This document shows, one piece after another, positions 1 to 64,000 of a stretch of 64,000 nt of DNA. The notes under the pieces were generated by a model that saw only the letters and a list, made by a program, of their open reading frames with translations, was not told the DNA's origin and did no database searches. Location of the stretch: NCBI GenBank assembly GCA_965263355.1, contig CBDHHL010000032.1, positions 2,272,001-2,336,000 on the forward strand. Reading direction: 5' to 3'. Both the position numbers and the translations under genes were made by a program. Origin of the DNA: Leptolyngbyaceae cyanobacterium (GTDB lineage: Bacteria; Cyanobacteriota; Cyanobacteriia; Phormidesmidales; Phormidesmidaceae). The stretch's first letter is position 1; each line of letters begins with the position of its first letter.

Positions 1-1092
1 TCGGGGTTAGAGCTGGCTTTAAAGGCCTTACAAATTACCCGCACTCTCCATGCTGGGGCTGCTCCTTCTCTTGGTCAAGCTGATACAGCGCTACGAGTAA
101 CATTAAATTTTGCCTTGTCTCGTCAGTTATATGGTCAATCTCTATGGGAGATGCCAAATGTGACCGATACTTTGGCAAATGCCTTTTTAGATATTTTGAT
201 GTGTGAGTGTCTCTCAATTACCGCTGTCAGATCCTTACACACGAGTCCTGATCAAATGAGTCTACTTTCTGCTGTTGTTAAATATTTTGTTCCAGATCGG
301 GTAGAATTACTGATTAATAATTTATCGGCTGTATTAGGCGCACGTTACTATTTGAGGGAAGAACACTGTTGGGGTATTTTCCAAAAAATTGTCAGAGACC
401 ATGCCATCGTCAGTGTATTTGATGGTAGTGCAGCCGTTAACTTGAATAGTATTGTTTTACAATTGCATCAATTGGCTAGTTGTCGAGCAACTATTCGAGA
501 AGATATTGATAACACAATTCATTCCTATCTTGATGCTACATATAATTTAACTAACACTCTGCCACACTTTAAGCCTCAACAACTAGAACTATACAATCGA
601 GGTTTTGATTATACGCTTCAGGGAGTTAACATTGCACTGGATCACCTATTGACATTGAAATCAACTGAGGATTTAGAGGCCAGTGTCCTGAATAACATTA
701 TTACACTTACCCAAAAACTGATAAACAAAATTCAGCAGCAGGATGCTCTAATCCTTGACTTAGGTGGACAATACATTGCTAAGTTAGGTAAATCTTCTGA
801 TTTATTTGAGTTAGCAAAATATTACTGTATTTTTCATGTGGCAGTAACCTGTGTATTGATCTGGGTATATAACCGACAGAACTTAGGTGGTTTTTTCGCT
901 CGGGGAGAATGGTTAGTTCTCTGTCTTAAACGACTGCTCAAAGATATCCGTTGTGAGAATATCTATCATGAGAAAGTCTTTGATCCTGATATTGATACTG
1001 AGAAAGCCTATTTTAGGAAGATTTGTGAGGAAGTACTGCGACTCCACAGGAATGGGCAACTGTTTTCTATCATCTCTTTGCAGTTAGGATAA
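1..1092 (+). CDS. Acyl-CoA/acyl-ACP dehydrogenase family protein (5'-truncated by window)
   Basis: Frame is open from base 1 (SGLELALKALQITRTLHAG...ADTALRVTLNFALSRQLYGQ). ACAD C-terminal features are present (R-x-L-Y-G; FQKIVRDHAIVSVFDGSAAVN). It sits upstream of desaturases and an ACP. Confidence 0.75.
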   Translation, partial: SGLELALKALQITRTLHAGAAPSLGQADTALRVTLNFALSRQLYGQSLWEMPNVTDTLANAFLDILMCECLSITAVRSLHTSPDQMSLLSAVVKYFVPDRVELLINNLSAVLGARYYLREEHCWGIFQKIVRDHAIVSVFDGSAAVNLNSIVLQLHQLASCRATIREDIDNTIHSYLDATYNLTNTLPHFKPQQLELYNRGFDYTLQGVNIALDHLLTLKSTEDLEASVLNNIITLTQKLINKIQQQDALILDLGGQYIAKLGKSSDLFELAKYYCIFHVAVTCVLIWVYNRQNLGGFFARGEWLVLCLKRLLKDIRCENIYHEKVFDPDIDTEKAYFRKICEEVLRLHRNGQLFSIISLQLG

Positions 1093-1161
1093 GGTTTTTA
1101 GTGAATGCCTATAGTTAGATGCCTGTAGTTAGATAATTAGTAGTTAGGTAGTTTAATAACC

Positions 1162-2127
1162 GTGGATAATCAGTTAGCTAATATTAAACGTGACTTTAAG
1201 AAGCCATTATCTAATATTCCTCATATCACTAGACTTAGGGTCTCTCAGCTCAGGCAAGAACGAAAAATTTTTGCAATGTCAATATTGCTGCCCTGTGTTG
1301 GTTTTTTAGGTATGCTGGCACTAGCTGTCTACTCAGGTATCTACTATCTTGATCTTGCTCTATTAGGAAGTTTTTTCCTGCTTACAGTCATTGGGATTGA
1401 AGTTGGTTATCATCGACTATTTTCCCATCATGCTTTTGAAACTACATCAGCCATTCAATTTCTGTTAGGCGTTGCTGGTAGCATGGCGTTACAGGGACCT
1501 GTTGTTTACTGGGCCAGTAATCATCGTCGTCATCATACCTGTAGCGATCAGTCTGACGATCCTCACTCACCCCAAGGACATGGTTCAGGTTGGCAAGGGT
1601 TGTTTCAGGGATTATGGCATGCTCATATTGGCTGGATATTTTCACCTGAGAGAACCTGTCCGGGGCACTATGGGCGAGACCTATTAGCTGATCCTATAAT
1701 TCAACAGATTGATCGTGGCTACCTCCTCTGGGTAAGCATAGGTCTGTTGTTACCTGCTCTTATTGGTGCCTGGGTCAATGGAGGGATGGGGAGTTTGCAT
1801 GGTTTTTTATGGGGAGGATTGGGACGTATCTTTCTTGTTCAACAGGGTACTTACAGCATTAATTCTTGCTGTCATAGCTTTGGGTCGCGTTTATTTAAGA
1901 CTGATGACCAGAGCACTAATAATCTCTGGTTGGCATTACCTACCTTGGGTGGTTCATTGCATAATACTCACCATGCTTTTCCTAATACAGCCACCAATAG
2001 AGTTCGATGGTGGCATCTTGATGTGAGTGGGTGGTTGATTCAAGCTTTGGCAAAGGTGGGTCTGGTTTGGAATATGAAAGTACCGTCATCACAGATGATT
2101 GAATCTAAGCTAATTAACCCTGGGTAG
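1162..2127 (+). CDS. Membrane fatty-acyl desaturase (delta9/JamB-like)
   Basis: Three His boxes HRLFSH, HRRHH, HNTHH; DPHSP and WHAHIGW motifs; hydrophobic segments. Confidence 0.9.
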   Translation: MDNQLANIKRDFKKPLSNIPHITRLRVSQLRQERKIFAMSILLPCVGFLGMLALAVYSGIYYLDLALLGSFFLLTVIGIEVGYHRLFSHHAFETTSAIQFLLGVAGSMALQGPVVYWASNHRRHHTCSDQSDDPHSPQGHGSGWQGLFQGLWHAHIGWIFSPERTCPGHYGRDLLADPIIQQIDRGYLLWVSIGLLLPALIGAWVNGGMGSLHGFLWGGLGRIFLVQQGTYSINSCCHSFGSRLFKTDDQSTNNLWLALPTLGGSLHNTHHAFPNTATNRVRWWHLDVSGWLIQALAKVGLVWNMKVPSSQMIESKLINPG

Positions 2128-2167
2128 AATAAAAGGTTTTTGTTGTTCTACCCACTCATGTCGACTC

Positions 2168-3160
2168 ATGGTGAGTAGCGGTCACCATCCAAAGCCTTTA
2201 AAGGCTAGCGTATATATGTCGAAAACGTTGAATCATCCTCAAATCACAATCGTTAACGATTATTTGCAAGCAATACAGCAACGTCATGCTTTTGCAATTA
2301 CACTTTTGCCTCTGTTGGGTGTAGTACTTGCCGTTGTTCAGGTGTGGAACTATGGTATTAGTGCTGTCGATATTGCTGTCTTGCTGATTATGTACGGACT
2401 GACAGTAATTGGAGTAGAAGTAGGTCTACATCGGTATTTTTCTCACAAGTCTTTTGATACTCATCCACCGATACGTTGGGTGTTGGGTGTGCTGGGCTCA
2501 ATGGCCGCTCAAGGTCCATTGATTTATTGGGCGGCTAATCATCGCCGCCATCATCAATTTAGCGATCGCACCGGTGATCCCCACTCCCCTTATGAATACG
2601 GAGTACCTACTCAACAACGGTTAAAGGGACTTTGGCATGCTCATACAGGCTGGATGTTTCATCATACAACACCTAATCCAGCATTCTTTACTAAAGAGAT
2701 GTGTCAAGATACTTTAATTAATCAGATTGATCGTCTGTACTTAGGATGGGTTGCCTTAGGCTTGGGACTTCCTTCTGTTATCGTTGGATTGTTTACGCAA
2801 AGTTGGGCGGGGCTTTGGCTTGGATTTTTATGGGGTGGGTTAGTACGAATTTTTATTGTCAACCAAGGTGCCACTTTCTTTGTGAATTCTGTTTGTCATA
2901 CCTGGGGAAAACGACCATTTAATACCCAAGACTCAAGTACCAATAATATTTGGTTGGTCTTGGTTACCTTTGGGGGGGCCTGGCACAATAATCATCATGC
3001 CTTTCCAAATGCTGCGATGAATGATTTGGAATGGTGGCAGTTGGATTTGAGTGGTTGTCTTATTCGTGTACTCAAATGGATTGGTTGGGCCTGGAATGTT
3101 AAACAACCAACGAAGGCCATGATAGAAGCTAGAAAACATCAAAGTCTGGCATCTCCATAA
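2168..3160 (+). CDS. Second membrane fatty-acyl desaturase (delta9/JamB-like); start may be ATG 2216
   Basis: His boxes HRYFSH, HRRHH, HNNHH; clear paralogue of the upstream gene. Confidence 0.9.
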   Translation: MVSSGHHPKPLKASVYMSKTLNHPQITIVNDYLQAIQQRHAFAITLLPLLGVVLAVVQVWNYGISAVDIAVLLIMYGLTVIGVEVGLHRYFSHKSFDTHPPIRWVLGVLGSMAAQGPLIYWAANHRRHHQFSDRTGDPHSPYEYGVPTQQRLKGLWHAHTGWMFHHTTPNPAFFTKEMCQDTLINQIDRLYLGWVALGLGLPSVIVGLFTQSWAGLWLGFLWGGLVRIFIVNQGATFFVNSVCHTWGKRPFNTQDSSTNNIWLVLVTFGGAWHNNHHAFPNAAMNDLEWWQLDLSGCLIRVLKWIGWAWNVKQPTKAMIEARKHQSLASP

Positions 3161-3232
3161 TGTTATTTCGCAGATTCAATTTCTTTAGAGCCCCCCCTGA
3201 CCATTTATTTTATTGTCATAGAAGATACTGAT

Positions 3233-3679
3233 ATGAGTATTTTAAATCAAATTTTGACCCGACAAGAGAGACTACAACCTGAAGCTCCTGTTGTTAAGTC
3301 AATAACATCCGAGGAAATTAAATTGTGGCTAATTTCTCAGCTTGCAGAGAGGTTGGAAGTTCCTTCTGAGTCAATTGATCCCCATAAAGATTTTGTGGAA
3401 TACGGCCTTAATTCGATTGAAGCTGTCAATCTTTCTGGAGGGTTAGAAAACTATCTAGGCTGTCGCCTCTCGCCTACATTGATTTGGGATTGTCCGAATA
3501 TTGAAACCCTGGTGCGGTATTTAGCAGAAGAGAATATCGCAGGAGATATTACATCTTTAACACAAAATGACCTTCAACTACGTGAAGTACAAAAACTACT
3601 GGCTAATATGGATCAACTATCTGATGAGTCTGTAGATATGTTATTAAATGTTATGTTGCCTGAGCAAGATGATCGATGA
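3233..3679 (+). CDS. Acyl carrier protein with C-terminal helical extension
   Basis: Phosphopantetheine site YGLNSIEAV (GLDS variant), LSPTLIWDCPNIETL typical of PKS-type ACPs; acidic tail LSDESVDMLL. Confidence 0.88.
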   Translation: MSILNQILTRQERLQPEAPVVKSITSEEIKLWLISQLAERLEVPSESIDPHKDFVEYGLNSIEAVNLSGGLENYLGCRLSPTLIWDCPNIETLVRYLAEENIAGDITSLTQNDLQLREVQKLLANMDQLSDESVDMLLNVMLPEQDDR

Positions 3680-3731
3680 TGAATCGCTCGTATTCCAGGT
3701 TAAATGCCATGCTGTTTGAACAAGCGAGGGT

Positions 3732-5066
3732 ATGATGAGCATTCAACCACACATCAATAAGGTGAATCTCTCATCTCAGGAAAAACGTGCTCTACTGACA
3801 AAGTTATTGATGGAAAAAGCGCTTTTACCACCACTGTCGGTAGCCTCCTCAGATATTCCTTCTGAGTATTACTGTTTTGATCACTATTCAGGCTATCAGC
3901 AATTACAACAGCAACGCATCCAACTGCAAGCCTTAGGGTTAGAGAATCCTTATTTTGCAGTTCATGATCAGGTCGCTCAGAACACTACCCAGATAAATGG
4001 TAAAACATTTATAAATTACTCTACCTATAATTATTTGGGACTCTCAGGGCACCCTGCTGTTTCTAAAGCTGCTAAAGCTGCAATTGATCGTTATGGTACA
4101 TCGGTGTCAGCTAGCCGAATCGCCTCAGGTGAGAAAAAACTCCATCGAGAACTGGAGCAGGTCCTGGCAAAATTTCTAAATACGGAAGACTGTATTGTTT
4201 TTATTGGTGGCCATGCTACCAATGTATCCACCATTAGTCATCTGTTTGGGCGCAATGATTTGATCTTGCATGATGAGCTGAGTCATAACAGTATTTTGCA
4301 AGGGATTTTATTGTCGGGTGCCAGTGCGATCTCATTTCCCCACAATAACTGGCAGGCGCTAGATCGTCTTTTACAAGATCACCGTCATGCCTATCAACGG
4401 GTACTGATAGTCATTGAAGGCGTGTATAGCACTGATGGTGATATTCCAGATCTACCTCGATTTATCGAGGTTAAAAAACGCCATAAAACCTTTTTAATGG
4501 TGGATGAAGCCCATTCTATTGGTGTGTTAGGTAGCCAGGGAAGCGGTATTGGTGAATATTTTTCCGTAGATCGCACTGATGTAGATTTGTGGATGGGGAC
4601 CCTTAGCAAAAGTTTGGCCAGCTGTGGCGGATATATTGCTGGCAGTCAAGTGCTGGTAGACTATCTTAAATATACCGCCCCTGGTTTTGTCTATAGTGTC
4701 GGCATCTCGCCCGCCAATGCGGCGGCAGCCCTGGCAGCACTGCAACAGCTTCAATCTGAACCGGACCGTATTAGTCGTTTACATCAACGGGCCAACTTAT
4801 TTTTGAAGTTAGCCCAAAAGGCAGGCCTAAACACAGGCCTCAGTCATCATTCTGCTGTTGTACCCATTATTCTGGGTGATTCTCTACGATGTCTCCAACT
4901 AGCTCAATCATTATTCCAACAAGGAATTAACGTACAGCCATTGAGCGCACCCACGGTACCTGAAAAAACGTCTCGTTTGCGGTTCTTCATTAGCTGTCTA
5001 CATACAGAAGAGCAGATTCACTTTACTGTTGAAACCCTTATCCAGGCAGTGACAGATTTGCCATGA
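3732..5066 (+). CDS. Alpha-oxoamine synthase family PLP enzyme (SPT/BioF/RkpG-WcbT-like)
   Basis: YNYLGL, HNS, EGVYSTDGD, VDEAHS, GTLSKS (PLP Lys), RLRFF motifs. Confidence 0.9.
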   Translation: MMSIQPHINKVNLSSQEKRALLTKLLMEKALLPPLSVASSDIPSEYYCFDHYSGYQQLQQQRIQLQALGLENPYFAVHDQVAQNTTQINGKTFINYSTYNYLGLSGHPAVSKAAKAAIDRYGTSVSASRIASGEKKLHRELEQVLAKFLNTEDCIVFIGGHATNVSTISHLFGRNDLILHDELSHNSILQGILLSGASAISFPHNNWQALDRLLQDHRHAYQRVLIVIEGVYSTDGDIPDLPRFIEVKKRHKTFLMVDEAHSIGVLGSQGSGIGEYFSVDRTDVDLWMGTLSKSLASCGGYIAGSQVLVDYLKYTAPGFVYSVGISPANAAAALAALQQLQSEPDRISRLHQRANLFLKLAQKAGLNTGLSHHSAVVPIILGDSLRCLQLAQSLFQQGINVQPLSAPTVPEKTSRLRFFISCLHTEEQIHFTVETLIQAVTDLP

Positions 5067-5318
5067 TCAGTCAGCTATCCATCTCTCTAGTATCTTATGT
5101 ACTTTAGCACCAATATGCAATTATGACAGGGAGCTATGGTCTAGTAATTGAGGTTCATCAGCAAAGATATGGAACTAGCAGAGAGAAACAAATATCTCAG
5201 AAAATAGTTTGAGAATCTCGCTGAAAACTAAGACAGTGTTTCCCTACAATCTGTTGGGTGAACTGGTGAGTCTGTTACGGTGAAATTATTGACAAGATAG
5301 GTTTATTAAGGTGTTTCG

Positions 5319-6344
5319 ATGCAAGTGTTAGTGACTGGAGGTGCTGGTTACATTGGCTCCCATGTGGTCTATCAGTTAGAAAAGCAAGGGTATGATGTAG
5401 TTGTTTATGACAACTGTTCTGTCGGTAATCTAGCAAATGTCTTATCAGCAGACGTGCTTATCGGTGATCTAAAGGACATTGATAAACTTTCTAGTACATT
5501 TGCCAGATATCGATTCGATGCAGTACTTCACTTTGCTGCCAGCACAATTGTCCCTGAATCTATAACCTACCCGTTAGACTATTATCAAAATAATGTATGT
5601 GCCACGCTTAATTTGCTGCGTTGTTGCCAGACCTATCAGGTCAATCAGCTAGTTTTTTCGAGCACAGCAGCTGTGTACGGACATTCCCCCAATGAACCAA
5701 TAACGGAATCATTTCCCACATCACCGATTAATCCCTACGGACAATCTAAATTGATGTGTGAACAGATCATTCAGGATCATGCGCGGTCATCAGATTTACG
5801 TTGTACGATCCTGCGCTATTTCAATGTTGCTGGAGCTAATCCTCACATACCAGTAGGACAATCTGTACTTAATGCGACTCACCTGATCAAAGTTGTTTGT
5901 GAAGCTGCTGTCGGTAAGCGTCCTTGGGTGAAAATATTTGGTACCGACTTTCCAACCAGAGATGGAACAGGTATTCGAGACTATATCCATATAAACGATC
6001 TTGCTACAGCTCATTTGATTGCTTTAGAGTATTTATCCTCAGGAGGAACAACTGATATTCTGAATTGTGGCTATGGCAAAGGATACAGTGTTCGAGAGGT
6101 GGTCGAAGCTGCAAAAAGATTGTCTGGCATTGACTTTCCAGTCATCGAAACCGAACGACGTCCAGGCGACCCAGCTTGTTCGATTGCTGCTTCAGAACGG
6201 ATTCGACGGATATTGGGATGGCAGCCTCAACACGATGCACTAGACGTTATCGTTAGCAGTTCTTTAGCTTTGGAACAGCAACTATTACAGAATAATGGAC
6301 ACGCAGACAATAAGTACCCTGTGCCTCAAATAAAATGTTTATGA
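5319..6344 (+). CDS. galE: UDP-glucose 4-epimerase
   Basis: VTGGAGYIGSH, HFAA, FSSTAAVYG, YGQSK, LRYFNVAGA, DGTGIRDYIH motifs. Confidence 0.9.
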   Translation: MQVLVTGGAGYIGSHVVYQLEKQGYDVVVYDNCSVGNLANVLSADVLIGDLKDIDKLSSTFARYRFDAVLHFAASTIVPESITYPLDYYQNNVCATLNLLRCCQTYQVNQLVFSSTAAVYGHSPNEPITESFPTSPINPYGQSKLMCEQIIQDHARSSDLRCTILRYFNVAGANPHIPVGQSVLNATHLIKVVCEAAVGKRPWVKIFGTDFPTRDGTGIRDYIHINDLATAHLIALEYLSSGGTTDILNCGYGKGYSVREVVEAAKRLSGIDFPVIETERRPGDPACSIAASERIRRILGWQPQHDALDVIVSSSLALEQQLLQNNGHADNKYPVPQIKCL

Positions 6345-6356
6345 GCATACTGCTAG

Positions 6357-7238
6357 TTGCAACAGTATTTTTTACCATTGGGCATAACGTTATGCAAAAT
6401 AAAGATTGAAATACTAGCTATGAATATATTTAGCAAGAGATTCATAGGTCCTCTAGTTATGCAAAATCAGATCAAAATTATCAGGAAATTCTATCTTAAT
6501 GCTAATCTGATTTTTAGTTGGCTTCTATCCACAAGACTAATTCTTATACTTGGTTGCCAAAGGAGTGGGACGACATTAACTCATATGCTAATATCGTCGC
6601 ATCCAAAAATTGATGGGAAAGATGAGAGCGAAATTGGATTTGATTTTCCAAATTGGAAATTTCTAATTTGCTCCTTTTTGAAAGGGCATTACCTTAGCTG
6701 TAAGTTGCCAACAAAAACTCCAGAACTTGAGTCAATAATCCATAAATTTCCCCATGCGACAGTTGTATGGGTAACCAGGAATCCGCTGAGTGTTGTTTCA
6801 TCGATGAAAACCTTAAAAATTGGTGACACAACCAATTGGCTGCAAAAACATGGTAAAAGTGAACTTTTGAGACATGGGAAAATTTTTCCTGAACTTATGG
6901 CGATTGATTTTGAGCGGACGGATCAGATTTCATTGGGTGCGTATATTTGGAAGTACAAGCTGAAAACCAGGCAATTATATACTGATTCTCCCTTAAGAAA
7001 CTTTTCCTTTGTCTATGAGGATCTTGTCGCAAATCCGAAGAAAGAGATAACTCCAATGCTAAAGGATTTAGAACTTAACTGGAATGATAAGATTCTAAAC
7101 CACGAAGAAGTTCATCGTGGCAAAAGATATCCTGGCCGTACGATTGGCAGTAGGCCGATCGATCAAAGCAGAATCAATCCAACTTTAAATCTGGATGAGG
7201 ATGAGATCAAACGAGTGCGAAGTATACTAAAAGACTGA
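6357..7238 (+). CDS. PAPS-dependent sulfotransferase (likely start ATG 6420 or 6459)
   Basis: GCQRSGTT 5'-PSB loop, RNPLSVVSS 3'-PB, YEDLV. Confidence 0.8.
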   Translation: MQQYFLPLGITLCKIKIEILAMNIFSKRFIGPLVMQNQIKIIRKFYLNANLIFSWLLSTRLILILGCQRSGTTLTHMLISSHPKIDGKDESEIGFDFPNWKFLICSFLKGHYLSCKLPTKTPELESIIHKFPHATVVWVTRNPLSVVSSMKTLKIGDTTNWLQKHGKSELLRHGKIFPELMAIDFERTDQISLGAYIWKYKLKTRQLYTDSPLRNFSFVYEDLVANPKKEITPMLKDLELNWNDKILNHEEVHRGKRYPGRTIGSRPIDQSRINPTLNLDEDEIKRVRSILKD

Positions 7239-7337
7239 GCGAGTCTGATTTATAAATTTCCAGCGGTTTAGAAATAATTGTAGAGATAACTCCCCATCAA
7301 GATTGCAGCTACTGCTTAACGTATGGCAAACACTAAA

Positions 7338-7892
7338 CTATTGCTTTAAACCAAGTTGCTTTCGTAGCCAGGTTGCTCCCATAAATAAAAGAGGAGCAAC
7401 AATACAGCCCGTTAAAACTAAATGCTTAGGAAAAGCGAAAAAAAAGTACCATAGAATTAGAACTCCAAATGTTGAGTCCATATGATCGATGACGTAAAAG
7501 AGGCGATTACTTTCATCTCCTGGTGGTATTTGTAAGCGACGTTTAATAAACGAATTGGGAAGCTCAGCCAAATTAAAAATAAATCCAACGAATAGTCCAT
7601 AGACTATAGCGTTAAAATCTGACAACAACACAAAATTTGTTTTTTCTTGGAATAGATAGATTTCGGGTAGCTGTATAAGCCAGGTGCTGACAACCATTGT
7701 TATCGGTAAGCTGACTAAACCTCGCCAACGTTTGTTAGCACCAAACCAGGTCTGGTGGATAGGCTGATTCAAAGATTCAAAATAGGGTGTTTTCCAGAGA
7801 AAGGCTTCCAATACACCGGCAAGGAATAGACCACAACCTAACCACATTAGATTAAAAGTATCTCTTAAGATTATTAAAAAAATATTTTCCAT
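7338..7892 (-). CDS. CarS (CDP-archaeol synthase)-like membrane cytidylyltransferase
   Basis: FGANKRWRG, AELPNSFIKRRLQIPPG, IDHMDS signature of the CarS/CTP_transf family; several TM helices. Confidence 0.8.
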   Translation of the reverse strand: MENIFLIILRDTFNLMWLGCGLFLAGVLEAFLWKTPYFESLNQPIHQTWFGANKRWRGLVSLPITMVVSTWLIQLPEIYLFQEKTNFVLLSDFNAIVYGLFVGFIFNLAELPNSFIKRRLQIPPGDESNRLFYVIDHMDSTFGVLILWYFFFAFPKHLVLTGCIVAPLLFMGATWLRKQLGLKQ

Positions 7893-7913
7893 CTTGATAA
7901 TTCTAATAGTGCG

Positions 7914-9245
7914 ATGATCTTATTTGAGAATAAACTGGGCCAGCTTATATCCCAGGGTGCTGCCTATGATTGCGATGGTTGGGGACAGCTGACGACAGAT
8001 ACCCTAAGCTGGTCTGTTAATGGAAAACACTATGCCCTTGCTCTGGCCGATACTGTCGGTGTGTCAGCTTGTGATTCCACAGAAAAACAGGGAGGTTTGT
8101 GTTTTGAAGTGTATGCTTATCCGCTAGTGTCTACTAAGCGATGGTTCCAAACCATCGCTTGCTCCAAACGGGTATTGCGAACCTATAAATTTGTTTGTCC
8201 AAAAGCTGAGGTGCGATCGCAATGGCTGCAATCCCTTCAATATGTTCTGAACCAGAGGCCGATCCAGGAAAACTCAAAACCACGTCACCTGCACATTATA
8301 CTCAACCCCACTAGTGGTAAAAGACAGGCCCAGAAGATCTATCAGCTGATTAAACCAATCTTTGAAAACAGCAATATTCAGATTACCCTAACCCAGACCA
8401 CCTCCATCAACCATGGCTTTGAACTCGCTAGAACTCTACCCCTAAATGAGTTAGATGGTTTGGTGGTTATTGGTGGAGACGGTACTTTATACGAAGTCAT
8501 TAATGGCCTTATGGAGCGGCCCGATTGGCAAACGGCTATTCAAACTCCCATTGGCATTATGCCAGCCGGTACTGGAAACGGTTTATGTAAAACCCTTTTA
8601 GAGCAGGCAGGTGAACCCTATGATCCCATTAGTGCCGCGTTTCTAATTGCCAAAGGCAAAACCTATCCCATAGACCTTATTGCTATTGAGCACTGTGGGA
8701 AACGTTATCACAGTTTTCTCTCCTTAGAATGGGCCATAGCCAGTGATGTAGACATCGGGTCAAATTATCTGCGATTTCTGGGTTCCCTCAGACACATGCT
8801 CTATGCCCTGTTTTGTATCCTACGTTTCCGAGTATATAAGGGGCGTTTTTCCTTCTTGCCTGCCCACCCACCCCACCTTCAGTTACACAGCCATGGGAGT
8901 AGCCCTTGGCAAACTATTGAAGATGACTTCATTTTCTTCTGGGCCATGAACATAAAATGGGCTGCCCACGATATGCAAATAGCTCCCCACGCGCAGTTAG
9001 ATAATGGTACTATAGACGTCATTCTGATTCGTAAGGGCATCTCTCGATTGCAGTTATTAATCGCGTTTCTAAAAACTGCTACGGGAGAATACATAAACAT
9101 GGAGAAAATAGAATACTACAGGGTAACGAGTTTCTTGCTAGAACCCCTAACATCAACAGGAATTTTGGCCGTAGATGGAGAGCAGATTGACTACAGCCCA
9201 CTCCAAGCTAATGTTAAGAAAGGCCTAGCCTGCATCATGGGTTAA
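7914..9245 (+). CDS. Eukaryote-type sphingosine/ceramide kinase (DAGK_cat) with PH-like N-terminal domain
   Basis: LNPTSGK, GGDGTLYEVINGLMERPDWQTAIQ, PAGTGNGL, SDVDIGS, VDGE; closely resembles SPHK1/plant SPHK motifs as I recall them. Confidence 0.85.
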   Translation: MILFENKLGQLISQGAAYDCDGWGQLTTDTLSWSVNGKHYALALADTVGVSACDSTEKQGGLCFEVYAYPLVSTKRWFQTIACSKRVLRTYKFVCPKAEVRSQWLQSLQYVLNQRPIQENSKPRHLHIILNPTSGKRQAQKIYQLIKPIFENSNIQITLTQTTSINHGFELARTLPLNELDGLVVIGGDGTLYEVINGLMERPDWQTAIQTPIGIMPAGTGNGLCKTLLEQAGEPYDPISAAFLIAKGKTYPIDLIAIEHCGKRYHSFLSLEWAIASDVDIGSNYLRFLGSLRHMLYALFCILRFRVYKGRFSFLPAHPPHLQLHSHGSSPWQTIEDDFIFFWAMNIKWAAHDMQIAPHAQLDNGTIDVILIRKGISRLQLLIAFLKTATGEYINMEKIEYYRVTSFLLEPLTSTGILAVDGEQIDYSPLQANVKKGLACIMG

Positions 9246-9251
9246 GGATTG

Positions 9252-9896
9252 CTAGGCATTATCTACCTGGGCAATAGCTTTAATTGATTCCAAAAGCTGC
9301 AATACATTTGTAGATTGTTTTATTACATAAAGAGGCAAACAGACCAGTATAGTTATTTGAACAAAACTCAAGCTACCCCCCATCCAACTCAACAAAGGTG
9401 TCTTGACATAATATGAAGAGTACAGAAGCAAATAAAGCAGTTCATTACCGATAATCAGTGCGTCCATAAATGGCTTGTTGCCATAATAAAGAGTGAGCAG
9501 TCTATTCTTCGACCAGGTAGTAGCTTCTTTATGGTTGATATACCCCCCAATTGCTGTTGCATATAGCAAATAGTAATGACTGCCGATATCCAATGCAATT
9601 AACAGAATAAAAATAGAGGTGTATTCAGGATAGAGTTCTGACAAAATAAGACATAGACCTGCTGTGGAACAGCGATCTGTCACCATATCTAGCGCTGCTC
9701 CAAAGTGAGAGCTTTGCTTAAACTGTCTAGCGGCCCGGCCATCAAACTCATCGAGTAGAAAAGCCAATGAATATAGACCAACAAAGATTTCCCAATGGCC
9801 ACCCCAGGTATGGCCAATGAATGCACCTGCGTAAAGGAACACTCGCAGATAGCCAATAAGATTGGGAATATAAAGGAAGACTCGATTATTCGTCAT
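9252..9896 (-). CDS. Eukaryote-type CDP-diacylglycerol--inositol 3-phosphatidyltransferase (PIS/CDIPT-like)
   Basis: Starts MTNNRVFLYIPNLIGYLR. CDP-alcohol motif DEFDGRAARQFKQSSHFGAALDMVTDRCST, plus PIS-specific LDIGSH, NHK, LYY, GNEL. The ORF track starts at TTG 9953; ATG 9896 fits better. Confidence 0.85.
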   Translation of the reverse strand: MTNNRVFLYIPNLIGYLRVFLYAGAFIGHTWGGHWEIFVGLYSLAFLLDEFDGRAARQFKQSSHFGAALDMVTDRCSTAGLCLILSELYPEYTSIFILLIALDIGSHYYLLYATAIGGYINHKEATTWSKNRLLTLYYGNKPFMDALIIGNELLYLLLYSSYYVKTPLLSWMGGSLSFVQITILVCLPLYVIKQSTNVLQLLESIKAIAQVDNA

Positions 9897-10113
9897 ATTG
9901 ATTATGGATTCAAGCACCAGAAGCGTAAATGTTATTAAAACCTTTTGGCTCAAAAGATGAACAATATATAATTGACTATAGTCTGACAGCTTTTGCGATG
10001 TCTATAGGTCCAAAAACCTCAACATTAAAATGTGCTGTGAGGAGTCTTCGGAAGCAGCTTTAGTCTAGAAAACTCTTAGCAAGAAACCTCACGTAGAATT
10101 ACTTAGGAGAGAA

Positions 10114-11169
10114 TTGATGCTTGTAGTAACAACAGTAATTTCAACCATACTGTTTGGTATAACTGTTGCCATTATTATGATGCCAGCCAGCACCCAAAAA
10201 AAGAGGGTATTTTTGCAAGCAAAGAAAGATTTTATAGGCTGGGCAAGGGATTTCAAAGCTGTTCAGGTTGATAGTAAGGAGGAAACCTGGGCTAAAGATA
10301 TTACTATCATTATCAAAACGTTTGAGCGCCCTTGTTGTATCGTACAATTGCTCAAATCTATCAGACAATATTATCCTACGGTTCAGGTTTTAGTTTGTGA
10401 CGACAGTAGAGAAACTTTATTTCAGGATCAAGAATCGCCCCAAGCTAGCATTACCTGGTTCACGCTTCCTTTTGAAGCTGGCCATAGTATTGGTGCTGGT
10501 CGAAATCATCTGTTAGATCATGTTCGTACAAAATATGTATTTCTCTGTGATGATGACTCTGTTTTTAATGACCATACTTGTCTAGAAAAATTACATAGGT
10601 TTTTAGAAGAGTCTAATTATGACTTTATTGCAGGTGCAGCAGGGAAAGATAATGCCAATATCTCTGTTTTTGAGCAGCAGGGATCAGTTGTTTACCAACG
10701 ATTTGGTCGCCATAAAGGTGTGGTTAGTCCTGGTGTTGTCAGGTGCGATCGCGTCGATAATGTCTGGCTTGCTAAAACCGATGCCGTCAAGCAAGTTCGC
10801 TGGGAATCACGTACCGTTGCCAATGAGCATAATGACTTTTTTCTACGTGCCTCTCGACAGGATCTCAAGATTGCTCAAATGGCCAATGTGTATGTTGACC
10901 ATGATCGTAGCTGTGAGGTAGCCACTGGTATTGGTCGGCTAGTGCAATGGGTATTGCCCCAATATCATTGGGATCGCGAGTATTATAATTTAACGGTTGG
11001 ATCTAATAACTTCTTAGGAATTCGCAGCCATCAATCTAGACGATTAGAGCAAGAATATATTTTTAAGAAAAATGGTATAGACAAGATTGTGGATATTAAT
11101 ACTCCCTTTTCCCGTAGGCGGCTAAATAACTTTTTAAAGATCTCAGAACTTGGTATGCTCAATCCTTAG
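10114..11169 (+). CDS. GT-A glycosyltransferase resembling B4GALNT1/2 (GT12/GT2-like), N-terminal membrane anchor
   Basis: TIIIKTFER, SIRQYYPTVQVLVCDDS, GAGRNHLLDHVRTKYVFLCDDD, HNDFF, VYVDH; RBS AGGAGAG upstream. Confidence 0.8.
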   Translation: MMLVVTTVISTILFGITVAIIMMPASTQKKRVFLQAKKDFIGWARDFKAVQVDSKEETWAKDITIIIKTFERPCCIVQLLKSIRQYYPTVQVLVCDDSRETLFQDQESPQASITWFTLPFEAGHSIGAGRNHLLDHVRTKYVFLCDDDSVFNDHTCLEKLHRFLEESNYDFIAGAAGKDNANISVFEQQGSVVYQRFGRHKGVVSPGVVRCDRVDNVWLAKTDAVKQVRWESRTVANEHNDFFLRASRQDLKIAQMANVYVDHDRSCEVATGIGRLVQWVLPQYHWDREYYNLTVGSNNFLGIRSHQSRRLEQEYIFKKNGIDKIVDINTPFSRRRLNNFLKISELGMLNP

Positions 11170-11224
11170 CTAAGAAGCCTGTAAAATATAGAAGTGCCAT
11201 GAGAATTAAGTCTAAGATACAGAA

Positions 11225-12241
11225 CTATAAGCTGCTTGCTTTGGTTACAGCATTACAGCCATAGGTCGCATAAAGGTTCCCTAAAAATCTGCCTGTAGTG
11301 CGTTGCATCCAAGGAATCATATCTTCAAAGGGATGTAGCTTCTTTAGCTTTCGTTGTCCTCTTTTGACGGAGGCAGGAATAAACACCTTATTACTTGAAA
11401 ATATTCTGTCAAACTTTTCAATAATTCTATCTTCATTCGTACATTCATTGGCAGTATTATTCAGAAAACGAGATTGAGATAGATAATGACGGTAAAGTTT
11501 CTCATTTTGATCAATTTCTTTAACAACTTCAATAACGGCATTAAATGATGGATAGTCATTGCAGTTGATGAAGGCTGCCGGATTGAAGTCCTGAGCGACA
11601 TCTGGATCTCCCCAATAAATAGGAATAGTATCGCCTACTAAAGATTGCATCAACTTTTCGGTGGTGTAGCCAGCATGTTGAGAATTCTCAAATGCCATAC
11701 TGAACTTGTAGTTTCTAAGGAATGCCATCTTGCCGACAACCTCATTCTCAACTTGATACCCAATATTATTAGCGACTGCCCCACCAGAATCTACCCTTTT
11801 ATATTTTGAAAGCTTGTTCAAGAAAATTAGCCGTTCCATCGCATTGGGATTAGAAATGAGACAGGCACAAAACTTTGTTTTCTCAGCAACAATTTTGTCA
11901 ACATTCCGAGGCTTAAATAAGCTTTCAAACTCTGTCTCATACATCCTGTACCATGGCAGCCTATAGTTTCGCTCAGTTTCAGGGTAATAACATGAAAATG
12001 CATAGTCACATCGATTCCAATTAGGACGAACACTTTCGCAAGAGAAAAAAATTCGAGGACAATCATAGTCCAAATAGTCGAGACCAAAGCAGCAATAGAT
12101 CAAAAAATCAGGATCATCGGATAGCACTATATTAAAATGTTTAGATAGCAAACGATAAAGACAATTGTTCTGACAAGTCTCTTTGGTAACAGGATCCCAA
12201 AAATCAGTAAAAAGAAGTTTTATGGGTTTAGAGTAGTTCAT
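11225..12241 (-). CDS. Alpha-1,3-fucosyltransferase (GT10)
   Basis: YKFSMAFENSQHAGYTTEK, TIPIYWG, KRVDSGG motifs; likely start ATG 12241 (MNYSKPIK). Confidence 0.88.
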   Translation of the reverse strand: MNYSKPIKLLFTDFWDPVTKETCQNNCLYRLLSKHFNIVLSDDPDFLIYCCFGLDYLDYDCPRIFFSCESVRPNWNRCDYAFSCYYPETERNYRLPWYRMYETEFESLFKPRNVDKIVAEKTKFCACLISNPNAMERLIFLNKLSKYKRVDSGGAVANNIGYQVENEVVGKMAFLRNYKFSMAFENSQHAGYTTEKLMQSLVGDTIPIYWGDPDVAQDFNPAAFINCNDYPSFNAVIEVVKEIDQNEKLYRHYLSQSRFLNNTANECTNEDRIIEKFDRIFSSNKVFIPASVKRGQRKLKKLHPFEDMIPWMQRTTGRFLGNLYATYGCNAVTKASSL

Positions 12242-12266
12242 ATGCTTAAAATCAAGGACAGGGATC

Positions 12267-13046
12267 ATGATGAAAGTATTGATAAACTTTGGCAACCGTA
12301 GTTATTACCATTCTCAAAAAATCAATAGCCAATCAGGCCTTTCAGTAGGAGACTTTGATCAGAGCATTCAATATACACCTAGAGATATTGATCGAGAATT
12401 TTGGCAGAAGAATCAGAGAGTTCTATCTCAAAAACGGGGAGCTGGCTACTGGTTATGGAAACCATATTTTATTAAAAAAGCATTAACCTCATTGCAGTGG
12501 GGTGATTATCTTTTCTATTGTGATGCAGGTGCCCATTTTATTGCTTCCATCAACCCATTGATCGAAATCTGTGAATCATCTAACCAAGACATAATTGTTT
12601 TTGAGTTGGAGTTATTAGAACGAGCATGGACCAAGCGAGATGCTTTCATCTTAATGGATGCTGATGTGCCGGAAATAATTGATACCCCTCAACGAATTGG
12701 AGGGTACCATCTGTGGAAAAAAACATCTTTTTCACTGAGTTTGATACAAGAATGGCTTGATTATGCGCAAGACGAACGCATTATTACAGACCTTCCTAAC
12801 CAATTGGGGCAACCTAACTATCCGGAATTTACTGAGCATCGCCACGATCAGTCTAGTTTAAGTTTACTCACCAAAGGGTATAAGATTCCTGCCCACCGCA
12901 ATCCATCCCAGTGGGGTAATCCTTTCATAGCACAGTACCCCCAGTCCACCTATGGGCAATTAATTCAAGGTACACGTCGCCGCGATAACTTATTCCAGCA
13001 AGGCATTAATTATATTTACGATATGAGTCTAGCTTTAACACAATAA
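12267..13046 (+). CDS. Putative glycosyltransferase/glycan-cluster protein (RGxGYWxWKP...HRHDQS family)
   Basis: RGAGYWLWKPY, YCDAG, WTKRDAF, HRHDQS motifs seen in surface-glycan cluster proteins. Confidence 0.6.
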   Translation: MMKVLINFGNRSYYHSQKINSQSGLSVGDFDQSIQYTPRDIDREFWQKNQRVLSQKRGAGYWLWKPYFIKKALTSLQWGDYLFYCDAGAHFIASINPLIEICESSNQDIIVFELELLERAWTKRDAFILMDADVPEIIDTPQRIGGYHLWKKTSFSLSLIQEWLDYAQDERIITDLPNQLGQPNYPEFTEHRHDQSSLSLLTKGYKIPAHRNPSQWGNPFIAQYPQSTYGQLIQGTRRRDNLFQQGINYIYDMSLALTQ

Positions 13047-13056
13047 AGAGGCCATT

Positions 13057-13854
13057 ATGCATACATATTGGATCAATATGGACCAATCTGTTGCCCGACG
13101 GGAGTTTATGGAGCAGCAGTTTGAACACTTGGACTATCAACACACACGGATAAGGGCTTATACACCTGAAACATCCCCTGTCATTCGAAAACCAGTTAAA
13201 TGTAAGCGTAGTGCTAAAGACTATGCATGTATTGCATCGCATTTCAAAACATTTCAAACTGCACTGCAAGATGATCAAGAAATTTTCATGGTCATGGAAG
13301 ATGATACTGTTATTCCTTTCCAAGTCGATTGGCTACAACTGATTAAAACATCGCCTCAAAACTGGGATATTCTACAGCTGTTTGTCATTAACAAACGTGT
13401 TGTCAGCAGACTTTATAATAACCGCTATAGGAGAGGTAAATTATGGCATCCCTGGAGCGTAAAACACTTCTCTGCCGGCATTTACCTGATCAAAAAAGTA
13501 GCTGCTCAACATTTAATCAATCTATTTTGGCATGATGGCACATTAGATTTTTCACAGCTCACCTATCCAGCCGTTATCGATGAAGTGCTGTATCGCCCTG
13601 TAAAGACCTATTCCCTGACCTACCCTGCATTTTTCTCCAACATAGATCTGGGTAGTACAGTACATCCAGATCATGTTGAACGTCATGCTCAATGTGTTTC
13701 TAAAATTCTTTCTATTCAACAAAATGGAGATATGCCTTCCTTTATTCATCCTATTATGTTTGATGTCTCCTCTTCGAATACGTTCACCAGTAATCCTTTC
13801 TCTGCCAAGACCTGGCCTTTTTCCTTGGCCTCTGTTTTTTCTAGAACAACTTGA
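13057..13854 (+). CDS. Glycosyltransferase family 25
   Basis: YWINMDQSVARR, ACIASH, VMEDD, AGIYLI motifs. Confidence 0.8.
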   Translation: MHTYWINMDQSVARREFMEQQFEHLDYQHTRIRAYTPETSPVIRKPVKCKRSAKDYACIASHFKTFQTALQDDQEIFMVMEDDTVIPFQVDWLQLIKTSPQNWDILQLFVINKRVVSRLYNNRYRRGKLWHPWSVKHFSAGIYLIKKVAAQHLINLFWHDGTLDFSQLTYPAVIDEVLYRPVKTYSLTYPAFFSNIDLGSTVHPDHVERHAQCVSKILSIQQNGDMPSFIHPIMFDVSSSNTFTSNPFSAKTWPFSLASVFSRTT

Positions 13855-13886
13855 TCATTATTGCTGCCCACAATTTTCATTTAAAT

Positions 13887-15230
13887 ATGAGAAAATTATA
13901 TATTCCTGTCTTTTCTAATGCAATTCAGTCTAAGCGATTCTCCATCGCTAAAGGCAACCCTGGCGTTGGGGGCACTGAGTTTAACTCCATTATTCTGGCG
14001 TTAACCCTAGCATCAGCCCATTTAAATTGGCAGATAGTTTTGGGCCATCAACATCCGATTATTCTTGAAGATGCTCCTTCAAACATAGTCCAGGAAATAT
14101 TTCCAGATATTTCAGCCTTCTTAAAGGCTTTAAAGTTATGTCCAACAGATCGAGCAATTGTGCCAGCCTTGATATTGATTAAGGCATGTACAGATCTGAT
14201 TAAACAAGTAGAACAGCAAATAGTATGTTGGAGTCATCACCCGTTTGATGTTGAAGCACAAATATTAAATTCTAGAGCAGATTTCAGAGCTATAGTATGT
14301 GTTGGGACCTACCAATTTTATTCAAATACAAATCTTCGCTCAAAGATTTACCATATACAGAATCTTTTTTATCTGCCACCCTTACAAAAGAAGAAAAAAG
14401 ATCAGTATTTAAATCATCGAAAACTCAATATCTTGTTCTTAGGGGCTTTAACATTGGGTAAGGGGTTTGCAGAAATTGCTAAGGCTTGGAAATCTCTTAA
14501 GCAGAAATTTCCAGATGTAAAACTACATGTGATTGGCTCCTCTGCGACCTACGGCTGGCCGACTGAGGCTGAGCTGGTACCCACCTCAAAAAAATATGCT
14601 AGTCAGATTCTTCGATCTATTCCTGAAGATGATATCCATCAGGGGCGCGTTATTTTCCATGGCAACCTCGGCATAGAAAAGTGGGATATCATGGCTCAAT
14701 GCGATATTGCACTCCTCAATCCTACTGGTCAAACTGAGGCATTTCCGGCCTCAGTTCTTGAGTGTATGGCCTGCGGTATTCCTGTCATTGCTTCAAACGA
14801 CTATGGTATGTCAGATACCATGAGATTTTTTCCTGAACTCGTTATCAATAACCATAAAAATATTACTGATAAGGTTGAGTGGCTGATTTCTAACCCATCC
14901 AGATATCGTGAGATGCAACAACGATCCTTAGCCATTGCTCAAGAGTTTAGCTCGCAGACAAATGTAATTGTGAAACGTTGGCATAAACTGGTAGAGGCAA
15001 TCTCTTCAAGTATCTCTGAGAGTCAACAATTGAGATTGGAGTTATCCCCAACGTTGCCTTTCTTTGGGGTAAAAGCAAAACTTCGTCGCCGTCAATTTTT
15101 TCAATCATACTTCATATTGAAAATGCGATGGAACATGTTCAGGAGTAATTTAGTATATAAAGCTAAAAACCAAAACTTAAACTCTGAAAAACCTTTAAAT
15201 AATATGACTATCGTGGAGAACCAAAGGTGA
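13887..15230 (+). CDS. Glycosyltransferase family 4 (GT-B)
   Basis: GVGGTE, FLGALTLGKG, EAFPASVLECMACGIPVIAS; ATG 13887 preferred to TTG 13851. Confidence 0.82.
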   Translation: MRKLYIPVFSNAIQSKRFSIAKGNPGVGGTEFNSIILALTLASAHLNWQIVLGHQHPIILEDAPSNIVQEIFPDISAFLKALKLCPTDRAIVPALILIKACTDLIKQVEQQIVCWSHHPFDVEAQILNSRADFRAIVCVGTYQFYSNTNLRSKIYHIQNLFYLPPLQKKKKDQYLNHRKLNILFLGALTLGKGFAEIAKAWKSLKQKFPDVKLHVIGSSATYGWPTEAELVPTSKKYASQILRSIPEDDIHQGRVIFHGNLGIEKWDIMAQCDIALLNPTGQTEAFPASVLECMACGIPVIASNDYGMSDTMRFFPELVINNHKNITDKVEWLISNPSRYREMQQRSLAIAQEFSSQTNVIVKRWHKLVEAISSSISESQQLRLELSPTLPFFGVKAKLRRRQFFQSYFILKMRWNMFRSNLVYKAKNQNLNSEKPLNNMTIVENQR

Positions 15231-15305
15231 TTTTATTCCTAATAAATGTACCTTGGTTGACCTGAAATTGCTATAAAGAGATGACATCCTCTTTGAGAGA
15301 AACTT

Positions 15306-16163
15306 TCAAAAAAAATGTAAAAAAACAAATATTATGCCTAGCAAAACTAAGAGAATTTCTACTTTAGGCATAGGTAATTTAAACCTAGCAATTAAATATA
15401 TATGCATCATTGCCATTCTGCCAAATTTACTTTTTTGGCATATCCTGTTTACATCGGTGATTGAATCTACACAGGATAAACTATCACAAGAAAATGTCTC
15501 ACTCAATGCATAAAGTCTTACCTTTTTTATATAAGCAATGGATGACAATAGCAAATCATCATTTGTTTTTATCCATAAACCATAATTTTCAATATAGTTT
15601 GACCATTCTGTTGAAGGGAGAAAAAAGGTGGCAGTGCACATAATCATGCAAGCTGCTTCCAAAACAGCAACTCTATTAAATTCTAAATTGTTATAAATTC
15701 CAGAACTGCGACTAAACCGAAATGGGAAATAGTAGAATTGAACTCCCTGAAAGCCCACCATAACATTGGTATGGCCTAAGGAAGAATAATTTCTATACAA
15801 AATGCTGACGCTATCTGATGAGTAGTAAGTGTCATCATCAAAAATAACAATTTGGTTTTTGTCTGAAAAAAGGTCTAGTTTTTTAAGCGTTTCATGGATG
15901 TAAATAAACTTTGTGGCTGGGCCTTGATCCTCAACTTCAAAGACTTTTAGGATGGGTTCAGACGTAATTTTTTTTGGTAATCCTGGATATGCTTGGTTTA
16001 GCCTTTTGTTAAACCTGGGATAAAACAGGAGAATCAAATTTACTAATTTAGTATTTTTGATGGATTCAATATTTTTTTCTAAATTTCCTACTCTTGTAGG
16101 TGTAGTTGTAAGCGATCCAATAATCATATTTGAATAAAGAGAATGAGCATTAGTATGCAACAA
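15306..16163 (-). CDS. Divergent GT-A-fold glycosyltransferase-like protein with C-terminal TM helix
   Basis: SLTTTPTR, DQGPATKF, IVIFDDD, NDDLLLS; very AT-rich; likely start ATG 16127. Confidence 0.5.
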   Translation of the reverse strand: MLHTNAHSLYSNMIIGSLTTTPTRVGNLEKNIESIKNTKLVNLILLFYPRFNKRLNQAYPGLPKKITSEPILKVFEVEDQGPATKFIYIHETLKKLDLFSDKNQIVIFDDDTYYSSDSVSILYRNYSSLGHTNVMVGFQGVQFYYFPFRFSRSSGIYNNLEFNRVAVLEAACMIMCTATFFLPSTEWSNYIENYGLWIKTNDDLLLSSIAYIKKVRLYALSETFSCDSLSCVDSITDVNRICQKSKFGRMAMMHIYLIARFKLPMPKVEILLVLLGIIFVFLHFF

Positions 16164-16573
16164 CCAAAAAGACCCTAAAGGCTAACAATCCATTCCCATG
16201 GTGTCAAATTCAGTACTTAATGCTTCAGGTCATGCTTTTAACATTAGTAGTATAATTATCTATTACCCTCGGACTATTCTGTGAAAATTTGGGAGTATTT
16301 TTGAGGAAAAGTGTAAATATATAATCAGAGTAATATTCCTTAGGAAAATCTTGGTCTGGGGCTAATCAGACAAATCAGTGGGCGAATGGTGATCGCAAAT
16401 AGCACTAATGCCGTTACCAGACACTTGATACGTTTAGCATAAAAGTCACTTAAGAAAACAGCGGGGACATGCTTAGACCAACCTGAGACTAGTATGGCCA
16501 TATACTAGTGTTAACACTGATGGCTCAAGGAAAGTAATGATGTTGAATATTCAAATATACTTGTTCTATTGAT

Positions 16574-18667
16574 ATGACATTGCCCTGTTCACGACCTGAT
16601 CCTGATGAAACGGCAATCAATAAACCATTAACATTCCCTTCTTCCTATAGACCAGAAATCGATGGCCTTAGAGCATTAGCTATCATTGCTGTTATTATTA
16701 ATCATTTTAATGCAGACTTGTTACCTAATGGCTTTTTAGGTGTAGATATTTTTTTCGTGATATCTGGTTTTGTTGTTACTTCATCACTGTCTGGCAAACC
16801 TAATACATCTTGGAAAAATTATCTTTTGACTTTTTACACTAAACGAATAAAGAGACTAATTCCTGCCTTAGTGATTTGTGTTATCGTCACTGCCATTGTC
16901 AGTTGTCTGGTCATCGATGTTGATCTGGTTGTAACGCTGTTACCAACGGGAGCTGCATCGCTTCTTGGTGTATCAAATCTACAATTGTTACATCAGAATA
17001 ATAACTACTTTGGGCAGGCGGCAATATTCAACCCCTTTACTCAAACATGGTCGCTAGGCGTAGAAGAGCAATTTTATCTTATTTTTCCCATTCTTCTAGG
17101 TCTTTGTGGCTATAGCCGACAGCGTCGATTTGGAGGTAATCGAAATCTGATATTAGTGATATCAGTCCTAAGTTTTTTTTCACTAGTCAATTATATTTAT
17201 TTATTTAAAACTAATACCCAGGCAGCTTTTTATCTAATGCCAGCACGATTTTGGGAATTAGGTGCTGGATGCATGATGTTCTTGATTGTCACCTATTACT
17301 CTAGTTCCTTCTTAGTACGCTGGCAAACTACTGTAATGCCTCTTCTATATGGACTATTTTTAATCGGACTATTCTTATGGGGCGGAATAGATCGGGCATT
17401 TGCCACTATTGTTACAGTCTGTCTGACTTGCTTGCTGCTGTGGTCTTTCAATCAGAAGGGATTTTGGGTTAGCTTACTATCCTCTAAAAAGATTGTTCGA
17501 GTTGGTTTACTGTCCTACTCTCTTTACCTATGGCATTGGCCAGTACTGATTATTAGTCGTTGGACAGTTGGTGTCTCTAAATGGACTAGTCCTATTTTAT
17601 TGATTCTGATTATTGGGATAGCGATGACGTCCTATCACCTAATTGAGCAACCTCTTCGATATGCCCAGTGGTCAAAGGCTCGATTTAAAGCCATTGCTTA
17701 CGGGGTGTTTGCTACATTGGTATCTGCCAGCTTTTTGTCGGCACTTAGGCATGCTCCCCTGAAAGGAAAACTCTACTCTAGCAGGTATTTTCCTGAGCAA
17801 TATTTAGCCTCCTTTAAATTGAGCAAAAATTATCATCCTTGTCGTGATGCCAAACTGGCATCTAAAGATCTTTCTGAATGCTTTCATCCTTCAACAATCT
17901 CACCATCGACATTATCTCCAAGAATTTATTTTATCGGAGATAGCCATACATACTCACTGCAAGCAATGGCTAGTCGTCTGATCGAAAAGGGAAATGTTGC
18001 GCAAATTGCTATGGTTGCAAAGGATTCATGTCTATTCTCATTTACTTTGGTAGACATCAAACGCTGGCTAGGCGATCTTGCATGCAGGAAGTCTAATCGT
18101 GCTTTTTTAACTAAAGTAATGGAGACTGGAAAGTCTGGAGATATAGTTGTTATAACAAATTTTTATGATGCTTATTTTATTCCGAAATCGACCTTAAACC
18201 CACAGCCACCTGCTTTCTTGGTGCCAGTGAGTGGGGCCAAACTCGATAAAGATAAAGCCTTGGAGATATATTCAAAAGAATTAGTCAATATTGCTCAACA
18301 GTTATCTCAAAAAGGGATCTCTCTAGTTGTTCAATCCTCTCTTCCTACTTGGAAAAATAAATTATGGGAATGTCAGGCGCATTGGTTTCGACCAGCAGCA
18401 AGTTTACCTGAAACTTGCAAGTTGGATGCAAGCTTGGAATCGCAGGATCGCTTGCCACTCTTGCAAGCTTTTAAGAAGGCAGCAGCGAATTCAACTAATT
18501 TACATATCTATGATCCATTCCCTCTTTTTTGTAATCAAGATCGGTGTAACCATTTTTCAAATGATAACGTCCCTTTATTTAGAGATGAAAATCACTTAAA
18601 TAACTATGGTGCAGAGTATTTATATAGTGACTTCCTTGCGTTTCTCAAAACACGCTCGTTGTTGTGA
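16574..18667 (+). CDS. OafA/YrhL-type O-acyltransferase (AT3 + SGNH domain)
   Basis: YRPEIDGLRALA, GVDIFFVISGF, WSLGVEEQFY, SYSLYLWHWP, GDSH, DENHL. Confidence 0.92.
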   Translation: MTLPCSRPDPDETAINKPLTFPSSYRPEIDGLRALAIIAVIINHFNADLLPNGFLGVDIFFVISGFVVTSSLSGKPNTSWKNYLLTFYTKRIKRLIPALVICVIVTAIVSCLVIDVDLVVTLLPTGAASLLGVSNLQLLHQNNNYFGQAAIFNPFTQTWSLGVEEQFYLIFPILLGLCGYSRQRRFGGNRNLILVISVLSFFSLVNYIYLFKTNTQAAFYLMPARFWELGAGCMMFLIVTYYSSSFLVRWQTTVMPLLYGLFLIGLFLWGGIDRAFATIVTVCLTCLLLWSFNQKGFWVSLLSSKKIVRVGLLSYSLYLWHWPVLIISRWTVGVSKWTSPILLILIIGIAMTSYHLIEQPLRYAQWSKARFKAIAYGVFATLVSASFLSALRHAPLKGKLYSSRYFPEQYLASFKLSKNYHPCRDAKLASKDLSECFHPSTISPSTLSPRIYFIGDSHTYSLQAMASRLIEKGNVAQIAMVAKDSCLFSFTLVDIKRWLGDLACRKSNRAFLTKVMETGKSGDIVVITNFYDAYFIPKSTLNPQPPAFLVPVSGAKLDKDKALEIYSKELVNIAQQLSQKGISLVVQSSLPTWKNKLWECQAHWFRPAASLPETCKLDASLESQDRLPLLQAFKKAAANSTNLHIYDPFPLFCNQDRCNHFSNDNVPLFRDENHLNNYGAEYLYSDFLAFLKTRSLL

Positions 18668-18829
18668 GAATAAAATCCTTAAATCTTTTACAGTATATAA
18701 ATCCTGAATCAGTTGAACGAGAGGAGCTTTCAGATGAAGACGGCGGCAATGTTCTCTTCGTTAGAGTATAAGAAAATTGCTAAAATTCGAATGAGATTTA
18801 GTAATAGCAATATTTAGTGGCAGAAATAT

Positions 18830-18859
18830 ACTACTTTTTAAGTACTATTAAAAAGTAGT
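18830..18859. terminator. Hairpin between convergent genes
   Basis: Perfect 12-bp inverted repeat ACTACTTTTTAA-GTACTA-TTAAAAAGTAGT immediately after the stop of the minus-strand gene. Confidence 0.5.
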
Positions 18860-18863
18860 GCCT

Positions 18864-20816
18864 TTAAAAAGATTCCTTTAGGCTTAAAAGTTGATCTGAT
18901 TTGAGATTTTCGATTTTTTGGGATAGCTTTCCAGATCGAAAAATCCTTACTGTATTGGTCTTTTGGCTATTCCCAAGTCCAAAGTACATTCGGTAATGCC
19001 CCTGGGAGCGGGTAGCTCCTTCGTATTGTCCAACCTGTTGAAGACGATTGACTTTATCAGAGGTTTCGACCTGTATTTTAGTGCCAATAGCTGGACGATT
19101 GCCTGAGGGGCCTATGATTTCGACTTCAAGCCAGTGGTTCTTAAAACCAATATTTCGATAAAGTATTAACTTCCATTTTGAAAGGGTAAAAACAGATGTG
19201 GAACGATTGTGGAATGGGTTAAGCTTCCTAAGTTTTTGCCATAAGGGATCAGGGACATTGATCGCTAAGACTAAATCTTGTCCACCATCATTATCTGCAT
19301 CAAACCAGGTGCAAAAAACAGCATTAATACCATCTTTTTTACTTTTTAAGAGATCTGTATCTTCAAACTGCCCTCCTTGTTGCTGACGATATATGCCTTG
19401 TGGAAAAACATGGAGATCTATTAACCCATCGTTGTCATAGTCAATCCAATTAGCCGCAATACTTTTATTAGGCAAATCAAAAGTTTGAGGAGGCACTATT
19501 TCATAACTGCCATTGCTATTTATCAACAAAGTATTTGCTTTAGCCGATGCTACAAAGATATCAAAATCACCATCGCGATCATAATCAGCACTGGTTAATT
19601 GCTTGACCTCACCGGCATGTGAACCAATAGGCTGTGATTTAAACTTACCGTTATGATTGGTATATAGAAAAAATGTGTCGCGACCAGCAAATAATAAATC
19701 CATATCTTGGTCATTATCAACATCTAACCAAATAAATGGACCCTCTTCAGAGATATCAATTCCCACCTCTGTGGCGATATTTGTGAACTGCCCGTTGCTG
19801 TTTTGCCAGTGTAGTTGGTTAGGATAAAATTGCTGAATTCCGCTTTCTCGACCGCATCCGGTATAAATATCAAGTTGATTATCACCATCAAAATCAGTTA
19901 AGGCGACTCGACGACCTGGACAAGTTTCCTTACGAATACCCATTCGCATTGCCTGATCTTGAAATAGCTCACCCTCATTAATCAGAAGAGTGTCATTATT
20001 ACGCAGCGAGTTAGTTTTCATTTTTCCACCTCCACCCCCATGAATAATAAAAACATCGGTGTGGTCATCGCGATTGAAGTCAGCCCAGGCCAGGCCATGA
20101 CGATCTCTTCCAGGGTCGACTATAAACCTGTGAGATATGGGCTGTAATTTCTCGGCACCAATATAAATATGGTCAATTGGAAGCCGCTCATTGAGGTAAA
20201 AGTTGGGCGTAAAGAAAAACTTTTGGGATTCTATGATGAGCTGACCATTGCCTTGGGATATTAAGTTAAGTGTTAGCTTCCCTTGATGTTTTTGACCAGG
20301 TGCTTTGAATTGACCGCGAGTTTTAATAATCGCTGACTCAGGTAGTTGAAGCTGGCCTAAAATATTACTGCCTAACGCTGAATAAGACGTTTTAAGATGA
20401 TGAGCTTTGACAATCAGTTGTGATTTATGCCAATAAATATAAAGGCCGGGCTCACTGATTAAAGGCTTGATATCAGAGGGTTCAGTCCCTGGAAAAAGAC
20501 TATTGTGACTAAGTCCTAATTTTAGAAGTTGATCCGTAAATTTTCCATGCCCATCATTGATAAGCAAGCTTTGACGGGCACGATGGTTCACAGTGTAGAT
20601 ATCTAGCCAATTATCATCATTTAAATCAGCAACTCCAAAATCAAACAAATGATAAGTGGTTCCTAAAAATTGTTGTGAGAACCATCGATTTGTTTTTAAT
20701 GGATTAATTACACTGTTTATCTGGGACCATGATATTACGATTAGCAACGTGATTGTTCCTAAGATAACTATCCAATAAGTTCGAATCTTTGAGCGATGAG
20801 CAGCAGTATTAACCAT
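18864..20816 (-). CDS. FG-GAP/VCBS repeat protein with ASPIC/UnbV C-terminal domain (CRTAC1-like), N-terminal TM
   Basis: Repeated DxDxDGxxD motifs (DLNDDNWLD, DFNRDDHTD, DFDGDNQLD, DYDRDGDFD, DYDNDGLID); C-terminal NHWLEV..AIGTKI..SQG..YFGLG. Confidence 0.8.
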   Translation of the reverse strand: MVNTAAHRSKIRTYWIVILGTITLLIVISWSQINSVINPLKTNRWFSQQFLGTTYHLFDFGVADLNDDNWLDIYTVNHRARQSLLINDGHGKFTDQLLKLGLSHNSLFPGTEPSDIKPLISEPGLYIYWHKSQLIVKAHHLKTSYSALGSNILGQLQLPESAIIKTRGQFKAPGQKHQGKLTLNLISQGNGQLIIESQKFFFTPNFYLNERLPIDHIYIGAEKLQPISHRFIVDPGRDRHGLAWADFNRDDHTDVFIIHGGGGGKMKTNSLRNNDTLLINEGELFQDQAMRMGIRKETCPGRRVALTDFDGDNQLDIYTGCGRESGIQQFYPNQLHWQNSNGQFTNIATEVGIDISEEGPFIWLDVDNDQDMDLLFAGRDTFFLYTNHNGKFKSQPIGSHAGEVKQLTSADYDRDGDFDIFVASAKANTLLINSNGSYEIVPPQTFDLPNKSIAANWIDYDNDGLIDLHVFPQGIYRQQQGGQFEDTDLLKSKKDGINAVFCTWFDADNDGGQDLVLAINVPDPLWQKLRKLNPFHNRSTSVFTLSKWKLILYRNIGFKNHWLEVEIIGPSGNRPAIGTKIQVETSDKVNRLQQVGQYEGATRSQGHYRMYFGLGNSQKTNTVRIFRSGKLSQKIENLKSDQLLSLKESF

Positions 20817-21012
20817 TCACTCTTAACCATGTGACTAGATTTAGCTTAATTCATTCACAAGTTGTCTATTATCGGCTAGCTTAGCTATATTCATTTTCCA
20901 TCTGGATCAATAGCATGGTCATACAGCATCCGAGCATAGCCTTGGTCTCTCTTCCCAGCTTTCCCAAACCCCTAACAAGTGGAGCCATTTCACTTAGGTA
21001 GATGTGAACACC

Positions 21013-22101
21013 TTAACTAAAGCTTTCAAGGATTTTGAGCACTTCTGAAATGGTAACCTCAAAATTATCAAAGATGCCCTTTTCGTGACTATGCCAATGT
21101 CGATATTGATGTCCAAGGGATTTGGCAAGGAAATAATAGTGAGGTAAAAGAAACGGTGTTGGAAATAGTTCTAAAATCTTAATTTCTTGGGAGAAAATCG
21201 TATTGGTAAGCCCTGCGCCATGGGCAGCAATAACTATCTCGGCATCATAGAAAAGGGCAATTTGTTCCTCGATGGGTAAATGCTCAAGCACATAGCATTT
21301 AAAGCCCCATGGTCGAATAGCATCAAAGAGTGCTTCTTCGTTCAAAATACATCGCTGACGGCCCTTATGCGTGGCAATGCGGGAAATAAAAATACGGTGT
21401 TGCTGTTTTCGGGGACGCTGAGGAGCAACCTGATGCATAAACCATGTGCGATAATCAGAAGGTAAATGGCCTGAAAAACGATGACTCAAAAAACTTGGAA
21501 AAATAAGGTGTTTGAGCATATATAACTTGCTGTTATCCACCTGCGTAACTCTAACATTTTCAGGCAGAAGCTTTTTGAGGTAAAAGGCTTCTGCCGATGA
21601 GAGGTTGCCTGTACAGAGCAGCTTAATTTCTTTGATTTTTCTAAATTTTGGGTGGTGAAGTAAATATAACCTGGGCAAATTATCGATTATCGTATGATAG
21701 TACCCATTCTTATGGGAGCGAAATAAGCTGCAAATTCCCCGAATAGGAAGAACACATTTTCCATAAAAAGCTCTAGGGTTAAACTGTCCTAGCTCCTTTT
21801 GGGTACTGATAGATTCTTCTATAATCTGGCGAGATTGAGTATGTAATAGATTGTATTCGGGACAGAAACAGATGTCGTTAAGAGTTAGTGTGTAAATATC
21901 GGGTGTTTTATATATTGAATTTTGAATACATTTGGCTTCAGGTAAAAAGTTCATATCAGTAGCCTCAGCAGTTGTCATACTCTCTGCTAGGGCTGGATAA
22001 CGATACCAATCACTGTTTGAGAGATTAGGTAACTCAGTCAGTGACACTGAACTTAGAAGAAAATGTCTGAGGATTGATGAAATAAGATTTTCAAGGTTCA
22101 T
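21013..22101 (-). CDS. Glycosyltransferase family 61 (DUF563)
   Basis: GYYHTIIDNLPRL, IFISR, EQIALFYDAEIVIAAHGAGLTN. Confidence 0.85.
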   Translation of the reverse strand: MNLENLISSILRHFLLSSVSLTELPNLSNSDWYRYPALAESMTTAEATDMNFLPEAKCIQNSIYKTPDIYTLTLNDICFCPEYNLLHTQSRQIIEESISTQKELGQFNPRAFYGKCVLPIRGICSLFRSHKNGYYHTIIDNLPRLYLLHHPKFRKIKEIKLLCTGNLSSAEAFYLKKLLPENVRVTQVDNSKLYMLKHLIFPSFLSHRFSGHLPSDYRTWFMHQVAPQRPRKQQHRIFISRIATHKGRQRCILNEEALFDAIRPWGFKCYVLEHLPIEEQIALFYDAEIVIAAHGAGLTNTIFSQEIKILELFPTPFLLPHYYFLAKSLGHQYRHWHSHEKGIFDNFEVTISEVLKILESFS

Positions 22102-22193
22102 CTTAAATGATAACTTTGGTTGTTAGACTCTCCAGATTTTTTTATGCTCATTCTATTCCTGGATGTTGACTAGAATGTGGCTTATAACCTGTT

Positions 22194-23123
22194 ATGAAAA
22201 AGTTTTACTCTCAGCCTATTTATATTGTTGGCTTACCACGCAGCGGTACTACCTGGCTTGCTTCTATTTTAAACACAGCCCAAGGTGTTAAATATTTCTA
22301 TGAACCATTTAATCCCCTAAGAGTCCCTGAAGCGTTACCTCATTTAATGAAATACTTGCGGGCAAATGATACTGACCCATCGTATAGCAGTTTTTGCCAA
22401 GCTGCTTTTTCTGGGCGATTAAAGAATCAGTTAGTTTATAAAAAAATGGCTAAACCCTATTGCCGATTTGGTAATGCTTTGCGATCGCTACCTGGGCGAG
22501 TCATGGTTAAAGACGTTCATTCTTTGATGTCTCTGGCTTGGATTCAGAAAACCATTCAACCGGTTATTTTAGTTGTTATTCGACATCCATGTGCAGTTGC
22601 AGCCAGCTGGTTTCGGTATTTTAACTTAGACGTTGAGTTAAGAGGATTACACAGTATATTTAACCAGCCTTCCCTTATGGAGGACCATTTATACCCCTAT
22701 GAACATCTTTTTTATGAAACAGTAGACTTTTGGCAAAAAATTGCCGTGTATTGGGGAGCCGTATACCATGTGATTTTTCAACAAAGTAAACGATATCCCC
22801 ACTGGAAAATTATTAGGCATGAAGACTTGTGTCATAACCCAACTCAAGCTTTTAAGGAACTCTTTTCCCAACTAAACCTGTGTTGGACTCATCAGACGGA
22901 TAGTCTATTAAAACTATCGACCTCTCAAGATAGCCATAGACCCTATATCCCTTTCAGAGTTTCTGCAGCAGAGCCAATGAAATGGAAAAAGGAGCTTGCG
23001 CCCTGGCAAATTGAGAAGATCAAGCATTTTACCCAACCTTTTGAAATCCCCTACTACTCAGATTTTAAAAGATTAGAATTTGACTCTAAAATGGAGACAA
23101 ATTTTCGTATTGATAAAACGTGA
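22194..23123 (+). CDS. Sulfotransferase
   Basis: VGLPRSGTTWL, YEPFN, RHPCAVAAS, RHEDL. Confidence 0.82.
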   Translation: MKKFYSQPIYIVGLPRSGTTWLASILNTAQGVKYFYEPFNPLRVPEALPHLMKYLRANDTDPSYSSFCQAAFSGRLKNQLVYKKMAKPYCRFGNALRSLPGRVMVKDVHSLMSLAWIQKTIQPVILVVIRHPCAVAASWFRYFNLDVELRGLHSIFNQPSLMEDHLYPYEHLFYETVDFWQKIAVYWGAVYHVIFQQSKRYPHWKIIRHEDLCHNPTQAFKELFSQLNLCWTHQTDSLLKLSTSQDSHRPYIPFRVSAAEPMKWKKELAPWQIEKIKHFTQPFEIPYYSDFKRLEFDSKMETNFRIDKT

Positions 23124-23286
23124 GATATGAAGATGCCATATTATCCAAGTTACTTGGCCCCAACAATGTTTAACTCATTGCTTGGTCTCAAAACCTGACC
23201 TGCAATCTCAAATACTATACCTTTTGGGCAAAGTAAGAAATCGCTTTTTCAAAGACTTAATCAATAGAGGGGCCTATAAGTATTCC

Positions 23287-24348
23287 ATGGATTTAACCTT
23301 AAGGCGAAGAGATTATTTTTGGATCGATTGTATTCGGGGCATTGCTACATTTATGGTAGTTTTTTTACACTCGGCGGCACCTCTCCTATATAAATATAAG
23401 GATCTTCCCCTTGATTATTGGATGGCAGGTAATATTTATGACTCTCTTGTAAGAGTTTGTGTACCATTATTCTTTATGATTTCTGGTGCTCTGTTACTCT
23501 GTAAAGATGAACCAATTTTACTTTTCTTTTCCAAAAGGTTGAAAAGGATATTAATTCCATCTATGTTTTGGTCTTTATTTTTTGTGTTCTGGAAAGCCTT
23601 TTATGGAAAAAATTTGTTAATTACACCATTCTCCTTTTACAGTTTGCTATGGAGGCCAAGTTACTATCATCTTTGGTTTATTTATGTGCTGTTAGGCATA
23701 TATCTGTATATGCCAATCATTCGAAAAGTTATCAAAATCTATGATGATTCTATATTAATTTATTATGTTTTTGTTTGGTTTCTAGTAGCTTCAGTGCTTT
23801 TCTTTAGTGATAAGTTTGGAGATATGAGTATTCCAATCTATTTTCGACCGTTTTCTGGATATTTAGGTTATTTGGTTCTGGGATATTTACTAAGTAAGCG
23901 AGACTATCAAAAAAGACATGGCATTTGCGCCTTTCTTATATTTATCATCTTCACTTTTTTAACTGCTTATGGCACCTATCTTTTGACCGTAAATAATGAA
24001 GGTATTTTTGTCGGTTATTTGTATGGCTACTTAACGCCGAATGTTATTTTAGCTAGTATTTCCAGTTTTATTCTTATTAAGTACTTGGTGCATGTGACTA
24101 GGCTTGCACACAAAGCTTTTTTAGTCGTCTTAATAAAATCCATAAGTGATTGTAGTTTTGGTATATATTTTTTACATACTGTTTTTCTACGTTTGCTACA
24201 AGCAGGCGATCTTGGTTTTACACTATCTGCGTTTATAAGTCATCCTATGTATTCTGTGCCATTAACAGCAATAATTACATTTGTACTTTCCTATTTTTTG
24301 GTATTGCTTTTGTGTCAAGTTCCTACAGTACGAAGAGTTGTATCCTAA
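23287..24348 (+). CDS. Acyltransferase-3 family O-acetyltransferase (YiaH/WecH-like)
   Basis: WIDCIRGIATFMVVFLH, CVPLFFMISGALLL, YHLWFIY, SFGIYFLH; about 10 TMs; ATG 23287 preferred. Confidence 0.85.
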   Translation: MDLTLRRRDYFWIDCIRGIATFMVVFLHSAAPLLYKYKDLPLDYWMAGNIYDSLVRVCVPLFFMISGALLLCKDEPILLFFSKRLKRILIPSMFWSLFFVFWKAFYGKNLLITPFSFYSLLWRPSYYHLWFIYVLLGIYLYMPIIRKVIKIYDDSILIYYVFVWFLVASVLFFSDKFGDMSIPIYFRPFSGYLGYLVLGYLLSKRDYQKRHGICAFLIFIIFTFLTAYGTYLLTVNNEGIFVGYLYGYLTPNVILASISSFILIKYLVHVTRLAHKAFLVVLIKSISDCSFGIYFLHTVFLRLLQAGDLGFTLSAFISHPMYSVPLTAIITFVLSYFLVLLLCQVPTVRRVVS

Positions 24349-24416
24349 AGAAGCTCATATTTTTTGATGCTCAATAATGAAGTCACCTATGTTGACAAAA
24401 ATCATGAGATAGGAAG

Positions 24417-25505
24417 ATGATGCTTGGGGTTAGTGTTGTTATTTGTTGCCATAATAGTGCCGATACACTGGCGGAAACCTTACGATATCTTGCTGCTCAA
24501 TCCATTGCAGACAATATTCCTTGGGAAGTCATTATCATTGATAATGCATCAACGGATCAGACTGTCCAAGTTGCCTTAGACGCTTGGCCACAACAATACT
24601 CAACCCATTTAAGAATTGTTCAGGAACCTAAACTGGGTTTAATTTATGCTCGTTATCGAGGTTTGGCTGAGGCTCGGTATGAGGTGATTAGCTTCATTGA
24701 TGATGATAATTGGGTATGTTCTAGCTGGATACAAACAGTCTCAGAGATTATGGGTGGCCATCCCAGGGTGGGTGCCTGTGGTGGGCAGAATATTCCGGAA
24801 TTTGCTACTCCTGAGCCGGAATGGTTTGGCCTGAGTGGCAAAAGCTATGCCGTAGGCAGTCAAGGTCCAGCGTCGGGGGGGGATATCACCTGGTCAAGGG
24901 CTCGTTTGGTGGGGGCAGGGCTCACTATTCGTAAAGCCGCATGGCAGCAACTAGTTGACAATGGATTTCAATCTATGTTGGTAGGGTGTCAGGGAAAAAC
25001 CTTGAACCGGGGTGAGGATACTGAGCTTTGTTTTGCTTTGGTATTGGCTGGTTGGCATCTGTGGTACGAGCCTCGTTTAGTCTTGCGGCATTTTTTAACA
25101 GCGGATCGATTGCACTGGCATTATCTTCGTAAATTACGCCGTGGTGGTGGTCAAGCAACGGTGGGGTTCGATCCCTATAGATTGGTATTGGAGTCATGCA
25201 ATAGTAACCACTTCATTGATTTCTGGTGGCCTGCTTCGTTCACATCCACTAAGCACCCCTATGGACAACCTAAGGTATCCTGGTGGCGACAACAATTCCT
25301 GGCGATCATTAAGGAGCTACTGTGCCATCCATGGGCACTGATTCAATCGCTGACGTTGTTGGCAGAAGGTAATGCTAATGTCCTGGATGTGGAGATGCGC
25401 ATAGGTCGGTTAATCGAATTGATTAAAACTCGTAACACTTATGATGTGAGTATTCGATCTCTGTGCAAAGTGGCTTGGAGAAAACAATATGAAACGAAAT
25501 CTTGA
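24417..25505 (+). CDS. Glycosyltransferase family 2
   Basis: VSVVICCHNS, IDNASTD, FIDDD, GEDTEL. Confidence 0.9.
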   Translation: MMLGVSVVICCHNSADTLAETLRYLAAQSIADNIPWEVIIIDNASTDQTVQVALDAWPQQYSTHLRIVQEPKLGLIYARYRGLAEARYEVISFIDDDNWVCSSWIQTVSEIMGGHPRVGACGGQNIPEFATPEPEWFGLSGKSYAVGSQGPASGGDITWSRARLVGAGLTIRKAAWQQLVDNGFQSMLVGCQGKTLNRGEDTELCFALVLAGWHLWYEPRLVLRHFLTADRLHWHYLRKLRRGGGQATVGFDPYRLVLESCNSNHFIDFWWPASFTSTKHPYGQPKVSWWRQQFLAIIKELLCHPWALIQSLTLLAEGNANVLDVEMRIGRLIELIKTRNTYDVSIRSLCKVAWRKQYETKS

Positions 25506-25599
25506 TTTGTGGTATTCAATATTATTGGGCTGGTACAAGACGCAGCCCTTATAACAATGCCTTGTTTGAACTGAGTTGCTGCATTCAAACTTGGTATAA

Positions 25600-27450
25600 C
25601 TATGGCTGAGGGCTGATCTTAAACTGCATCTGGTGATATTTCCAGAGATGCCCACGGACTTGAATTAAATCTTGGTACCGACCCTGTTCAACAATGCGCC
25701 CTTTTTCTAACACGACAACTTTGTCTGCATTGACTATGGTGGATAATCGGTGTGCGATCGCAACCACGGTTCGCCCCTTAGCCAACTGATTCAACGACGT
25801 TTGAATTTTCCGCTCTGTAGCTGAATCCAGAGCACTGGTGGCCTCATCTAAGATCAAGATTTCCGGATTCCGTAGTAATGCTCTGGCAATAGCAATTCGT
25901 TGTCGCTGTCCCCCCGATAAACGCACCCCCCGCTCACCCAGTATGGTCTCAAATCCCTCAGGCAACTCCAAAATAAATTCCAGGGCGTTCGCCTGCTGTG
26001 CAGCTCTCCAGATCTCATTATCGTCCACGCCTTCAAGGCCATAGGCAATATTAGCTCGGGCCGTATCATGAAAAATAAACGTATCTTGACTCACAATCGC
26101 CATTTTGTGACGCAGAGAATTAATTTTTAACGCTCGAATATCGATACCATCAATCAAAATACGCCCCTGGGTCGGATCATAAAAGCGAGGTAACAAATCC
26201 ACCAGGGTTGTCTTTCCGGCACCCGAGGCCCCTACTAATGCCATCATTTTTCCCTGCCCAATTGATAACGTAATATCTTGCAGAACAGGCTCATTGGGGG
26301 TGTACGCAAAATCCACTGATTCAAAATCAATGGATCGCTGTAATCCTACAAATGGAGTGTTTCCGTCATGAAAATAGGGTTTGTCATCGCGCCTGAGCAA
26401 ATCGGTCACCGATTCCATAGCTCCCAAGGCAGCAACACAACTAATCCTCGTGTTATTCAGTGTGGATATCATTGGAATGGCTCGAATCAGTATGAATAAA
26501 AATGTTAGGAATTCCGATTCCATGACATGGTCTGTGGAAATCAATTTTCCATAGACTACAACAACCATACTGACTAACAGCGTCACTCCAAGTCCTTCCA
26601 TGATGGGTTGTACCAGGGCAAGAAGCCTGTGAACCCTGATCTGAGTTCTATAAACTTGTTCAGTGATTGTAGAATATTTTTGACGCTCAAACTGTTGGGC
26701 ACCAGCCCCCTGTACAGTCCGAATCCCATTGAGAAAAGCCAGTAAATTAACAGTAAATCTCCTATTTGCCTTGGGGATTGCAAGCCCTGCTTGTTGTGCC
26801 TTGTGAGTTAACCCTGTTAAGCTCATAGAGAGCAAGCTAAAGGAAATTACCGCTGTAAAAAACAGTGGCCATGACAACAGCAGCATGGCCACCAGATAGA
26901 CCAGTAGCTTAGCAAGTTGAATAATGGCCCCTAATAAATTACTAAACGTATTTTGGACCTGAGTAACCTCACTCCTGAGAGTACTCACAATTGTCCCAGG
27001 ATTAGTTGTGGTGTAAAAGCTTAGCCTGAAGCTTTCTAGCTGATCGAATATCCTATAGCGGAGGCGATCACCTAACTTGCAAGCAGCTATTTTACTGTAG
27101 ACATTACTTGAATAGTCAACTCCACTCCGCAACCAAACAATTACTAATAGTAGCCACGACAGACGATAAGTCCGTTGGGTTACCGTTGCCTGGGTGGCCA
27201 GAAAAACAGTATCAATCCACTGCAGACCTGTTTGAATAGGAGGTTGATCTGGTGTGGTTAATCCCTGTAAAAAGCAAACAATGAAGCCAACGGTGATGCC
27301 TTCCAAACAGGCACCTATAAGCGCAAATAAAATCGCTAAAACAATTGTCCAACGAAAATGTTTCAGCTCCTTAAAGATGAGGTGATAATCGCGCCGAAAG
27401 TGAGCTGCTTTTAAGACTCTGTGCAGAATGTAATTCAGCTTACGTTTCAT
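25600..27450 (-). CDS. ABC transporter permease/ATPase, HepA/MsbA-like
   Basis: TMD plus GASGAGKT, LSGGQRQR, ILDEATSALD, IAHRLST; N-terminal hairpin (QTGLQWIDTVFL) like cyanobacterial HepA family. Confidence 0.88.
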   Translation of the reverse strand: MKRKLNYILHRVLKAAHFRRDYHLIFKELKHFRWTIVLAILFALIGACLEGITVGFIVCFLQGLTTPDQPPIQTGLQWIDTVFLATQATVTQRTYRLSWLLLVIVWLRSGVDYSSNVYSKIAACKLGDRLRYRIFDQLESFRLSFYTTTNPGTIVSTLRSEVTQVQNTFSNLLGAIIQLAKLLVYLVAMLLLSWPLFFTAVISFSLLSMSLTGLTHKAQQAGLAIPKANRRFTVNLLAFLNGIRTVQGAGAQQFERQKYSTITEQVYRTQIRVHRLLALVQPIMEGLGVTLLVSMVVVVYGKLISTDHVMESEFLTFLFILIRAIPMISTLNNTRISCVAALGAMESVTDLLRRDDKPYFHDGNTPFVGLQRSIDFESVDFAYTPNEPVLQDITLSIGQGKMMALVGASGAGKTTLVDLLPRFYDPTQGRILIDGIDIRALKINSLRHKMAIVSQDTFIFHDTARANIAYGLEGVDDNEIWRAAQQANALEFILELPEGFETILGERGVRLSGGQRQRIAIARALLRNPEILILDEATSALDSATERKIQTSLNQLAKGRTVVAIAHRLSTIVNADKVVVLEKGRIVEQGRYQDLIQVRGHLWKYHQMQFKISPQP

Positions 27451-27542
27451 CGCTTAGGGGTCATAACTATTAGCGATATCGGATGCTACTAATCAGGATT
27501 GTGTACATATAAGCTCCAAGTGGGCATTGTCCCCCTCAGATC

Positions 27543-28385
27543 TTAAAGCCCTACCCTATCCAGCTTCCATCGTGAGATATCAAATTCATAGTTCACTTCT
27601 AACCTACGCAAATCATCACGGAGTTCACGGTAAACAAAGTTTCGCTGTTCTGATGAAAGTTTTACATGGTGGGTTATGCTATGTCCTAGCTTACGTTTTA
27701 GACTATCTCTAAGTGTTTCTGACAGCAATCCAGTCATTGGTTGGATAAAGGGCCATAGTTTACCTTCTATGACTTTGCCCTTAGTCGGATGGTAGTTCCT
27801 AGCAATATCTTTGAATATATAGGATGTGTCTAATGCTAACCATCGACATACATGCTCTAAAAGCTGTAGAGGATTATCTCTTAAATCATTAAAGTTCAAC
27901 AGAATAATTTGATCTTTAGAAAATCTCTGACAATAATTGTCTAACTGCTTTGCATATCTAGATATTTCTATCAGTTTTTGATCGATGCCGCTGTTGAGAA
28001 GTTTAAGGTCTTTTCCCCAACGGGTACTCAATGCATGGGTGTAATGGGACTCAATTCGTTCGATAGGATCCCGCATGATGTATATAAATCTAAAATCATA
28101 AGTAAACTGAGTTTGGAATTGAAAAATGCGTTCGACTACAGTTGAGGTATGCATTTTTGTATAGCTTGTGGAGCCTTCCAATGCAATTCTATGAATACTG
28201 GAATCGTAGCTCCAGAGTTGTTTATACCAGTCAGCCCCTTTGCTATAAGTCCCGTCTTCTGAGAAGAAATGAGGTTCTTTTTTGGGTTCGCAAGGGCATA
28301 TTTGAGGATGTTCTGCTAGATATTTAAAGAGGCTGGTGGTGCCACTTTTCATGGCTCCGATGATGAGTGCAAATTTGTTGATCAT
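27543..28385 (-). CDS. Sulfotransferase (heparan-sulfate 3-O/N-ST-like motif)
   Basis: IIGAMKSGTTSL, KEPHFF, EGSTSY, RDPIERIESHY; ATG 28385 preferred. Confidence 0.85.
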   Translation of the reverse strand: MINKFALIIGAMKSGTTSLFKYLAEHPQICPCEPKKEPHFFSEDGTYSKGADWYKQLWSYDSSIHRIALEGSTSYTKMHTSTVVERIFQFQTQFTYDFRFIYIMRDPIERIESHYTHALSTRWGKDLKLLNSGIDQKLIEISRYAKQLDNYCQRFSKDQIILLNFNDLRDNPLQLLEHVCRWLALDTSYIFKDIARNYHPTKGKVIEGKLWPFIQPMTGLLSETLRDSLKRKLGHSITHHVKLSSEQRNFVYRELRDDLRRLEVNYEFDISRWKLDRVGL

Positions 28386-28408
28386 TAAACTGCTCAAAAA
28401 CTGCTCGA

Positions 28409-29443
28409 ATGAATAGCGCCTGGCAAATAACGTGTAACTTGCGTATCCGACAATTAGCTAGCCAATTAATCAATAATCATCCGTGGAAGTACCGTATTCG
28501 ACCTATCACCTGGTGGAACGTTCCCAGCTGGGTAAAACAAACTATTAAACAAGATAGACGATTTTACCGAATCCGACCAAGACCCCCTTCAGTATCGCGA
28601 GTTCGCCATTTTATTTCACCCAATCTGTCAAACCCAATTTTTATTGTTGGTGCTCCTCGTTCTGGAACAACCTTTCTAGGACAGTGTATATCTGAATTAC
28701 CTCAGCTTAGCTACCATTTTGAACCGGTGTTAACTAAGGCCGCTGTTCGCTATATTTACACCCAGCAATGGTCGCCTAAAAAAGCTCAGCACTTTTATCG
28801 TCAGGTTTACACTGGGCTTATGCGTTTGTATCTAGATGGCGATCTCTGCTTTTGTGAAAAAACTCCTCGGAATAGCTTTATTCTTCCATTTCTCTATCAA
28901 ACCTTTCCAGATGCACGATTTGTTCACATTATTAGGGATGGGCGAGATGTTGCACTTTCACTATCGCAGCAACCCTGGTATCGTAACGATCGGCAAGGAT
29001 CAAGCGAGAAGGAGCCTGGGGGGTATCCATTTGGTCCGTCTGCACGCTTTTGGGTTGAACCTAATCGTACCCGAGAGTTTGAAACAACTAACGATCTGCA
29101 TCGCTGTATTTGGTTATGGCGTTGTTATGTAGAAAGCGCTAGGTCAGGAAGTGGGGCAATTCCCCCATCACAATACTATGAGCTTAGGTATGAAGACCTG
29201 GTGCAAGAGCCTGGTCGAGAAGCAACACGATTATTAGATTTTCTCAACATTACGGTTGAATCCTCTCAGATAGCCTTTAAACAAGCCGTTGTTACCAAGG
29301 CGCGACAAAACTCTATTGGGCAGTGGCGGCAAAATATCTCATCGCGCACTCTCAATCAAATGTATGCTGAGTCGGGGCAATTGCTTGAGTGCTTAGGCTA
29401 TACTGCGGTGGATATCAATGAACCTCTGATCCCTGATTCCTGA
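28409..29443 (+). CDS. Sulfotransferase
   Basis: VGAPRSGTT, EKTP, RDGRDVALS, RYEDLV. Confidence 0.87.
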   Translation: MNSAWQITCNLRIRQLASQLINNHPWKYRIRPITWWNVPSWVKQTIKQDRRFYRIRPRPPSVSRVRHFISPNLSNPIFIVGAPRSGTTFLGQCISELPQLSYHFEPVLTKAAVRYIYTQQWSPKKAQHFYRQVYTGLMRLYLDGDLCFCEKTPRNSFILPFLYQTFPDARFVHIIRDGRDVALSLSQQPWYRNDRQGSSEKEPGGYPFGPSARFWVEPNRTREFETTNDLHRCIWLWRCYVESARSGSGAIPPSQYYELRYEDLVQEPGREATRLLDFLNITVESSQIAFKQAVVTKARQNSIGQWRQNISSRTLNQMYAESGQLLECLGYTAVDINEPLIPDS

Positions 29444-29487
29444 CCACTATCCTCAAGAAATTCTTCCGCCTTGAGCTGATACCCTAA

Positions 29488-30618
29488 TTAGCTCGCGGAA
29501 AGTACAAATTTATAGACCTCAATTGTCTTTTGAGTAATATAGTCCCAGGTCCATAATTGAGCCGTTTCAAAATTATGTTGACCCATTTTGGGTAAGTGCT
29601 CTCGTTGTGCGATCGCAGATTTAATAGCATTAACCAAACCATCCTGAGTTGCAGGATCATATAAAAAAGCCCCTGCTGGATCCAAAATATCCTTAAAAAA
29701 GCCTGTGTTAGGAGCAATACAGGCTTTTTTGAATGACATAGCCAGGACGGCCACACCGGATGCTGTAAATAGCGTATAGGGTAAAACCACTACATCGCTG
29801 GCATTCATATAAACCTGAATCTTCTCCTCAGGAATAGGGGCGGGAGGATCAACTAGTGAAACATTGGGGCAATTGGCTGCTTTTTCAAGAATTGTCTCAC
29901 GCATATCATCAGGCAGTTGACCCGTGATAATCAATTGGGTCATCCCATGGTCTACACCCTTAAATGCTTCAATGGCTTCTACTACGCCTTTACTACGATG
30001 AATACTGCCAAAATGTAAAAAAACAATAGATTCAGGCTCAATTCCTAATTGCTGTCTAGCAACGTCACGTTCAATTTGGTTTGGATAGGTTTCGATGTAA
30101 TTGTGATGGGGGATCGTAAAAATTTTCTTTGTATAGTTCTGGCCCAAAGCTGCCGTTTTTATGATTGTGTTTTTGGATGAGTCACAGTGGGTGATCATGG
30201 CCCCTAAAATCGCGCCTAAAATTTTAGTTTGAAGGGGAGATGGGGTGTAGTTGCCACTAGCCGTTGTCTTATCAATCCATTCGTGAACTGTCCAGATGAT
30301 TTTCACACCAACTAAACGTAAAAGTAAGACCTGACAAGTAAATATTGAAAATCTAAACCATCCATGAATGACGTTGGACGCTAAAAAGTGCTGCACAAAT
30401 TGAATATGCAGAATGGTAATATCCTTAAATAGAAAATTGTGGAAAAAGATCAAGGAAGGTGCATGGATGCTAGCCTTCAGACCCTTGGCATTTAAGTTTG
30501 CAATCAGGCAATCTTGATAGGGATTAAATTCCCAAGACGTTGACAGGAAAATTACTCGTATTGCCTGATTAAGGTTAGTACTTTGAGCAAAAAAATACTT
30601 TAAACATGAGAAAAGCAC
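29488..30618 (-). CDS. Glycosyltransferase family 4
   Basis: NPYQ, WTVHE, FGSIHRSKG, ASDVVVLPY, SGVAVLAMSF. Confidence 0.85.
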   Translation of the reverse strand: MLFSCLKYFFAQSTNLNQAIRVIFLSTSWEFNPYQDCLIANLNAKGLKASIHAPSLIFFHNFLFKDITILHIQFVQHFLASNVIHGWFRFSIFTCQVLLLRLVGVKIIWTVHEWIDKTTASGNYTPSPLQTKILGAILGAMITHCDSSKNTIIKTAALGQNYTKKIFTIPHHNYIETYPNQIERDVARQQLGIEPESIVFLHFGSIHRSKGVVEAIEAFKGVDHGMTQLIITGQLPDDMRETILEKAANCPNVSLVDPPAPIPEEKIQVYMNASDVVVLPYTLFTASGVAVLAMSFKKACIAPNTGFFKDILDPAGAFLYDPATQDGLVNAIKSAIAQREHLPKMGQHNFETAQLWTWDYITQKTIEVYKFVLSAS

Positions 30619-30680
30619 AAATCAGAATCCTATTGCCTATTGTTAAATAAGTCTTTCTATAAAAATAAACTAATAAAAAG

Positions 30681-31391
30681 TTACCGCTTAAAAATTTCTT
30701 TTAAGCTAGTGTAGACGCTGCCAATTAAGTGTTTTGGAGGCACGTTTTCGTATTTCCATATAGTACTCTCAAAGTCACTCAAAACAGCAACATTAGGATA
30801 CATGCCGTAAGAAATGAGGTTGGTCAGATATGTTCTCCCCGTTAAACCATCGGCAGCCCATCTGATCGGATAGGCATTATTCAATAGTTTAGTTGCACCT
30901 TTGCGAGTGACTAGATACAAGCAAGCCCGATTGGCATATTCTTGATGCCTCGAAAATCTATAACCATCAAAGACAAATGGCCCAAACGGCTGTTGTCTGA
31001 CATCAGTTAGAAAATTTATAAATTCATAATCCTTGGGGAATTTCGATTTTCTTTCCAAAATCTTAAATAGCAATGGGTTAATTTCAACATCATCTTCTAA
31101 CACTAGAACTTCTTCGATACCCTCTTTAACAATTCTTTCCCAAATTCTGGCATGGGAAAGGGCACACCCTATTTCACCAAATCCTAGCCTTCTTCCACAG
31201 GAGTATATGGCAGCTTGTTGGGAATAGTGACTTAAATCTTGTTTACTTAGGGTCTTACCATCAACACCTGCGATGATTTCATAGGTGACATTGAGGACAT
31301 TTAACTGTTCTTGCATAAATGCGCGTCTTTCATGATCACGTTGCAGATTCAACACCCACACCGGGATTTGGTTTATGGCTTGTATCATCAT
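30681..31391 (-). CDS. Glycosyltransferase family 25 (Lex2/LgtB-like)
   Basis: VLNLQRDHERR, GVDG, GEIGCALSH, VLEDD. Confidence 0.9.
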   Translation of the reverse strand: MMIQAINQIPVWVLNLQRDHERRAFMQEQLNVLNVTYEIIAGVDGKTLSKQDLSHYSQQAAIYSCGRRLGFGEIGCALSHARIWERIVKEGIEEVLVLEDDVEINPLLFKILERKSKFPKDYEFINFLTDVRQQPFGPFVFDGYRFSRHQEYANRACLYLVTRKGATKLLNNAYPIRWAADGLTGRTYLTNLISYGMYPNVAVLSDFESTIWKYENVPPKHLIGSVYTSLKEIFKR

Positions 31392-31404
31392 TTATCACCT
31401 GTGC

Positions 31405-32178
31405 CTAACGTAACGTAGTTGGATGGAATCCCAAGCTAAAACCCGTGAATTTACGGGAGGAACATGGGTTTTCAAACCTATCTATATAGTCGGTATACCC
31501 AAACGTATCAATATCTTTTTGATATCGCTCAGCCACCCAGGCCCAGGTTTGATAGTCATAATAGTCCAGGTAAGAGACTGGAGGCTTTTTTTTTCTAAGA
31601 CTCAGTAACCGCTTAAACCGCATCACTAACGACCTGGTCTCTGGCAATCTTTTACCTGAAGACTGGTTGACGTGGGATAAGTCTGGTAGTTGCCTATTGA
31701 TACGGTTACGTATTAGCTCGAAATCATGTTCTAATCGCTCAAAACGCCCAATAAAGTCAACCAGACAGGTTTTGTCGGCATCAAACAGATACTCATACTG
31801 TGGCATAACGTGACGCCAAACATCTGTCCAGCCTGGTTTTGGAAATGCTTTCTTCAGCCAGTATTTAAATGTATATTTGTTGTAATGCCCTCGCCAATTG
31901 TATTCAGAAACTAATCGTTCCCATGGATTCCGTACAAAGGAAAATTTGAAATACTTTGTAAATTCCTGGGGACTAATGTACCCATATGAAAGATATTCTT
32001 TTGCTGTGAGGTGGGCGAGTATGGGCGGCCCTTTAGCAGGGTCATGGTTAGGTCTTAGGAGCAGGGTATGTCGATACTCCCAAGGTATGTTAAGGAACTG
32101 GAGAAAACATTGTTCAATGCTCTGTCCGGCAGTTTTTGGAATGTGAATAAAAAGACTATTTAAGGGGTATATTAACAT
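31405..32178 (-). CDS. Sulfotransferase family 2 (HNK-1/chondroitin-ST-like)
   Basis: FIHIPKTAGQSI, FSFVRNPWERLVSEY, HVMPQ, FIGRFERL, DIDTFGY. Confidence 0.87.
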   Translation of the reverse strand: MLIYPLNSLFIHIPKTAGQSIEQCFLQFLNIPWEYRHTLLLRPNHDPAKGPPILAHLTAKEYLSYGYISPQEFTKYFKFSFVRNPWERLVSEYNWRGHYNKYTFKYWLKKAFPKPGWTDVWRHVMPQYEYLFDADKTCLVDFIGRFERLEHDFELIRNRINRQLPDLSHVNQSSGKRLPETRSLVMRFKRLLSLRKKKPPVSYLDYYDYQTWAWVAERYQKDIDTFGYTDYIDRFENPCSSRKFTGFSLGFHPTTLR

Positions 32179-32184
32179 TAACTG

Positions 32185-33519
32185 TTAGTGCATATAGTTA
32201 CGGTTCAGCGTGCTACAGCGAGCAACGCATTCTGTGGCAAACGGTACCAAGTGGGTAAGGTTTAACTCACGTAAACTCTTTAAGATGTGTTCCCTGGCTA
32301 GGGCTGATTGAGTAACGGTTTGGGGAATTATCCACTGAAGCCATTGTTTGATATCGGTATCACGGGCTGCCAAATATTGAATACGATTCCACCGATTGCC
32401 CATTTTTGACTGTATTGAATGCAGATAAGACACTAAGGCATCTTCATTAAAGATAGGAAGTCCCTGGCACCTATTCAAATTACCGTTGGGGTGAATACTA
32501 CAAAGTATACCTTGACTAACGTCAATGTATGAAACTTTGTTAGTGCGAGCAGTCAAAAGATTTTTAGCAAGGCGAAAGCCGGGTCTGCGCACCAGAACAT
32601 GGACTTGACCAACGGATCGACCTAATAGTTGTAGCCCATACAGGGCAGACCCTTCCGAGAAAATTAGTTGGTCAGCGGCGGCGTATGTGGCTATTTGCTC
32701 ATTGAGCGGTAAGGTTTCGGGGCGCATGACTTGAATGCCGACAGATTGCATTAATCTTTCAAGATAAGCTTCCCCGGCAAAATGAATTTTGACACCAGCT
32801 CTAGAGACGAAAATAATCCCCTGGCAAGGACATTTAGGTAACTTTCTATCGACGTGCTCGTCTACGAGGTCAAGATACTTTGATGATGGGCCATACTGTT
32901 CCAAATTAAGCTCTTTTGAGGGTGGACCATACTTAATGAGTTGCTCGGCCTGGGGAGCCACCAATAGATCACGTACTGATGTGGGTTGGGTGATCATTTT
33001 GACCCTGTCAGGTTGGAGGTTATACCAACTTAAGAGCGAGCGAAATAAGACTGGTGTTTGTGCCAGGGTTGTATATTGCTTACTTGCTTTAGACGAAAAT
33101 AGAAATTTTATCTTGGGGTAAGCGTTTCGAGTTTGCAGAATACGTGTGCTAAAGTCTGCGATTTGATGGCCAAAATGATTGACAATCGCTCCACACCAAG
33201 CGCTTGGTTCTGTTATGGAGTCAGTGTTGTTGTCGTGTAGCATTGTTGGTAAGTCGTCAATGGGGTGCCCGTTACGACAATGCCGCGCCTCCAATTGATG
33301 ATCCCAATTTGGCCAAAGGGGACCTCCTTGATGGGCAGAAAAGCCCAAAGGTCTTTCCAATAGATGTTGATAGGGAGTAATTAAAATGTTTTCAAAAGCA
33401 AGAATTTTCCCTAACGATGCTTTGTTGGTCCGCAACGCCAACGACGTTATCGATGTCGATATAGTGTTGGAATAAAGGTTGCGAGCTGCCCTCTGAAGAT
33501 TGAAAGATATACAAGGCAT
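32185..33519 (-). CDS. GT61/DUF563-like glycosyltransferase
   Basis: NHFGHQIAD, IFVSR, PETLPLNEQIATY, FSEGSALY. Confidence 0.7.
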   Translation of the reverse strand: MPCISFNLQRAARNLYSNTISTSITSLALRTNKASLGKILAFENILITPYQHLLERPLGFSAHQGGPLWPNWDHQLEARHCRNGHPIDDLPTMLHDNNTDSITEPSAWCGAIVNHFGHQIADFSTRILQTRNAYPKIKFLFSSKASKQYTTLAQTPVLFRSLLSWYNLQPDRVKMITQPTSVRDLLVAPQAEQLIKYGPPSKELNLEQYGPSSKYLDLVDEHVDRKLPKCPCQGIIFVSRAGVKIHFAGEAYLERLMQSVGIQVMRPETLPLNEQIATYAAADQLIFSEGSALYGLQLLGRSVGQVHVLVRRPGFRLAKNLLTARTNKVSYIDVSQGILCSIHPNGNLNRCQGLPIFNEDALVSYLHSIQSKMGNRWNRIQYLAARDTDIKQWLQWIIPQTVTQSALAREHILKSLRELNLTHLVPFATECVARCSTLNRNYMH

Positions 33520-33747
33520 CGAAAACCTGCTGACATATCAACTTAAGTACATGGTTTACATGGTGTTAAGAATACCCACTTTCCAGGGATAGCAACCGAT
33601 AGCGAACAATCTGTTATTGCTAGCGTGTAACCAACATATTTTATTGATATAGTTTTTGGTCTTTGGGAATACTAGGCAGGCCTTTCAATGGGCGCTACCA
33701 AGAGTATACATTCTCAAAATCTTGGATAATAGGGGCCTAATGTCCTA

Positions 33748-34911
33748 ATGATATTTTCTAAAGTTCCTTTAGCATGGTTACAACTCGCTAGAAATAAGAC
33801 ACGACTCTTAGTGGCTCTTATGGGGATTGCTTTCGCAGTAATCCTTATTTTCATGCAATTGGCATTCTTAAACTCGTTGTACGAAAGTCAAACAGCAGTA
33901 CATACTCGTCTTAAGGGTGACCTGGTAATGGTCAATGCCAATCTAAAAACCCTGGTTAATACGGTAGATTTTAACCGGATTAATCTTTATCGCAGCTTAA
34001 ATTTCCCAGAGGTCAAATCTGTTAACTATATTTACCATGGTCAAATCGCCCTAAAATATGGGAACAAGCGAGGGGCTAAAGGTATTGTTACGTTAGGTAT
34101 TAACCCGGAAAATTCTCCGTTTGATTTACCCACATTAGATCCTTTACTCAGTCAGCTTCTGACTTTAGATACCGTTATTTTTGATGCTAAATCTGATTTG
34201 AATGAGTACGGTGATATTGTTGGGGATTTTAATGCAGGAAAATCTGTCACCCTTGAGGCAGAGGTTCGACAAGTGCATGTGCGTGGAGTTGTCGATTTTG
34301 CAGGTGCCTCATTTGGCGATGATGGTAATTTGATAATGAGTACGGCTACTTTCCAACATGTAACTCCTTGGAGAAATGCAGATAAGATTACCATTGGTTT
34401 AATTACGTTAATGCCTGGCACTGATCCACAAGTAGCTATTAATAAGATAGACTCGCAGCTTCCGCCTAATATACGAGTGATGACGGTGCAAGATTTTATC
34501 AATCTTGAGAAAAAATACTGGTCTACCAGCGCACCTATTGGGTTTATCTTTGGAATAGGAACATTAGTTGGCTTTTTGGTAGGTGTTGTGATTGTTTATC
34601 AAGTGCTTTACAACGAAGTAAACGATCATCTTCCCGATTATGCCTTACTCAAAGCCAGAGGGTATAAGCAGCGTTACTTTTCTGGCATTCTTTTTCAGGA
34701 AGCATCGATCCTGGCTGTATTGGGTTATATTCCAGGTTTTGCAATTTCTTTGGGACTATACGATGTCACCCAAAGTTCTACGGCTTTACCTATTTATATG
34801 ACCCTATATCGAGGTGTTTTTGTCTTTCTATTGACACTGGCAATGTGCTTTACGTCTGGAGCAATTGCGATGAATAAGCTTCAGGAAGCTGATCCCGCCG
34901 ATCTTTTTTAA
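33748..34911 (+). CDS. devC: DevC-family ABC exporter permease
   Basis: PLAWLQL, GIAFAVILIFMQL, PIGFIF, GVVIVYQVLY, KLQEADPADLF. Confidence 0.88.
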   Translation: MIFSKVPLAWLQLARNKTRLLVALMGIAFAVILIFMQLAFLNSLYESQTAVHTRLKGDLVMVNANLKTLVNTVDFNRINLYRSLNFPEVKSVNYIYHGQIALKYGNKRGAKGIVTLGINPENSPFDLPTLDPLLSQLLTLDTVIFDAKSDLNEYGDIVGDFNAGKSVTLEAEVRQVHVRGVVDFAGASFGDDGNLIMSTATFQHVTPWRNADKITIGLITLMPGTDPQVAINKIDSQLPPNIRVMTVQDFINLEKKYWSTSAPIGFIFGIGTLVGFLVGVVIVYQVLYNEVNDHLPDYALLKARGYKQRYFSGILFQEASILAVLGYIPGFAISLGLYDVTQSSTALPIYMTLYRGVFVFLLTLAMCFTSGAIAMNKLQEADPADLF

Positions 34912-35003
34912 CCTGTTTATCCTACTCGGGCACCAATATAAAGCGGGACGATTTCCCCAGGGATTTAGAGTTCGGAATACTCTGCGAGAAAAGCAACGCT
35001 TTA

Positions 35004-35038
35004 CGGAGTTCGGAATTCGGAGTTCGGAGTTCGGAGTA
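35004..35038. repeat. Heptamer tandem repeat (STRR-like) CGGAGTT x5
   Basis: cggagtt-cggaatt-cggagtt-cggagtt-cggagta. Confidence 0.8.
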
Positions 35039-35302
35039 CTCTACTCTTTGAGAATGCCAGGGGCAAGCGAGAAGGGCAAAGCCCTACGGAACGACCTCTC
35101 TTTATGATTTCCTTACCGTTAGGTCGTCCAGAAGACTTATTCTGACTTCTGAATTCAGTCTTATCTGATCCCGCTGGTCCATGTGAACCGAAGACAGGAG
35201 CGTTTTGCTTGACAGATAGTCAGGCGTAGCAATGTGTTGAAGGATACTGTAAATCATGACGGATTGTAACGGATAATAAATCTGTGGGCTTTCAGCCTAC
35301 AG

Positions 35303-36187
35303 TTGCCATGTCATGCGAGCATTCCTATGATTTCTGAGGCGGTTAAGCCTACTGGTTCGAATTTGCGATCGCTCAAAAATCACCAGGTTGGTCCCTTTTC
35401 CTGGGTGCGGTTCACCTTCTTTACCTTCATTCATGCCGTGGCACTGCTGGCACCCTGGCATTTTTCCTGGCCAGCATTGAGCATTACGTTATTCCTCCAT
35501 TGGCTGACCGGCAGTTTAGGGATTTGTCTGGGGTTTCATCGTTTATTGACCCACCGTAGTTTGCGGGTACCCAAGGGGTGGGAGTACTTTTTTGCCGTCT
35601 GCGGTTGTCTGGCAATTCAGGGCAGCCCCATTTTCTGGGTGTCTGGTCACCGGCAACACCATCTACACACGGAGCATCGAGATAAGGATCCCTACTCAGC
35701 TCAACGGGGGTTTTGGTGGAGTCATATGCAGTGGGTACTCTACCGTCGACCTGAATTTTTTGAGTATGACTCCTATGCCAAGCTAGCCCCTGATTTAGCA
35801 AAGGATCCGGTGTATCGCTGGATGGATAAATATTTTTATGTGCTGCAGATTCCGGTTGCGTTGATTCTCTACGCTATCGGCGGCTGGGGTTTTCTTGTTT
35901 ACGGAGTATGTTTACGCCTGGTGTTGTTGTGGCATAGCACCTGGTTTATTAACTCTGCCTGCCACCTGTGGGGCAACCGCACCTATGACTGCGAGGACGA
36001 TGCCCGCAATCTATGGTGGGCTGCGATTTTAGCCTATGGTGAAGGGTGGCATAACAATCATCATGCACACCCAAACGCTGCTCCTGCAGGGCGCAAATGG
36101 TGGCAGATTGATATGACCTGGTGGGTGATTTTATTGTTGAGAAGACTGGGTTTGGCAACCCATGTGGTGATGCCTCCCATGTTGTAA
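35303..36187 (+). CDS. desC: Delta-9 acyl-lipid desaturase (DesC-like); likely start ATG 35327
   Basis: GICLGFHRLLTHRS, HRQHH, DPYSAQRGFWWSH, GEGWHNNHH. Confidence 0.8.
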   Translation: MPCHASIPMISEAVKPTGSNLRSLKNHQVGPFSWVRFTFFTFIHAVALLAPWHFSWPALSITLFLHWLTGSLGICLGFHRLLTHRSLRVPKGWEYFFAVCGCLAIQGSPIFWVSGHRQHHLHTEHRDKDPYSAQRGFWWSHMQWVLYRRPEFFEYDSYAKLAPDLAKDPVYRWMDKYFYVLQIPVALILYAIGGWGFLVYGVCLRLVLLWHSTWFINSACHLWGNRTYDCEDDARNLWWAAILAYGEGWHNNHHAHPNAAPAGRKWWQIDMTWWVILLLRRLGLATHVVMPPML

Positions 36188-36221
36188 TAGATAACAGTAA
36201 CAGAGTTATTTAGCAGCAACC

Positions 36222-37184
36222 CTAAAAACCGTCTCCCCAGGCAGCGGCAGCAGTTGACGCAACTTCATTTGTAACGGGTGCCGCTTCTCTCGCTTCGGCA
36301 AATTTGTTAGTAGAGACACAGTCTACGTTAGCTGGCAAGATAACATCACCCTTGTAAAAGCAAGCAAACTGCCCATCAACCAGGTTAGAAAGCCTGCTAA
36401 AGTCAGCATTGGCAACTTCTATTCTTTTCTCACCATCGGTAAATATCGCACCATGGAAACACCCTAAATAGGCAAATTTCTCGCCCCCCAAACAATAGAA
36501 TCGTGCCCCCACTAGATAGGTATGGCTAAAGTCTGTGGCCTCAGCAGTCACGGTAGCACTAAAGTCAACACCAGCTAAATTAGCTCCTGTAAGGATAGCG
36601 GCTGACAAATTGGCTCCATTAAAACTAGATTTAGCCAGGTTGGCTCCAGTAAAGTTACAGCCGCTTAAGTTAGCTGCCGTAAAGTTAGCACTTTCTAAAT
36701 TGCACCCCGTAAAATCAGTTCCGGTTAAATCCGCTTGCTTGAAGTTCGCTCGGCTCAGGTTTGCGCCCTTACCAACGGCGGTTGGCTGATGTTCCGTTAC
36801 CGGCTGCTTTATCGGTGTCACTATCTGAAACTTGTATCCCCGGCCTTTTACCAAAACAAAGCGGCTATTATGAATCACCGTTGGATGATGATCATCCAAG
36901 GCATCCCCATTCAAACCAGGATAATGGCCAATAAACGTGGATGAATCCACCTTAGCCCCTGAAACGATCATGCCGATGTGCTCACTATCGGGGGCAAATG
37001 ATGTATTCATGGGATCCCGATCTAGATGTCCCCCAACGATATGGTTTTGAGCCAATGAAGCCCCGGCGAGGCTAATATCATCAGTGCTTTCCATAAGGAT
37101 TAGTTTTTTAGGCCCATAGTTGGCCTGTGGCTGCGCATAGACAGCATTTACAGGATTGAGCTTAAGAGTTTCAGGGGGTTCCAT
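36222..37184 (-). CDS. Pentapeptide-repeat protein with uncharacterised N-terminal domain
   Basis: ANLSR ANFKQ ADLTG TDFTG CNLES ANFTA ANLSG repeats. Confidence 0.8.
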   Translation of the reverse strand: MEPPETLKLNPVNAVYAQPQANYGPKKLILMESTDDISLAGASLAQNHIVGGHLDRDPMNTSFAPDSEHIGMIVSGAKVDSSTFIGHYPGLNGDALDDHHPTVIHNSRFVLVKGRGYKFQIVTPIKQPVTEHQPTAVGKGANLSRANFKQADLTGTDFTGCNLESANFTAANLSGCNFTGANLAKSSFNGANLSAAILTGANLAGVDFSATVTAEATDFSHTYLVGARFYCLGGEKFAYLGCFHGAIFTDGEKRIEVANADFSRLSNLVDGQFACFYKGDVILPANVDCVSTNKFAEAREAAPVTNEVASTAAAAWGDGF

Positions 37185-37321
37185 CGGATTTGCCCAGTAG
37201 CTGCAACCACTTAGAGGTCAACACGCATGTCAGCCCCTTGAGTGAATTCGTATTCCCCGGATTTTAACTAGCAACTTTGCGTAGTAACACCTACTATTCA
37301 CAGAACTTATATTAGGGCAAT

Positions 37322-40201
37322 CTACAGGATCACAAATTCCACTACCATATCGTTGTAGTCGCGATCGCCCAGGCCGCTGATATCTTCAAATCCGAAGATA
37401 TTGTCGCCCAGCAGCTTGGCATGATCGTTGTTACCCTTATTAGCCCCGGCATGGCTAAAGAACACATCATTTGTCGCTGGATCACCGCCCCCAACCACGA
37501 GAAATGTGGCCAAGAAGCCACCTGCAGTCAATTCAGCTGAAAATGTGCTCACCTGGTCATTCTCTCCGGTTAGCTCTATCGCTAGCTTGTTAGCTAAAGC
37601 CGCTGCTTTATAGCCTGCATCACCCGGTCGCAAAATGTTGTTAGTTAAGGGGTCGCGGATACCACCATCAATAAAATCGGTCTTGTAAAGACCAATCGTA
37701 TTATCAAGGGCCGCTTCACGATAAACCCTAAAGTCAACATTGACCAATCCTATTTGGCCACTGAGATCAATGGCCGCAGCATCATTCACTAACAAGTTTG
37801 TTGTTGTTGTTTGGGTAACTGTTTCTACAGTCAGTTGGGTACCGTTACCAAAGTTAAGCCCAACTTCAGTGGTGCTAATGGCGGTTGGTGTTGCTAGTTG
37901 AGTTGTGCCATTCACCACTAGCTGAAACTCTAAAAACTGGCCCTCGCTTATCTGATTGCTATCGATACTAAATCCAGGCATATAGGCAGCGGGTAACTGC
38001 CCCCCTTCAAGCAGAAAGAAATTGCCTATTTGAGTACGGTTGTTGCTATCAACATCAACATCAACAATACGAATCTCACCTACATCAGAGATATTCACCG
38101 ACTCTACCTGCAAGCGTAGGGTGTTGGCACTGCCCAGACCCGTGATTTCTAAGCCTGACAACGGGGTGAGCTGGGCCGGGTTAATCGGCGTTATGATCGC
38201 TTCATTAGTTAGAGTATAGGTCTCATCTATCTCGGGCTCAGTTGTCGGCAACGGATTGCCAATGGGGTCTGTAATATCTTGACTCGCCGCCAAATCTAGC
38301 CCAACAGTACCGTTAAAGGCCGCCAGGTCCCCTCCAGAAACCGTGATGTCGTAGGCAGTGGCACTGATGGCAGTAATGCTTGTAACTTCGGCAGTTGAAC
38401 CACCTGTGACAGTGAAGTCAGTCGTCGTAATGTTTTGGATACTTTCACTAAAGGTGACACGAAACACCAGACTATCCGCATCGGTCTCTGCTGTGGCAGG
38501 TATTTGGCGAGCGATGCTAAGTAGGCTAGGGGACAGGTCGCGGTTAAACGCTGTCAAGGCGGAATCCGTAGCACTTACCGAAAACACCTGCTGGTCATCA
38601 GGGCTAACGGCCACTCCAATCGCTCCAGCTAATTCGTTTGCCCCATTGACACCATCTTGATCCTGAATAACCTGGCTGACCGCTAATCGCCCATTCACAT
38701 CCCGGTCAAATACGGTGATGGCACTGTCCCCAAAGCTACTTACAAATACCTGATTGCCATCGGGGCTAATGGTGACATCCGTAAACCCATCAACGTTAAT
38801 AATCCCGGTACCACCGATGCCGCCAAATAGTTCTGCGTTGTCGTCGCCATCTTGCACAACTTGGGCAAAACTCAGGGTACCGTCGGCATTACGGTCAAAT
38901 ACGGTAATCGCCGCATCGATAGCACTGGCTACATAAACCTGGTTACCATCGGGACTGACCACCACACCCGAGGCCCCAAATAGGTGTTCAGCACCATTCT
39001 GGCCATCTTTTATGGCTTGGCGAAAGGCTACATTACCTGAGGCATCTCGATCAAATACGGTAATTGCCGCATCGTCCCGGCTAGTAACAAATACCTGGTT
39101 ACCCTCAGGGCTAATTGCTACCCCCGAGGCTCCAAATAGTTCATCAGCTCCACCTAAATTATCGGTAACAGTCTGGCGAAAAGTTAAATTACCAGACTCA
39201 TCTCGATCAAATACCGTCAGGGCAGAATCGACAATGCTAACCACAAATATCTGGCTACCGTCAGGACTAATGGCGACATCAATTGCCCCTTCAAGGGTAT
39301 TAATGCCGTCACGGCCATCCTTGAGTAATTGTTGCTCAGTCAGGGTGCCAGTAGCATCACGGTTAAATACTGTCAGGGAATGATCGCCAGTGCTGGCCAC
39401 AAATACTTGACTGCCATCAGGACTGACGGTTACTCCAAAGGCTCCAAATAGTTCATCTACCTCAAAGCTATCTCGAATCACCTGGTTAAAGGTCAAATTA
39501 CCAAATGCATCCAGGTTAAAGACGGTTAGGGCGGCGTCTACTGCACTGGTCACAAACACTTGAGTACCATCGGGACTGACGGTTACTCCTGATGCACCAA
39601 AAAGGCGATTAAGGTTTGGGTCAACAATACCAATTTCCCCATCCTTAATATCTTGCTGAAATGTGAGCACCAGGGTGGCTGTGTAGGCATCAAGCACCGT
39701 TTGCCGAAATGTCTGTGTGGCTACCGGCGGCCACTGGCCATTGCCCACTGCTGTCGCTGAGGCAGTGATCACCGTGCCGGTTAATGCGGCTAGCGCTTGC
39801 ACAAATTCAGTGCCCGCATCGCCTGCGGCCACATGGCAAGCCAAGAGGGTCAGCTGTGCCGCATCCACTGTTCTAAACCAGCTTTGAAGATGCTGGGCGT
39901 AACTGTTCAGATTGTTCAGTTCTAGGTTGCCAGCTCCCAGTTGCATCTCGCCAGGGGCACCGTGGGCCACCAAAGTAAGCGATGCCGTTGGGTGCTGATG
40001 GAGTAGCTCGCTGATTTGCTCAATGCCATCACGGTCTGGGTCAAGCACATGGGCGCTGACACCGGGGCGTAGACCAGCCAGCAACAACGGTAAATCATCT
40101 ACACGACTGTCAAAAACTACCAGCGCCGTTTCGTCAATGGAAATTTGCTGTCCCACGGGCTGACGATGATCAGACTTAGCAGTAGGTGTAGAGGAGGTCA
40201 T
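37322..40201 (-). CDS. Secreted/surface protein: DUF4347 + lactonase-type beta-propeller repeats + Ig-like + DUF4114
   Basis: VVFDSRVDD..LVAHGAPG..LLACHVA (DUF4347); about 7 repeats of V(T/A)(V/I)SPDGxQVFV..D.A(L/I)TVF.RD; C-terminal FGFEDISGLGDRDYNDMVV. Confidence 0.82.
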   Translation of the reverse strand: MTSSTPTAKSDHRQPVGQQISIDETALVVFDSRVDDLPLLLAGLRPGVSAHVLDPDRDGIEQISELLHQHPTASLTLVAHGAPGEMQLGAGNLELNNLNSYAQHLQSWFRTVDAAQLTLLACHVAAGDAGTEFVQALAALTGTVITASATAVGNGQWPPVATQTFRQTVLDAYTATLVLTFQQDIKDGEIGIVDPNLNRLFGASGVTVSPDGTQVFVTSAVDAALTVFNLDAFGNLTFNQVIRDSFEVDELFGAFGVTVSPDGSQVFVASTGDHSLTVFNRDATGTLTEQQLLKDGRDGINTLEGAIDVAISPDGSQIFVVSIVDSALTVFDRDESGNLTFRQTVTDNLGGADELFGASGVAISPEGNQVFVTSRDDAAITVFDRDASGNVAFRQAIKDGQNGAEHLFGASGVVVSPDGNQVYVASAIDAAITVFDRNADGTLSFAQVVQDGDDNAELFGGIGGTGIINVDGFTDVTISPDGNQVFVSSFGDSAITVFDRDVNGRLAVSQVIQDQDGVNGANELAGAIGVAVSPDDQQVFSVSATDSALTAFNRDLSPSLLSIARQIPATAETDADSLVFRVTFSESIQNITTTDFTVTGGSTAEVTSITAISATAYDITVSGGDLAAFNGTVGLDLAASQDITDPIGNPLPTTEPEIDETYTLTNEAIITPINPAQLTPLSGLEITGLGSANTLRLQVESVNISDVGEIRIVDVDVDSNNRTQIGNFFLLEGGQLPAAYMPGFSIDSNQISEGQFLEFQLVVNGTTQLATPTAISTTEVGLNFGNGTQLTVETVTQTTTTNLLVNDAAAIDLSGQIGLVNVDFRVYREAALDNTIGLYKTDFIDGGIRDPLTNNILRPGDAGYKAAALANKLAIELTGENDQVSTFSAELTAGGFLATFLVVGGGDPATNDVFFSHAGANKGNNDHAKLLGDNIFGFEDISGLGDRDYNDMVVEFVIL

Positions 40202-40511
40202 AGGAACTTTTTTACAAACTGATATTGGTAAATCTGACGGGAAAATAGGCTCAGAACTGGCTAAATCAGATCCTTAAAAAGAGCAATTTTTTTCCTATCA
40301 AGATGTCCAGTGACCTTGCTAATCATCAGTATCCTTAACGAACAAACATGAAACATTTATGGCTCTTTACAAGAGCCATAAACTTTGGTTCCGATAACTC
40401 ACTTCTATAGTTGGAACAACAACCTGCAGGACGCTAGGGTCCCAAAAAGGACTTACTGAATAAACGGTAAAAGCCCTTATGATGTAGCCTGACCACCGGT
40501 ATTTATTCTCC

Positions 40512-42122
40512 ATGTTCTTAGATAGCGCTTTGCCCGATTTACACGGTGTTTTAGCCACCGCCGCTGCCGACGTGGTCATTGAAAATGAGGCCATCGAGGA
40601 GAACCTGCGCCAGTTTTTGCTAGTCCTGTCAGTCTCGTTAGGGGTGGCTACGCTGTCACGCGTGGTCAGCTGGCTACGGAATATTCCCTACACCCTGTTG
40701 CTGTTGCTGGTGGGATTAGGTCTGGCGGTACTTAATGTGCGGCTGGTTAACTTGTCACCTGAGCTAATTTTATTCATTTTCCTGCCGCCGTTATTGTTTG
40801 AGGCGGCCTGGAATATTAAGTGGGAAAACCTTAAGCGTGATTGGGTGCCCATTGTGCTCTATGCCATCATTGGCGTGGTGATTTGTGTTGGGGCACTACT
40901 TTGGGGATTAATCAATGTCGCTGGCGCTTCCTTAGCCACGGCATTGCTGGTAGGGGCCAGCCTATCAGCCACCGATCCGGTTTCGGTGGTGGCCCTATTT
41001 CGTGAACTAGGGGTAAATAAACGGCTGACCACCCTGATGGAGGGGGAAAGTCTGTTTAACGATGGGGTGGCTGTAGTCGCGTTTAACTTGGTGATTGGTA
41101 TCGCACTGGGGGTGGAGCGGTTTGACCTGTCAGTTACCATTGCTCAGTTTTTAGTATTTACTGGCATCGGCGTTAGTGTCGGCGCGCTCATCGGCTTCGG
41201 TATTTCGTTTTTGACCCAGCGCTTTGACCTGCCTTTAGTGGAACAGTCGCTTACACTGGTGTCGGCCTATGGCACCTACATTGTGGCGGAAGAGTTGGGG
41301 GGCTCTGGTGTCATCGCAGTGGTGACTACGGCACTAATTTTGGGGAATTTTGGATCCCGTATTGGCATGAACCCCCGTACCCGGTTGGTGGTATCAGAAT
41401 TTTGGGAGTTTTTAGCGTTTTTTGTTAACTCCATTGTATTTTTGCTGATTGGGGATCAGGTGGAGTTTAGTAGTCTGAGTAATTACTTGGATTCAATTTT
41501 GATTGCGATCGCAATCATGCTGTTAGCCCGTCTGATCAGCGTCTTTGGCCTCAGCTTTTTTAGCAATATGGTCACCCCAGACAACGAAGACATTAGCTGG
41601 CAGGGCCAGACCGTCCTATGGTGGGGAGGGCTACGTGGGTCCGTTTCGATAGCCCTGGCCTTGAGTGTGCCCGCTGCCCTGGCTGAGCGAGAAGAGATCA
41701 TTGCCACGGTCTTTGGCGTCATGTTATTCACCCTGTTGGTCCAGGGATTAACCACCAAGTCATTGTTGGAAGTCCTTGATCTCCTAGGCGATCAACCCTT
41801 GCGGCAGCAGTACATGCAAAGCGTTGCTCGACGAGTTGCCTTAAACCGTGTCATCTGTCGCGTCAACGAACTCATAGAGCGGCAAGAAGTGGATAATGAA
41901 TTTGGCCGCTATCAGTTAGCTCTGGTGGAAGGACAGGTGCAGAAGCTGCAGGAAGAACTGCAAACGATGCAGGCCAGTCATCCCGAACTCCAAACCTTTG
42001 CCGCAGAACAGATCAAAGAGGAATTATTAGCCATTGAGTCCGATACCTATGCAGAGTTTATTCGAGCCGGGCAACTTAAGGATGAACTGGCCCCGCTCCT
42101 GCAGGACGTACTGTCAGATTAA
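40512..42122 (+). CDS. CPA1 Na+/H+ antiporter (NhaP/NhaS1-like)
   Basis: FLPPLLFEAA, SATDPVSV, EGESLFNDG, GGLRGSVSIALAL, VQGLT. Confidence 0.92.
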   Translation: MFLDSALPDLHGVLATAAADVVIENEAIEENLRQFLLVLSVSLGVATLSRVVSWLRNIPYTLLLLLVGLGLAVLNVRLVNLSPELILFIFLPPLLFEAAWNIKWENLKRDWVPIVLYAIIGVVICVGALLWGLINVAGASLATALLVGASLSATDPVSVVALFRELGVNKRLTTLMEGESLFNDGVAVVAFNLVIGIALGVERFDLSVTIAQFLVFTGIGVSVGALIGFGISFLTQRFDLPLVEQSLTLVSAYGTYIVAEELGGSGVIAVVTTALILGNFGSRIGMNPRTRLVVSEFWEFLAFFVNSIVFLLIGDQVEFSSLSNYLDSILIAIAIMLLARLISVFGLSFFSNMVTPDNEDISWQGQTVLWWGGLRGSVSIALALSVPAALAEREEIIATVFGVMLFTLLVQGLTTKSLLEVLDLLGDQPLRQQYMQSVARRVALNRVICRVNELIERQEVDNEFGRYQLALVEGQVQKLQEELQTMQASHPELQTFAAEQIKEELLAIESDTYAEFIRAGQLKDELAPLLQDVLSD

Positions 42123-42444
42123 CCCGTCAGGCTTGTTTCATGACAATCTCTACCCAAGGTTCGGAAACCATTTGTCGAGCGTACAATCTGTAGTCATATA
42201 TTATGACTAGCTAATATTGAAAAGTGGATAAAGTGTTAAATCTGTATTGAATTGGGTATTAAGTATTGAACTTTTATAGGGTGCTGGTAAATCAAATGTG
42301 GGCAATCGCTGGCTAGGATTTAGTTTATAGCAGTGCTTTACACTGTACGGACTAGATTACAAAGGTCTGGTATCCTCAGTACTCCAGGCTCTAGAAGGGT
42401 ATTATTCCACTATCCAGCCAGTTTATGCAGGTATAGGAGTTTTT

Positions 42445-43458
42445 ATGAAGGCGTTTGTAACTGGCAGTACTGGTTTGCTTGGCAGCAACCTGACAAAATT
42501 ATTACTAAGTCAGGGATTTGAGGTCATTGCATTAACCCGTGAATTAACTAAAGCCAGTAAGGTTCTAGAAGAGCACCCAAGTTTGAAGGTGGTGCAAGGC
42601 GATATGCAAGAAGTTGCAGATTTTGCCCACTACTTGCAAGGCTGCGATGTTTTATTTCACACTGCATCTTACTTTCGAGAGTCCTTTGATTATGGCGATC
42701 ATTGGCATCAACTCAAAGCCATCAATGTAGACGCCACCATTAAGCTACTCGAAGCTGCAGATAAAGCAGGCGTATCCAAGGTAATTTATGTTAGCGATGC
42801 CTGTGGCTGTGTCGGCATCATTCGTGGGGGTGCTCCCAGCAATGAGGCCACACCATTCCAGGAATTTAATCATAAAAATCCTTATTTTAAGAGTAAGCTC
42901 ATGGCCGAGGAGGCCATCTCTAACTTTATTAAGGGTCACAAGCTGCCTGTGGTCTTGATTTTGCCAGCAGGCATGCTCGGCCCTAGTGATGCTGCGCCCA
43001 CCGAAATGGGTCGCTTTATTCTTAATGTGATGAAAGGAAACTCACCGTTGATCCCTAGCGGCGGCTTTCCCTTGGTAGATGCCCGTGATGTGGCCATGAC
43101 CATGATTTCTGCTTTATATTCGGGGCAACCTAACGAGCGCTATGTAGTGTCAGGGGGCTATTATTCAGTCAATGAAATTATGCATGATGTTGCTGAAGTT
43201 AGCGGTCAGCGCATCCCTAACCGAAAGCTTCCCTGGCTTTTCGTACCTCTATGGGCATTTATCCAAAACCTGATTAGTCGGATTAAAGGCAAGAAACCCT
43301 TTATCCATGGCGACATGGTAAGAGTAATGCTATCCAGGCAATGGTTTGATGTGAGCAAAGCTAACCAGACCCTCAAAGCCACCTATCGTCCCTTCAAAGA
43401 GACTATTAAAGATACGGTGCAGTGGTATCAACAAAATGGATATGTGCGCGATGTTTAA
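42445..43458 (+). CDS. Extended SDR, dihydroflavonol-reductase/HpnA-like NAD(P)-dependent oxidoreductase
   Basis: VTGSTGLLGS, FHTAS, YFKSK, GPSD, VDARDVA. Confidence 0.85.
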   Translation: MKAFVTGSTGLLGSNLTKLLLSQGFEVIALTRELTKASKVLEEHPSLKVVQGDMQEVADFAHYLQGCDVLFHTASYFRESFDYGDHWHQLKAINVDATIKLLEAADKAGVSKVIYVSDACGCVGIIRGGAPSNEATPFQEFNHKNPYFKSKLMAEEAISNFIKGHKLPVVLILPAGMLGPSDAAPTEMGRFILNVMKGNSPLIPSGGFPLVDARDVAMTMISALYSGQPNERYVVSGGYYSVNEIMHDVAEVSGQRIPNRKLPWLFVPLWAFIQNLISRIKGKKPFIHGDMVRVMLSRQWFDVSKANQTLKATYRPFKETIKDTVQWYQQNGYVRDV

Positions 43459-43608
43459 GGGGCCATTTCGGTAGCATCACGGCTTTCTGTGAATACTAAA
43501 CCTGTCCATGTCCAGAACGGTCATTTTTCCGTAGAAGACCTACAGGTCTCAACTTGGACATAGTTTAGGTTGTGGTGTGAAATATCCTATCTACCGGAGA
43601 CGTTACCT

Positions 43609-46600
43609 ATGGTACAGAGCAAACATTGTGCCCTTCTCATCATTGGCAGCTTGTTCATTGGTGTGGAAGATGTCTGTGCCCAGTCAATCGTTCCCAATGG
43701 AGCTAACACCTCAGTCACCAATGTCAATGGTGACCATCAGGTTACTGGAGGAACTGCATCCAACGGTGGCCAGAATCTATTTCATAGTTTTGAGCAATTT
43801 GGCCTCACGTCTAACGAATCTGCCACCTTTGTCACCCAGCCTAATGTGGTCAATGTATTGGGGCAGATCAATGGAGGTAGCCCTTCGATTATCAATGGTC
43901 AGTTAGGGATTACTGGCAGTACGGCCAACTTATTTTTATTGAACCCAGCGGGAGTGGTGTTTGGGCCAGATGCCACCCTGGCATTGCCCAGAAATCTAAG
44001 TGTTTCAACGGCTGATGGGGTGGCCTTTGGAGACAATATTTTAGAGGTCATGGGCACCTCTGACTATGGCAGTCTAGTTGGCAATCCCACTGGGCTAGTC
44101 TTTCGATTTAGTACCCCTGGGTCGATCATTAATGCCGCGAACCTTAACCTCGGTGTGAATAACTCCCTGATGTTAGCAGGGGAAACCGTTGTATCAACGG
44201 GCAATATATCGGCTGGAGAGGTTGCGATCGCAGCTGTCCCCGGTGAACAACTCATCCGGCTTAACCCAGATGGAGCGATCCTCGGCTATGACATCGCCCC
44301 CAGTGGCGACAACGGTTTGTTATCTCCCCTGAGCCTTCCAGAACTCTTGACTGGTGCTGGTGATATTGCCAACAGTTTACAGCTAGACACTGATGGCACC
44401 GTACGGCTAGTTAATCATGGGTTAGCTATTCCAGACACACCGGGCACAACCATCGTAAATGGTGATATCACTGCCAGTGAGATTACCCTATTAGGAGACA
44501 TTGTCGGTGTTGTCGATAGTCTGCTAGCAGCTAGCGGTCCCGATGGCGGTGGTGCTATCTCCATTGGTGGCAGCTATCAGGGACAGGGACCTTTGCCCAA
44601 TGCCAAGATTACCTATATCAGTGCTGATTCGGTATTAAATGCCAGTGCTACCGTTAATGGGGATGGTGGCGAGATTATTGTCTGGAGCGATCAGACTACC
44701 CATGCCCTGGGTCAATTTTTAGCCCTAGGAGGACCCAGTGGCGGTAACGGTGGTTTAATCGAAACCAGTGGCCGACAAGGATTAACATTGGGCACCACTG
44801 CTCCCGATGTGTCGGCACCAGCAGGATTAGCTGGCCTATGGTTAATTGACCCATTTAATGTGGTGATTGGTGAATTTGAAACCTCTACCGAATTTTCTGA
44901 AGGAGATGTCTTTAGTCCAATTGCGTCTCCAGCTGAGTTAGATGTCGACCTTATTGTCAATGCCCTGAAAGATGGCAATGTTACGATAACGACAGGAACT
45001 GAGGGGCAAGAAGAGGGAACTATCACCCTCATCAGTGACCTGCTCTATGAGAATTTAGCAGGTCAAACAAACACATTAACGTTAGAAGCGGCAGGAAGTA
45101 TTTTTATCAATGCCAGTATCGAGCCTCTGTCGTTTAGTAATCCTATCAATATCAACCTTTTAGCCGACTCTGACAACACAGGTAATGGTCAGGTTGTTAT
45201 CGGTAATGGAGGAAATACTGATTTTTTCAGCGATATCGACACAGCTGGTGGGAATCTTACAGTAGAAGCAGATAGTACAACCTTAACTGGTATAACAGAC
45301 CCATCAGCCATCATTCTTGATAATTTTACAACGATCTCGACGTTTGATCGGTTTGGCGACGGAGAGACAGGTGGAACTGTTTTTCTAGAAGGGATTGCCA
45401 GCAGTGGTAAGGGGATTCAGCTGAGAACTGAATCTGCTCTTAGAGCTGCAAGCGATGTCACATTAATCGGTGATTCTAATGGCGATGTCGGCGTCTCCAT
45501 TGAGGGTGAACTTGAGATTAGTAATGGCTCTTTACTGGTAACGGGTAACAGCACAAACAACCCAGTCGGTATTTTTACATCAACTGATCTGCAGACTAAT
45601 ATTAACAACAATAGTCAAATTATTCTCACCAGTGACAGTGATATTCAAGTTGAGGGTTTGCGTGCCGGTGGCGATATTACAGTGACAACGCCAGCCTTCT
45701 TTAGGGCATCAGGCATCATTTTTAATGGAGAAATAGACGGGGAGATACCAGGAGAAATAGACGGAGAGATACCAGGAGAAATAGACGGGGAGATACCAGG
45801 AGAAATAGACGGAGAGATACCAGGAGAAATAGACGGAGAGATACCAGGAGAAATAGAAATAAGACCGCTTGGCAGCATTATTAGTGAGACTGGCCAGGTC
45901 ATTATTACCCACGGTGGTAATGGCCTAACTACGTTTGATGTAGGCAACGACTTGGTCAACGGTACGGCAGCTGCAATTGTTGCCACATCGGACGAGATAC
46001 AACCCCCTGCTTCCTTTACAGAAAGTTTCATAGCAATCAATGAAACTATTTCTATTTTGACTGGGGAAGTTGACCCAACAGTCCCGGTAGTCCCGGTAGT
46101 CCCGGTAGTCCCGACAGTCCCGGTAGTCCCGACAGTCCCGACAGTCCCGACAGTCCCGGCAGGTCCAGAAGAAGAACTTCCAGAAGTGGGCTGTATTGTG
46201 GACTGCCAAGAGATTCCTGTCAATCCTGATACAACGTCTATTGCAATTGACGATGCGATTATTGATATCGACTCAAATCGATTGCTCGGCGATGAGAGAG
46301 CTATTCGCCAGATTGACAATAGCTATACAAATAGTTATCAAAGCTATCTCAATTTAGGTAATGATGAATCACCGACCTTTAACATACCTCAGGTACAGAC
46401 CGATCTAGCCTTGGTAACTGAAAAAACTGGCATTCGTCCAGCCATTGTCTATGTTTCATTTGTCCCCAACAGGGACAAATCGGTTACCAATAGACAACTA
46501 TCTAAACAACAGATCGAAATAGGACAAGAAATTCAACCAACGGATGTTTTGGAATTGGTGGTGGTTACCCCTGAGGGTAAACCAATCCTCAAAACCCTAC

Positions 46601-47574
46601 CGATACAACAGGAGCAAGTATTAAAAACAGCGGCTCGGTTTCGCGCTAATGTCACTAATCTGGGACGAGTGCAGACGCAAACCTATCTCAGTGCTGCTCA
46701 GACATTACATGATTGGCTGATTGCTCCCCTAGAAGCAGAACTAGAACAGCGAGGGATTGGTAACCTGGCCTTTGTGATGCCCCCTGGATTGCGATCGCTC
46801 CCCGTATCTGCCCTCCATAACGGCGAGCAATTTCTGATTGAGCGCTACAGTGTCGGTCTAATGCCCAGCGTCAGTTTAACGGATCTGAGCTATGTAGATA
46901 TACGTGACTCTGAGGTATTGGCCATGGGGGCATCTGACTTTGCTGATCAACCCAAGTTGCCAGCGGTCCCCCTTGAACTCAGCACCATTGCCAATAAACT
47001 ATGGTCTGGTGATTTCGTTATCAATGAAACCTTTACCCCCGATTCCCTGGTGGCCAGTCGGACATTAAAACCCTATGGTATTGTCCATTTGGCTACCCAT
47101 AGTGAATTTAGGGCAGGTAGTCTTGATAACTCCTACATTCAGTTTTGGGATCAACGTCTGAGCCTTGACCAGGTTCGTTCCTTGGAGCTTAACAATCCCC
47201 CGGTTGAGCTTATGGTTCTCAGTGCCTGTCGTACCGCCCTAGGCAATGAGGAAGCTGAGTTAGGCTTTGCCGGTTTTGCTGTCCAGGCGGGTGTTAAAAC
47301 TGCCATTGCCAGCCTATGGAAAGTAGACGATGTCGGCACAGCGGGCTTAATGACCCAGTTTTATACGAGTTTACAAACCGAGCCCATCAAGGCCGAAGCC
47401 CTGCGTCAGGCACAGTTAGCCATGATCAATGGCGATATTCGAGTCGAGAATGGCCAATTGCGCTGGTCCGGAGGCACACTACCGCTGCCCGATAATTTAG
47501 CCTGGGTTGACAGTAGCCTATTTTCCCATCCCTATTTCTGGGCCTCCTTTACCTCCATTGGCAGTCCTTGGTGA
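43609..47574 (+). CDS. Filamentous haemagglutinin N-terminal (TPS) domain + CHAT (caspase-like) domain protein
   Basis: Signal peptide then NLFHSFEQF, NLFLLNPAGVVFG, GGNGGLIETSG; C-terminal VHLATHS, VLSACRTA, SLWKVDD, HPYFWASF. Confidence 0.9.
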   Translation: MVQSKHCALLIIGSLFIGVEDVCAQSIVPNGANTSVTNVNGDHQVTGGTASNGGQNLFHSFEQFGLTSNESATFVTQPNVVNVLGQINGGSPSIINGQLGITGSTANLFLLNPAGVVFGPDATLALPRNLSVSTADGVAFGDNILEVMGTSDYGSLVGNPTGLVFRFSTPGSIINAANLNLGVNNSLMLAGETVVSTGNISAGEVAIAAVPGEQLIRLNPDGAILGYDIAPSGDNGLLSPLSLPELLTGAGDIANSLQLDTDGTVRLVNHGLAIPDTPGTTIVNGDITASEITLLGDIVGVVDSLLAASGPDGGGAISIGGSYQGQGPLPNAKITYISADSVLNASATVNGDGGEIIVWSDQTTHALGQFLALGGPSGGNGGLIETSGRQGLTLGTTAPDVSAPAGLAGLWLIDPFNVVIGEFETSTEFSEGDVFSPIASPAELDVDLIVNALKDGNVTITTGTEGQEEGTITLISDLLYENLAGQTNTLTLEAAGSIFINASIEPLSFSNPININLLADSDNTGNGQVVIGNGGNTDFFSDIDTAGGNLTVEADSTTLTGITDPSAIILDNFTTISTFDRFGDGETGGTVFLEGIASSGKGIQLRTESALRAASDVTLIGDSNGDVGVSIEGELEISNGSLLVTGNSTNNPVGIFTSTDLQTNINNNSQIILTSDSDIQVEGLRAGGDITVTTPAFFRASGIIFNGEIDGEIPGEIDGEIPGEIDGEIPGEIDGEIPGEIDGEIPGEIEIRPLGSIISETGQVIITHGGNGLTTFDVGNDLVNGTAAAIVATSDEIQPPASFTESFIAINETISILTGEVDPTVPVVPVVPVVPTVPVVPTVPTVPTVPAGPEEELPEVGCIVDCQEIPVNPDTTSIAIDDAIIDIDSNRLLGDERAIRQIDNSYTNSYQSYLNLGNDESPTFNIPQVQTDLALVTEKTGIRPAIVYVSFVPNRDKSVTNRQLSKQQIEIGQEIQPTDVLELVVVTPEGKPILKTLPIQQEQVLKTAARFRANVTNLGRVQTQTYLSAAQTLHDWLIAPLEAELEQRGIGNLAFVMPPGLRSLPVSALHNGEQFLIERYSVGLMPSVSLTDLSYVDIRDSEVLAMGASDFADQPKLPAVPLELSTIANKLWSGDFVINETFTPDSLVASRTLKPYGIVHLATHSEFRAGSLDNSYIQFWDQRLSLDQVRSLELNNPPVELMVLSACRTALGNEEAELGFAGFAVQAGVKTAIASLWKVDDVGTAGLMTQFYTSLQTEPIKAEALRQAQLAMINGDIRVENGQLRWSGGTLPLPDNLAWVDSSLFSHPYFWASFTSIGSPW
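45727..45856 (+). repeat. 24-bp coding tandem repeat (GEIDGEIP x5 plus partial)
   Basis: ggagaaatagacgg(g/a)gagatacca repeated five times in frame. Confidence 0.9.
46075..46157 (+). repeat. 9-bp coding tandem repeat (PVV/PTV x9)
   Basis: ccggtagtc/ccgacagtc units in frame. Confidence 0.88.
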
Positions 47575-47826
47575 GGCAAGCTTTTTCATATCAATGCTCT
47601 TGTAGATTAAAATATTTTGTGGCTTAGTTGTGGATCGAACATCGTCAATTTTGTTTCTATATTCGTCTAGCAGCTCAATTTATCTCACTTCTAAGCTCTG
47701 ATTTGTCTGTCTCCAGATTGGACTGTAGTATTGGGAATTGTTTTATCAGTAGCATAGAAAAATCACCATTTAATCTTGTTGAAAAGTCTGCAAGGCGGCA
47801 ACCCAGAAACTGCCAGTCACAATCAG

Positions 47827-47869
47827 GACTACTAAGACAATGAATAGAATAATCATTGTCTTAGTAGTC
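47827..47869. repeat. Perfect 17-bp inverted repeat (9-nt loop)
   Basis: GACTACTAAGACAATGA-atagaataa-TCATTGTCTTAGTAGTC. Confidence 0.8.
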
Positions 47870-48198
47870 TCCTTCGTCAGGTATGACAAGAACGATACGC
47901 GGACGATATGCGGACGTTCTCAGGACGTTCCTTTGAATAGCCTGTTATTAAAGCAATAACAGGACACATACGACGTTGACTCGGCTCATAGTCATTTTGG
48001 ATTCCAGCAACCGCTGATCAGCCAATGTCTTTGCTTTAGTTTCAGCCTGATTAAATGCAGACTGCTGAGCAGGGGGTTCCGCTGCAACATCCAAATTTTT
48101 GCGAATATCGCTAGCTGGAGCGGACTGATTCTGAAGTATCGGCTACACTCAAAGGCATCGGCAAGCCACTTGGCTCAAGAACCATATAAGCACATTTT

Positions 48199-48546
48199 AT
48201 GGAAGGAGTCCGCAAATTGATTCATAAAATTCGAAACGAAGGCGCATCCAGATGGCATGAACCACATAGTCCAAGTGAGGAGGAAGACTTTGCATTGGTA
48301 TCCAAAGTTATATTGCCTAACAATCGGAAAGCACTGATTATGGGCGGAATTGGCCCACAGGGGACAGAGCACATAGGGGAGTATGTGCGCAAAAATTGGC
48401 GCGAAGAAATTTACTCTTATTCACAGTCAACTGGTGCTGGGCCTTCTCACTCTATTAAAGGAAACGAGTTTGCTATGTCCATCGCAATACCTTTAGAAAC
48501 GGGAGAACCCTTAGTACAACATCGCGTATACAGCCGTCCCCATTAG
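48199..48546 (+). CDS. Hypothetical protein, possibly a C-terminal gene fragment
   Basis: 115-aa ORF with plausible composition (EEDFALVSKV..LIMGGIGPQGTE); no family recognised with confidence; in-frame stop just upstream. Confidence 0.35.
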   Translation: MEGVRKLIHKIRNEGASRWHEPHSPSEEEDFALVSKVILPNNRKALIMGGIGPQGTEHIGEYVRKNWREEIYSYSQSTGAGPSHSIKGNEFAMSIAIPLETGEPLVQHRVYSRPH

Positions 48547-48848
48547 GCAGCATCCTACCTGGGCTTCGCTCCCTTATACGCTTCGCTCAATTCCACTCCA
48601 GACTTTTACTCTGAGAAAGGCTGGTTTTTCATCAAGCCATTCATCTCATTTGAAGGTTTTTGTGATTAACTGGGTGCCTAGCAGTCGAGCCGGGGTTTCT
48701 GCTTGATGTTTTATGCCAGTGGTTGCCGATGAGTTTTAGTAAAAAGTAAAAACTCATCTTTGTAAAGACTGGTTATTTATACTTTTATTTCTCTTGGTGA
48801 GTTATGCCTTGCATGAATAGGTAGATGTAATTTGTTAGAGATCTTCCT

Positions 48849-49631
48849 ATGAAACTTAAACGCTTGTTTTTATGGCTTTTTCCGATGGCATTGTTGGCGT
48901 CGTTATTGTGGAATAACGTTCAACTTTTGCCAGTACGTGCTGCTGTTGACGATGCTGCTGGTCAACCCCTATTTTCTCAGACTAAACTGGCAGAGCAGTC
49001 GGCTGGGGAGTTTACCCTACCGCCTTTGCCCTATGGCTATGATGCCTTGAATGACTATATAGATAGTGAAACAATGACGATACATCATGATCGTCACCAT
49101 GCTGGCTATGTACGGAAATTAAATGCTGCGATCGCAAACCATCCTGAATTGCAGAATGATTCCTTAGAAGAATTAGTCAGTAAAGTCCATGACCTGCCCT
49201 TGGATATTCGGGCAAATGTGCGCAAAAACGGTGGTGGCCATGCCAATCACACAATGTTTTGGGAAATCATGACTCCCAATAGTCAAGGACGCCCCACAGG
49301 TGCGATCGCTACAGCCATTGATGATAAATTTGGTAACTTTGAACAGTTCAAACAAACGTTTAAGAGTGCAGGCACCAGCCAGTTTGGTAGCGGCTGGGTA
49401 TGGTTAACATTAACTAAAAACGGTCAACTGAAAGTAACCAAGACAGCGAACCAAGACAGTCCTTTGATGGAGGGTGACTATCCCATCCTAGGCAATGATG
49501 TTTGGGAGCATGCCTATTACTTAAAGTATCAAAACCGCCGAGGAGACTATCTAGACGCCTGGTGGAATGTAGTCAACTGGGACGAAGTCAATCATCGGTT
49601 TGAGCAGGCCCAAGCCTACATAGCTGGTTAA
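48849..49631 (+). CDS. sodA: Mn superoxide dismutase with N-terminal signal/membrane anchor
   Basis: [24 protein letters not shown] (Mn-type), [20 protein letters not shown]. Confidence 0.9.
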
Positions 49632-49761
49632 GCAAGGACTTCTACCACTAACGGCTACAGCTATTCTGTTTCCAAGGCTCCCTTGTAACAACGCGTTAGG
49701 TTGAGGTTTGTAAAATAAACTATCGTTAGTATTTTACATTTACTTGACTGACTAAATCTCC

Positions 49762-50022
49762 TCAAACAGTTTCTGTTGCTACCACCGACTCTTCTGAGCT
49801 GTTCAGAGGGCGAATATTAACAATTTTGCCACCTAGCAAATTGATTCGCTGCATTTCCTCATTCATACGATGGAACGGAACTTGAATAAATTGGGTATGA
49901 CTGTGACGAATGGGAGACTGATGAGTAAACGTCACCTCATTTTCGTTTAGCCCAACCAATTCATAGACAAACATGCGGTTGTCTGAGGTAGACAACGTAC
50001 TATTGGAATATTGTCCTAACAT
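49762..50022 (-). CDS. cpcD: Rod-capping linker CpcD
   Basis: MLGQ..NRMFVYEL..IRHS..QVPFHRMNEEMQRINLLGGKIVNIRPL. Confidence 0.92.
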   Translation of the reverse strand: MLGQYSNSTLSTSDNRMFVYELVGLNENEVTFTHQSPIRHSHTQFIQVPFHRMNEEMQRINLLGGKIVNIRPLNSSEESVVATETV

Positions 50023-50097
50023 AGTTATCACCTTTTAAAGGATACTCAGAGAGTGATGAAGCTGATTGTTTGCTATTGCTGATGTAAGGGATGAACC

Positions 50098-50136
50098 GAT
50101 CAAAAAAACATGCTATTGGCAGATGTTTTTTTGATC
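50098..50136. terminator. Intergenic stem-loop between rod linker and cpcD
   Basis: Perfect 14-bp arms GATCAAAAAAACAT / ATGTTTTTTTGATC. Confidence 0.55.
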
Positions 50137-50170
50137 CAACCCTATTGGGGATCAGCAATGCCGATTTTTT

Positions 50171-51043
50171 TCACGCGCGGGCAATACTGGCAACCCGTCC
50201 TCCAGTTTTGTTGATACGCTGCAGAGTTTGGGATAGAGTTTCGTAAGGTACTACAAACACTCGATTGCTGCGGCGAATACTGGGATAGCCTGGGGTACTC
50301 ATACCAGCAACTTCAATTCGATATAGAGTGCCACGTTCCTGAGTTGTGTGAGGTCGTCCAAAGACACGCGTTTGAGGAGTATTTTTCGTGGAGGCTAAAT
50401 ATGTACTGACGCCACTACCAGTTCCTGAAGGGGTATTAATTACAGATGTAGTCCCCAGGGCCAATTCTGTTGCTAAGCGGGATTTATTACCCGCAAGCTG
50501 TGATCGATCGCTATTGGCATAGCCCCGATAAAGGCTAAACATTCTAGTAAACCCTGAGATACTTTGCCCTACCTCAGTATTAAAACTGCGATAGTAGGGA
50601 ACAATGTTATCTCCAAAGGCTTGTTCATACTCCTGTGTATCGATGTAGGAATCGATATCAGCATCAAATCCTTCAGTTTCGTAACGATCTAAATGCTCAA
50701 TGATCTCTGCTTCGCTATAGGGTGCCCGCCCTAACAGATGCTTGAAATTTAGTTCAATAACACGAGTTTGAAAGTTAGGATACAAAAACTTAGTCTTGTA
50801 TAGCTCAGATTTAGCCACAGCTCTAACAAACTCTCGAACGGTTAATGTCCCATTGACAAGTAGAGATTCCAAACCGACTAACCGTTCAGATTCCATTAAG
50901 TAGTCATTGCCTAAAACATGCCGATAAACGGCCTGAATGACTGCTTTTATAGTGTCTGACGAGGCATTGGGACGAAACTCTAGGGGGCCTTGCTCACTAA
51001 ACGGTGTAGTGCCTAACCAAGCAGCCGATTGGGTAATAGCCAC
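50171..51043 (-). CDS. cpcC: Phycocyanin rod linker (CpcC/CpcI-type)
   Basis: [41 protein letters not shown], CpcD-like C-terminus. Confidence 0.9.
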
Positions 51044-51133
51044 AGATCAATCTCCTTCAAAGTACTTAACTCGGTAATCTTGATTACCTGGATTCAGATG
51101 TCTGTATGAGGTAATACTCCAAAAGTGAGAATA

Positions 51134-51952
51134 TTACGCAGATGTAATATTGATAATACGACTACCCCTTTGATTAAGTCGTTGCAATGTGGATGATAGT
51201 TGCTCGTAGGAAACTAGATACTCTTGAACACCTAGTCGAATCTGCGGGGTACGTCCACTAGCAGATTGAGAAACGCGAATGCGATAGAGCTTTTCCCGTT
51301 TGCCCCTGGTGACACCCTGTAGCTCCTTACCAAAACCGGACGCTCTAACAGGTGTGGCTGTATTAGTTGCTAATTCTGTTGTCAAACATCCTTTTTTGTT
51401 CTGGGTCCGGGCTCGATCGCTGCTAGCATATCCTCGATATAGCTGAAACATTCTGACAAAGCCTACTGTCTTCTGATTTCTCTGAGTAGCAAACCCTCGA
51501 TAATATGGAACAATTTGGTTACCAAAGGTATCGCGATATTCATCAGAATCAAAATAGCTGCTAATTTCAGCTTCGTATCCCTTCTGAATATAAAGATCTA
51601 CATGCTCAGAAATTTCTGTCTGGTCATAGGGCGCCCGACCCAGAAAATGCTTGAAATTTAGCTCGATAAAACGAACTTGGGGATTGTTACTAAAGAACTT
51701 ATGCTTGTAGAGAGTTGACATAGCCAGGGCGCGCACAAAGTCACGAACATGAATATGTCCCTGCTTTAGCAAAGATTCAGCACTGGTCAGACGTTCTGAA
51801 CGCATTATGTGATCATTGCCAAACAACTGGCGATAGGCAGCCTCAATAATGGTTTTAATATCTGTTTCAGTCGCATTCTCCCGAAGCTCAGAGGGGGTTA
51901 CTTGAGCAAATGGTTCAAATCCTAATGAACTGGCTGATGCTTCACTTATCAT
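51134..51952 (-). CDS. cpcC: Phycocyanin rod linker (CpcH/CpcC2-type)
   Basis: [34 protein letters not shown] 51952 preferred because 52012 lies inside the cpcA 3' hairpin. Confidence 0.88.
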   Translation of the reverse strand: MISEASASSLGFEPFAQVTPSELRENATETDIKTIIEAAYRQLFGNDHIMRSERLTSAESLLKQGHIHVRDFVRALAMSTLYKHKFFSNNPQVRFIELNFKHFLGRAPYDQTEISEHVDLYIQKGYEAEISSYFDSDEYRDTFGNQIVPYYRGFATQRNQKTVGFVRMFQLYRGYASSDRARTQNKKGCLTTELATNTATPVRASGFGKELQGVTRGKREKLYRIRVSQSASGRTPQIRLGVQEYLVSYEQLSSTLQRLNQRGSRIINITSA

Positions 51953-51996
51953 AATGGTTTTCCAGAACTGTCGTTTATGAACAATGCTTTTCTTGC

Positions 51997-52034
51997 ATCC
52001 ATTGCCTGACATGTTCGTTAGTCAGGCAATGGAT
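51997..52034 (-). terminator. Stem-loop downstream of cpcA (terminator/mRNA stability element)
   Basis: Perfect 14-bp arms ATCCATTGCCTGAC / GTCAGGCAATGGAT, 12 bp after the cpcA stop. Confidence 0.7.
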
Positions 52035-52046
52035 AGGCCTTAACCG

Positions 52047-52535
52047 TTAACTAAGCGCGTTAATGGCATAGTCAATGTAGGAATTTGCCTCAACGGCTGC
52101 ATCTCCACTTAGACCATGGTTGGCTTTGATATGGCTGAGCGCTTCAACATACCAACTGGGAGATAGTTCGAACGCTTTGTTAATTTCTGCAGCTCCAGCA
52201 ACCAGATAATCGTCCATTGGGCCTGTACCACCTGCCACTAGACAATAGGTAACCATCCGCAGATAATAGCCAATGTCACGAGAGCACTTAGCTTTACCTT
52301 CAGGTGTGGAAGCATAGTTGTTGCCCTGCATTTGGGTAGTGTAGGGGAACTTTTGGTATACAGCCTGAGCCGCACCGTTAACTAAGCTTTCTGCATTTTT
52401 TGTAAGGGTTTGAGCAGCAGATAGGCCTGCCTGGGCCTGACGAAAACGGCCAAAAGCAACTTGCATTTCAACGCTGCTTAGAAAGCGACCCTGGGAATCA
52501 GCTGTTGCGACAGCTTCTGTCATGGGTGTTTTCAT
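52047..52535 (-). CDS. cpcA: Phycocyanin alpha subunit (cpc2-like operon)
   Basis: [31 protein letters not shown] (Cys84), [18 protein letters not shown] upstream of ATG 52535. Confidence 0.96.
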
Positions 52536-52601
52536 GATGCTAAATCTCTCCAAAAAAAATATCTACAAAATTGACAAACGAGTTATTAACGTTGCGCAGA
52601 G

Positions 52602-53120
52602 TTAACCAACAGCACTTGCTGCCCGATCAAAGTAGCTGCTAAGTTCAGCCATCAAGGAGCTGCAATCACCTTGAGTAATACCTGCTCTGTCATTTGCGAT
52701 CGCAATTGCCGCTTCTTTCATCTTATTCACACCTTCTGCCACTGAAGCACCGGGTACGCCTAAGGCTAGATAAGTTTCACGTAAACCATTCAAACACCGA
52801 TCATCTAATACGCTGGCATCACCCGTAAATATTGCATAGGTAACATAGCGCAGAATGATTTCCATATCCCGTAAACAAGCAGCCATACGACGATGGGTAT
52901 ATGCATTACCCCCTGGTGCAATTAGTTGGGGCTGCTCCTTGAACAGTACCCGTGCTGCATTGGTAACAATGGCACTGGCGTTACCTGTTAGCCGGTTAAC
53001 CACATCCATGCGCTTACTTCCCTCTGCAACGAGTTGACTCAGCGCTTGGATTTGGGAATCGCCAATGTATTCACCTCGTGCATCGGCTTGGGCAATAACC
53101 TTTGTAAAAGCATCGAACAT
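52602..53120 (-). CDS. cpcB: Phycocyanin beta subunit (cpc2-like operon)
   Basis: [29 protein letters not shown] (Cys82), GDCS (Cys153). Confidence 0.96.
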
Positions 53121-53468
53121 GGAAAAATCTCCTACTCAAAACAAGCATATACAAGTATTAAAGAAGCTGTTGGAAAAAGCTTCAAATTTCACCAACAAGA
53201 TGTTCTAAACAAAACATATCTCAAACGAGTGAAACTAATTTCCTTCTATTTGAGAGAGGAGAGCAACGCCCTAACAAGAAAAAATTGAAGAACATCTTAA
53301 TGGAGAAAAGCATCAAAATACATCTCCCTCAAAGCTTATAAACTTTATCGGAAATAAATCCTTGTTGTACAAGGTTTTAGAAACTGTTGGAAGGCAGCCT
53401 AAATACTTGCTAAAAGGCATGGAGTTAGTGACGCTCCTAATCTTACTTGCCGATTAAGTCTAATGCGC

Positions 53469-53494
53469 TGTTAGCAAATGTTACTTTGCTAACA
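53469..53494. promoter_or_regulatory. Palindrome in cpcB upstream region
   Basis: TGTTAGCAAA-tgttac-TTTGCTAACA, 10-bp perfect arms. Confidence 0.4.
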
Positions 53495-53568
53495 ACCTTT
53501 GAGGGAAGAGAGCCCTGACCTCAATCAAGGCTCTGACTTTTGAACCAAGTTGATTTAATCAATTTGAT

Positions 53569-53586
53569 TGTGCAAGCACTGTGCAT
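53569..53586 (-). promoter_or_regulatory. L-box (RcaC site) upstream of cpcB
   Basis: Minus strand ATGCACA-gtgc-TTGCACA; matches TTGCACA-N4-TTGCACA with one mismatch. Confidence 0.8.
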
Positions 53587-53668
53587 GGCTTTGTATCTGA
53601 ATGCTTACAATTCTCTAAATGCCTGTGAAATATACCTTAGAGAGACTGGTAGCAGGATTTGCACAAGC

Positions 53669-54487
53669 TTATGAATGTTTACATTCTGTTGCATCCTTCT
53701 CAGTCATAGTCGCATCTCCACAATCAAACAGCATGGTACGCAGATATCGATCGGCCCATTCAGCGCCAAAGGCACACTCTAGGATTCGTCTGGTTTTATC
53801 ATTTTTTTGTTGCTGTAGGCAATAGCGACGTTGACCAGCCATAATCAGTGCCTCTTGTTCCATAGAATCAACAGGACTGGTCTGTTTACTTAATTGACAA
53901 TGAATTGACAAAAATTGACTTGCTTGAGTTAGAAATAACATTTCTTCCTGCTCGTTTGTAGGGCTAACAAACAAACAAAAATCAGAAAAAATATCGCCCC
54001 AATCGGGTAACTTTCGTGGTTGGGTAAACTGGTTCCTTGGCAACTGTTTCAAAGCCTGATAATAATTGGCAGGTAAGCTTTGAACAGCGGAAACAGGGGA
54101 TAAATCAACAATTGCAGCACTAATCTTTCCTCGGCCTGCTACAATATCAACGCCAAAAATTGGTAAGGGATAATTAGTCCGTGGGAACATGACGCAGTGA
54201 AGAATATCCAAATGTTGTCCCACTTTGGCTAGCTCTAAATGAACTTTACGAAACTGCACCGTTTGATAACAGTGGTTTTCAATGGTTAGTCTCTCACCTT
54301 CAAGCGTCCCTTCGATATAGCCTAAGTCCTTGGGCGTCTGATAAGGATAAAGTACAAACTGACTTTGCCAGATTGATTCAAGGGTTTTGGCTAGTTGAGA
54401 GATTAAAGGGTGCTGATATTGACACAGAGAGCTGTAACGAACTTGATTCATGATTATAGGTAAGTCATTGTGAAGTCTTGATGGCAA
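53669..54487 (-). CDS. pcyA: Phycocyanobilin:ferredoxin oxidoreductase
   Basis: FRKVHLELA, LDILHCVMFP, LPIFGVDIV, SAAIVDLSP, YCLQQQKNDKTRRIL; start may be ATG 54451. Confidence 0.93.
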   Translation of the reverse strand: MPSRLHNDLPIIMNQVRYSSLCQYQHPLISQLAKTLESIWQSQFVLYPYQTPKDLGYIEGTLEGERLTIENHCYQTVQFRKVHLELAKVGQHLDILHCVMFPRTNYPLPIFGVDIVAGRGKISAAIVDLSPVSAVQSLPANYYQALKQLPRNQFTQPRKLPDWGDIFSDFCLFVSPTNEQEEMLFLTQASQFLSIHCQLSKQTSPVDSMEQEALIMAGQRRYCLQQQKNDKTRRILECAFGAEWADRYLRTMLFDCGDATMTEKDATECKHS

Positions 54488-54614
54488 TGGTTGCCGCCCT
54501 TTGTTCGATCACCTCCCAAATATGGTGCATTGTTTAACTGGTTGATCACATTTGGAAGTTGAAAAACCTGTGGGTTGAGTATTGCAAAGGTATACCCTTA
54601 CCATGCCGTACCAC

Positions 54615-54632
54615 TGTGCAAACTCTGTGCAC
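54615..54632 (-). promoter_or_regulatory. L-box (RcaC site) upstream of pcyA
   Basis: Minus strand GTGCACA-gagt-TTGCACA. Confidence 0.8.
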
Positions 54633-54670
54633 ATTTAAGGCTGTATTGACAAATATCTGGTGTGTAGGGG

Positions 54671-56587
54671 CTATTCTAAGGCAAAAATCGCATTTTCTTG
54701 GTTACACCAGGCGTGATAACGCTTTAACCGATTCAGGATACGGAATACTAGATTCTGTCCCTGGGTTAATTTAGTAATGTAGTCATCTGCGCCAACAGCA
54801 AATGCTTTAGATTGACTATCTTGATCCCCATGGACGCTTAAAAAAATAATAGGTATATGCTGCCATTCAGGATGACTACGGATCACTTTACAAAGTTCAA
54901 ATCCATTGATACCAGGCATTTCAATATCTAGAATAATAACATCGGGTATTATTTGGTTAAATATTGTCCAAAAGCGCTGTGAATTCGCTAAAGGAGTAAT
55001 TTGAAAATGCCAGGGCTGCAGCAATTTCATCACCTGTTGTAGGTAATGACTATCGTCATCGACCAACATGATTTTGCTGTGACGGTATCTAAGGTATGTT
55101 GCCTGATCGATAGCTTCTAACACTTCTGCAGGACTAACTGGATATTCCAGGACCATAGCAGCCCCTCGACGAGTCAAATCCAGGCGATTGCTAAAATCTG
55201 CTTGGGGGGTGATCAAGATCATCGGCAGCTGAGGCCAATGGCTATTCAATTTGGTAATCAATTGCAGCAGCAGCTGTGAATTAGCTTCAGCCAATACAAG
55301 ATCGCTGTCGCTACCAACAAGGTTGATGAGCACCAGGTCTGGGAGGTCTGCAGCTACATCCAGGGAGTTTTGTTGGAAGTCATTTAAACCTAGTGCTTGG
55401 GCTGCCATCTCATTAGAGGTAGCGATCTCTAGGCACAGACCTTGGGCCACGGCCAACGCCATTAGCTGCTGAATATACGGAGCTTCATTCGTATCGATGA
55501 TGAGAATTTTAGGCAAATGGGGGGTGGTTTCTGACCAAGACACTAACTGAGGTGGATTGTCTAATGTATGGCCTAAGGTGGTCACCAGGGTCTGGAATTG
55601 TTTTGTTTGTGTAGAGGATAGGGTCACTGTTTCCAGGAGCTGCTCTATCTGTACAGCTAAACGATGTCCCTCAAGCAATCCAAAAATTCCTAAGGTGCCT
55701 GCCAAACTATGGGCCATTTGTTTGGCCTGCATCCGCTGCTGCTCATTTATGTCCTGTTCTCTGAGGGTTTGTGACAGATGTGCTAGGTAACGCCAACGTT
55801 TTACGCTTTCATCTTTATGGGTTTGCCAAGTTTGAGTTAGTCCCTGTAAATACTGAGCCTGACGTTCAGGCGAAATTGTTTGAGATAGTTTTTGATTGTG
55901 CAGGGACGTTAGTGGGGATGCACCTAGGCGATAGCCTAACCCCCGTACAGTTTCAATCACCTCAGCCGAAATGCCCGCAGCCTTGAGTTTTTGGCGTAGT
56001 CCCCGAATATGCGATCGCACAGTCGCTTCACTGGGAAATTCATCTGAAGACCAGATCTGATCTAGCAGGACAGATGTGCTAAAAACCTGATGGCTATGGC
56101 GTAAGAAAAATTCAAGCAGGGCGTACTCTTTGGCCGTTAGCGTTACAGGATACCCTTGGTAGGTAACGTTACAGCTGACTGGATCCAGACATAGATCCCC
56201 CCAACCCAAAACAGGTTGCGGTTCGGCAGCCATACGCCGTACCAATACTTGAATACGCGCTAGCAGTTCTTTGATATCAAAAGGCTTTACTAAATAATCG
56301 TCTGCACCGGCCTCTAGACCTTGGATTTTGTCAACCTGTTGATGTCTAGACGACAACAGCAAAATGGGCACACCATAGCCTTCACTGCGCAACCGCTGAC
56401 AGAGTTGCAGACCATTAAGGTGAGGCAGTACCCAATCCAAGAGAATCAGGTCATAGCTAAAGGTAGACGCATAGGACCAACCCATTTCGCCATCAGCTAC
56501 CCGATCAACAATATAATTCTGTATTGTTAACTGCTGAATGAGGACTTCAGCGAGGGCATTATCATCGTCTACTAATAAGATTTTCAT
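54671..56587 (-). CDS. rcaC: Multidomain response regulator REC-wHTH-HPt-REC(degenerate)-REC
   Basis: OmpR-type N-terminus (DLILLDW, ETVRGLGYRL), HPt AHSLAGTLG, two further receiver domains; downstream of rcaE-rcaF. Confidence 0.87.
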   Translation of the reverse strand: MKILLVDDDNALAEVLIQQLTIQNYIVDRVADGEMGWSYASTFSYDLILLDWVLPHLNGLQLCQRLRSEGYGVPILLLSSRHQQVDKIQGLEAGADDYLVKPFDIKELLARIQVLVRRMAAEPQPVLGWGDLCLDPVSCNVTYQGYPVTLTAKEYALLEFFLRHSHQVFSTSVLLDQIWSSDEFPSEATVRSHIRGLRQKLKAAGISAEVIETVRGLGYRLGASPLTSLHNQKLSQTISPERQAQYLQGLTQTWQTHKDESVKRWRYLAHLSQTLREQDINEQQRMQAKQMAHSLAGTLGIFGLLEGHRLAVQIEQLLETVTLSSTQTKQFQTLVTTLGHTLDNPPQLVSWSETTPHLPKILIIDTNEAPYIQQLMALAVAQGLCLEIATSNEMAAQALGLNDFQQNSLDVAADLPDLVLINLVGSDSDLVLAEANSQLLLQLITKLNSHWPQLPMILITPQADFSNRLDLTRRGAAMVLEYPVSPAEVLEAIDQATYLRYRHSKIMLVDDDSHYLQQVMKLLQPWHFQITPLANSQRFWTIFNQIIPDVIILDIEMPGINGFELCKVIRSHPEWQHIPIIFLSVHGDQDSQSKAFAVGADDYITKLTQGQNLVFRILNRLKRYHAWCNQENAIFALE

Positions 56588-56595
56588 TGTTTAAT

Positions 56596-56988
56596 CTAGA
56601 GTCTCCATCCTATTAGCTTGGCTATTTGACTGGCTAAGGATAAGGGGTCAAAGGGTTTAGTAATGACCCCAGTCACCCCAATCTTTTGAAACAGACGTTT
56701 TTCTGCTGTTCCAGTTTTAGCCGTCAACAAAATAACTGGAATATTTTTAGTCTGAAGATTACTATGTAAACTCTCAAAAGTACTAATACCATCTACCTCA
56801 GGCATCATGACATCAAGTAAGATGGCATCTGGTTGGCGTGTTTCAGCCAGATGCAGCCCTTCTTGCCCTGAAGATGCACAAATGATTTGCCAGTTAGCTT
56901 CCATCTTTAAACTGAGCCTAACCACCTTCTGAATAGGCTCCTCATCGTCAATCACCAGTATCAGTTTGGATGTCATGGTGTTTTGCAT
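56596..56988 (-). CDS. rcaF: Single-domain response regulator
   Basis: ILVIDDE, ILLDVMMP, LTAK, TKPFDP; overlaps the rcaE stop. Confidence 0.85.
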   Translation of the reverse strand: MQNTMTSKLILVIDDEEPIQKVVRLSLKMEANWQIICASSGQEGLHLAETRQPDAILLDVMMPEVDGISTFESLHSNLQTKNIPVILLTAKTGTAEKRLFQKIGVTGVITKPFDPLSLASQIAKLIGWRL

Positions 56989-59213
56989 ATCTGATCGTAG
57001 ACCTGCTGATGGGAAAGAGGGACCGTAAAATAAAAGCTACTACCTGCACCTACTTGACTTTCGGCCCAAATTTTGCCGCCATGTTGTTCTATAATTTTAC
57101 GACAGATAGTTAAGCCTAGACCTGTTCCTCCCTTCTTCCGAGAATCAGAAGAATCAACCTGCTGAAATCGTTCAAATATACTATCTAATTTATCGGTCGG
57201 AATGCCCTGTCCATTATCCTTCACACAGAAAAGTGCGGCTTCTGAAGAACAAGATTTAAGATACCCATTAGACAATTGCTTTGCAGTAGAGTATAGCTGC
57301 AAACTTAAAATGATTGTGTTACCAGGAACTGAAAATTTAATCGCGTTACCAATTAAATTGGTTAAGGTTTGCACAATGTAGTCTGGATCAGCCCAAATCG
57401 AAATCGGTTCCAGACGGGTATGTATTTTGATACCGTTTTGCTGGGCCATGGTCTGCATTGCTTCAGCCGCTTGTTCTACCAAATCTGCTGCTTTACAAGT
57501 ACAGTTGTCCATGGTAACTTCACCGGACTCTATCCGCTGCAGATCCAGTACATTGTTGACTAAACGGACAAGTCTATCGGTACTCTCATCGGCAACTGCC
57601 AACATTTGTTGACCTTCTTCTGATAGGTGTCCCAAACGCCCCGTGGCAATCAGCTTTAATGAGCCATGCAGTGAGGTTAGCGGGGTTCTTAATTCATGGC
57701 TGACAACAGCAATAAATTCATCTTTCATGCGTTCGATGGCTTTGCGATCGCTAATGTCTGTTGTCAGTGCAAAAAAGCCATTTATTTTTGCCTGTCCTTT
57801 TTTAATCAGTTCCAGATGAGGAATATAGCTGACACTAACGGAACGGATACGTCCATCTTTGAAAATGAGTTCACTCTCGTAGGTGACTTGATCGCCTCTT
57901 AAAGCTGCTTCAATATAAGGGTAGATCGTCTGATAGTAGTCAGGGTCTTTAAAAGCCTTGATGGGGTTACCATAAAGGGCTGCTGGATCTTGACCCAGCC
58001 AGTAGTCATAGGCCTGATTGTTAAATCGATAACATTGTTGGGCATCGACATAGGCAATAAGAACTGGCAAATTATTTGTAATCAAACGTACTTGCTCTTC
58101 ACTTTGTCGCAATGCTATTTCAATCTGCTTTCGTTCTTGAATTTCTTGTTGTAGGCTTCTATTAGCTGTAGTTAATTCTGCTGTGCGCAACTTTACCCGT
58201 TTTTCTAAATATTCCAGCATCTGGCTTTGGGAAAGCGCAATGCTAATCTGAACAGCTAATTGCTGCATTAAATCTAATTCAAATTCTGTCCATTTCCGTG
58301 GGCTTTTACATTGGTGCGCAATCAGCAAACCCCAGAGATGATGTCTGTTGGATGCATCGGGTGATGATTGTTCCGGTGCTAATGGATGCACGATCGGAAC
58401 AATAAGCTTAGATTGAATCTCCCACTGTTCAACAAATTCAATTAAGCACTCAGCTATTCCAGCGTCAGGGGCATGAACATCTGTAATGGCGTGCACACGA
58501 CCTTTTGCATAGAGCTGCTGATACTCTTCTGGAAACACCTCTTCAGGAAAGTCCATGCCTAAAACGGCTGGATAGGGTGCCTTAACAGCCTCACTCGTTG
58601 CCTTGCCGGTGCCATCTGGTAAAACTCTGTAGATTAATACTCGATCGGCATTTAGTAGGTTTTGGACCTCCTCAACGGTGGTTTGCAAGATTTCTTTGAG
58701 CTGTAGGGACTGACGGATTTTGAGGGTAATTTCTGCAAAGATTTGAGCGCGTTGATGCTGGCGCTTGGTCACCACCTCAGTATTTTGATTATTAGAGGCT
58801 ATTAACAGACGCTTGTGAGAAATGACTCCCTCTAAACTACCCTGCCCATCCAACACGGGAAGATAGCCAATCTGATGGCGCTCAAACTGCTCCAGTAGCG
58901 ATGCAACCGTAGATAATTCAGAGTTTGCTGCCGTTATCACAGGCCGTGTCATTACCTTCGATAATCGTAATTTGGCCCAGTCAGTTCTTTGAGCAATGAT
59001 TTTTAGGACATCGTGTCGAGTAACAATGCCAACGACCTGGCCACGACGCAACACAACAATGCAGCCGATTTCAGGATGAGCCGTAAATTTCGCTAAAGCT
59101 CTGGGCAGCAGAGTTTGACTGGAGGCAGTCAATGGCTGAACATTAATTACCTCTTTCCAGGGAGAAAGTTCGCGTACGCCAAGCACCATCAGCGATAAAC
59201 TAAATTGCGCCAC
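56973..59213 (-). CDS. rcaE: Green/red cyanobacteriochrome histidine kinase (CBS-CBS-GAF-PAS-HK)
   Basis: GAF EEVFPEEY...ECLIEFVEQW..SKLIVPI..LWGLLIAHQC matches RcaE type; H-box VSHELRTPLT; G-boxes; N-terminal CBS pair. Confidence 0.87.
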   Translation of the reverse strand: MAQFSLSLMVLGVRELSPWKEVINVQPLTASSQTLLPRALAKFTAHPEIGCIVVLRRGQVVGIVTRHDVLKIIAQRTDWAKLRLSKVMTRPVITAANSELSTVASLLEQFERHQIGYLPVLDGQGSLEGVISHKRLLIASNNQNTEVVTKRQHQRAQIFAEITLKIRQSLQLKEILQTTVEEVQNLLNADRVLIYRVLPDGTGKATSEAVKAPYPAVLGMDFPEEVFPEEYQQLYAKGRVHAITDVHAPDAGIAECLIEFVEQWEIQSKLIVPIVHPLAPEQSSPDASNRHHLWGLLIAHQCKSPRKWTEFELDLMQQLAVQISIALSQSQMLEYLEKRVKLRTAELTTANRSLQQEIQERKQIEIALRQSEEQVRLITNNLPVLIAYVDAQQCYRFNNQAYDYWLGQDPAALYGNPIKAFKDPDYYQTIYPYIEAALRGDQVTYESELIFKDGRIRSVSVSYIPHLELIKKGQAKINGFFALTTDISDRKAIERMKDEFIAVVSHELRTPLTSLHGSLKLIATGRLGHLSEEGQQMLAVADESTDRLVRLVNNVLDLQRIESGEVTMDNCTCKAADLVEQAAEAMQTMAQQNGIKIHTRLEPISIWADPDYIVQTLTNLIGNAIKFSVPGNTIILSLQLYSTAKQLSNGYLKSCSSEAALFCVKDNGQGIPTDKLDSIFERFQQVDSSDSRKKGGTGLGLTICRKIIEQHGGKIWAESQVGAGSSFYFTVPLSHQQVYDQICKTP

Positions 59214-59297
59214 TAATAATCTATTAGGTATTTGGCAGAATCGTTACTAAATTGTTTACATTCTTTAAGTTTTAAGAAATTATTCAAAGCATCACCA

Positions 59298-59347
59298 TAA
59301 AAAAATATTGCTGGTAAGAAAGTAATCACTTCCCTGCCAGCAATGTT
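59298..59347 (-). terminator. Rho-independent terminator after second cpc operon
   Basis: Minus strand ACATTGCTGGCAGGGAAGTG...ACTTTCTTACCAGCAATAT followed by a T tract. Confidence 0.65.
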
Positions 59348-59431
59348 CTGCTTGACGCAAGCCTAAATCTTGTCCCTATCCAGAGCTGATTTTTCTCTGT
59401 AAGAGACTATAAATTCTAACGGTAGTGTCGT

Positions 59432-60301
59432 TTAGAGTTCTATTATGCTTGCAATTTTTCCCCCCTGGCGTTGCACCCGTTGCATATGGGGCGTTAACTC
59501 CTCATAGGGAATGATGACCGCTTTGTTTACTCGCCGGACTTTGGGGTAGCCTGGGCCACTGATCGCGGCAACTTCAACCCGGAAAAGCCGACCAGACCCA
59601 AAGGCCTTTGAACCCCCAAAGGCACTGACAGAGGCATCTCCTTTAAGCGCTGGTCTAAACGCATTATTGTTGGTGCTACCCAAGGGGGGCTTCACTACCG
59701 AGGCTGTGTTCCGAGCAAGATCTTTGACAAGCTGAGGGGCATTCCCGGTAAATTGGGCTTTGTCGCTGCTGGCATAGCCACGATAGAGCTGGAAGAGACG
59801 GGGAAACCCGACGGAGCGCTGTCCTATCCCTGTCGTCACCAGATCACGGTAATAGGGGACAACATTTTCTCCAAAGTAGGTTTGATACTCGACTGAGTCA
59901 ATGTAAGTATCAATATCCGCCTCAAAGCCTTTAGACTCATAAAAATCTAAGTGTTCTACAATTTCACCTTGATCATAGGGAGCCCGACCCAGGAGATGTT
60001 TAAAGTTCAGCTCGATTGTCCGACTTTGGAAGGTGTTGTAGAAAAACTTTTGCTTGTACAAGTCTGACTTAGCGACTTGTCGTACAAATTCCTGTACGGT
60101 GATTTTGCGATCGCGTAGCAACGATTCAGCAATCACAAGCCGATCAGATGACAGCAGGTGGGGGTTACCGAGTACCTGCTGATACACGGCCAGAATAATC
60201 ACTTCAACGTCTTGCGATGTAGCATTAGGTCGCAGTTCTAATAGAGCCGCATCACTAAACGCAGAGGTACCTAGACGAGAGGCTGCTGTTGTAATAGCCA
60301 T
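59432..60301 (-). CDS. cpcC: Phycocyanin rod linker CpcC
   Basis: [39 protein letters not shown]. Confidence 0.9.
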
Positions 60302-60327
60302 TAGAAATTTTCCTTTATTTCACAGAA

Positions 60328-61143
60328 CTAGACAGCAGTCACACTAAGCACCCTATTACCAGAACGATTTAGCTGTTGTAGCTTATTCGTCAGCTGGTCA
60401 TAGGAAACCAGTACCTCTGTAACACTTTGTCTGACGACAGTAGCATTAGGGGATGCCGCCCGGACAACTCGAAGTTGGTAGACATCACCACGAGCGCCCC
60501 CTAATGGTCCAGATAGAGCCACACGCTTGGATACACTCAGCGGAGCCGGTAAATTTTTAGCCACGGCCACTGTCAATCGAGGTTGTTTTTGGCCCTGGGC
60601 GCGATCGCTGTTGGCATAGCCACCATAAAGCTCTAACAAACGACTAAAGCCAACTGTCCGTTGACCAGGATGATCGGTTTGAAAGTCTCTGTGGTAGGGA
60701 ACAATATTATCCCCAAAACTATTTTCATATTCTACAGAGCTGATGTAAGAGTCAATCTCCGCTTCGTATCCCTTGGTCAGGAAGAGATCTAAATGGTAGG
60801 CAATTTCACTTTGATCATAGGGAGCCCGACCCAGCAGATGCTTGTAGTTCAGCTCAATAAAGCGAACATGGAAGTTGGGATATAAAAACTTTTGGCGGTA
60901 GAGGTCTGACTCTGCAATTGCGCGAACAAAGTCTCGGACTGAAATAATGCCCTGGGCCAAAAGTGACTCAGGTTCTTCCAATCTATCATTCTCCATGAGA
61001 TGCTCATTGCCGAGCACCTGCCGATAGGCTGCCGAAATAACCGCTTGGACATCATCTCGGAGCCAATTGGGTCTCAATTCAACAGGATCAGCCTCATCAA
61101 AGGGTTTAATTCCCAATCTTCCGGCTTCTTGCAAACCAGCCAT
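60328..61143 (-). CDS. cpcC: Phycocyanin rod linker (CpcH/CpcC2-type)
   Basis: [38 protein letters not shown]. Confidence 0.88.
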
Positions 61144-61378
61144 AGTTTTTTACCTAACGTCACTACTTAATAAACAAGCCTTTCCATGGATTTTTAACGT
61201 TATGATTTACAAAGTTATCCGAAATGCAAAAAAGCAACATTGCTGATTCTCAAACGTCTCTAATCTGTAAATTTTGCCAAAAAGCGTTTATTTCAGATTG
61301 ATTTGCTCTAAAAACCAGCAATGATAGCAGCACCGTCCCACTTTTTAACCCTTATCCATGGCCGGACAGTAATCGCCC

Positions 61379-61864
61379 TTAAAGCGCGTTGATGATGTAA
61401 TCAATGTAGGAATTGATCTCAAGTCCGGGGTCACCCGTTAAACCATGATTTTCCTTGATATACTTAAGGGCCTCAGCATACCAACTTGGAACTAATTCAA
61501 AGCTACTGTGCATTTCCGCTAAACCTGCTAATAGATAGTCATCAGCTGGACCAGTCCCCCCTGCAATCAGGCAGTATTGAATAATCCGCACATAGTAACC
61601 AATGTCACGCAGGCACTTAGCTTGACCACGGGCATCAAAGGCATAGTTACTGCCCTGCATAGTTTTCGTATAAGGAAATGCCTGATAAACTGCGTTGGCA
61701 GCTCCTTCGGTCAGTTGGTCTGCCTTGATGCTGAGTTCTCTGGCTGCCTCTAGATCAGCCGTTGCCAGACGTAAACGACCAAAGGCAATTTGAAGTTCAA
61801 CATTACCTAGGTAGCGACCTTGGGAGTCAGCAGCTACAACGGCTTCAGTTAATTGTGTTTTCAT
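61379..61864 (-). CDS. cpcA: Divergent phycocyanin alpha subunit
   Basis: [29 protein letters not shown] (Cys84), [14 protein letters not shown]. Confidence 0.88.
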
Positions 61865-61986
61865 TGGGATAGTTCTTTACTCGTGTTTTAGTAAGGATGG
61901 TTTGGGAAAGCATTGTTGAGAGCAAGTGGCTTAGAGGGATAACTTGCTCAGCGATGGCTGGAAATTGTTGTCCAGGGTTAACTCAA

Positions 61987-62505
61987 TTAGCTCACGGCGG
62001 CAGCAGCGCGATCAAAGTAGCCAGCCACTTCAGCCATCAGGGCACTGCAATCACCCGGTTGAATATTGTTGGGGTCGCTTGCGATCGCAATTGCAGCATC
62101 CTTCATCTTAAGGATACTAGTCGCCATTGAAGAGCTAGGAACTCCCAAAGCCAAATAGGTCTCACGCAGACCATTCAAACAGCGATCATCTAGGACACTA
62201 GCATCGCCTAGAAACACAGCATACGTGACATAGCGAAGAATAATATCCATATCGCGTAAACAGGCCGAAACTCGACGATTCGTATAAGCATTACCGCCAG
62301 GAGCAATTAATTGGGGTTGCTCTTCAAATAATGCCCGTGCAGCATTGGTGACGATTGCAGAAGCATTGCCTGTAATTCGATTCACAACATCAGTACGCTT
62401 TGCCCCATCCTTAACGACAGCCAATAGAGCATTAATTTGATCAGTACCCACTAACTGGCCCCGATTATCAGCCTGCGAAACAACCTTCGTAAAGGCATCT
62501 AACAT
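61987..62505 (-). CDS. cpcB: Phycocyanin beta subunit (second copy)
   Basis: [42 protein letters not shown]. Confidence 0.94.
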
Positions 62506-62820
62506 TGATCTAATCTCCTAATTTCTTCTTTTCGATTGAGTTAGATGGTGCAATCTGACTTAGTCAATGCCAACTAACGTCTGTCTGAACAGCCTGAAAA
62601 GCTCGCCATCCAAAACCTATTCGCCTTACACAGTTATCTCAGTGCAGAGGACGTGGGCAAAACCATAAGTTTCCTCAACGGTAACTGATGATATGTATTG
62701 GCTTTGTCGACGACAGACTAGTAACCTCAAGAATTACATGGATTTTAATCACTTTTTTCTAAGCATTAAAGTCCCTAATTCCTTCGGTCAAATCCTAGTA
62801 ATTTATTAGAGCAGTCAAAT

Positions 62821-62838
62821 TGTGCAGAATCTGTGCAG
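62821..62838 (-). promoter_or_regulatory. L-box-like direct repeat between cpcB and cpcG
   Basis: Minus strand CTGCACA-gatt-CTGCACA (7-4-7 spacing). Confidence 0.65.
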
Positions 62839-63265
62839 AATCCAGGAAAGAATATGCAACATATACCTAAACAAGCATCTTGAAAGGTTACAAGGCTATT
62901 TTTTAGGATACGTATAACAGATTAGCTTCTAGAAAACATGCATTAAGGAAGCAACATTTTTATAGAGTGTAACTCTGGTAAAACGCCCTTTCCAAAAGGA
63001 GTTTGCAGATTGATTCATTTTATTGATCACATATTTAATGATTAAAAAAACAATGAGGTTTATATAGTTAAAATTGGTTGATTTAGCTTTGCCAAATTGG
63101 CATGCTTTCAATTATTTTGGTGACAAAGACCTGACAAGTTGAGATTAAGGTCTGTAACATTTTGTTCGTTTGAGGAAGATTGCAATTTGCTTTACCTCTT
63201 ATAATTCAATATAGGTATTGCATTTTCTTCCTTTGAAAACATAAGAGTGAAGGCTTACAACAAAT

Positions 63266-64000
63266 ATGACGATTCCACTATTAGCGTATTCTCCCTCTTG
63301 TCCTAATCAGCGTGTTGATGCCCTGGGTGCTCCAGATGATGAAGCAATCATCTATTCAACCGATGATTTGTTTTCGCCGACAGAGATGGGGGCTCTTATT
63401 GATGCAGCCTATCGACAAATTTTCTTTTACGCGTTTAGGTGGGACCGTGAGATTGCTCTAGAATCTCAGTTGCGTAACAGACAGATCACGGTACGTGATT
63501 TCATTCGAGGATTGCTGTTGTCAAATACCTTTATTGATAGTTTTTACAGTAAGAACAGTAACTACCGCTTTGTTAAGCATTGCGTCGAGAGAGTTTTAGG
63601 GCGTCAAGTTTATAGTAAAGCAGAGCAAATTGCTTGGTCGGCAGTGGTTATGAGCAAAGGGCTCCAGGGCTTTATTGATGAGTTGCTCAATAGTGATGAA
63701 TATATTGAAAGCTTCGGTGAAAATGTTGTACCTTATCATCGCCGTCGAACGTTGCCTAGTCGTTCTGTAGGAGAAATTCCCTTTAATATTGCGTCTCCTC
63801 GCTACGATGCCTATCATCGCGACCAGTTAGGATTCCCTCAACCGATTTGGCAAGAAGCTGTTCGCACCTTCCGTTCCTATGAGCAAAAACCCAAGGTTGG
63901 GGATCCCACTTTGTTTCTTAATATGGCAAAGGCACTGGTTCCTCAAACGCGTAACCCAAATACTGTTTCCATTGAGAGTATTGATATCAATTCTACTGTT
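63266..64000 (+). CDS. cpcG: Rod-core linker CpcG (3'-truncated; absent from ORF track)
   Basis: My translation: [17 protein letters not shown]...[41 protein letters not shown]...KNSNYRFV...VLGR...[28 protein letters not shown]; open to window end. Confidence 0.93.

What the first reader, a model, noticed from the sequence alone, without database searches (positions are those of the whole stretch)
1..34911. Candidate cyanobacterial sulfated glycosyl-inositol-phospho-sphingolipid pathway
Seen: one contiguous cluster with ACAD, two desaturases, ACP and an SPT/AOS-family enzyme; a kinase, cytidylyltransferase and PI-synthase trio; about 11 GTs, 5 sulfotransferases, 2 acyltransferases, and HepA-like and DevC exporters. 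No Wzx/Wzy/Wza/KpsMT genes are in the window. Known: AOS enzymes condense acyl-ACP with an amino acid (SPT gives sphingoid bases), Caulobacter builds ceramide-phosphoglycerate through a ceramide kinase (CpgB) with predicted CDP activation and head-group transfer, and cyanobacterial membranes are normally described as MGDG/DGDG/SQDG/PG. Inference: an unsaturated long-chain base or ceramide is phosphorylated, CDP-activated, joined to inositol, then glycosylated, fucosylated, sulfated and exported, giving a GIPC/ganglioside-like surface glycolipid or glycan anchor.
Basis: partly seen in the sequence, partly recalled or inferred. Interest (0 to 1): 0.92.

Follow-up and report, generated by a model that had tools for sequence, protein, structure and literature searches.

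The report
Cyanobacterial inositol-sphingolipid gene cluster
A cyanobacterium carries genes that most likely build a sphingolipid, phosphorylate it, activate it with CTP and attach inositol, giving a lipid of the kind known from fungi and plants, while the sulfated-sugar genes next door are probably a separate surface-glycan block.

Summary
The genes are there as listed. The AOS belongs to the clade of Pseudomonas SgaB, a proven serine-specific SPT, not to BioF. The kinase is a eukaryote-type sphingosine/ceramide kinase. The CDP-alcohol transferase is a eukaryote-type PI synthase, and the third gene is CarS-like. In one cyanobacterial family (61 genomes), 38 have the kinase; PI synthase, CarS-like enzyme and inositol-phosphate synthase are each intact in 36 of those 38 and in none of the other 23 (one CarS fragment). 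This is only about three independent changes. One other genome joins kinase, CarS-like enzyme, KDSR, FAAL-ACP-AOS and INO1 in one 12-kb locus. Best reading: long-chain base or ceramide, then 1-phosphate, then CDP-lipid, then inositol-phospho-sphingolipid. No step is shown biochemically; the N-acylating enzyme is unidentified. The glycan half is not supported by synteny: none of the 18 glycosyltransferase, sulfotransferase and acyltransferase genes has a homolog in 275 lipid-gene loci elsewhere. The scan already reported the three-gene module on other DNA (e1-3076504). New here are the link to an SPT-clade enzyme and KDSR, and the complementary archaeal-type synthase.

The parts
1..1092 (+). 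Acyl-CoA/acyl-ACP dehydrogenase, C-terminal part; gene begins before base 1
   Evidence: PF00441 1.2e-13; homologs are ~600 aa and sit in FAAL-ACAD-ACP modules
1162..2127 (+). Membrane fatty-acyl desaturase 1
   Evidence: PF00487; His boxes
2168..3160 (+). Membrane fatty-acyl desaturase 2
   Evidence: PF00487; His boxes
3233..3679 (+). Dedicated acyl carrier protein
   Evidence: PF00550; homologs are fused to or beside the AOS
3732..5066 (+). Alpha-oxoamine synthase of the SgaB/WcbT/RkpG clade; predicted serine acyltransferase
   Evidence: Best PDB hit S. multivorum SPT 1e-68; clade apart from BioF and KBL; motif blocks match PfSgaB by eye
5319..6344 (+). UDP-glucose 4-epimerase GalE
   Evidence: TIGR01179 above cut-off
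6357..7238 (+). Sulfotransferase 1, inside the lipid block
   Evidence: PF13469
7338..7892 (-). CarS-like membrane cytidylyltransferase
   Evidence: PF01864 5e-10; Atlas CarS-like; top Foldseek hit 5GUF, prob 0.87, TM 0.54, E 0.9
7914..9245 (+). Eukaryote-type sphingosine/ceramide kinase with an N-terminal domain (about residues 1-113) whose secondary structure looks PH-like
   Evidence: SPHK1 2e-47 vs bacterial DgkB 4e-11; Foldseek; model (PH label is my reading)
9252..9896 (-). Eukaryote-type phosphatidylinositol-synthase homolog
   Evidence: PF01066; 39% over 213 aa to Komagataella PIS; prokaryotic models score only ~30 bits
10114..16163 (.). Six GT or GT-like genes: GT2, GT10 fucosyltransferase, unassigned, GT25, GT4, unassigned
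   Evidence: link to the lipid not shown
16574..25505 (.). AT3-SGNH acyltransferase, ASPIC/FG-GAP protein, GT61, sulfotransferase 2, AT3, GT2 (HpsE-like, below cut-off)
25600..27450 (-). HepA-family ABC exporter
   Evidence: NF045513 860 bits, cut-off 725
27543..33519 (.). Sulfotransferases 3-5, GT4, GT25, GT61
33748..34911 (+). DevC permease without DevA/DevB
   Evidence: TIGR01185; 60% to the DevC of an AOS-KDSR locus, L307

Best explanation
Two modules share one low-GC island. Module 1 (1-9896) builds an inositol-phospho-sphingolipid. (a) A fatty acid is loaded on the dedicated ACP by a FAAL outside the window (inferred). (b) The ACAD and two desaturases unsaturate the ACP-bound chain; a 2,3 double bond of the acyl chain would become the 4,5 bond of the base (inferred from chemistry only). 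(c) The AOS condenses it with serine to a 3-keto long-chain base (clade membership shown; activity shown only for PfSgaB). (d) A KDSR outside the window reduces it (seen in other genomes). (e) The kinase phosphorylates the base or a ceramide at C1. (f) The CarS-like enzyme makes a CDP-sphingolipid. (g) The PI-synthase homolog transfers it to myo-inositol supplied through INO1 (seen in other genomes). N-acylation is unassigned; a distinct stand-alone adenylating enzyme that travels with INO1 and CarS is my candidate. Module 2 (10114-34911) makes and exports a sulfated, fucosylated, O-acylated surface glycan whose lipid carrier is not shown to be this lipid.
For: Enzyme identities: kinase; SPHK1 D81/S168/D178 positions kept in 120, 119 and 120 of 120 homologs; AOS; PIS; CarS. 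Profile in 61 genomes: kinase 38; PIS, CarS and INO1 each intact in 36 of those 38 and in 0 of 23 others, bar one 39-aa CarS fragment. Physical links in different orders: L231 has kinase, CarS, GT4, Stealth, LicD, KDSR, FAAL-ACP-AOS, second FAAL, INO1; L229/L230 have kinase, radical SAM, PIS, INO1, FAAL; L005/L188 have KDSR, CarS, kinase; INO1 and FAAL lie beside CarS in 13 of 13 wide loci. Two kinase-positive genomes without the eukaryote-type PIS carry an archaetidylinositol-phosphate-synthase-like gene instead, found in 0 of 61 family genomes and 0 of 3 further controls. A dedicated kinase and cytidylyltransferase would be redundant if the product were ordinary PI (inference).
Against: No lipid or activity was measured. 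The 38/23 split is only 3 changes on a tree of 39 genomes. AOS clade (58 of 61) and KDSR (56 of 61) occur regardless of the trio. G002 has kinase, CarS, INO1 but no SgaB-clade AOS was found; G330 lacks both AOS clade and CarS, G338 lacks CarS; completeness of these assemblies was not given. INO1, KDSR and FAAL could not be checked in the window's own genome. A YghO-type ceramide synthase was found in 1 of 5 positive genomes. The ACAD-desaturase-desaturase-ACP-AOS order was seen in none of 17 ACAD-centred and 17 AOS-centred loci. The AOS is below every NCBIfam SPT cut-off. The CarS fold match is weak by E-value.
Confidence: 0.55

Rival explanations
1. One pathway: the inositol-phospho-sphingolipid is the anchor on which the GTs, fucosyltransferase, sulfotransferases and acyltransferases build a sulfated glycan, exported by HepA and DevC.
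For: All genes lie in one low-GC stretch, with a sulfotransferase and GalE inside the lipid block. An ABC flippase is present and no Wzy/Wzx or initiating sugar-phosphate transferase was hit. The same AOS clade sits in capsule loci of Pseudomonas and Sinorhizobium. Of 17 AOS-centred loci, 4 have DevC and 2 have a sulfotransferase beside the AOS. GT4, Stealth and LicD lie inside L231.
Against: No homolog of the window's 5 sulfotransferases, 11 GT or GT-like genes or 2 acyltransferases at tblastn E<1e-10 in 275 loci, 2.27 Mb (many loci reach only 1.5 kb each side). In most positive genomes the trio is scattered among housekeeping genes. Genes are on mixed strands.
Confidence: 0.2
2. The trio and INO1 make an inositol lipid on a non-sphingoid backbone (diacylglycerol, acylglycerol or an ether lipid); the AOS product is a separate aminolipid.
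For: PIS and CarS families are defined on glycerolipids. Acylglycerol kinase is the next PDB hit, 8e-19. AOS is not tied to the trio in profile, and was not found in G002 or G330.
Against: SPHK1 scores 28 orders of magnitude better and its D178/S168 positions are kept. KDSR lies beside kinase and CarS in L005, L188 and L231; AOS lies beside them in the window and L231.
Confidence: 0.17
3. The ACAD-desaturase-ACP-AOS block makes a small polyunsaturated amino-ketone or amino-alcohol secondary metabolite (or is BioF-like) and the island is a chance collection of envelope genes.
For: Top NCBIfam score is BioF, 366 bits, below the 426 cut-off. Some members of the clade are PKS-fused or carry methyltransferases. 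The gene order is unique among loci seen.
Against: Genomes hold a separate ~385-aa BioF at 38-41% identity. The window enzyme falls in the SgaB-type clade with 99-100 support.
Confidence: 0.08

Closest known systems
PfSgaABC of Pseudomonas fluorescens MYb115 (PMC12134224)
   Same: AOS of the same clade, proven there to be a serine-specific SPT; a KDSR-type reductase; sphinganine product with a phospho head group
   Different: Acyl chain comes from a PKS there, from an ACAD/desaturase/ACP block here; head group is phosphoglycerol there, predicted inositol phosphate here; cyanobacteria are not mentioned in its main text
Bacteroides thetaiotaomicron BT_1522-BT_1526 inositol phosphoceramide pathway (PMC9246714)
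   Same: MIPS/INO1 plus a CDP-alcohol transferase leading to an inositol sphingolipid
   Different: Bacteroides goes through PIP-DAG/PI-DAG and an AUR1-like synthase, or a proposed CDP-inositol route; no AUR1-like gene is in this window, and a kinase plus CarS-like enzyme point to activation of the lipid itself
Caulobacter crescentus CpgA-D ceramide phosphoglycerate pathway (10.1101/2023.05.01.538943; PMC12275187)
   Same: Ceramide is phosphorylated by a kinase before the head group is completed
   Different: CpgB is a bacterial clade apart from eukaryotic kinases; the CDP species shown is CDP-glycerate; CpgC mechanism unknown. The preprint mentions cyanobacterial hCERK homologs in one sentence, without function
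Archaeal CarS plus archaetidylinositol-phosphate synthase route (PMC4634129)
   Same: Lipid phosphate, CDP-lipid, inositol lipid; CarS fold; two genomes use the archaeal-type synthase
   Different: Backbone there is an isoprenoid glycerol ether
Sinorhizobium rkpA-G-H and Burkholderia wcbR-T type capsule loci (gene names recalled; context)
   Same: Same AOS clade (49-56% identity) with an SDR 42% identical to the cyanobacterial KDSR, beside surface-glycan genes
   Different: PKS-fed, KpsMT/Kdo-type capsule context; no kinase, CarS or PIS seen in those two loci

Membership tests
SgaB-type serine palmitoyltransferase | Falls in the PKS/ACP-associated AOS clade, apart from BioF and KBL | tested here: met
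   Trees with E. coli SPT/BioF/KBL, cyanobacterial BioF and a Pseudomonas PKS-AOS proxy; PfSgaB itself compared by eye only
SgaB-type serine palmitoyltransferase | PLP catalytic residues (His, Asp-x-x-His, Lys motif, Arg) intact | tested here: met
SgaB-type serine palmitoyltransferase | Condenses L-serine with a long acyl thioester | not testable with these tools
   needs enzyme assay
Canonical bacterial Spt (NCBIfam NF047599/600/603) | Score above curated cut-off | tested here: not met
   325/640, 298/500, 228/670 bits
BioF | Groups with cyanobacterial BioF; above TIGR00858 cut-off | tested here: not met
   366/426 bits; separate clade
Eukaryotic sphingosine kinase | Catalytic Asp and substrate-pocket Ser/Asp (SPHK1 D81, S168, D178) | tested here: met
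   window D189, S270, D280; numbering counted from the alignment; substrate role of S168/D178 partly recalled, D81/D178 ligand contacts
Eukaryotic ceramide kinase | CxxxCxxC motif | tested here: not met
   0 of 120 homologs; 23 of 120 have a Cx5CxxC variant, not the window protein
Eukaryotic sphingosine/ceramide kinase | Phosphorylates a long-chain base or ceramide | not testable with these tools
   needs assay
Eukaryote-type PI synthase | CDP-alcohol signature and full-length similarity to eukaryotic PIS | tested here: met
Eukaryote-type PI synthase | Uses CDP-DAG and free myo-inositol | not testable with these tools
   donor predicted to differ
CarS-like cytidylyltransferase | PF01864 above cut-off and CarS fold | tested here: met
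   40 bits vs 22; 5GUF top Foldseek hit but E 0.9; below archaeal NF003114 cut-off
Spt-bCerS-CerR ceramide pathway | bCerS (YghO-type, assignment recalled) present | tested here: inconclusive
   not in the window; 1 of 5 positive genomes; own genome not held
Bacteroides/yeast IPC pathway | AUR1-like IPC synthase | tested here: inconclusive
   no PAP2/AUR1 hit among 50 window ORFs; not searched genome-wide
GIPC-like glycosylated inositol sphingolipid | Glycan built on the inositol head | tested here: inconclusive
   no synteny of the window's GTs with lipid genes elsewhere
Wzx/Wzy or KpsMT polysaccharide locus | Wzx, Wzy, Wza/Wzc or KpsMT in the cluster | tested here: not met
   Wzy is hard to detect by HMM

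The most novel reading that the evidence does not exclude
The whole 35 kb is one pathway: a polyunsaturated sphingoid base is made on a dedicated ACP, N-acylated by an adenylating enzyme unrelated to known ceramide synthases, CDP-activated, joined to inositol and extended into a sulfated, fucosylated GIPC-like glycolipid that anchors the cyanobacterial surface glycan.
Probability: 0.2. Interest if true: 0.9.

Novelty: new variant of a known kind. Interest (0 to 1): 0.7.

Why it matters
A 2022 paper states that only two ceramides and no sphingolipid enzyme are known from cyanobacteria, and it tested the BioF gene (PMC8895605). The SgaB-type AOS clade, with KDSR, gives a testable genetic basis; a Moorena ACP-AOS is among its members (P0439), and a cerebroside was reported from that genus. 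The kinase, CarS-like enzyme, PI synthase and INO1 add a predicted route to inositol phosphoceramide through a CDP-activated sphingolipid, which differs from the AUR1 route of fungi and Bacteroides. Two of the enzymes have eukaryotic nearest named or solved relatives, which bears on the history of sphingolipid and inositol-lipid metabolism; direction of transfer was not tested. Most genomes of one family of cyanobacteria carry it, so lipid biomarkers and envelope biology would be affected.

Tried and rejected
- Own genome: not held, so INO1, KDSR, FAAL and ceramide synthase were not checked there.
- No kinase match in plasmids.
- PDB sequence searches for PIS and CarS gave 0 hits. The N-terminal AOS fragment search ranked KBL first and did not discriminate.
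- Family of G285 held 3 genomes (1 positive); family of G002 gave 2 of 23 and no further joined locus.
- ACAD homologs (16 of 321 genomes, 17 loci) are FAAL-ACAD-ACP(-MBOAT) modules without AOS, so they gave no support for the window's order.
- INO1 was found in 0 of 5 genomes that have the AOS clade but no kinase.
- Sequencing runs: no RNA holder listed. Runs X4, X5 and X7 gave only short pieces.
- The careful tree did not finish; the quick tree was used. Searches are FastTree. Nine near-duplicate rows were left out.
- fetched a prophage region by mistake and was not used. The second CarS fold search did not run.
- G302 was an unintended handle, negative.
- Literature: searches found no paper on this module. 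'CDP-ceramide' occurred in 0 of the 9 papers listed, but that search needed 2 of 3 terms and the library lacks most subscription papers.
- Complex prediction was not used; no binding claim is made.
Full report
Observation. The ACAD frame is open from base 1, so the cluster begins before the window. Nine GTs have Pfam hits and two more ORFs are GT-like or unassigned. There are five sulfotransferases, two acyltransferase-3 genes, a HepA-family ABC transporter above cut-off and a lone DevC. The stretch is lower in GC than the rest (0.402 vs 0.456) and changes strand often. Phycocyanin genes downstream mark the host as a cyanobacterium. No genome is held for the window. One contig of another run of the same study spans 3748-9393.

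The AOS. It scores below every curated cut-off (BioF 366/426; SPT models 325/640, 298/500, 228/670), and its best PDB hit is S. multivorum SPT. In trees it lies in a clade of ACP-, FAAL- and PKS-associated enzymes (99-100 support), apart from cyanobacterial BioF, KBL and E. coli SPT. The same genomes hold a separate BioF at 38-41% identity. A Pseudomonas PKS-linked AOS (55.7%) and a Sinorhizobium RkpG-like protein (48.7%; name recalled), both in capsule loci, fall in this clade. PfSgaB is a proven serine-specific SPT (section 8 of PMC12134224). Its sequence, printed in the supplement, matches the window protein in all motif blocks I compared by eye; I did not align it by program. The lead to this paper came from earlier finding e1-2769973. 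The clade was found in 20 of 321 sampled cyanobacterial-phylum genomes and 58 of 61 genomes of one family.

The kinase. Best hits by sequence and fold are human SPHK1 (2e-47; TM 0.65-0.83), far above bacterial DAG kinases. The positions of SPHK1 D81, S168 and D178 are kept in 120, 119 and 120 of 120 homologs. The ceramide-kinase CxxxCxxC motif is absent from all 120, though 23 carry a Cx5CxxC variant. The N-terminal 113 residues form a strand-rich domain ending in a helix, which I read as PH-like. A free base is the likelier substrate, ceramide is not excluded. The CpgB preprint notes cyanobacterial hCERK homologs in one sentence. The kinase is rare in the phylum sample (4 of 321); all four are among the 20 with the AOS clade, but three belong to one family.

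PI synthase and CarS-like enzyme. Of the ten next-best 50%-clusters looked up for the transferase, four carry names, all eukaryotic, three of them named PI synthases; it is 39% identical over 213 residues to the Komagataella enzyme, and prokaryotic models score about 30 bits. Eukaryotic enzymes use free inositol, prokaryotic ones inositol phosphate. The 184-aa gene passes PF01864, sits with CarS-like Atlas clusters, and its model's top Foldseek hit is archaeal CarS 5GUF, with a weak E-value of 0.9.

Co-occurrence. In the 61-genome family of G001 the kinase is in 38. PIS is in 36 of those 38 and 0 of 23 others. CarS is in 36 of 38 (one cut by a contig end) and, among the 23, only as a 39-aa fragment in G380. 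INO1 is in 36 of 38 and 0 of 23. These genes are mostly unlinked in this family, so the match is not due to one cassette. But on a tree of 39 genomes (38 of the 61 plus G261) the state changes only three times, so the table is not 61 independent trials. KDSR, a reductase whose best PDB hit is TSC10, is in 56 of 61 regardless of the trio. The picture is a common long-chain-base core with an optional inositol head-group module.

Physical links. G285 joins, in 12 kb, kinase, CarS, GT4, Stealth, LicD, KDSR, a FAAL-ACP-AOS fusion, a second FAAL and INO1; its PIS is on another contig. G330 and G338 have kinase, a B12 radical-SAM gene, PIS, INO1 and FAAL; the same radical-SAM family follows the AOS in 3 of 17 AOS-centred loci. 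L005 and L188 have KDSR, CarS and kinase. INO1 and a FAAL flank CarS in 13 of 13 wide loci, chosen for contig length from 36. The window's closest AOS, kinase and PIS relatives share one longest-contig length, 150,747, probably one contig; not fetched. G002 and G005 have kinase, CarS and INO1 but no eukaryote-type PIS; both carry a gene nearest to archaetidylinositol-phosphate synthase (below cut-off), found in 2 of 5 genomes, 0 of 61 and 0 of 5 (two of them also in the 61). That looks like replacement by a non-orthologous enzyme for the same step.

Against. G002 showed no SgaB-clade AOS; G330 lacks it and CarS, G338 lacks CarS. These may be assembly gaps, which I could not check. A YghO-type ceramide synthase (role recalled) was found in 1 of 5 positive genomes. 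The INO1-linked FAALs form their own branch, apart from ACP-loading FAALs, with members that are second FAALs at AOS loci and one in a trio-negative genome; this makes them a candidate for N-acylation, nothing more. The window's ACAD-desaturase-desaturase-ACP-AOS order was not seen elsewhere; ACAD homologs sit in FAAL-ACAD-ACP modules.

The glycan block. None of the window's sulfotransferases, GTs or acyltransferases has a homolog at E<1e-10 in 275 loci (2.27 Mb) around the lipid genes of other genomes; many of these loci are short. So the block is not part of the conserved module. Some hints keep the anchor idea alive: DevC in 4 and a sulfotransferase in 2 of 17 AOS loci, 60% identity of the window's DevC to that of an AOS-KDSR locus, the capsule context of this AOS clade in proteobacteria, and no Wzy/Wzx or initiating transferase hit in the window.

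Mechanism and odds. An inositol-phospho-sphingolipid made through a CDP-activated lipid has about 0.75 in total: 0.55 with a separate glycan block and 0.20 as its anchor. A non-sphingoid inositol lipid has 0.17; an unrelated metabolite 0.08. Family identities and gene links are shown; every reaction is inferred.

What is known. Papers seen: PMC8895605 (abstract, introduction, passages); PMC12134224 (passages, section 8, passages of supplement file 11; files 1-4 searched without hits, the rest, including the cluster-distribution table that might list cyanobacteria, not seen); 10.1101/2023.05.01.538943, PMC12275187, PMC9246714, PMC4634129, PMC8560647 (passages); PMC11324152 (term search, no hits). 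Bacterial inositol phosphoceramide is known from Bacteroides by an AUR1-like route, and ceramide phosphorylation from Caulobacter. Ten searches found no description of this module or of a CDP-sphingolipid, within a library that lacks most subscription papers. The scan itself noted the trio on another genome (e1-3076504) and similar modules in other phyla; these are unchecked notes, not support.

Verdict. A real and well-supported candidate for a new variant of inositol-sphingolipid synthesis in a phylum with no characterised sphingolipid enzyme; the sulfated GIPC extension remains a minority reading. Interest 0.70.

Noticed in passing
L216-L228 (e.g. L216:7647-11714): In the G001 family the ACP-AOS fusion sits directly after a group-2 sigma factor gene and often before a SigF/SigJ-type one (Pfam; subtype names recalled); sigma neighbour in 26 of 30 AOS loci.
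   Followed up: partly
L365:5001-8867 (G285:C6): A divergent AOS, a YghO-like protein (32% to E. coli) and an NAD-dependent epimerase in a row: looks like a canonical Spt-bCerS-CerR set in a cyanobacterium that also has the SgaB-clade enzyme.
   Followed up: partly
L309, L311, L312, L302, L305: PKS-AOS and FAAL-ACP-AOS loci carry lipid A-type tailoring genes: PagL-like barrel, LpxO-like hydroxylase, PMT/ArnT-like transferase, GT4, pointing to an outer-membrane aminolipid.
   Followed up: no
L318-L351: A FAAL-ACAD-ACP module followed by a DltB/AlgI-like MBOAT gene recurs in about 11 of 17 loci (by N-terminal likeness; one scanned): candidate long-chain acylation of a polysaccharide.
   Followed up: partly
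L306:12004-15750; L307:11997-19899: FAAL-ACP-AOS and KDSR followed by two UgtP-like glycosyltransferases; L307 adds a second FAAL, a Wzx-family flippase and DevC/DevA: candidate cyanobacterial glycosylceramide locus.
   Followed up: partly
L361-L364: A Kbl/Tdh-like pair within an amino-acid catabolism cluster in four family genomes.
   Followed up: no
P0097: A full-length member of the kinase family is named from Thiorhodovibrio, a gammaproteobacterium; context not fetched.
   Followed up: no
window:18864-20816: ASPIC/UnbV plus FG-GAP repeat protein in the middle of the glycan block; role unknown.
   Followed up: no
window:35303-36187: A third desaturase just past DevC with higher GC3 (0.55), probably outside the island.
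   Followed up: no
window:50171-62505: Two phycocyanin cpcBA sets with four rod-linker genes, pcyA and a GAF histidine kinase with two response regulators between them: looks like a chromatic-acclimation locus.
   Followed up: no
window:37322-47574: DUF4347/beta-propeller/DUF4114 protein, Na+/H+ antiporter, HpnA-like epimerase and a TPS-CHAT protein.
   Followed up: no
P0246: A 410-aa tandem duplication of a PI-synthase domain among the transferase's relatives.
   Followed up: no

Follow-up and report, generated by a model that had tools for sequence, protein, structure and literature searches.

Here we report that three adjacent genes of a Leptolyngbyaceae cyanobacterium likely form a head-group module that would carry a long-chain base or ceramide through its 1-phosphate and a CDP-sphingolipid to inositol phosphoceramide, and that a CDP-activation route to an inositol sphingolipid probably operates in cyanobacteria. 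Family assignments, conserved catalytic motifs, co-occurrence across genomes and the mutual exclusion of two inositol transferases form the observed basis, from which we infer all substrates and the order of steps. The organism is represented by a 64-kb window (the whole stretch of DNA analysed), and the full pathway set is drawn from related genomes.

If true, this reading would set out, gene by gene, how cyanobacteria make a sphingolipid, by way of an activated intermediate that is new. It would also give part of the bacterial CarS-like family its first function, trace the PI-ceramides of spirulina extracts to their genes, and possibly reveal a ceramide synthase of a new class. According to a 2022 study, no sphingolipid enzyme of cyanobacteria had been characterised (PMC8895605). 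No description of a CDP-activated sphingolipid route, including under the term "CDP-ceramide", was found in the literature searched, subscription journals lying mostly outside that search.

Three adjacent putative head-group genes

The three open reading frames are intact and adjacent, and the span 7338..9896 marked by the first-pass annotation runs exactly from the stop of the first gene to the ATG of the third. They encode a CarS-family CTP:lipid-phosphate cytidylyltransferase, the proposed CDP-sphingolipid synthase (7338..7892, minus strand, 184 aa); a eukaryote-type sphingosine-kinase-like lipid kinase (7914..9245, plus strand, 443 aa); and a eukaryote-type PIS-like CDP-alcohol phosphotransferase (9252..9896, minus strand, 214 aa from the ATG at which its homologs begin, an alternative TTG start being possible at 9953). 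The three consecutive chemistries originally read from these genes (lipid kinase, CDP-transferase, PIS) are supported by the predicted family assignments. The first two genes stand head-to-head, with start codons 21 bp apart, and the kinase and PIS-like genes tail-to-tail, 6 bp apart; since the strands run minus, plus, minus, the trio cannot share one transcript and is not an operon. A promoter and terminator scan of positions 7200-10200 returned 10 sites against 6.8 ± 3.0 expected and was uninformative, and RNA-library contigs from three studies, which as contigs cannot show transcription, span the CarS-like gene and parts of the kinase gene of an A. marina-like locus.

Conservation of the gene neighbourhood, suggested earlier as a check, proved loose, the exact trio occurring in 2 of 48 cyanobacterial CarS-like loci, whereas linkage at the level of the genome is tight. 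The CarS-like/kinase pair is present in 14 of the 48, head-to-head in every case, in loci that span Acaryochloris, Oscillatoria, Limnospira and others; the kinase is found together with either inositol transferase in nine, and at least one other pathway gene flanks the CarS-like gene in 37. In one locus (L045), MIPS and two FAAL genes, one of them part of a FAAL-ACP-SPT fusion, lie with PIS, kinase, CarS and KDSR within ~12 kb. Pathway genes are scattered in most Pleurocapsa-like genomes, and a kinase or CarS gene was found in the examined flank of none of 27 metagenomic PIS loci.

Co-occurrence across cyanobacterial genomes

Among 47 genomes selected by presence of the CarS-like gene, the kinase is found in all 47, an SPT-like gene (at least 56%) in 45, and MIPS and a KDSR-like gene, whose best PDB match is Tsc10 KDSR, in 44 each. 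Across 301 sampled background cyanobacteria the kinase occurs in four, and MIPS exceeds the cut-off in the same four, three of which carry PIS; the SPT-like gene occurs in 20, these four included. Nine genomes with an SPT-like or FAAL-B/KDSR gene and no kinase yielded no CarS-like gene, the positive control (G003) being matched. Because the 47 carriers are not independent, many being Pleurocapsa-like MAGs, and the PIS/PIPS split is lineage-bound, co-occurrence p-values overstate the case.

These patterns bear on two readings in which the trio would not be a module. The kinase might serve long-chain-base-1-phosphate signalling or detoxification, with the CarS-like gene, PIS and MIPS forming a separate inositol-lipid route with no common intermediate, as the alternating strands and the dispersal in Pleurocapsa-like genomes would allow; we consider this very unlikely given the four background genomes shared by kinase and MIPS, the invariable head-to-head pairing, and the occurrence of two unrelated inositol transferases each next to the kinase. 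The region from 1 to 33.6 kb has 40% GC against 45% in the remainder of the window and is rich in glycosyl- and sulfotransferases, features that would suit a cell-surface island in which lipid genes acquired by horizontal transfer have clustered by chance; the co-occurrence and repeated adjacency largely refute this reading, whose probability we put close to nil.

CdsA is retained in all five carriers tested, and the CarS-like CDP-transferase is therefore superfluous for phosphatidic acid. The initial hint of a non-diacylglycerol substrate is strengthened, and narrowed to a sphingolipid, by these resident CdsA genes and by the co-occurring SPT-like, KDSR-like and MIPS genes.

The CarS-like CDP-transferase

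The CarS-like protein matches PF01864 at 40 bits (Pfam gathering threshold 22), while CTP_transf_1, against which it was to be weighed, gives no match at E ≤ 0.01. Its predicted structure (pLDDT 92.7) likewise agrees with assignment of the CDP step to the CarS rather than the CdsA family, matching 5GUF at Z 11.1 (rmsd 2.8, 144 aligned) against Z 6.1 for CdsA 4Q2E and 6.9 for the next-best match. Searched against the PDB, the family profile returned 5GUF as its sole match (E 3.7e-5) and the single sequence returned none; Foldseek ranked 5GUF first at E 0.07, with no match at E ≤ 0.001. There are 239 full-length homologs, and among the 120 listed apart from the protein itself, at 60-74% identity, G-x-NK-x-WRG and DH-x-DS are present in 120 and ELPNS-x-x-KRR in 119. 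The SFxKRR and D-x-x-D motifs, which we take to be the catalytic motifs of the cytidylyltransferase, align to SFVKRR and DQLD of 5GUF, and the Asp preceding the motif is replaced by an invariant Glu.

The description of this gene as archaeal-like stands for the fold only and is otherwise overstated: its nearest relatives are bacterial CarS-like proteins, and it scores 32.4 bits with the archaeal CDP-archaeol synthase equivalog NF003114, below the curated cut-off of 148. More distant CarS-like loci (L049-L079) are flanked instead by PEP-utiliser, HMG-CoA-reductase-like, UbiA and YghO-like genes, gave no match to kinase, PIS, MIPS or SPT queries, and are a different system. A search of a plasmid collection with the CarS-like protein returned nothing.

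The sphingosine-kinase-like lipid kinase

The kinase combines the Pfam domains DAGK_cat and YegS_C with an N-terminal beta-rich domain that is probably PH-like. Its best PDB match is human SphK1 (E 2e-47, against 8e-19 for AGK and 4e-11 for DgkB; Foldseek 1.6e-33), and this closest solved relative, together with the eukaryotic PIS clusters nearest the third protein, bears out the view that two genes of the trio are eukaryote-like. There are 284 full-length homologs at 42-60% identity, with GGDG in 120 of 120 close homologs. Under an SphK1 numbering offset that we assumed and mapped onto the kinase/SphK1 alignment, the ATP and catalytic motifs lie at SphK1 positions N22, GDG, G111-G113 and D341. 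The sphingoid-binding positions in W-G-x-x-x-D-V-D are conserved in the 120 close homologs (S168 in 99%, D178 in 100%), D280 of the kinase occupying the D178 position. At the tunnel-wall positions L268/L302/M306 the close set has Ala (99%), Ala (94%) and Cys/Ser (83%), smaller residues than those of SphK1 and compatible with two chains, Ala at 268 occurring also in 24% of distant representatives.

The CxxxCxxC motif, described for ceramide kinase (CERK) in PMC10331486, is absent from all 120 homologs. In a FastTree tree of 66 rows, built with no CERK or AGK outgroup, 30 close and top-ranked rows, including that of the window, come together with support 96 among SphKs labelled as eukaryotic; the backbone is weak, and we therefore name no donor. 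Six CxxxCxxC-bearing rows of this tree, considered as CERK references, were rejected as SphK-type. For the kinase, the plasmid collection yielded only generic DAG kinases at ~25%. Ceramide is our tentative candidate for the kinase substrate; a free long-chain base is possible and somewhat unlikely.

Two mutually exclusive inositol transferases

The PIS-like protein belongs to PF01066 and carries DxxDGxxAR-x8-GxxxDxxxD at residue 49, as do 120 of 120 homologs examined (396 full-length, 53-67% identity). In the ESM Atlas, the clusters closest to it are eukaryotic PIS (score 0.96, 221-222 of 256 features), and bacterial and archaeal PIPS, AIPS and PgsA models match weakly (21-29 bits). It would use inositol, because MIPS co-occurs. 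Among the 47 carriers the last step is represented by PIS in 29, a PIPS/AIPS-like enzyme in 15, both in none and neither in three; PIS is thus replaceable by an unrelated enzyme in 15 of 47 genomes, and the split tracks lineage. The CDP-alcohol transferases of Arthrospira platensis PCC 7345 (G032) comprise only a PgsA-level protein and a kinase-adjacent PIPS-like one. PgpA-type phosphatases were found in none of five genomes. A histidine phosphatase beside SPT/kinase was rejected as a marker of the PIPS route, ~42% homologs being present in all five genomes, PIS-type ones included.

Characterised members of the PIS and PIPS families act on CDP-DAG or CDP-archaeol. The trio might accordingly make ordinary diacyl PI (DAG to PA, CDP-DAG and PI), with any inositol ceramide formed later by an unrecognised head-group transferase, the order seen in fungi and Bacteroides. 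Two reports point the same way: the related kinase CpgB of Caulobacter also phosphorylates DAG in vitro (PMC10331486), and Bacteroides makes PI first, an AUR1-like enzyme then transferring the head group (PMC9246714). We regard this reading as improbable, since CdsA would render the kinase and CarS-like protein redundant, yet both are in 47 of 47 carriers, the kinase retains the D178 position of SphK, the Arthrospira lipid list considered below lacks diacyl PI, and no AUR1- or SMS-type enzyme was convincingly found in five carriers. AUR1-type PF14378 had no match in G032 or G012 and scored 23-27 bits in the other three (one borderline at 27.1), and SMS-type PF14360 was absent from all five, its controls matching only under the cut-off.

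Proposed backbone synthesis and N-acylation

A block of ACAD, desaturase, ACP and SPT-like genes lies 2-7 kb upstream of the trio, all on the plus strand. It begins with the C-terminal part of an acyl-CoA/ACP dehydrogenase truncated by the window start (1..1092, PF00441), ~50% identical to the ACAD that two related loci (L012 and L013) have between their FAAL and ACP/SPT genes, and continues with two membrane fatty-acid desaturases (1162-2127 and 2168-3160, PF00487), probably for chain tailoring, and a dedicated acyl carrier protein (3233..3679, PF00550) that in relatives is either stand-alone beside the SPT-like gene or fused to it. The order ACAD-desaturase-ACP-SPT recurs in L012. Between block and trio lie plus-strand GalE and sulfotransferase genes (5319..7238), whose pathway role is hypothetical only and which are beside the CarS-like gene in none of 48 related cyanobacterial loci. 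MIPS, KDSR and FAAL had no match within the window.

The block ends with an alpha-oxoamine synthase (3732..5066), the proposed serine palmitoyltransferase. In the PDB it matches the bacterial SPT 3A2B best (E 1e-68), with KBL and BioF ranking lower, and it scores under the NCBIfam cut-offs for SPT (325/640 bits) and BioF. Orthologs at 56-72% account for the 45 SPT-like carriers, most of which have a separate ~40% BioF-level match, and serine is proposed as the substrate. Domains resembling this enzyme also occur within 2500-aa PKS fusions.

No known ceramide synthase was found to co-occur with the pathway. A TLC ceramide synthase was found in none of five genomes, the control being silent; with one query, YghO, which we take as a stand-in for bCerS, was found among four genomes in G012 only, being absent from the complete genome G003 and from G032 and G036 (control G345 positive). 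PlsC-type acyltransferases, considered as N-acylases of long-chain-base 1-phosphate, number three to six paralogs in each of five genomes, none cluster-linked. A divergent second FAAL (FAAL-B) is a candidate ceramide synthase. Its motif, in which PAYPP becomes VT[DTE][NY]P and xGRNxYPQD becomes WGRNxYP[QH][HQLN], is present in single copy in 44 of 47 carriers. FAAL-B follows SPT and KDSR even where the kinase is absent, which indicates a second acyl chain. The DNA motif is not exclusive, occurring in 14 of 301 background genomes (three carriers, six with FAAL-B-like genes and no kinase, four with canonical FAALs and one further genome), plus one off-frame match.

The sub-threshold SPT scores and the lack of a pathway-linked TLC or YghO match would agree with activation of a lipid other than a serine sphingolipid, such as another FAAL/ACP-derived amino-alcohol or an alkyl or ether lipid, leading to a natural product or specialised inositol lipid; they would also agree with an end product left un-acylated (lyso). 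CarS in archaea works on ether lipids. In Pseudomonas fluorescens MYb115, SPT and a KDSR homologue yield un-acylated PG-sphinganines (PMC12134224). Such a product has a low probability in our view: the kinase requires a C1 hydroxyl, which serine supplies, SPT is the closest solved relative of the synthase, KDSR-like genes are in 44 of 47 carriers, and the second FAAL tracking SPT and KDSR suggests a second acyl chain.

Proposed pathway and known systems

In the sphingolipid pathway that we propose, glycerophospholipid logic would be copied onto a sphingoid backbone. FAAL-A would load a fatty acid onto the dedicated ACP, ACAD, desaturases or hydroxylases would tailor the chain, SPT would join the ACP-bound acyl with serine, and the eukaryote-type KDSR would reduce the ketone. 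An N-acyl chain would be added, perhaps with FAAL-B as the amide synthetase. Phosphorylation of the C1 hydroxyl by the SphK-like kinase would follow, and the CarS-like enzyme would use CTP to form CDP-ceramide, or a CDP-long-chain base if acylation came later. PIS would then exchange CMP for MIPS-supplied myo-inositol, the last step falling in other lineages to a PIPS/AIPS-like enzyme with inositol-1-phosphate and a phosphatase, and inositol phosphoceramide would be made without a phosphatidylinositol donor. The widest form of the proposal, which we consider speculative and rather doubtful as a whole, is that scattered cyanobacteria (Acaryochloris, Pleurocapsales and some Oscillatoriales, including edible Arthrospira/Limnospira) have a third IPC route, with a CDP-ceramide donor that a CarS-family enzyme forms from ceramide-1-phosphate, FAAL-B as a new ceramide synthase class, and a patchwork of eukaryote-type SphK, KDSR and PIS with prokaryotic CarS-like, MIPS and PIPS proteins.

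The archaeal archaetidylinositol route (CarS, AIP synthase) and the eukaryotic and bacterial PI route (CdsA, PIS/PIPS) also activate a lipid phosphate with CTP and displace CMP by inositol or inositol-1-phosphate, with folds and motifs common to the cyanobacterial enzymes, which differ in their SphK-type kinase, SPT/KDSR link, intact CdsA alongside and proposed sphingolipid substrate. Fungal and plant IPC synthases (AUR1, ERH1/SMS) reach the same proposed end product by PAP2-fold transfer from PI to ceramide, a family not convincingly found in five carriers.

Three bacteria offer partial parallels. Bacteroides thetaiotaomicron PI-DHC synthesis (SPT, MIPS BT_1526, PIPS BT_1523, phosphatase BT_1525, AUR1-like BT_1522; PMC9246714) shares SPT, MIPS, an inositol CDP-alcohol transferase and the inositol phosphoceramide product proposed here, but makes PI-DAG before head transfer, whereas the cyanobacteria have the kinase and CarS-like protein and lack convincing AUR1-type and any PgpA-type matches (five genomes). 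In Caulobacter crescentus, ceramide-phosphoglycerate formation (Spt, bCerS, CerR, CpgABCD; PMC11324152, PMC10331486, PMC12275187) likewise opens head-group assembly with a lipid kinase forming a sphingolipid-1-phosphate; there, however, CpgB reportedly falls in a clade of bacterial proteins separate from eukaryotic kinases, unlike the eukaryote-type cyanobacterial kinase, the donor shown is CDP-glycerate, the step from C1P to CPG is left unexplained, and the backbone arises via bCerS/CerR rather than KDSR. P. fluorescens MYb115 SgaABC (PMC12134224) resembles the cyanobacterial set in a bacterial SPT with carrier-bound acyl, a eukaryote-like KDSR and a phosphodiester head on sphinganine, and differs in PKS-made very long chains, a phosphoglycerol head and no N-acyl; its head-group enzymes are unnamed in the main text.

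In a published lipidome of A. platensis, PI-Cer 34:0;O3, 35:0;O3 and 36:0;O3 are listed and diacyl PI is not, the PI-Cer being assigned by head-group ions alone in an extract of strain UTEX LB 2340 that also contained PC and PE (PMC11051859). Co-cultured Bacteroidetes make lipids isobaric with these, namely PI-DHC 34:0(OH)/35:0(OH)/36:0(OH) in PMC9246714, and UTEX LB 2340 differs from the PCC 7345 strain analysed here. Two enzymes encoded in the SPT cluster of PCC 7345, one a hydroxylase and the other a B12 radical-SAM enzyme, would be consistent with the additional O and CH2 of the PI-Cer.

Three neighbouring genes form a predicted head-group module

A first-pass annotation had read three genes of the window as consecutive steps of lipid head-group synthesis, an interpretation that was largely right and can be sharpened: the trio is probably an inositol-phosphosphingolipid head-group module acting through a predicted CDP-sphingolipid. 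The three adjacent genes placed at 7338..9896 are borne out by a CarS-like ORF (7338-7892, minus strand, PF01864 match), a kinase ORF (7914-9245, plus strand, DAGK_cat/YegS_C match) and a PIS-like ORF (9252-9896, minus strand, PF01066 match). The strands alternate, and a 21-bp gap separates the start codons of the first pair, so the genes are neighbours without forming an operon. Their upstream side carries genes for an acyl-CoA dehydrogenase, two desaturases, an ACP and an alpha-oxoamine synthase, and a long stretch of glycosyl- and sulfotransferases follows on the downstream side.

By sequence the kinase is nearest to human SphK1 (E 2e-47; AGK 8e-19; DgkB 4e-11), to which its predicted model is also closest, and in the similarity ranking about 20 top representatives, the nameable ones cyanobacterial, precede named matches that are eukaryotic sphingosine kinases or other eukaryotic proteins. 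The kinase retains its ATP motifs and the residue equivalent to SphK D178, the CERK cysteine motif was sought in it and is absent, and three tunnel residues, smaller than in SphK1, may hint weakly at a two-chain substrate. The PIS-like protein has a complete CDP-alcohol transferase motif and eukaryotic PIS as closest relatives, so the eukaryote-like character ascribed to both genes holds. Assignment of the CDP step to a CarS-like family rather than CdsA likewise agrees with the Pfam match, the retained CarS motifs and the modelled fold (Z 11.1, rmsd 2.8, 144 residues against Aeropyrum CarS; Z 6.1 against CdsA). The label "archaeal-like" fits this fold but not the sequence, which scores far below the archaeal CarS equivalog cut-off and has bacterial clusters as its closest.

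A gammaproteobacterial kinase from Thiorhodovibrio winogradskyi (P0337, 44% identity) is placed within the cyanobacterial kinase group. Distant bacterial CarS-like genes (loci L049-L079, e.g. L053:9299-10495 and L068:6611-9363; Moraxellaceae, Bacteriovoracaceae and others), many fused to a CDP-alcohol transferase, neighbour a PEP-utilising enzyme, an HMG-CoA-reductase-like protein, UbiA, an acyl-CoA ligase and a YghO-like acyltransferase, and represent another unexplained lipid pathway.

The predicted head-group genes mark a subset of probable backbone makers

From 160 stretches confirmed in a genome scan that used the CarS-like alignment, 79 loci were retained, 48 of them cyanobacterial (51-75% identity). 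Neighbourhood conservation extends to the pair but hardly to the exact trio: the kinase is head-to-head with the CarS-like gene in 14/48 and at least one pathway gene is present in 37/48, but the full trio with PIS occurs in only two (L042, L045). Seven of the 48 have a different CDP-alcohol transferase near the kinase, and inositol-phosphate synthase (MIPS), ketosphinganine reductase (KDSR)-like and serine palmitoyltransferase (SPT)-like genes occur in 18, 5 and 4. The flanks of 27 metagenomic PIS loci held a kinase or CarS-like gene in no case and MIPS in three. L045 unites PIS, kinase, CarS-like, GT4, Stealth, LicD, KDSR-like, FAAL (fatty acyl-AMP ligase)-ACP-SPT, a second FAAL and MIPS.

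Counted over 47 related carrier genomes behind the 48 loci, and thus not as independent events, the kinase is present in 47, SPT-like genes (at least 56%) in 45, and MIPS and a KDSR-like gene, whose closest solved relative is Tsc10, in 44 each. PIS occurs in 29/47 and an alternative transferase in 15/47, never together; three genomes, all MAGs, have neither. The best model for the alternative is archaetidylinositol-phosphate synthase (117-126 bits, below that model's cut-off). Carriers span Acaryochloris, Pleurocapsales, Oscillatoriales and Leptolyngbyaceae. Among 301 evenly sampled cyanobacterial genomes, with the centre genome G003 included, many of them about 2 Mb and their completeness unreported, the kinase is found in four, MIPS in the identical four and PIS in three of these, and SPT-like genes in 20, among them all four kinase genomes; no CarS-like gene was found in any of nine kinase-free genomes tested from these further SPT-like or other backbone-gene carriers. 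On these counts, the kinase, CarS-like gene, inositol transferase and MIPS appear to be a head-group module confined to part of a broader group of backbone makers.

GT4, Stealth and LicD genes between CarS-like and KDSR (L045:10560-13277; L027:1938-4604) possibly decorate the inositol head further, GIPC-like. In Acaryochloris a histidine phosphatase gene (L224:11208-11879; G036:C10:97314-97940; L163, L164) is placed between the SPT and KDSR genes; in three Pleurocapsa-like genomes a histidine phosphatase gene neighbours the kinase in tail-to-tail orientation. SPT-like domains also end open frames of 1900-2750 aa (PKS-type fusions) in many cyanobacteria (G030:C105, G046:C7, G029:C8, G187:C23, G064:C1).

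A FAAL is a candidate for the acylation step

TLC-type ceramide synthase gave 0/5 in the carriers tested, in a search whose control was silent, and YghO/bCerS-type synthase did not track the pathway (1/4 genomes tested). In a 26-row tree the FAALs of the clusters fall into two types: FAAL-A, with canonical motifs, adjoins or is fused to ACP-SPT; in FAAL-B the PAYPP and GRNxYPQD motifs are altered. A FAAL-B DNA motif matched 44/47 carriers, once each, and 14/301 background genomes, six of these matches being FAAL-B-like in kinase-free genomes. These were predicted beforehand to hold backbone genes, and SPT-like genes were found in 5/6 and KDSR-like genes in 5/5 tested; FAAL-B therefore tracks the backbone rather than the head group, as expected of an N-acylating enzyme. 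FAAL-B is thus a candidate N-acylating enzyme of the pathway, and may equally be limited to charging a second ACP that an as yet unrecognised acyltransferase would use.

Beside or between the two FAALs stand either genes of the Asp/Asn beta-hydroxylase family, of which A. marina has a tandem of three, or FA_hydroxylase (L224:4722-7161; L228:12947-13759; L013:17106-17636; L370:4567-5082), seemingly interchangeable hydroxylases. Kinase-free cyanobacteria (genomes G339, G275, G153; loci L367, L369, L371) combine FAAL-B, hydroxylase, FAAL-A, ACP, SPT and KDSR, and the adjacent genes include GT4 or resemble other glycosyltransferases; these cyanobacteria are probable glycosylceramide makers, which bears on the reported cyanobacterial cerebroside.

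Sphingolipid versus diacyl substrate

That the trio makes ordinary diacyl PI, with any inositol ceramide arising later by head-group transfer, is improbable: CdsA is kept in 5/5 carriers tested, so that phosphatidic acid would call for neither a kinase of its own nor another CDP-transferase; inositol phosphoceramide synthases of AUR1 and SMS type had no convincing match in five carriers; and only two kinds of CDP-alcohol transferase were seen in A. platensis PCC 7345 (G032). Given the gene set, we infer that the simplest path from sphingoid backbone to inositol head runs via CDP-sphingolipid. The bolder case, a CDP-ceramide intermediate together with a FAAL-type ceramide synthase, is tentative and rather doubtful.

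The pathway genes are present in G032, whose SPT cluster also encodes a hydroxylase and an enzyme of the B12 radical-SAM type. Cyanobacteria are not known to make PC or PE, and LB in UTEX LB 2340 marks a non-axenic culture. For A. platensis UTEX LB 2340, PMC11051859 gives three PI-ceramides, 34:0;O3 to 36:0;O3, as sole sphingolipids, and diacyl PI is missing from its lipid list. Against this evidence stand the recording of head-group ions only, the presence of PC and PE in the extract, and formulas identical to those of Bacteroidetes PI-DHC 34:0(OH), 35:0(OH) and 36:0(OH), as described in PMC9246714. The Arthrospira PI-ceramides are a lead, not proof, for the pathway product.

The B12 radical-SAM/DUF4070 gene (HpnP-like domain set; L231:10436-12019, L001:10678-12282, L042:12500-14212, L367:5072-6682, L369:13172-14827) adjoins SPT in Arthrospira, Limnospira, Lyngbya and kinase-free genomes, and CarS-like in Acaryochloris and L042; its product is a candidate chain methyltransferase for the proposed lipid, as opposed to an enzyme that methylates hopanoids.

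Relation to known systems

The proposed route follows the logic of CarS/AIPS and CdsA/PIS routes, and its predicted product is that of AUR1 and of Bacteroides BT_1522 (PMC9246714). Its kinase step resembles Caulobacter CpgB (PMC11324152, PMC12275187, PMC10331486), and its SPT and KDSR combination resembles Pseudomonas SgaBC (PMC12134224). Statements in PMC8895605 and PMC11334938 hold, respectively, that no cyanobacterial sphingolipid enzyme had been characterised and that Spt-like genes often lack an adjacent bCerS. The literature searched contained no description of the route and no match for the term "CDP-ceramide". The proposed cyanobacterial route would be a variation on chemistry that is already known.

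Other features of the window

The roughly 23 kb at 10114-33519 (GC 36-44%) encode glycosyl-, sulfo- and acyltransferases together with an ABC transporter, and include two ORFs without Pfam match (12267-13046, 15306-16163). The window is marked as cyanobacterial by its genes for phycocyanin and linker proteins at 50-62 kb; they form two separate beta/alpha and linker sets (50171-53120, 59432-62505) with a sensor kinase and response regulators in between. A haemagglutinin-like/CHAT protein of 1334 aa (43570-47574) carries tandem GEIDGEIP-type peptide repeats at 45600-45900.

What the first reader, a model, noticed from the sequence alone, without database searches (positions are those of the whole stretch)
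7914..9245. Eukaryote-type sphingosine/ceramide kinase with PH-like domain
EVINGLMERPDWQTAIQ is almost the same as the mammalian SPHK1 segment as I recall it (EVVNGLMERPDWETAIQ). The SDVDIGSNYLRFLG and YKGRFSFLP segments also follow the SPHK pattern. The roughly 120-aa N-terminus ending FVCPKAEVRSQWLQSLQ resembles the PH domain of CERK. Ordinary bacterial DgkB/YegS proteins are about 300 aa and lack these features. This may be a eukaryote-to-cyanobacterium transfer or a bacterial sister clade. The Asp-Leu-Glu-Ser-Glu segment is altered (DIGSN), so specificity may differ.
Basis: partly seen in the sequence, partly recalled or inferred. Interest (0 to 1): 0.8.

Follow-up and report, generated by a model that had tools for sequence, protein, structure and literature searches.

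The report
Cyanobacterial sphingosine kinase, inositol-lipid module
A cyanobacterium carries a real sphingosine-kinase-like enzyme of the kind found in animals and plants, and the genes that travel with it suggest that it helps build an inositol-containing sphingolipid by a route not yet shown in any organism, though no enzyme has been tested.

Summary
The 443-aa ORF is real. Its kinase domain is sphingosine-kinase type (human SPHK1 165 bits, AGK 71, DgkB 46), keeps the Asp81/Ser168/Asp178 equivalents, and residues 1-116 fold as a PH domain (Z 13.9) homologous to eukaryotic SPHK N-termini. It is not CERK-like (no CxxxCxxC). It belongs to a rare cyanobacterial clade (5 of 401 genomes) that is sister to, not nested in, the sampled eukaryote-type SPHKs; the direction of transfer is unresolved. 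The stronger result is context: a CarS-like CTP-transferase occurs in exactly the same 5 of 401 genomes; all 9 kinase genomes examined have an inositol-type CDP-alcohol phosphotransferase and a TSC10-like reductase, 8 an inositol-phosphate synthase (0 of 56 controls) and 8 an SPT-like synthase. Best reading: long-chain base -> base-1-phosphate -> CDP-lipid -> inositol-phosphosphingolipid (about 60%); all chemistry is inferred and no N-acyltransferase was found. Cyanobacterial homologues were mentioned in passing in print, and this scan noted the three-gene module before in another genome (e1-3076504).

The parts
7914..9245 (+). PH-domain sphingosine-kinase-type lipid kinase, 443 aa (P0001)
   Evidence: (DAGK_cat, YegS_C)
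7914..8261 (+). N-terminal PH-fold domain (residues 1-116)
   Evidence: Z 13.9, rmsd 2.5 A over 96 residues to TAPP1 PH; many further PH rows Z 11-13; hhalign 99.1%, E 1.6e-18 to N-termini of eukaryote-type SPHKs
8277..9242 (+). Kinase domain: NPxSG ATP loop, GGDG (Asp189 = SPHK1 Asp81), Ser270, Asp280 (= Asp178), Asn284 (= Glu182, changed), Arg287, Arg293, Asp421/Glu423
   Evidence: alignment, column counts
7338..7892 (-). CarS-like (CDP-archaeol synthase family) membrane CTP-transferase, 184 aa, head-to-head with the kinase 21 bp away
   Evidence: PF01864, 40 bits, cut-off 22; same 5 of 401 genomes as the kinase; also head-to-head in L001 and L083/L124
9252..9896 (-). Eukaryote-type phosphatidylinositol-synthase-like CDP-alcohol phosphotransferase (214 aa from the ATG at 9896; ORF open to 9953), tail-to-tail with the kinase
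   Evidence: (PF01066), intact DxxDGxxAR...GxxxDxxxD motif, Atlas score 0.96 to eukaryotic PIS clusters, P0292, 3 of 401 genomes, all kinase-positive
3732..5066 (+). PLP-dependent alpha-oxoamine synthase, SPT-like
   Evidence: best PDB match Sphingobacterium SPT E 1e-68, KBL 2e-64, BioF <=3e-62; below all NCBIfam cut-offs; 57-69% identical copy in 8 of 9 kinase genomes
3233..3679 (+). Dedicated acyl carrier protein
   Evidence: PP-binding
1162..3160 (+). Two membrane fatty-acid desaturases (1162-2127, 2168-3160)
   Evidence: FA_desaturase; not tested for co-occurrence
1..1092 (+). 3' part of an acyl-CoA/ACP dehydrogenase gene cut by the window edge
   Evidence: Acyl-CoA_dh_1; 53% identical to the dehydrogenase in the FAAL-ACAD-ACP-AOS-KDSR cluster of L123

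Best explanation
The protein is the kinase step of a biosynthetic head-group module that sits on top of a cyanobacterial long-chain-base pathway. Proposed order: a fatty acyl-AMP ligase loads a fatty acid on a dedicated ACP (optionally modified by the dehydrogenase and desaturases); the SPT-like synthase condenses it with serine; a TSC10/KDSR-like reductase gives a sphingoid base; this kinase phosphorylates the C1 hydroxyl with ATP; the CarS-like enzyme converts the lipid phosphate to a CDP-lipid; the phosphotransferase replaces CMP by myo-inositol (PIS type) or inositol-phosphate (archaeal/PIPS type), supplied by the co-occurring inositol-3-phosphate synthase; GT4 enzymes may glycosylate the product. 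The PH domain probably tethers the soluble kinase to anionic membrane. Shown here: homologies, fold, residues, gene co-occurrence and clustering. Inferred: every substrate and product, the order of steps, whether and when the amine is acylated, and the role of the PH domain.
For: Kinase is SPHK1-type with the amino-alcohol-binding Asp kept (role of Asp178/Asp81 from passages of PMC8560647). In one 401-genome phylum sample: kinase 5, CarS-like the same 5, PIS-like 3, all among the 5, KDSR-like 21 including all 5. Over 9 kinase genomes: CarS-like 9 of 9; KDSR-like 9 of 9; window-type AOS 8 of 9; inositol-3-phosphate synthase 8 of 9 against 0 of 56 kinase-negative genomes; PIS-type transferase in 6 and, in exactly the other 3, a different transferase whose best NCBIfam models are archaetidylinositol-phosphate/PIP synthases (0 of 56 controls). 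Physical clusters: L124 has kinase, CarS-like, GT4, KDSR-like, FAAL-ACP-AOS, FAAL and MIPS within 12 kb; L123 has FAAL, ACAD, ACP, AOS, KDSR-like, CarS-like. Reductase profile's best PDB hit is TSC10 (E 1.6e-42); AOS best PDB hit is an SPT. CarS-family enzymes select non-phosphatidic-acid lipids (PMC9385802 passages). Dedicated ACP + acyl-ACP synthetase + SPT is an established bacterial design (PMC9386255 passages).
Against: No activity or lipid is measured. No N-acyltransferase was identified (TLC-domain search 0 of 9 but its control was silent; bCerS could not be searched). The AOS margin over KBL/BioF is small and it reaches no curated SPT cut-off; its amino-acid substrate is unknown. The KDSR-like, FAAL and MIPS genes are not inside this window and this genome could not be searched, so the full set is assumed for this organism from relatives. 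Several of the 9 genomes share kinase neighbours and are close kin, so co-occurrence counts are not independent and the nominal p-values overstate them. G003 lacks the window-type AOS and G369 lacks MIPS with these queries (incomplete assemblies possible). This copy carries Asn284 where most relatives have Glu/Asp, so it may be slower. The three genes are not co-oriented.
Confidence: 0.6

Rival explanations
1. The module makes a glycerolipid: the kinase phosphorylates DAG or an ether/mono-acyl glycerol, the CarS-like enzyme makes the CDP-glycerolipid and the transferase makes phosphatidylinositol; the AOS/KDSR genes are a separate pathway.
For: The transferase is a typical PI-synthase type; the kinase superfamily includes DAG and acylglycerol kinases; KDSR-like and AOS genes also occur in 16 and 11 of 16 genomes without the module.
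Against: The module never occurs without the KDSR-like gene (9 of 9; background 21 of 401) and is physically clustered with FAAL-ACP-AOS-KDSR in L123, L124, L001 and this window; the lipid-binding motif is SPHK-type and absent from all 64 DgkB-like and 9 planctomycete-type controls by the regular expression used; a dedicated CarS-type enzyme would be superfluous for phosphatidic acid (inference).
Confidence: 0.17
2. Same pathway logic, but the amino alcohol is not a classical sphingoid base or membrane lipid: the cluster makes a single-chain secondary metabolite or glycan anchor (an inositol-phospho amino-alcohol), with the kinase as a tailoring enzyme.
For: FAAL-ACP-AOS, desaturases and PKS-AOS fusions are natural-product-like; no ceramide synthase found; neighbours include sulfotransferases, GT4, Stealth and LicD proteins; patchy distribution near 1%.
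Against: High conservation of all partners (55-73% identity) across several cyanobacterial groups and dispersal of the genes over the chromosome in Pleurocapsa-like genomes fit a housekeeping-like lipid; a C1 kinase needs a serine-derived hydroxyl, which makes the product sphingoid in any case (inference). This rival overlaps the best explanation at the kinase step.
Confidence: 0.15
3. Catabolic or detoxifying role: the kinase phosphorylates sphingoid bases from neighbouring eukaryotes for cleavage by an S1P lyase.
For: That is the role of the closest characterised relatives (established knowledge); many carriers come from biofilm or host-associated metagenomes by their record titles.
Against: PF00282 members occur in only 3 of 9 kinase genomes; two look like histidine decarboxylases and the third matches amino-acid decarboxylases better than S1P lyase (77.7 vs 49.6 bits). 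The constant partners are biosynthetic.
Confidence: 0.05
4. This particular copy is degenerate (Asn for Glu at 284, His at 294) or the gene is eukaryotic contamination.
For: Asn at 284 in 3 of 117 sequences; the two closest relatives keep Glu. A scan note places a Gypsy element in the same assembly (unchecked), so the assembly may be mixed.
Against: Intact frame, all invariant columns kept, no introns, GC 0.45 like its neighbours, on a 3.9-Mb contig among bacterial genes, with orthologues in named cyanobacteria.
Confidence: 0.03

Closest known systems
Eukaryotic sphingosine / long-chain-base kinases (human SPHK1, PDB 3VZB, 4L02)
   Same: Fold (Z 38.8, rmsd 3.2 A over 322 residues), 32-33% identity, catalytic and lipid-binding residues, and an N-terminal domain homologous to that of longer eukaryote-type SPHKs
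   Different: Bacterial clade sister to the eukaryote-type set; Glu182 position is Asn; genomic partners point to lipid synthesis rather than S1P signalling or breakdown
Caulobacter crescentus CpgB/CpgC/CpgA/CpgD phosphosphingolipid pathway (10.1101/2023.05.01.538943; PMC11324152; PMC12275187; passages read)
   Same: Lipid kinase followed by a putative CDP-DAG-synthase-like step; an NDP-activated ceramide was proposed there for CC_1161 but not shown
   Different: CpgB is described as a clade distinct from eukaryotic kinases; here the kinase is SPHK-type with a PH domain, the activator is CarS-family, the head group is inositol, and a eukaryote-type ketoreductase suggests a free long-chain base as substrate. 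Direct sequence comparison with CpgB/CpgC was not possible
Bacteroides inositol sphingolipid cluster BT_1522-1526 (PMC9246714, passages read)
   Same: MIPS plus CDP-alcohol phosphotransferase giving inositol lipids in an SPT-bearing bacterium
   Different: There PI-DHC comes from an AUR1/IPC-synthase-like transfer from PI-DAG; no lipid kinase or CarS-like step. An AUR1-like gene was not searched for here
Archaeal CDP-archaeol route (CarS, archaetidylinositol-phosphate synthase; PMC9385802, passages read)
   Same: CarS-family CTP-transferase and, in 3 of 9 genomes, an AIPS/PIPS-like transferase
   Different: Matches are below NCBIfam cut-offs; the partners make an acyl-derived amino alcohol, not isoprenoid ethers
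Human ceramide kinase CERK
   Same: PH domain plus DAGK-type kinase architecture
   Different: No CxxxCxxC, no PH_CERK or CERK_C Pfam match

Membership tests
Sphingosine kinase (SPHK/LCB4 type) | Best sequence and structure match among solved lipid kinases is SPHK1 | tested here: met
   (family profile: SPHK1 248 bits, AGK 113, DgkB/BmrU <=69)
Sphingosine kinase (SPHK/LCB4 type) | Catalytic Asp of GDG motif, Ser168 and Asp178 equivalents, C-terminal DGE | tested here: met
   Asp189, Ser270, Asp280, Asp421, Glu423; 116-117 of 117 in the family; numbering counted's alignment
Sphingosine kinase (SPHK/LCB4 type) | Glu182 equivalent (metal/phosphate site; role recalled, not found in the searches) | tested here: not met
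   Asn284 in this copy; E 94, D 18, N 3, Q 1, A 1 of 117. Whether this residue defines the family is uncertain; the copy is therefore filed as SPHK-like
Sphingosine kinase (SPHK/LCB4 type) | Groups with eukaryote-type SPHKs apart from DgkB/YegS | tested here: met
   joint branch 100/100; sister, not nested
Sphingosine kinase (SPHK/LCB4 type) | ATP-dependent phosphorylation of a long-chain base | not testable with these tools
   needs an assay
Ceramide kinase (CERK) | CxxxCxxC motif (stated as absolutely conserved) | tested here: not met
   absent from P0001 and from P0001-P0135
Ceramide kinase (CERK) | N-terminal PH domain | tested here: met
   PH fold, but no PH_CERK Pfam hit at E<=0.01
Ceramide kinase (CERK) | Phylogenetic grouping with CERK | not tested
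   no CERK sequence was obtainable from the tools
Bacterial DgkB/YegS/BmrU | NCBIfam cut-off (TIGR00147 118.65 bits) and about 300 aa without extra domain | tested here: not met
   74.4 bits, 443 aa with PH domain; outside that clade
Caulobacter CpgABC system | Orthology to CpgB and CpgC; phosphoglycerate head group | not tested
   no CpgB/CpgC sequence in hand; partners here are CarS-like and inositol-type
Serine palmitoyltransferase (neighbour 3732-5066) | Curated SPT model cut-off / serine specificity | tested here: inconclusive
   best PDB hit is SPT but NCBIfam best is BioF 365.7 (cut-off 426) then SPT 324.7 (cut-off 640)

The most novel reading that the evidence does not exclude
About 1% of cyanobacteria run a complete, undescribed inositol-phosphosphingolipid pathway that goes through a CDP-activated long-chain base (or CDP-ceramide) instead of AUR1-type transfer, assembled from three eukaryote-type enzymes (PH-domain SPHK, PI synthase, TSC10/KDSR) and an archaeal-type CTP-transferase; the kinase clade is a deep sister of all eukaryotic SPHKs, so these bacteria preserve either a very early gene exchange with eukaryotes or the bacterial source of the eukaryotic PH-kinase enzyme. 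The probability given is for the pathway; a bacterial origin of eukaryotic SPHK I put near 0.15.
Probability: 0.5. Interest if true: 0.85.

Novelty: new variant of a known kind. Interest (0 to 1): 0.68.

Why it matters
A 2022 study states that no cyanobacterial sphingolipid enzyme or genetic basis had been characterised although two cyanobacterial sphingolipids were reported (PMC8895605, passages); this locus supplies named candidates for nearly every step and a short list of strains to extract. A CDP-activated sphingoid intermediate has been proposed for Caulobacter but not shown; here it becomes testable with three small genes. A PH domain fused to an SPHK-type kinase in bacteria, in a clade sister to the eukaryotic enzymes, bears on where eukaryotic sphingolipid and inositol-lipid enzymes came from. 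A PH-less member is encoded by Limnospira/Arthrospira, which are easy to grow.

Tried and rejected
Whole-genome analysis of this organism: no genome held. Single-sequence model of the N-domain had pLDDT 37.6 and was not used; the PH call rests on the full model. Pfam and PDB sequence searches did not detect the PH domain in P0001; two relatives had sub-threshold PH hits; the Atlas gave only leads under 0.9. TLC-domain ceramide synthase: 0 of 9 with a silent control, uninformative. S1P-lyase/catabolic reading not supported. PDB sequence searches with the CarS-like and PIS-like proteins found nothing. Promoter scan was at chance level (10 found, 6.8 +/- 3.0 expected). Special kinship to mammalian SPHK1 rejected. 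No AU test was run and no CERK, AGK or LCBK1 sequence could be placed in the tree. Literature searches with no relevant hit: 0 papers; 'CDP-ceramide', 0; 0; listings only seen; the library lacks most subscription papers and bioRxiv supplements were not seen, including the tree behind the remark.

Full report
1. Observation. window:7914-9245(+) encodes an intact 443-aa protein, P0001. The window is cyanobacterial by its phycobiliprotein and linker genes (recognised from the translations). Pfam finds DAGK_cat and YegS_C; no NCBIfam lipid-kinase model reaches its cut-off. Against PDB sequences the best match is human SPHK1 (E 2e-47, 165 bits), then AGK (71) and DgkB (46); a profile of 117 family members gives 248, 113 and 69 bits or less.

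2. Structure. An AlphaFold2 model from the 117-sequence alignment (117 of the 120 listed hits; three partial ones left out) has mean pLDDT 91.8. Foldseek and VIA-align rank SPHK1 first. Residues 1-116 align to the PH domains of TAPP1 (Z 13.9, rmsd 2.5 A, 96 residues), ARAP3 (12.8), DAPP1 (12.6) and many others. The N-terminal profile of 114 family members aligns to that of 102 eukaryote-type kinases at 99.1% probability, E 1.6e-18; 68 of those 102 score 10 bits or more against the family N-domain profile, none of the reversed controls does (the set was chosen with a full-length profile, which favours this result). So PH and kinase share one history. The conserved basic residues are Arg86, Arg101 and a Lys/Arg pair near 82-83; ligand unknown. 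Some members lack the domain (Limnospira/Arthrospira, 322-334 aa), so it is dispensable in some lineages.

3. Active site. Counting's alignment, Asp189, Ser270, Asp280, Asn284, Arg287, Arg293, His294, Asp421 and Glu423 correspond to SPHK1 Asp81, Ser168, Asp178, Glu182, Arg185, Arg191, Phe192, Asp341 and Glu343. Asp81 and Asp178 bind amino-alcohol ligands (PMC8560647, passages). Asp189, Asp280, Asp421 and Glu423 are invariant in 117 of 117; position 284 is E 94, D 18, N 3, Q 1, A 1; positions 282 and 294 vary. A role of Glu182 at the metal site is my recollection and was not found. The CERK motif CxxxCxxC is absent.

4. Distribution and tree. 284 of 8000 scored candidates passed; the named ones among the best 120 are cyanobacteria plus one Thiorhodovibrio. 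In an even sample of the phylum 5 of 401 genomes carry the gene, one being the centre genome. In the all-protein search the bacterial clade is followed by longer proteins; 6 of 20 looked up have a named eukaryote in their cluster (liverwort, mussel, fish, brachiopod, sea anemone, insect), the rest are unnamed or only called sphingosine kinase, so 'eukaryote-type' is inferred for most rows. FastTree on 221 kinase domains and IQ-TREE LG+C20 on 77 of them chosen by hand, 316 columns (bootstrap not fully settled) agree: cyanobacterial clade 99/95, the 40 eukaryote-type rows 99/97, the two together with P0158 100/100 on a long branch, a ~300-aa planctomycete/Marinimicrobia group next, DgkB-like proteins outside. 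The clade is a sister, not a nested graft. The outgroup is distant, no AU test was run and CERK/AGK/LCBK1 are missing, so an ancient transfer from eukaryotes (favoured by patchiness and the PH domain; my estimate 0.6), an unresolved shared source, or the reverse direction all remain open. [quoted passage not shown]

5. Neighbours. The kinase is flanked head-to-head (21 bp) by a CarS-like CTP-transferase and tail-to-tail (6 bp) by a CDP-alcohol phosphotransferase; 3-8 kb upstream lie an acyl dehydrogenase, two desaturases, an ACP and an alpha-oxoamine synthase. The transferase resembles eukaryotic PI synthases (Atlas 0.96; source names) with an intact catalytic motif. The synthase's best solved relative is Sphingobacterium SPT, by a small margin. 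Relatives add a short-chain reductase whose 11-sequence profile matches TSC10 best (E 1.6e-42), fatty acyl-AMP ligases, inositol-3-phosphate synthase and GT4 enzymes: L124 carries kinase, CarS-like, GT4, Stealth, LicD, reductase, FAAL-ACP-AOS, FAAL and MIPS in 12 kb; L123 carries FAAL, dehydrogenase, ACP, AOS, reductase, CarS-like; L127 and L128 carry CarS-like, FAAL, MIPS. Reductase, FAAL and MIPS are not in this window. Equal contig lengths (e.g. 9,079, 9,118 and 11,615 bases) suggest kinase and PIS-like gene are also linked in close relatives (inference).

6. Co-occurrence. Same 401 genomes: CarS-like in exactly the 5 kinase genomes, PIS-like in 3, all kinase-positive, reductase in 21 including all 5. 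Over 9 kinase genomes (these 5 plus G002-G005): CarS-like 9, reductase 9, window-type AOS 8, MIPS 8. MIPS was found in 0 of 16 reductase-only and 0 of 40 double-negative genomes. The 3 genomes without the PIS-type gene (G001, G003, G369) are the 3 that have a second transferase most like archaetidylinositol-phosphate/PIP synthases, in G369 directly behind the kinase; it was found in none of the other 6 and in 0 of 56 controls. The window-type AOS is in 11 of 16 reductase-only and 3 of 24 double-negative genomes. The pattern is nested: a base-making core in about 5%, a kinase-CTP-inositol module in about 1%. Against this: most genomes are incomplete MAGs, and several are close kin, so the nominal p-values are too small.

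7. Mechanism. Best reading (0.6): serine + acyl-ACP -> 3-keto base -> long-chain base -> base-1-phosphate (this protein) -> CDP-lipid -> inositol-phosphosphingolipid. Supporting precedent: SPT with a dedicated ACP and acyl-ACP synthetase (PMC9386255, passages); CarS enzymes discriminate against phosphatidic acid (PMC9385802, passages); an NDP-activated ceramide is proposed, unproven, for Caulobacter (PMC11324152 and PMC12275187, passages). The dehydrogenase could give a trans-2-enoyl-ACP and thus a 4-ene base directly (inference). Open: N-acylation (uninformative), AOS substrate, activity of the Asn284 copy. Rivals: glycerolipid/PI route (0.17), single-chain metabolite or anchor (0.15), catabolism (0.05; S1P lyase not evident), degenerate copy or contamination (0.03).

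8. Known versus new. It works like SPHK at the kinase step and like the Caulobacter cpg and archaeal CDP routes in logic; it is not CERK, not DgkB/YegS, and differs from the Bacteroides AUR1-type route (PMC9246714, passages). PMC8895605 (passages) reports no characterised cyanobacterial sphingolipid enzyme as of 2022 and found that the single Nostoc AOS is BioF-like; the AOS here is a second, ACP-linked type besides the ~40%-identical copy seen in most genomes. Ten searches showed no description of this pathway in the listings; the library lacks most subscription journals.

9. Verdict. Real, SPHK-like, PH-bearing, sister to eukaryotic enzymes, and most likely part of an undescribed cyanobacterial inositol-sphingolipid pathway. 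New variant of a known kind; interest 0.68.

Noticed in passing
window 7892-7914 and 9245-9252: The CarS-like and kinase start codons face away from each other only 21 bp apart (13 bp in L124), so each promoter must lie in the other gene; kinase and PIS-like stop codons are 6 bp apart. Promoter scan at chance level.
   Followed up: partly
P0128, P0269-P0282: Limnospira/Arthrospira encode a PH-less 322-334 aa member of the clade; partner genes were not checked in those genomes.
   Followed up: no
P0097: A Thiorhodovibrio (purple sulfur bacterium by its name) protein falls inside the cyanobacterial clade, suggesting transfer between bacteria.
   Followed up: partly
P0158, P0412: A PH-less 311-313 aa pair of unknown origin branches between the cyanobacterial and eukaryote-type groups with weak support.
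   Followed up: partly
L007-L015: A ~300-aa planctomycete/Marinimicrobia/Woeseiaceae kinase group is the nearest other bacterial group to SPHK-type enzymes and has a DxN/related motif instead of the DxDxE motif; substrate unknown.
   Followed up: partly
L130, L132, L135: Kinase-negative cyanobacteria place the TSC10-like reductase beside PKS-AOS fusions or a second, 34%-identical FAAL-ACP-AOS type with GT4 and fatty-acid hydroxylase genes: candidate long-chain-base or glycosphingolipid pathways without a phosphate head group.
   Followed up: partly
L123:18154-19722 and L127:9994-10521: An MBOAT gene and a GNAT gene lie next to module genes in one genome each; possible N-acyltransferase leads, untested.
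   Followed up: no
window 10114-33519: Long run of glycosyltransferases (GT2, GT10, GT25, GT4), sulfotransferases, acyltransferases and an ABC exporter following the module; relation to the lipid unknown.
   Followed up: no
window 50171-62505: Two sets of phycobiliprotein alpha/beta and linker genes flank a bilin-reductase-like gene and a GAF/PAS histidine kinase with response regulators, a layout reminiscent of chromatic acclimation (recalled, not tested).
   Followed up: no
window 43570-47574: Haemagglutinin-like/CHAT-like protein with tandem 8-residue acidic repeats and a Pro-Val-Thr-rich linker (seen; domain names recalled).
   Followed up: no
other pieces of the same assembly: Scan notes mention a cyanobacterial integron intron and a Gypsy retrotransposon, so the assembly may mix a cyanobacterium with a eukaryote; unchecked.
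   Followed up: no
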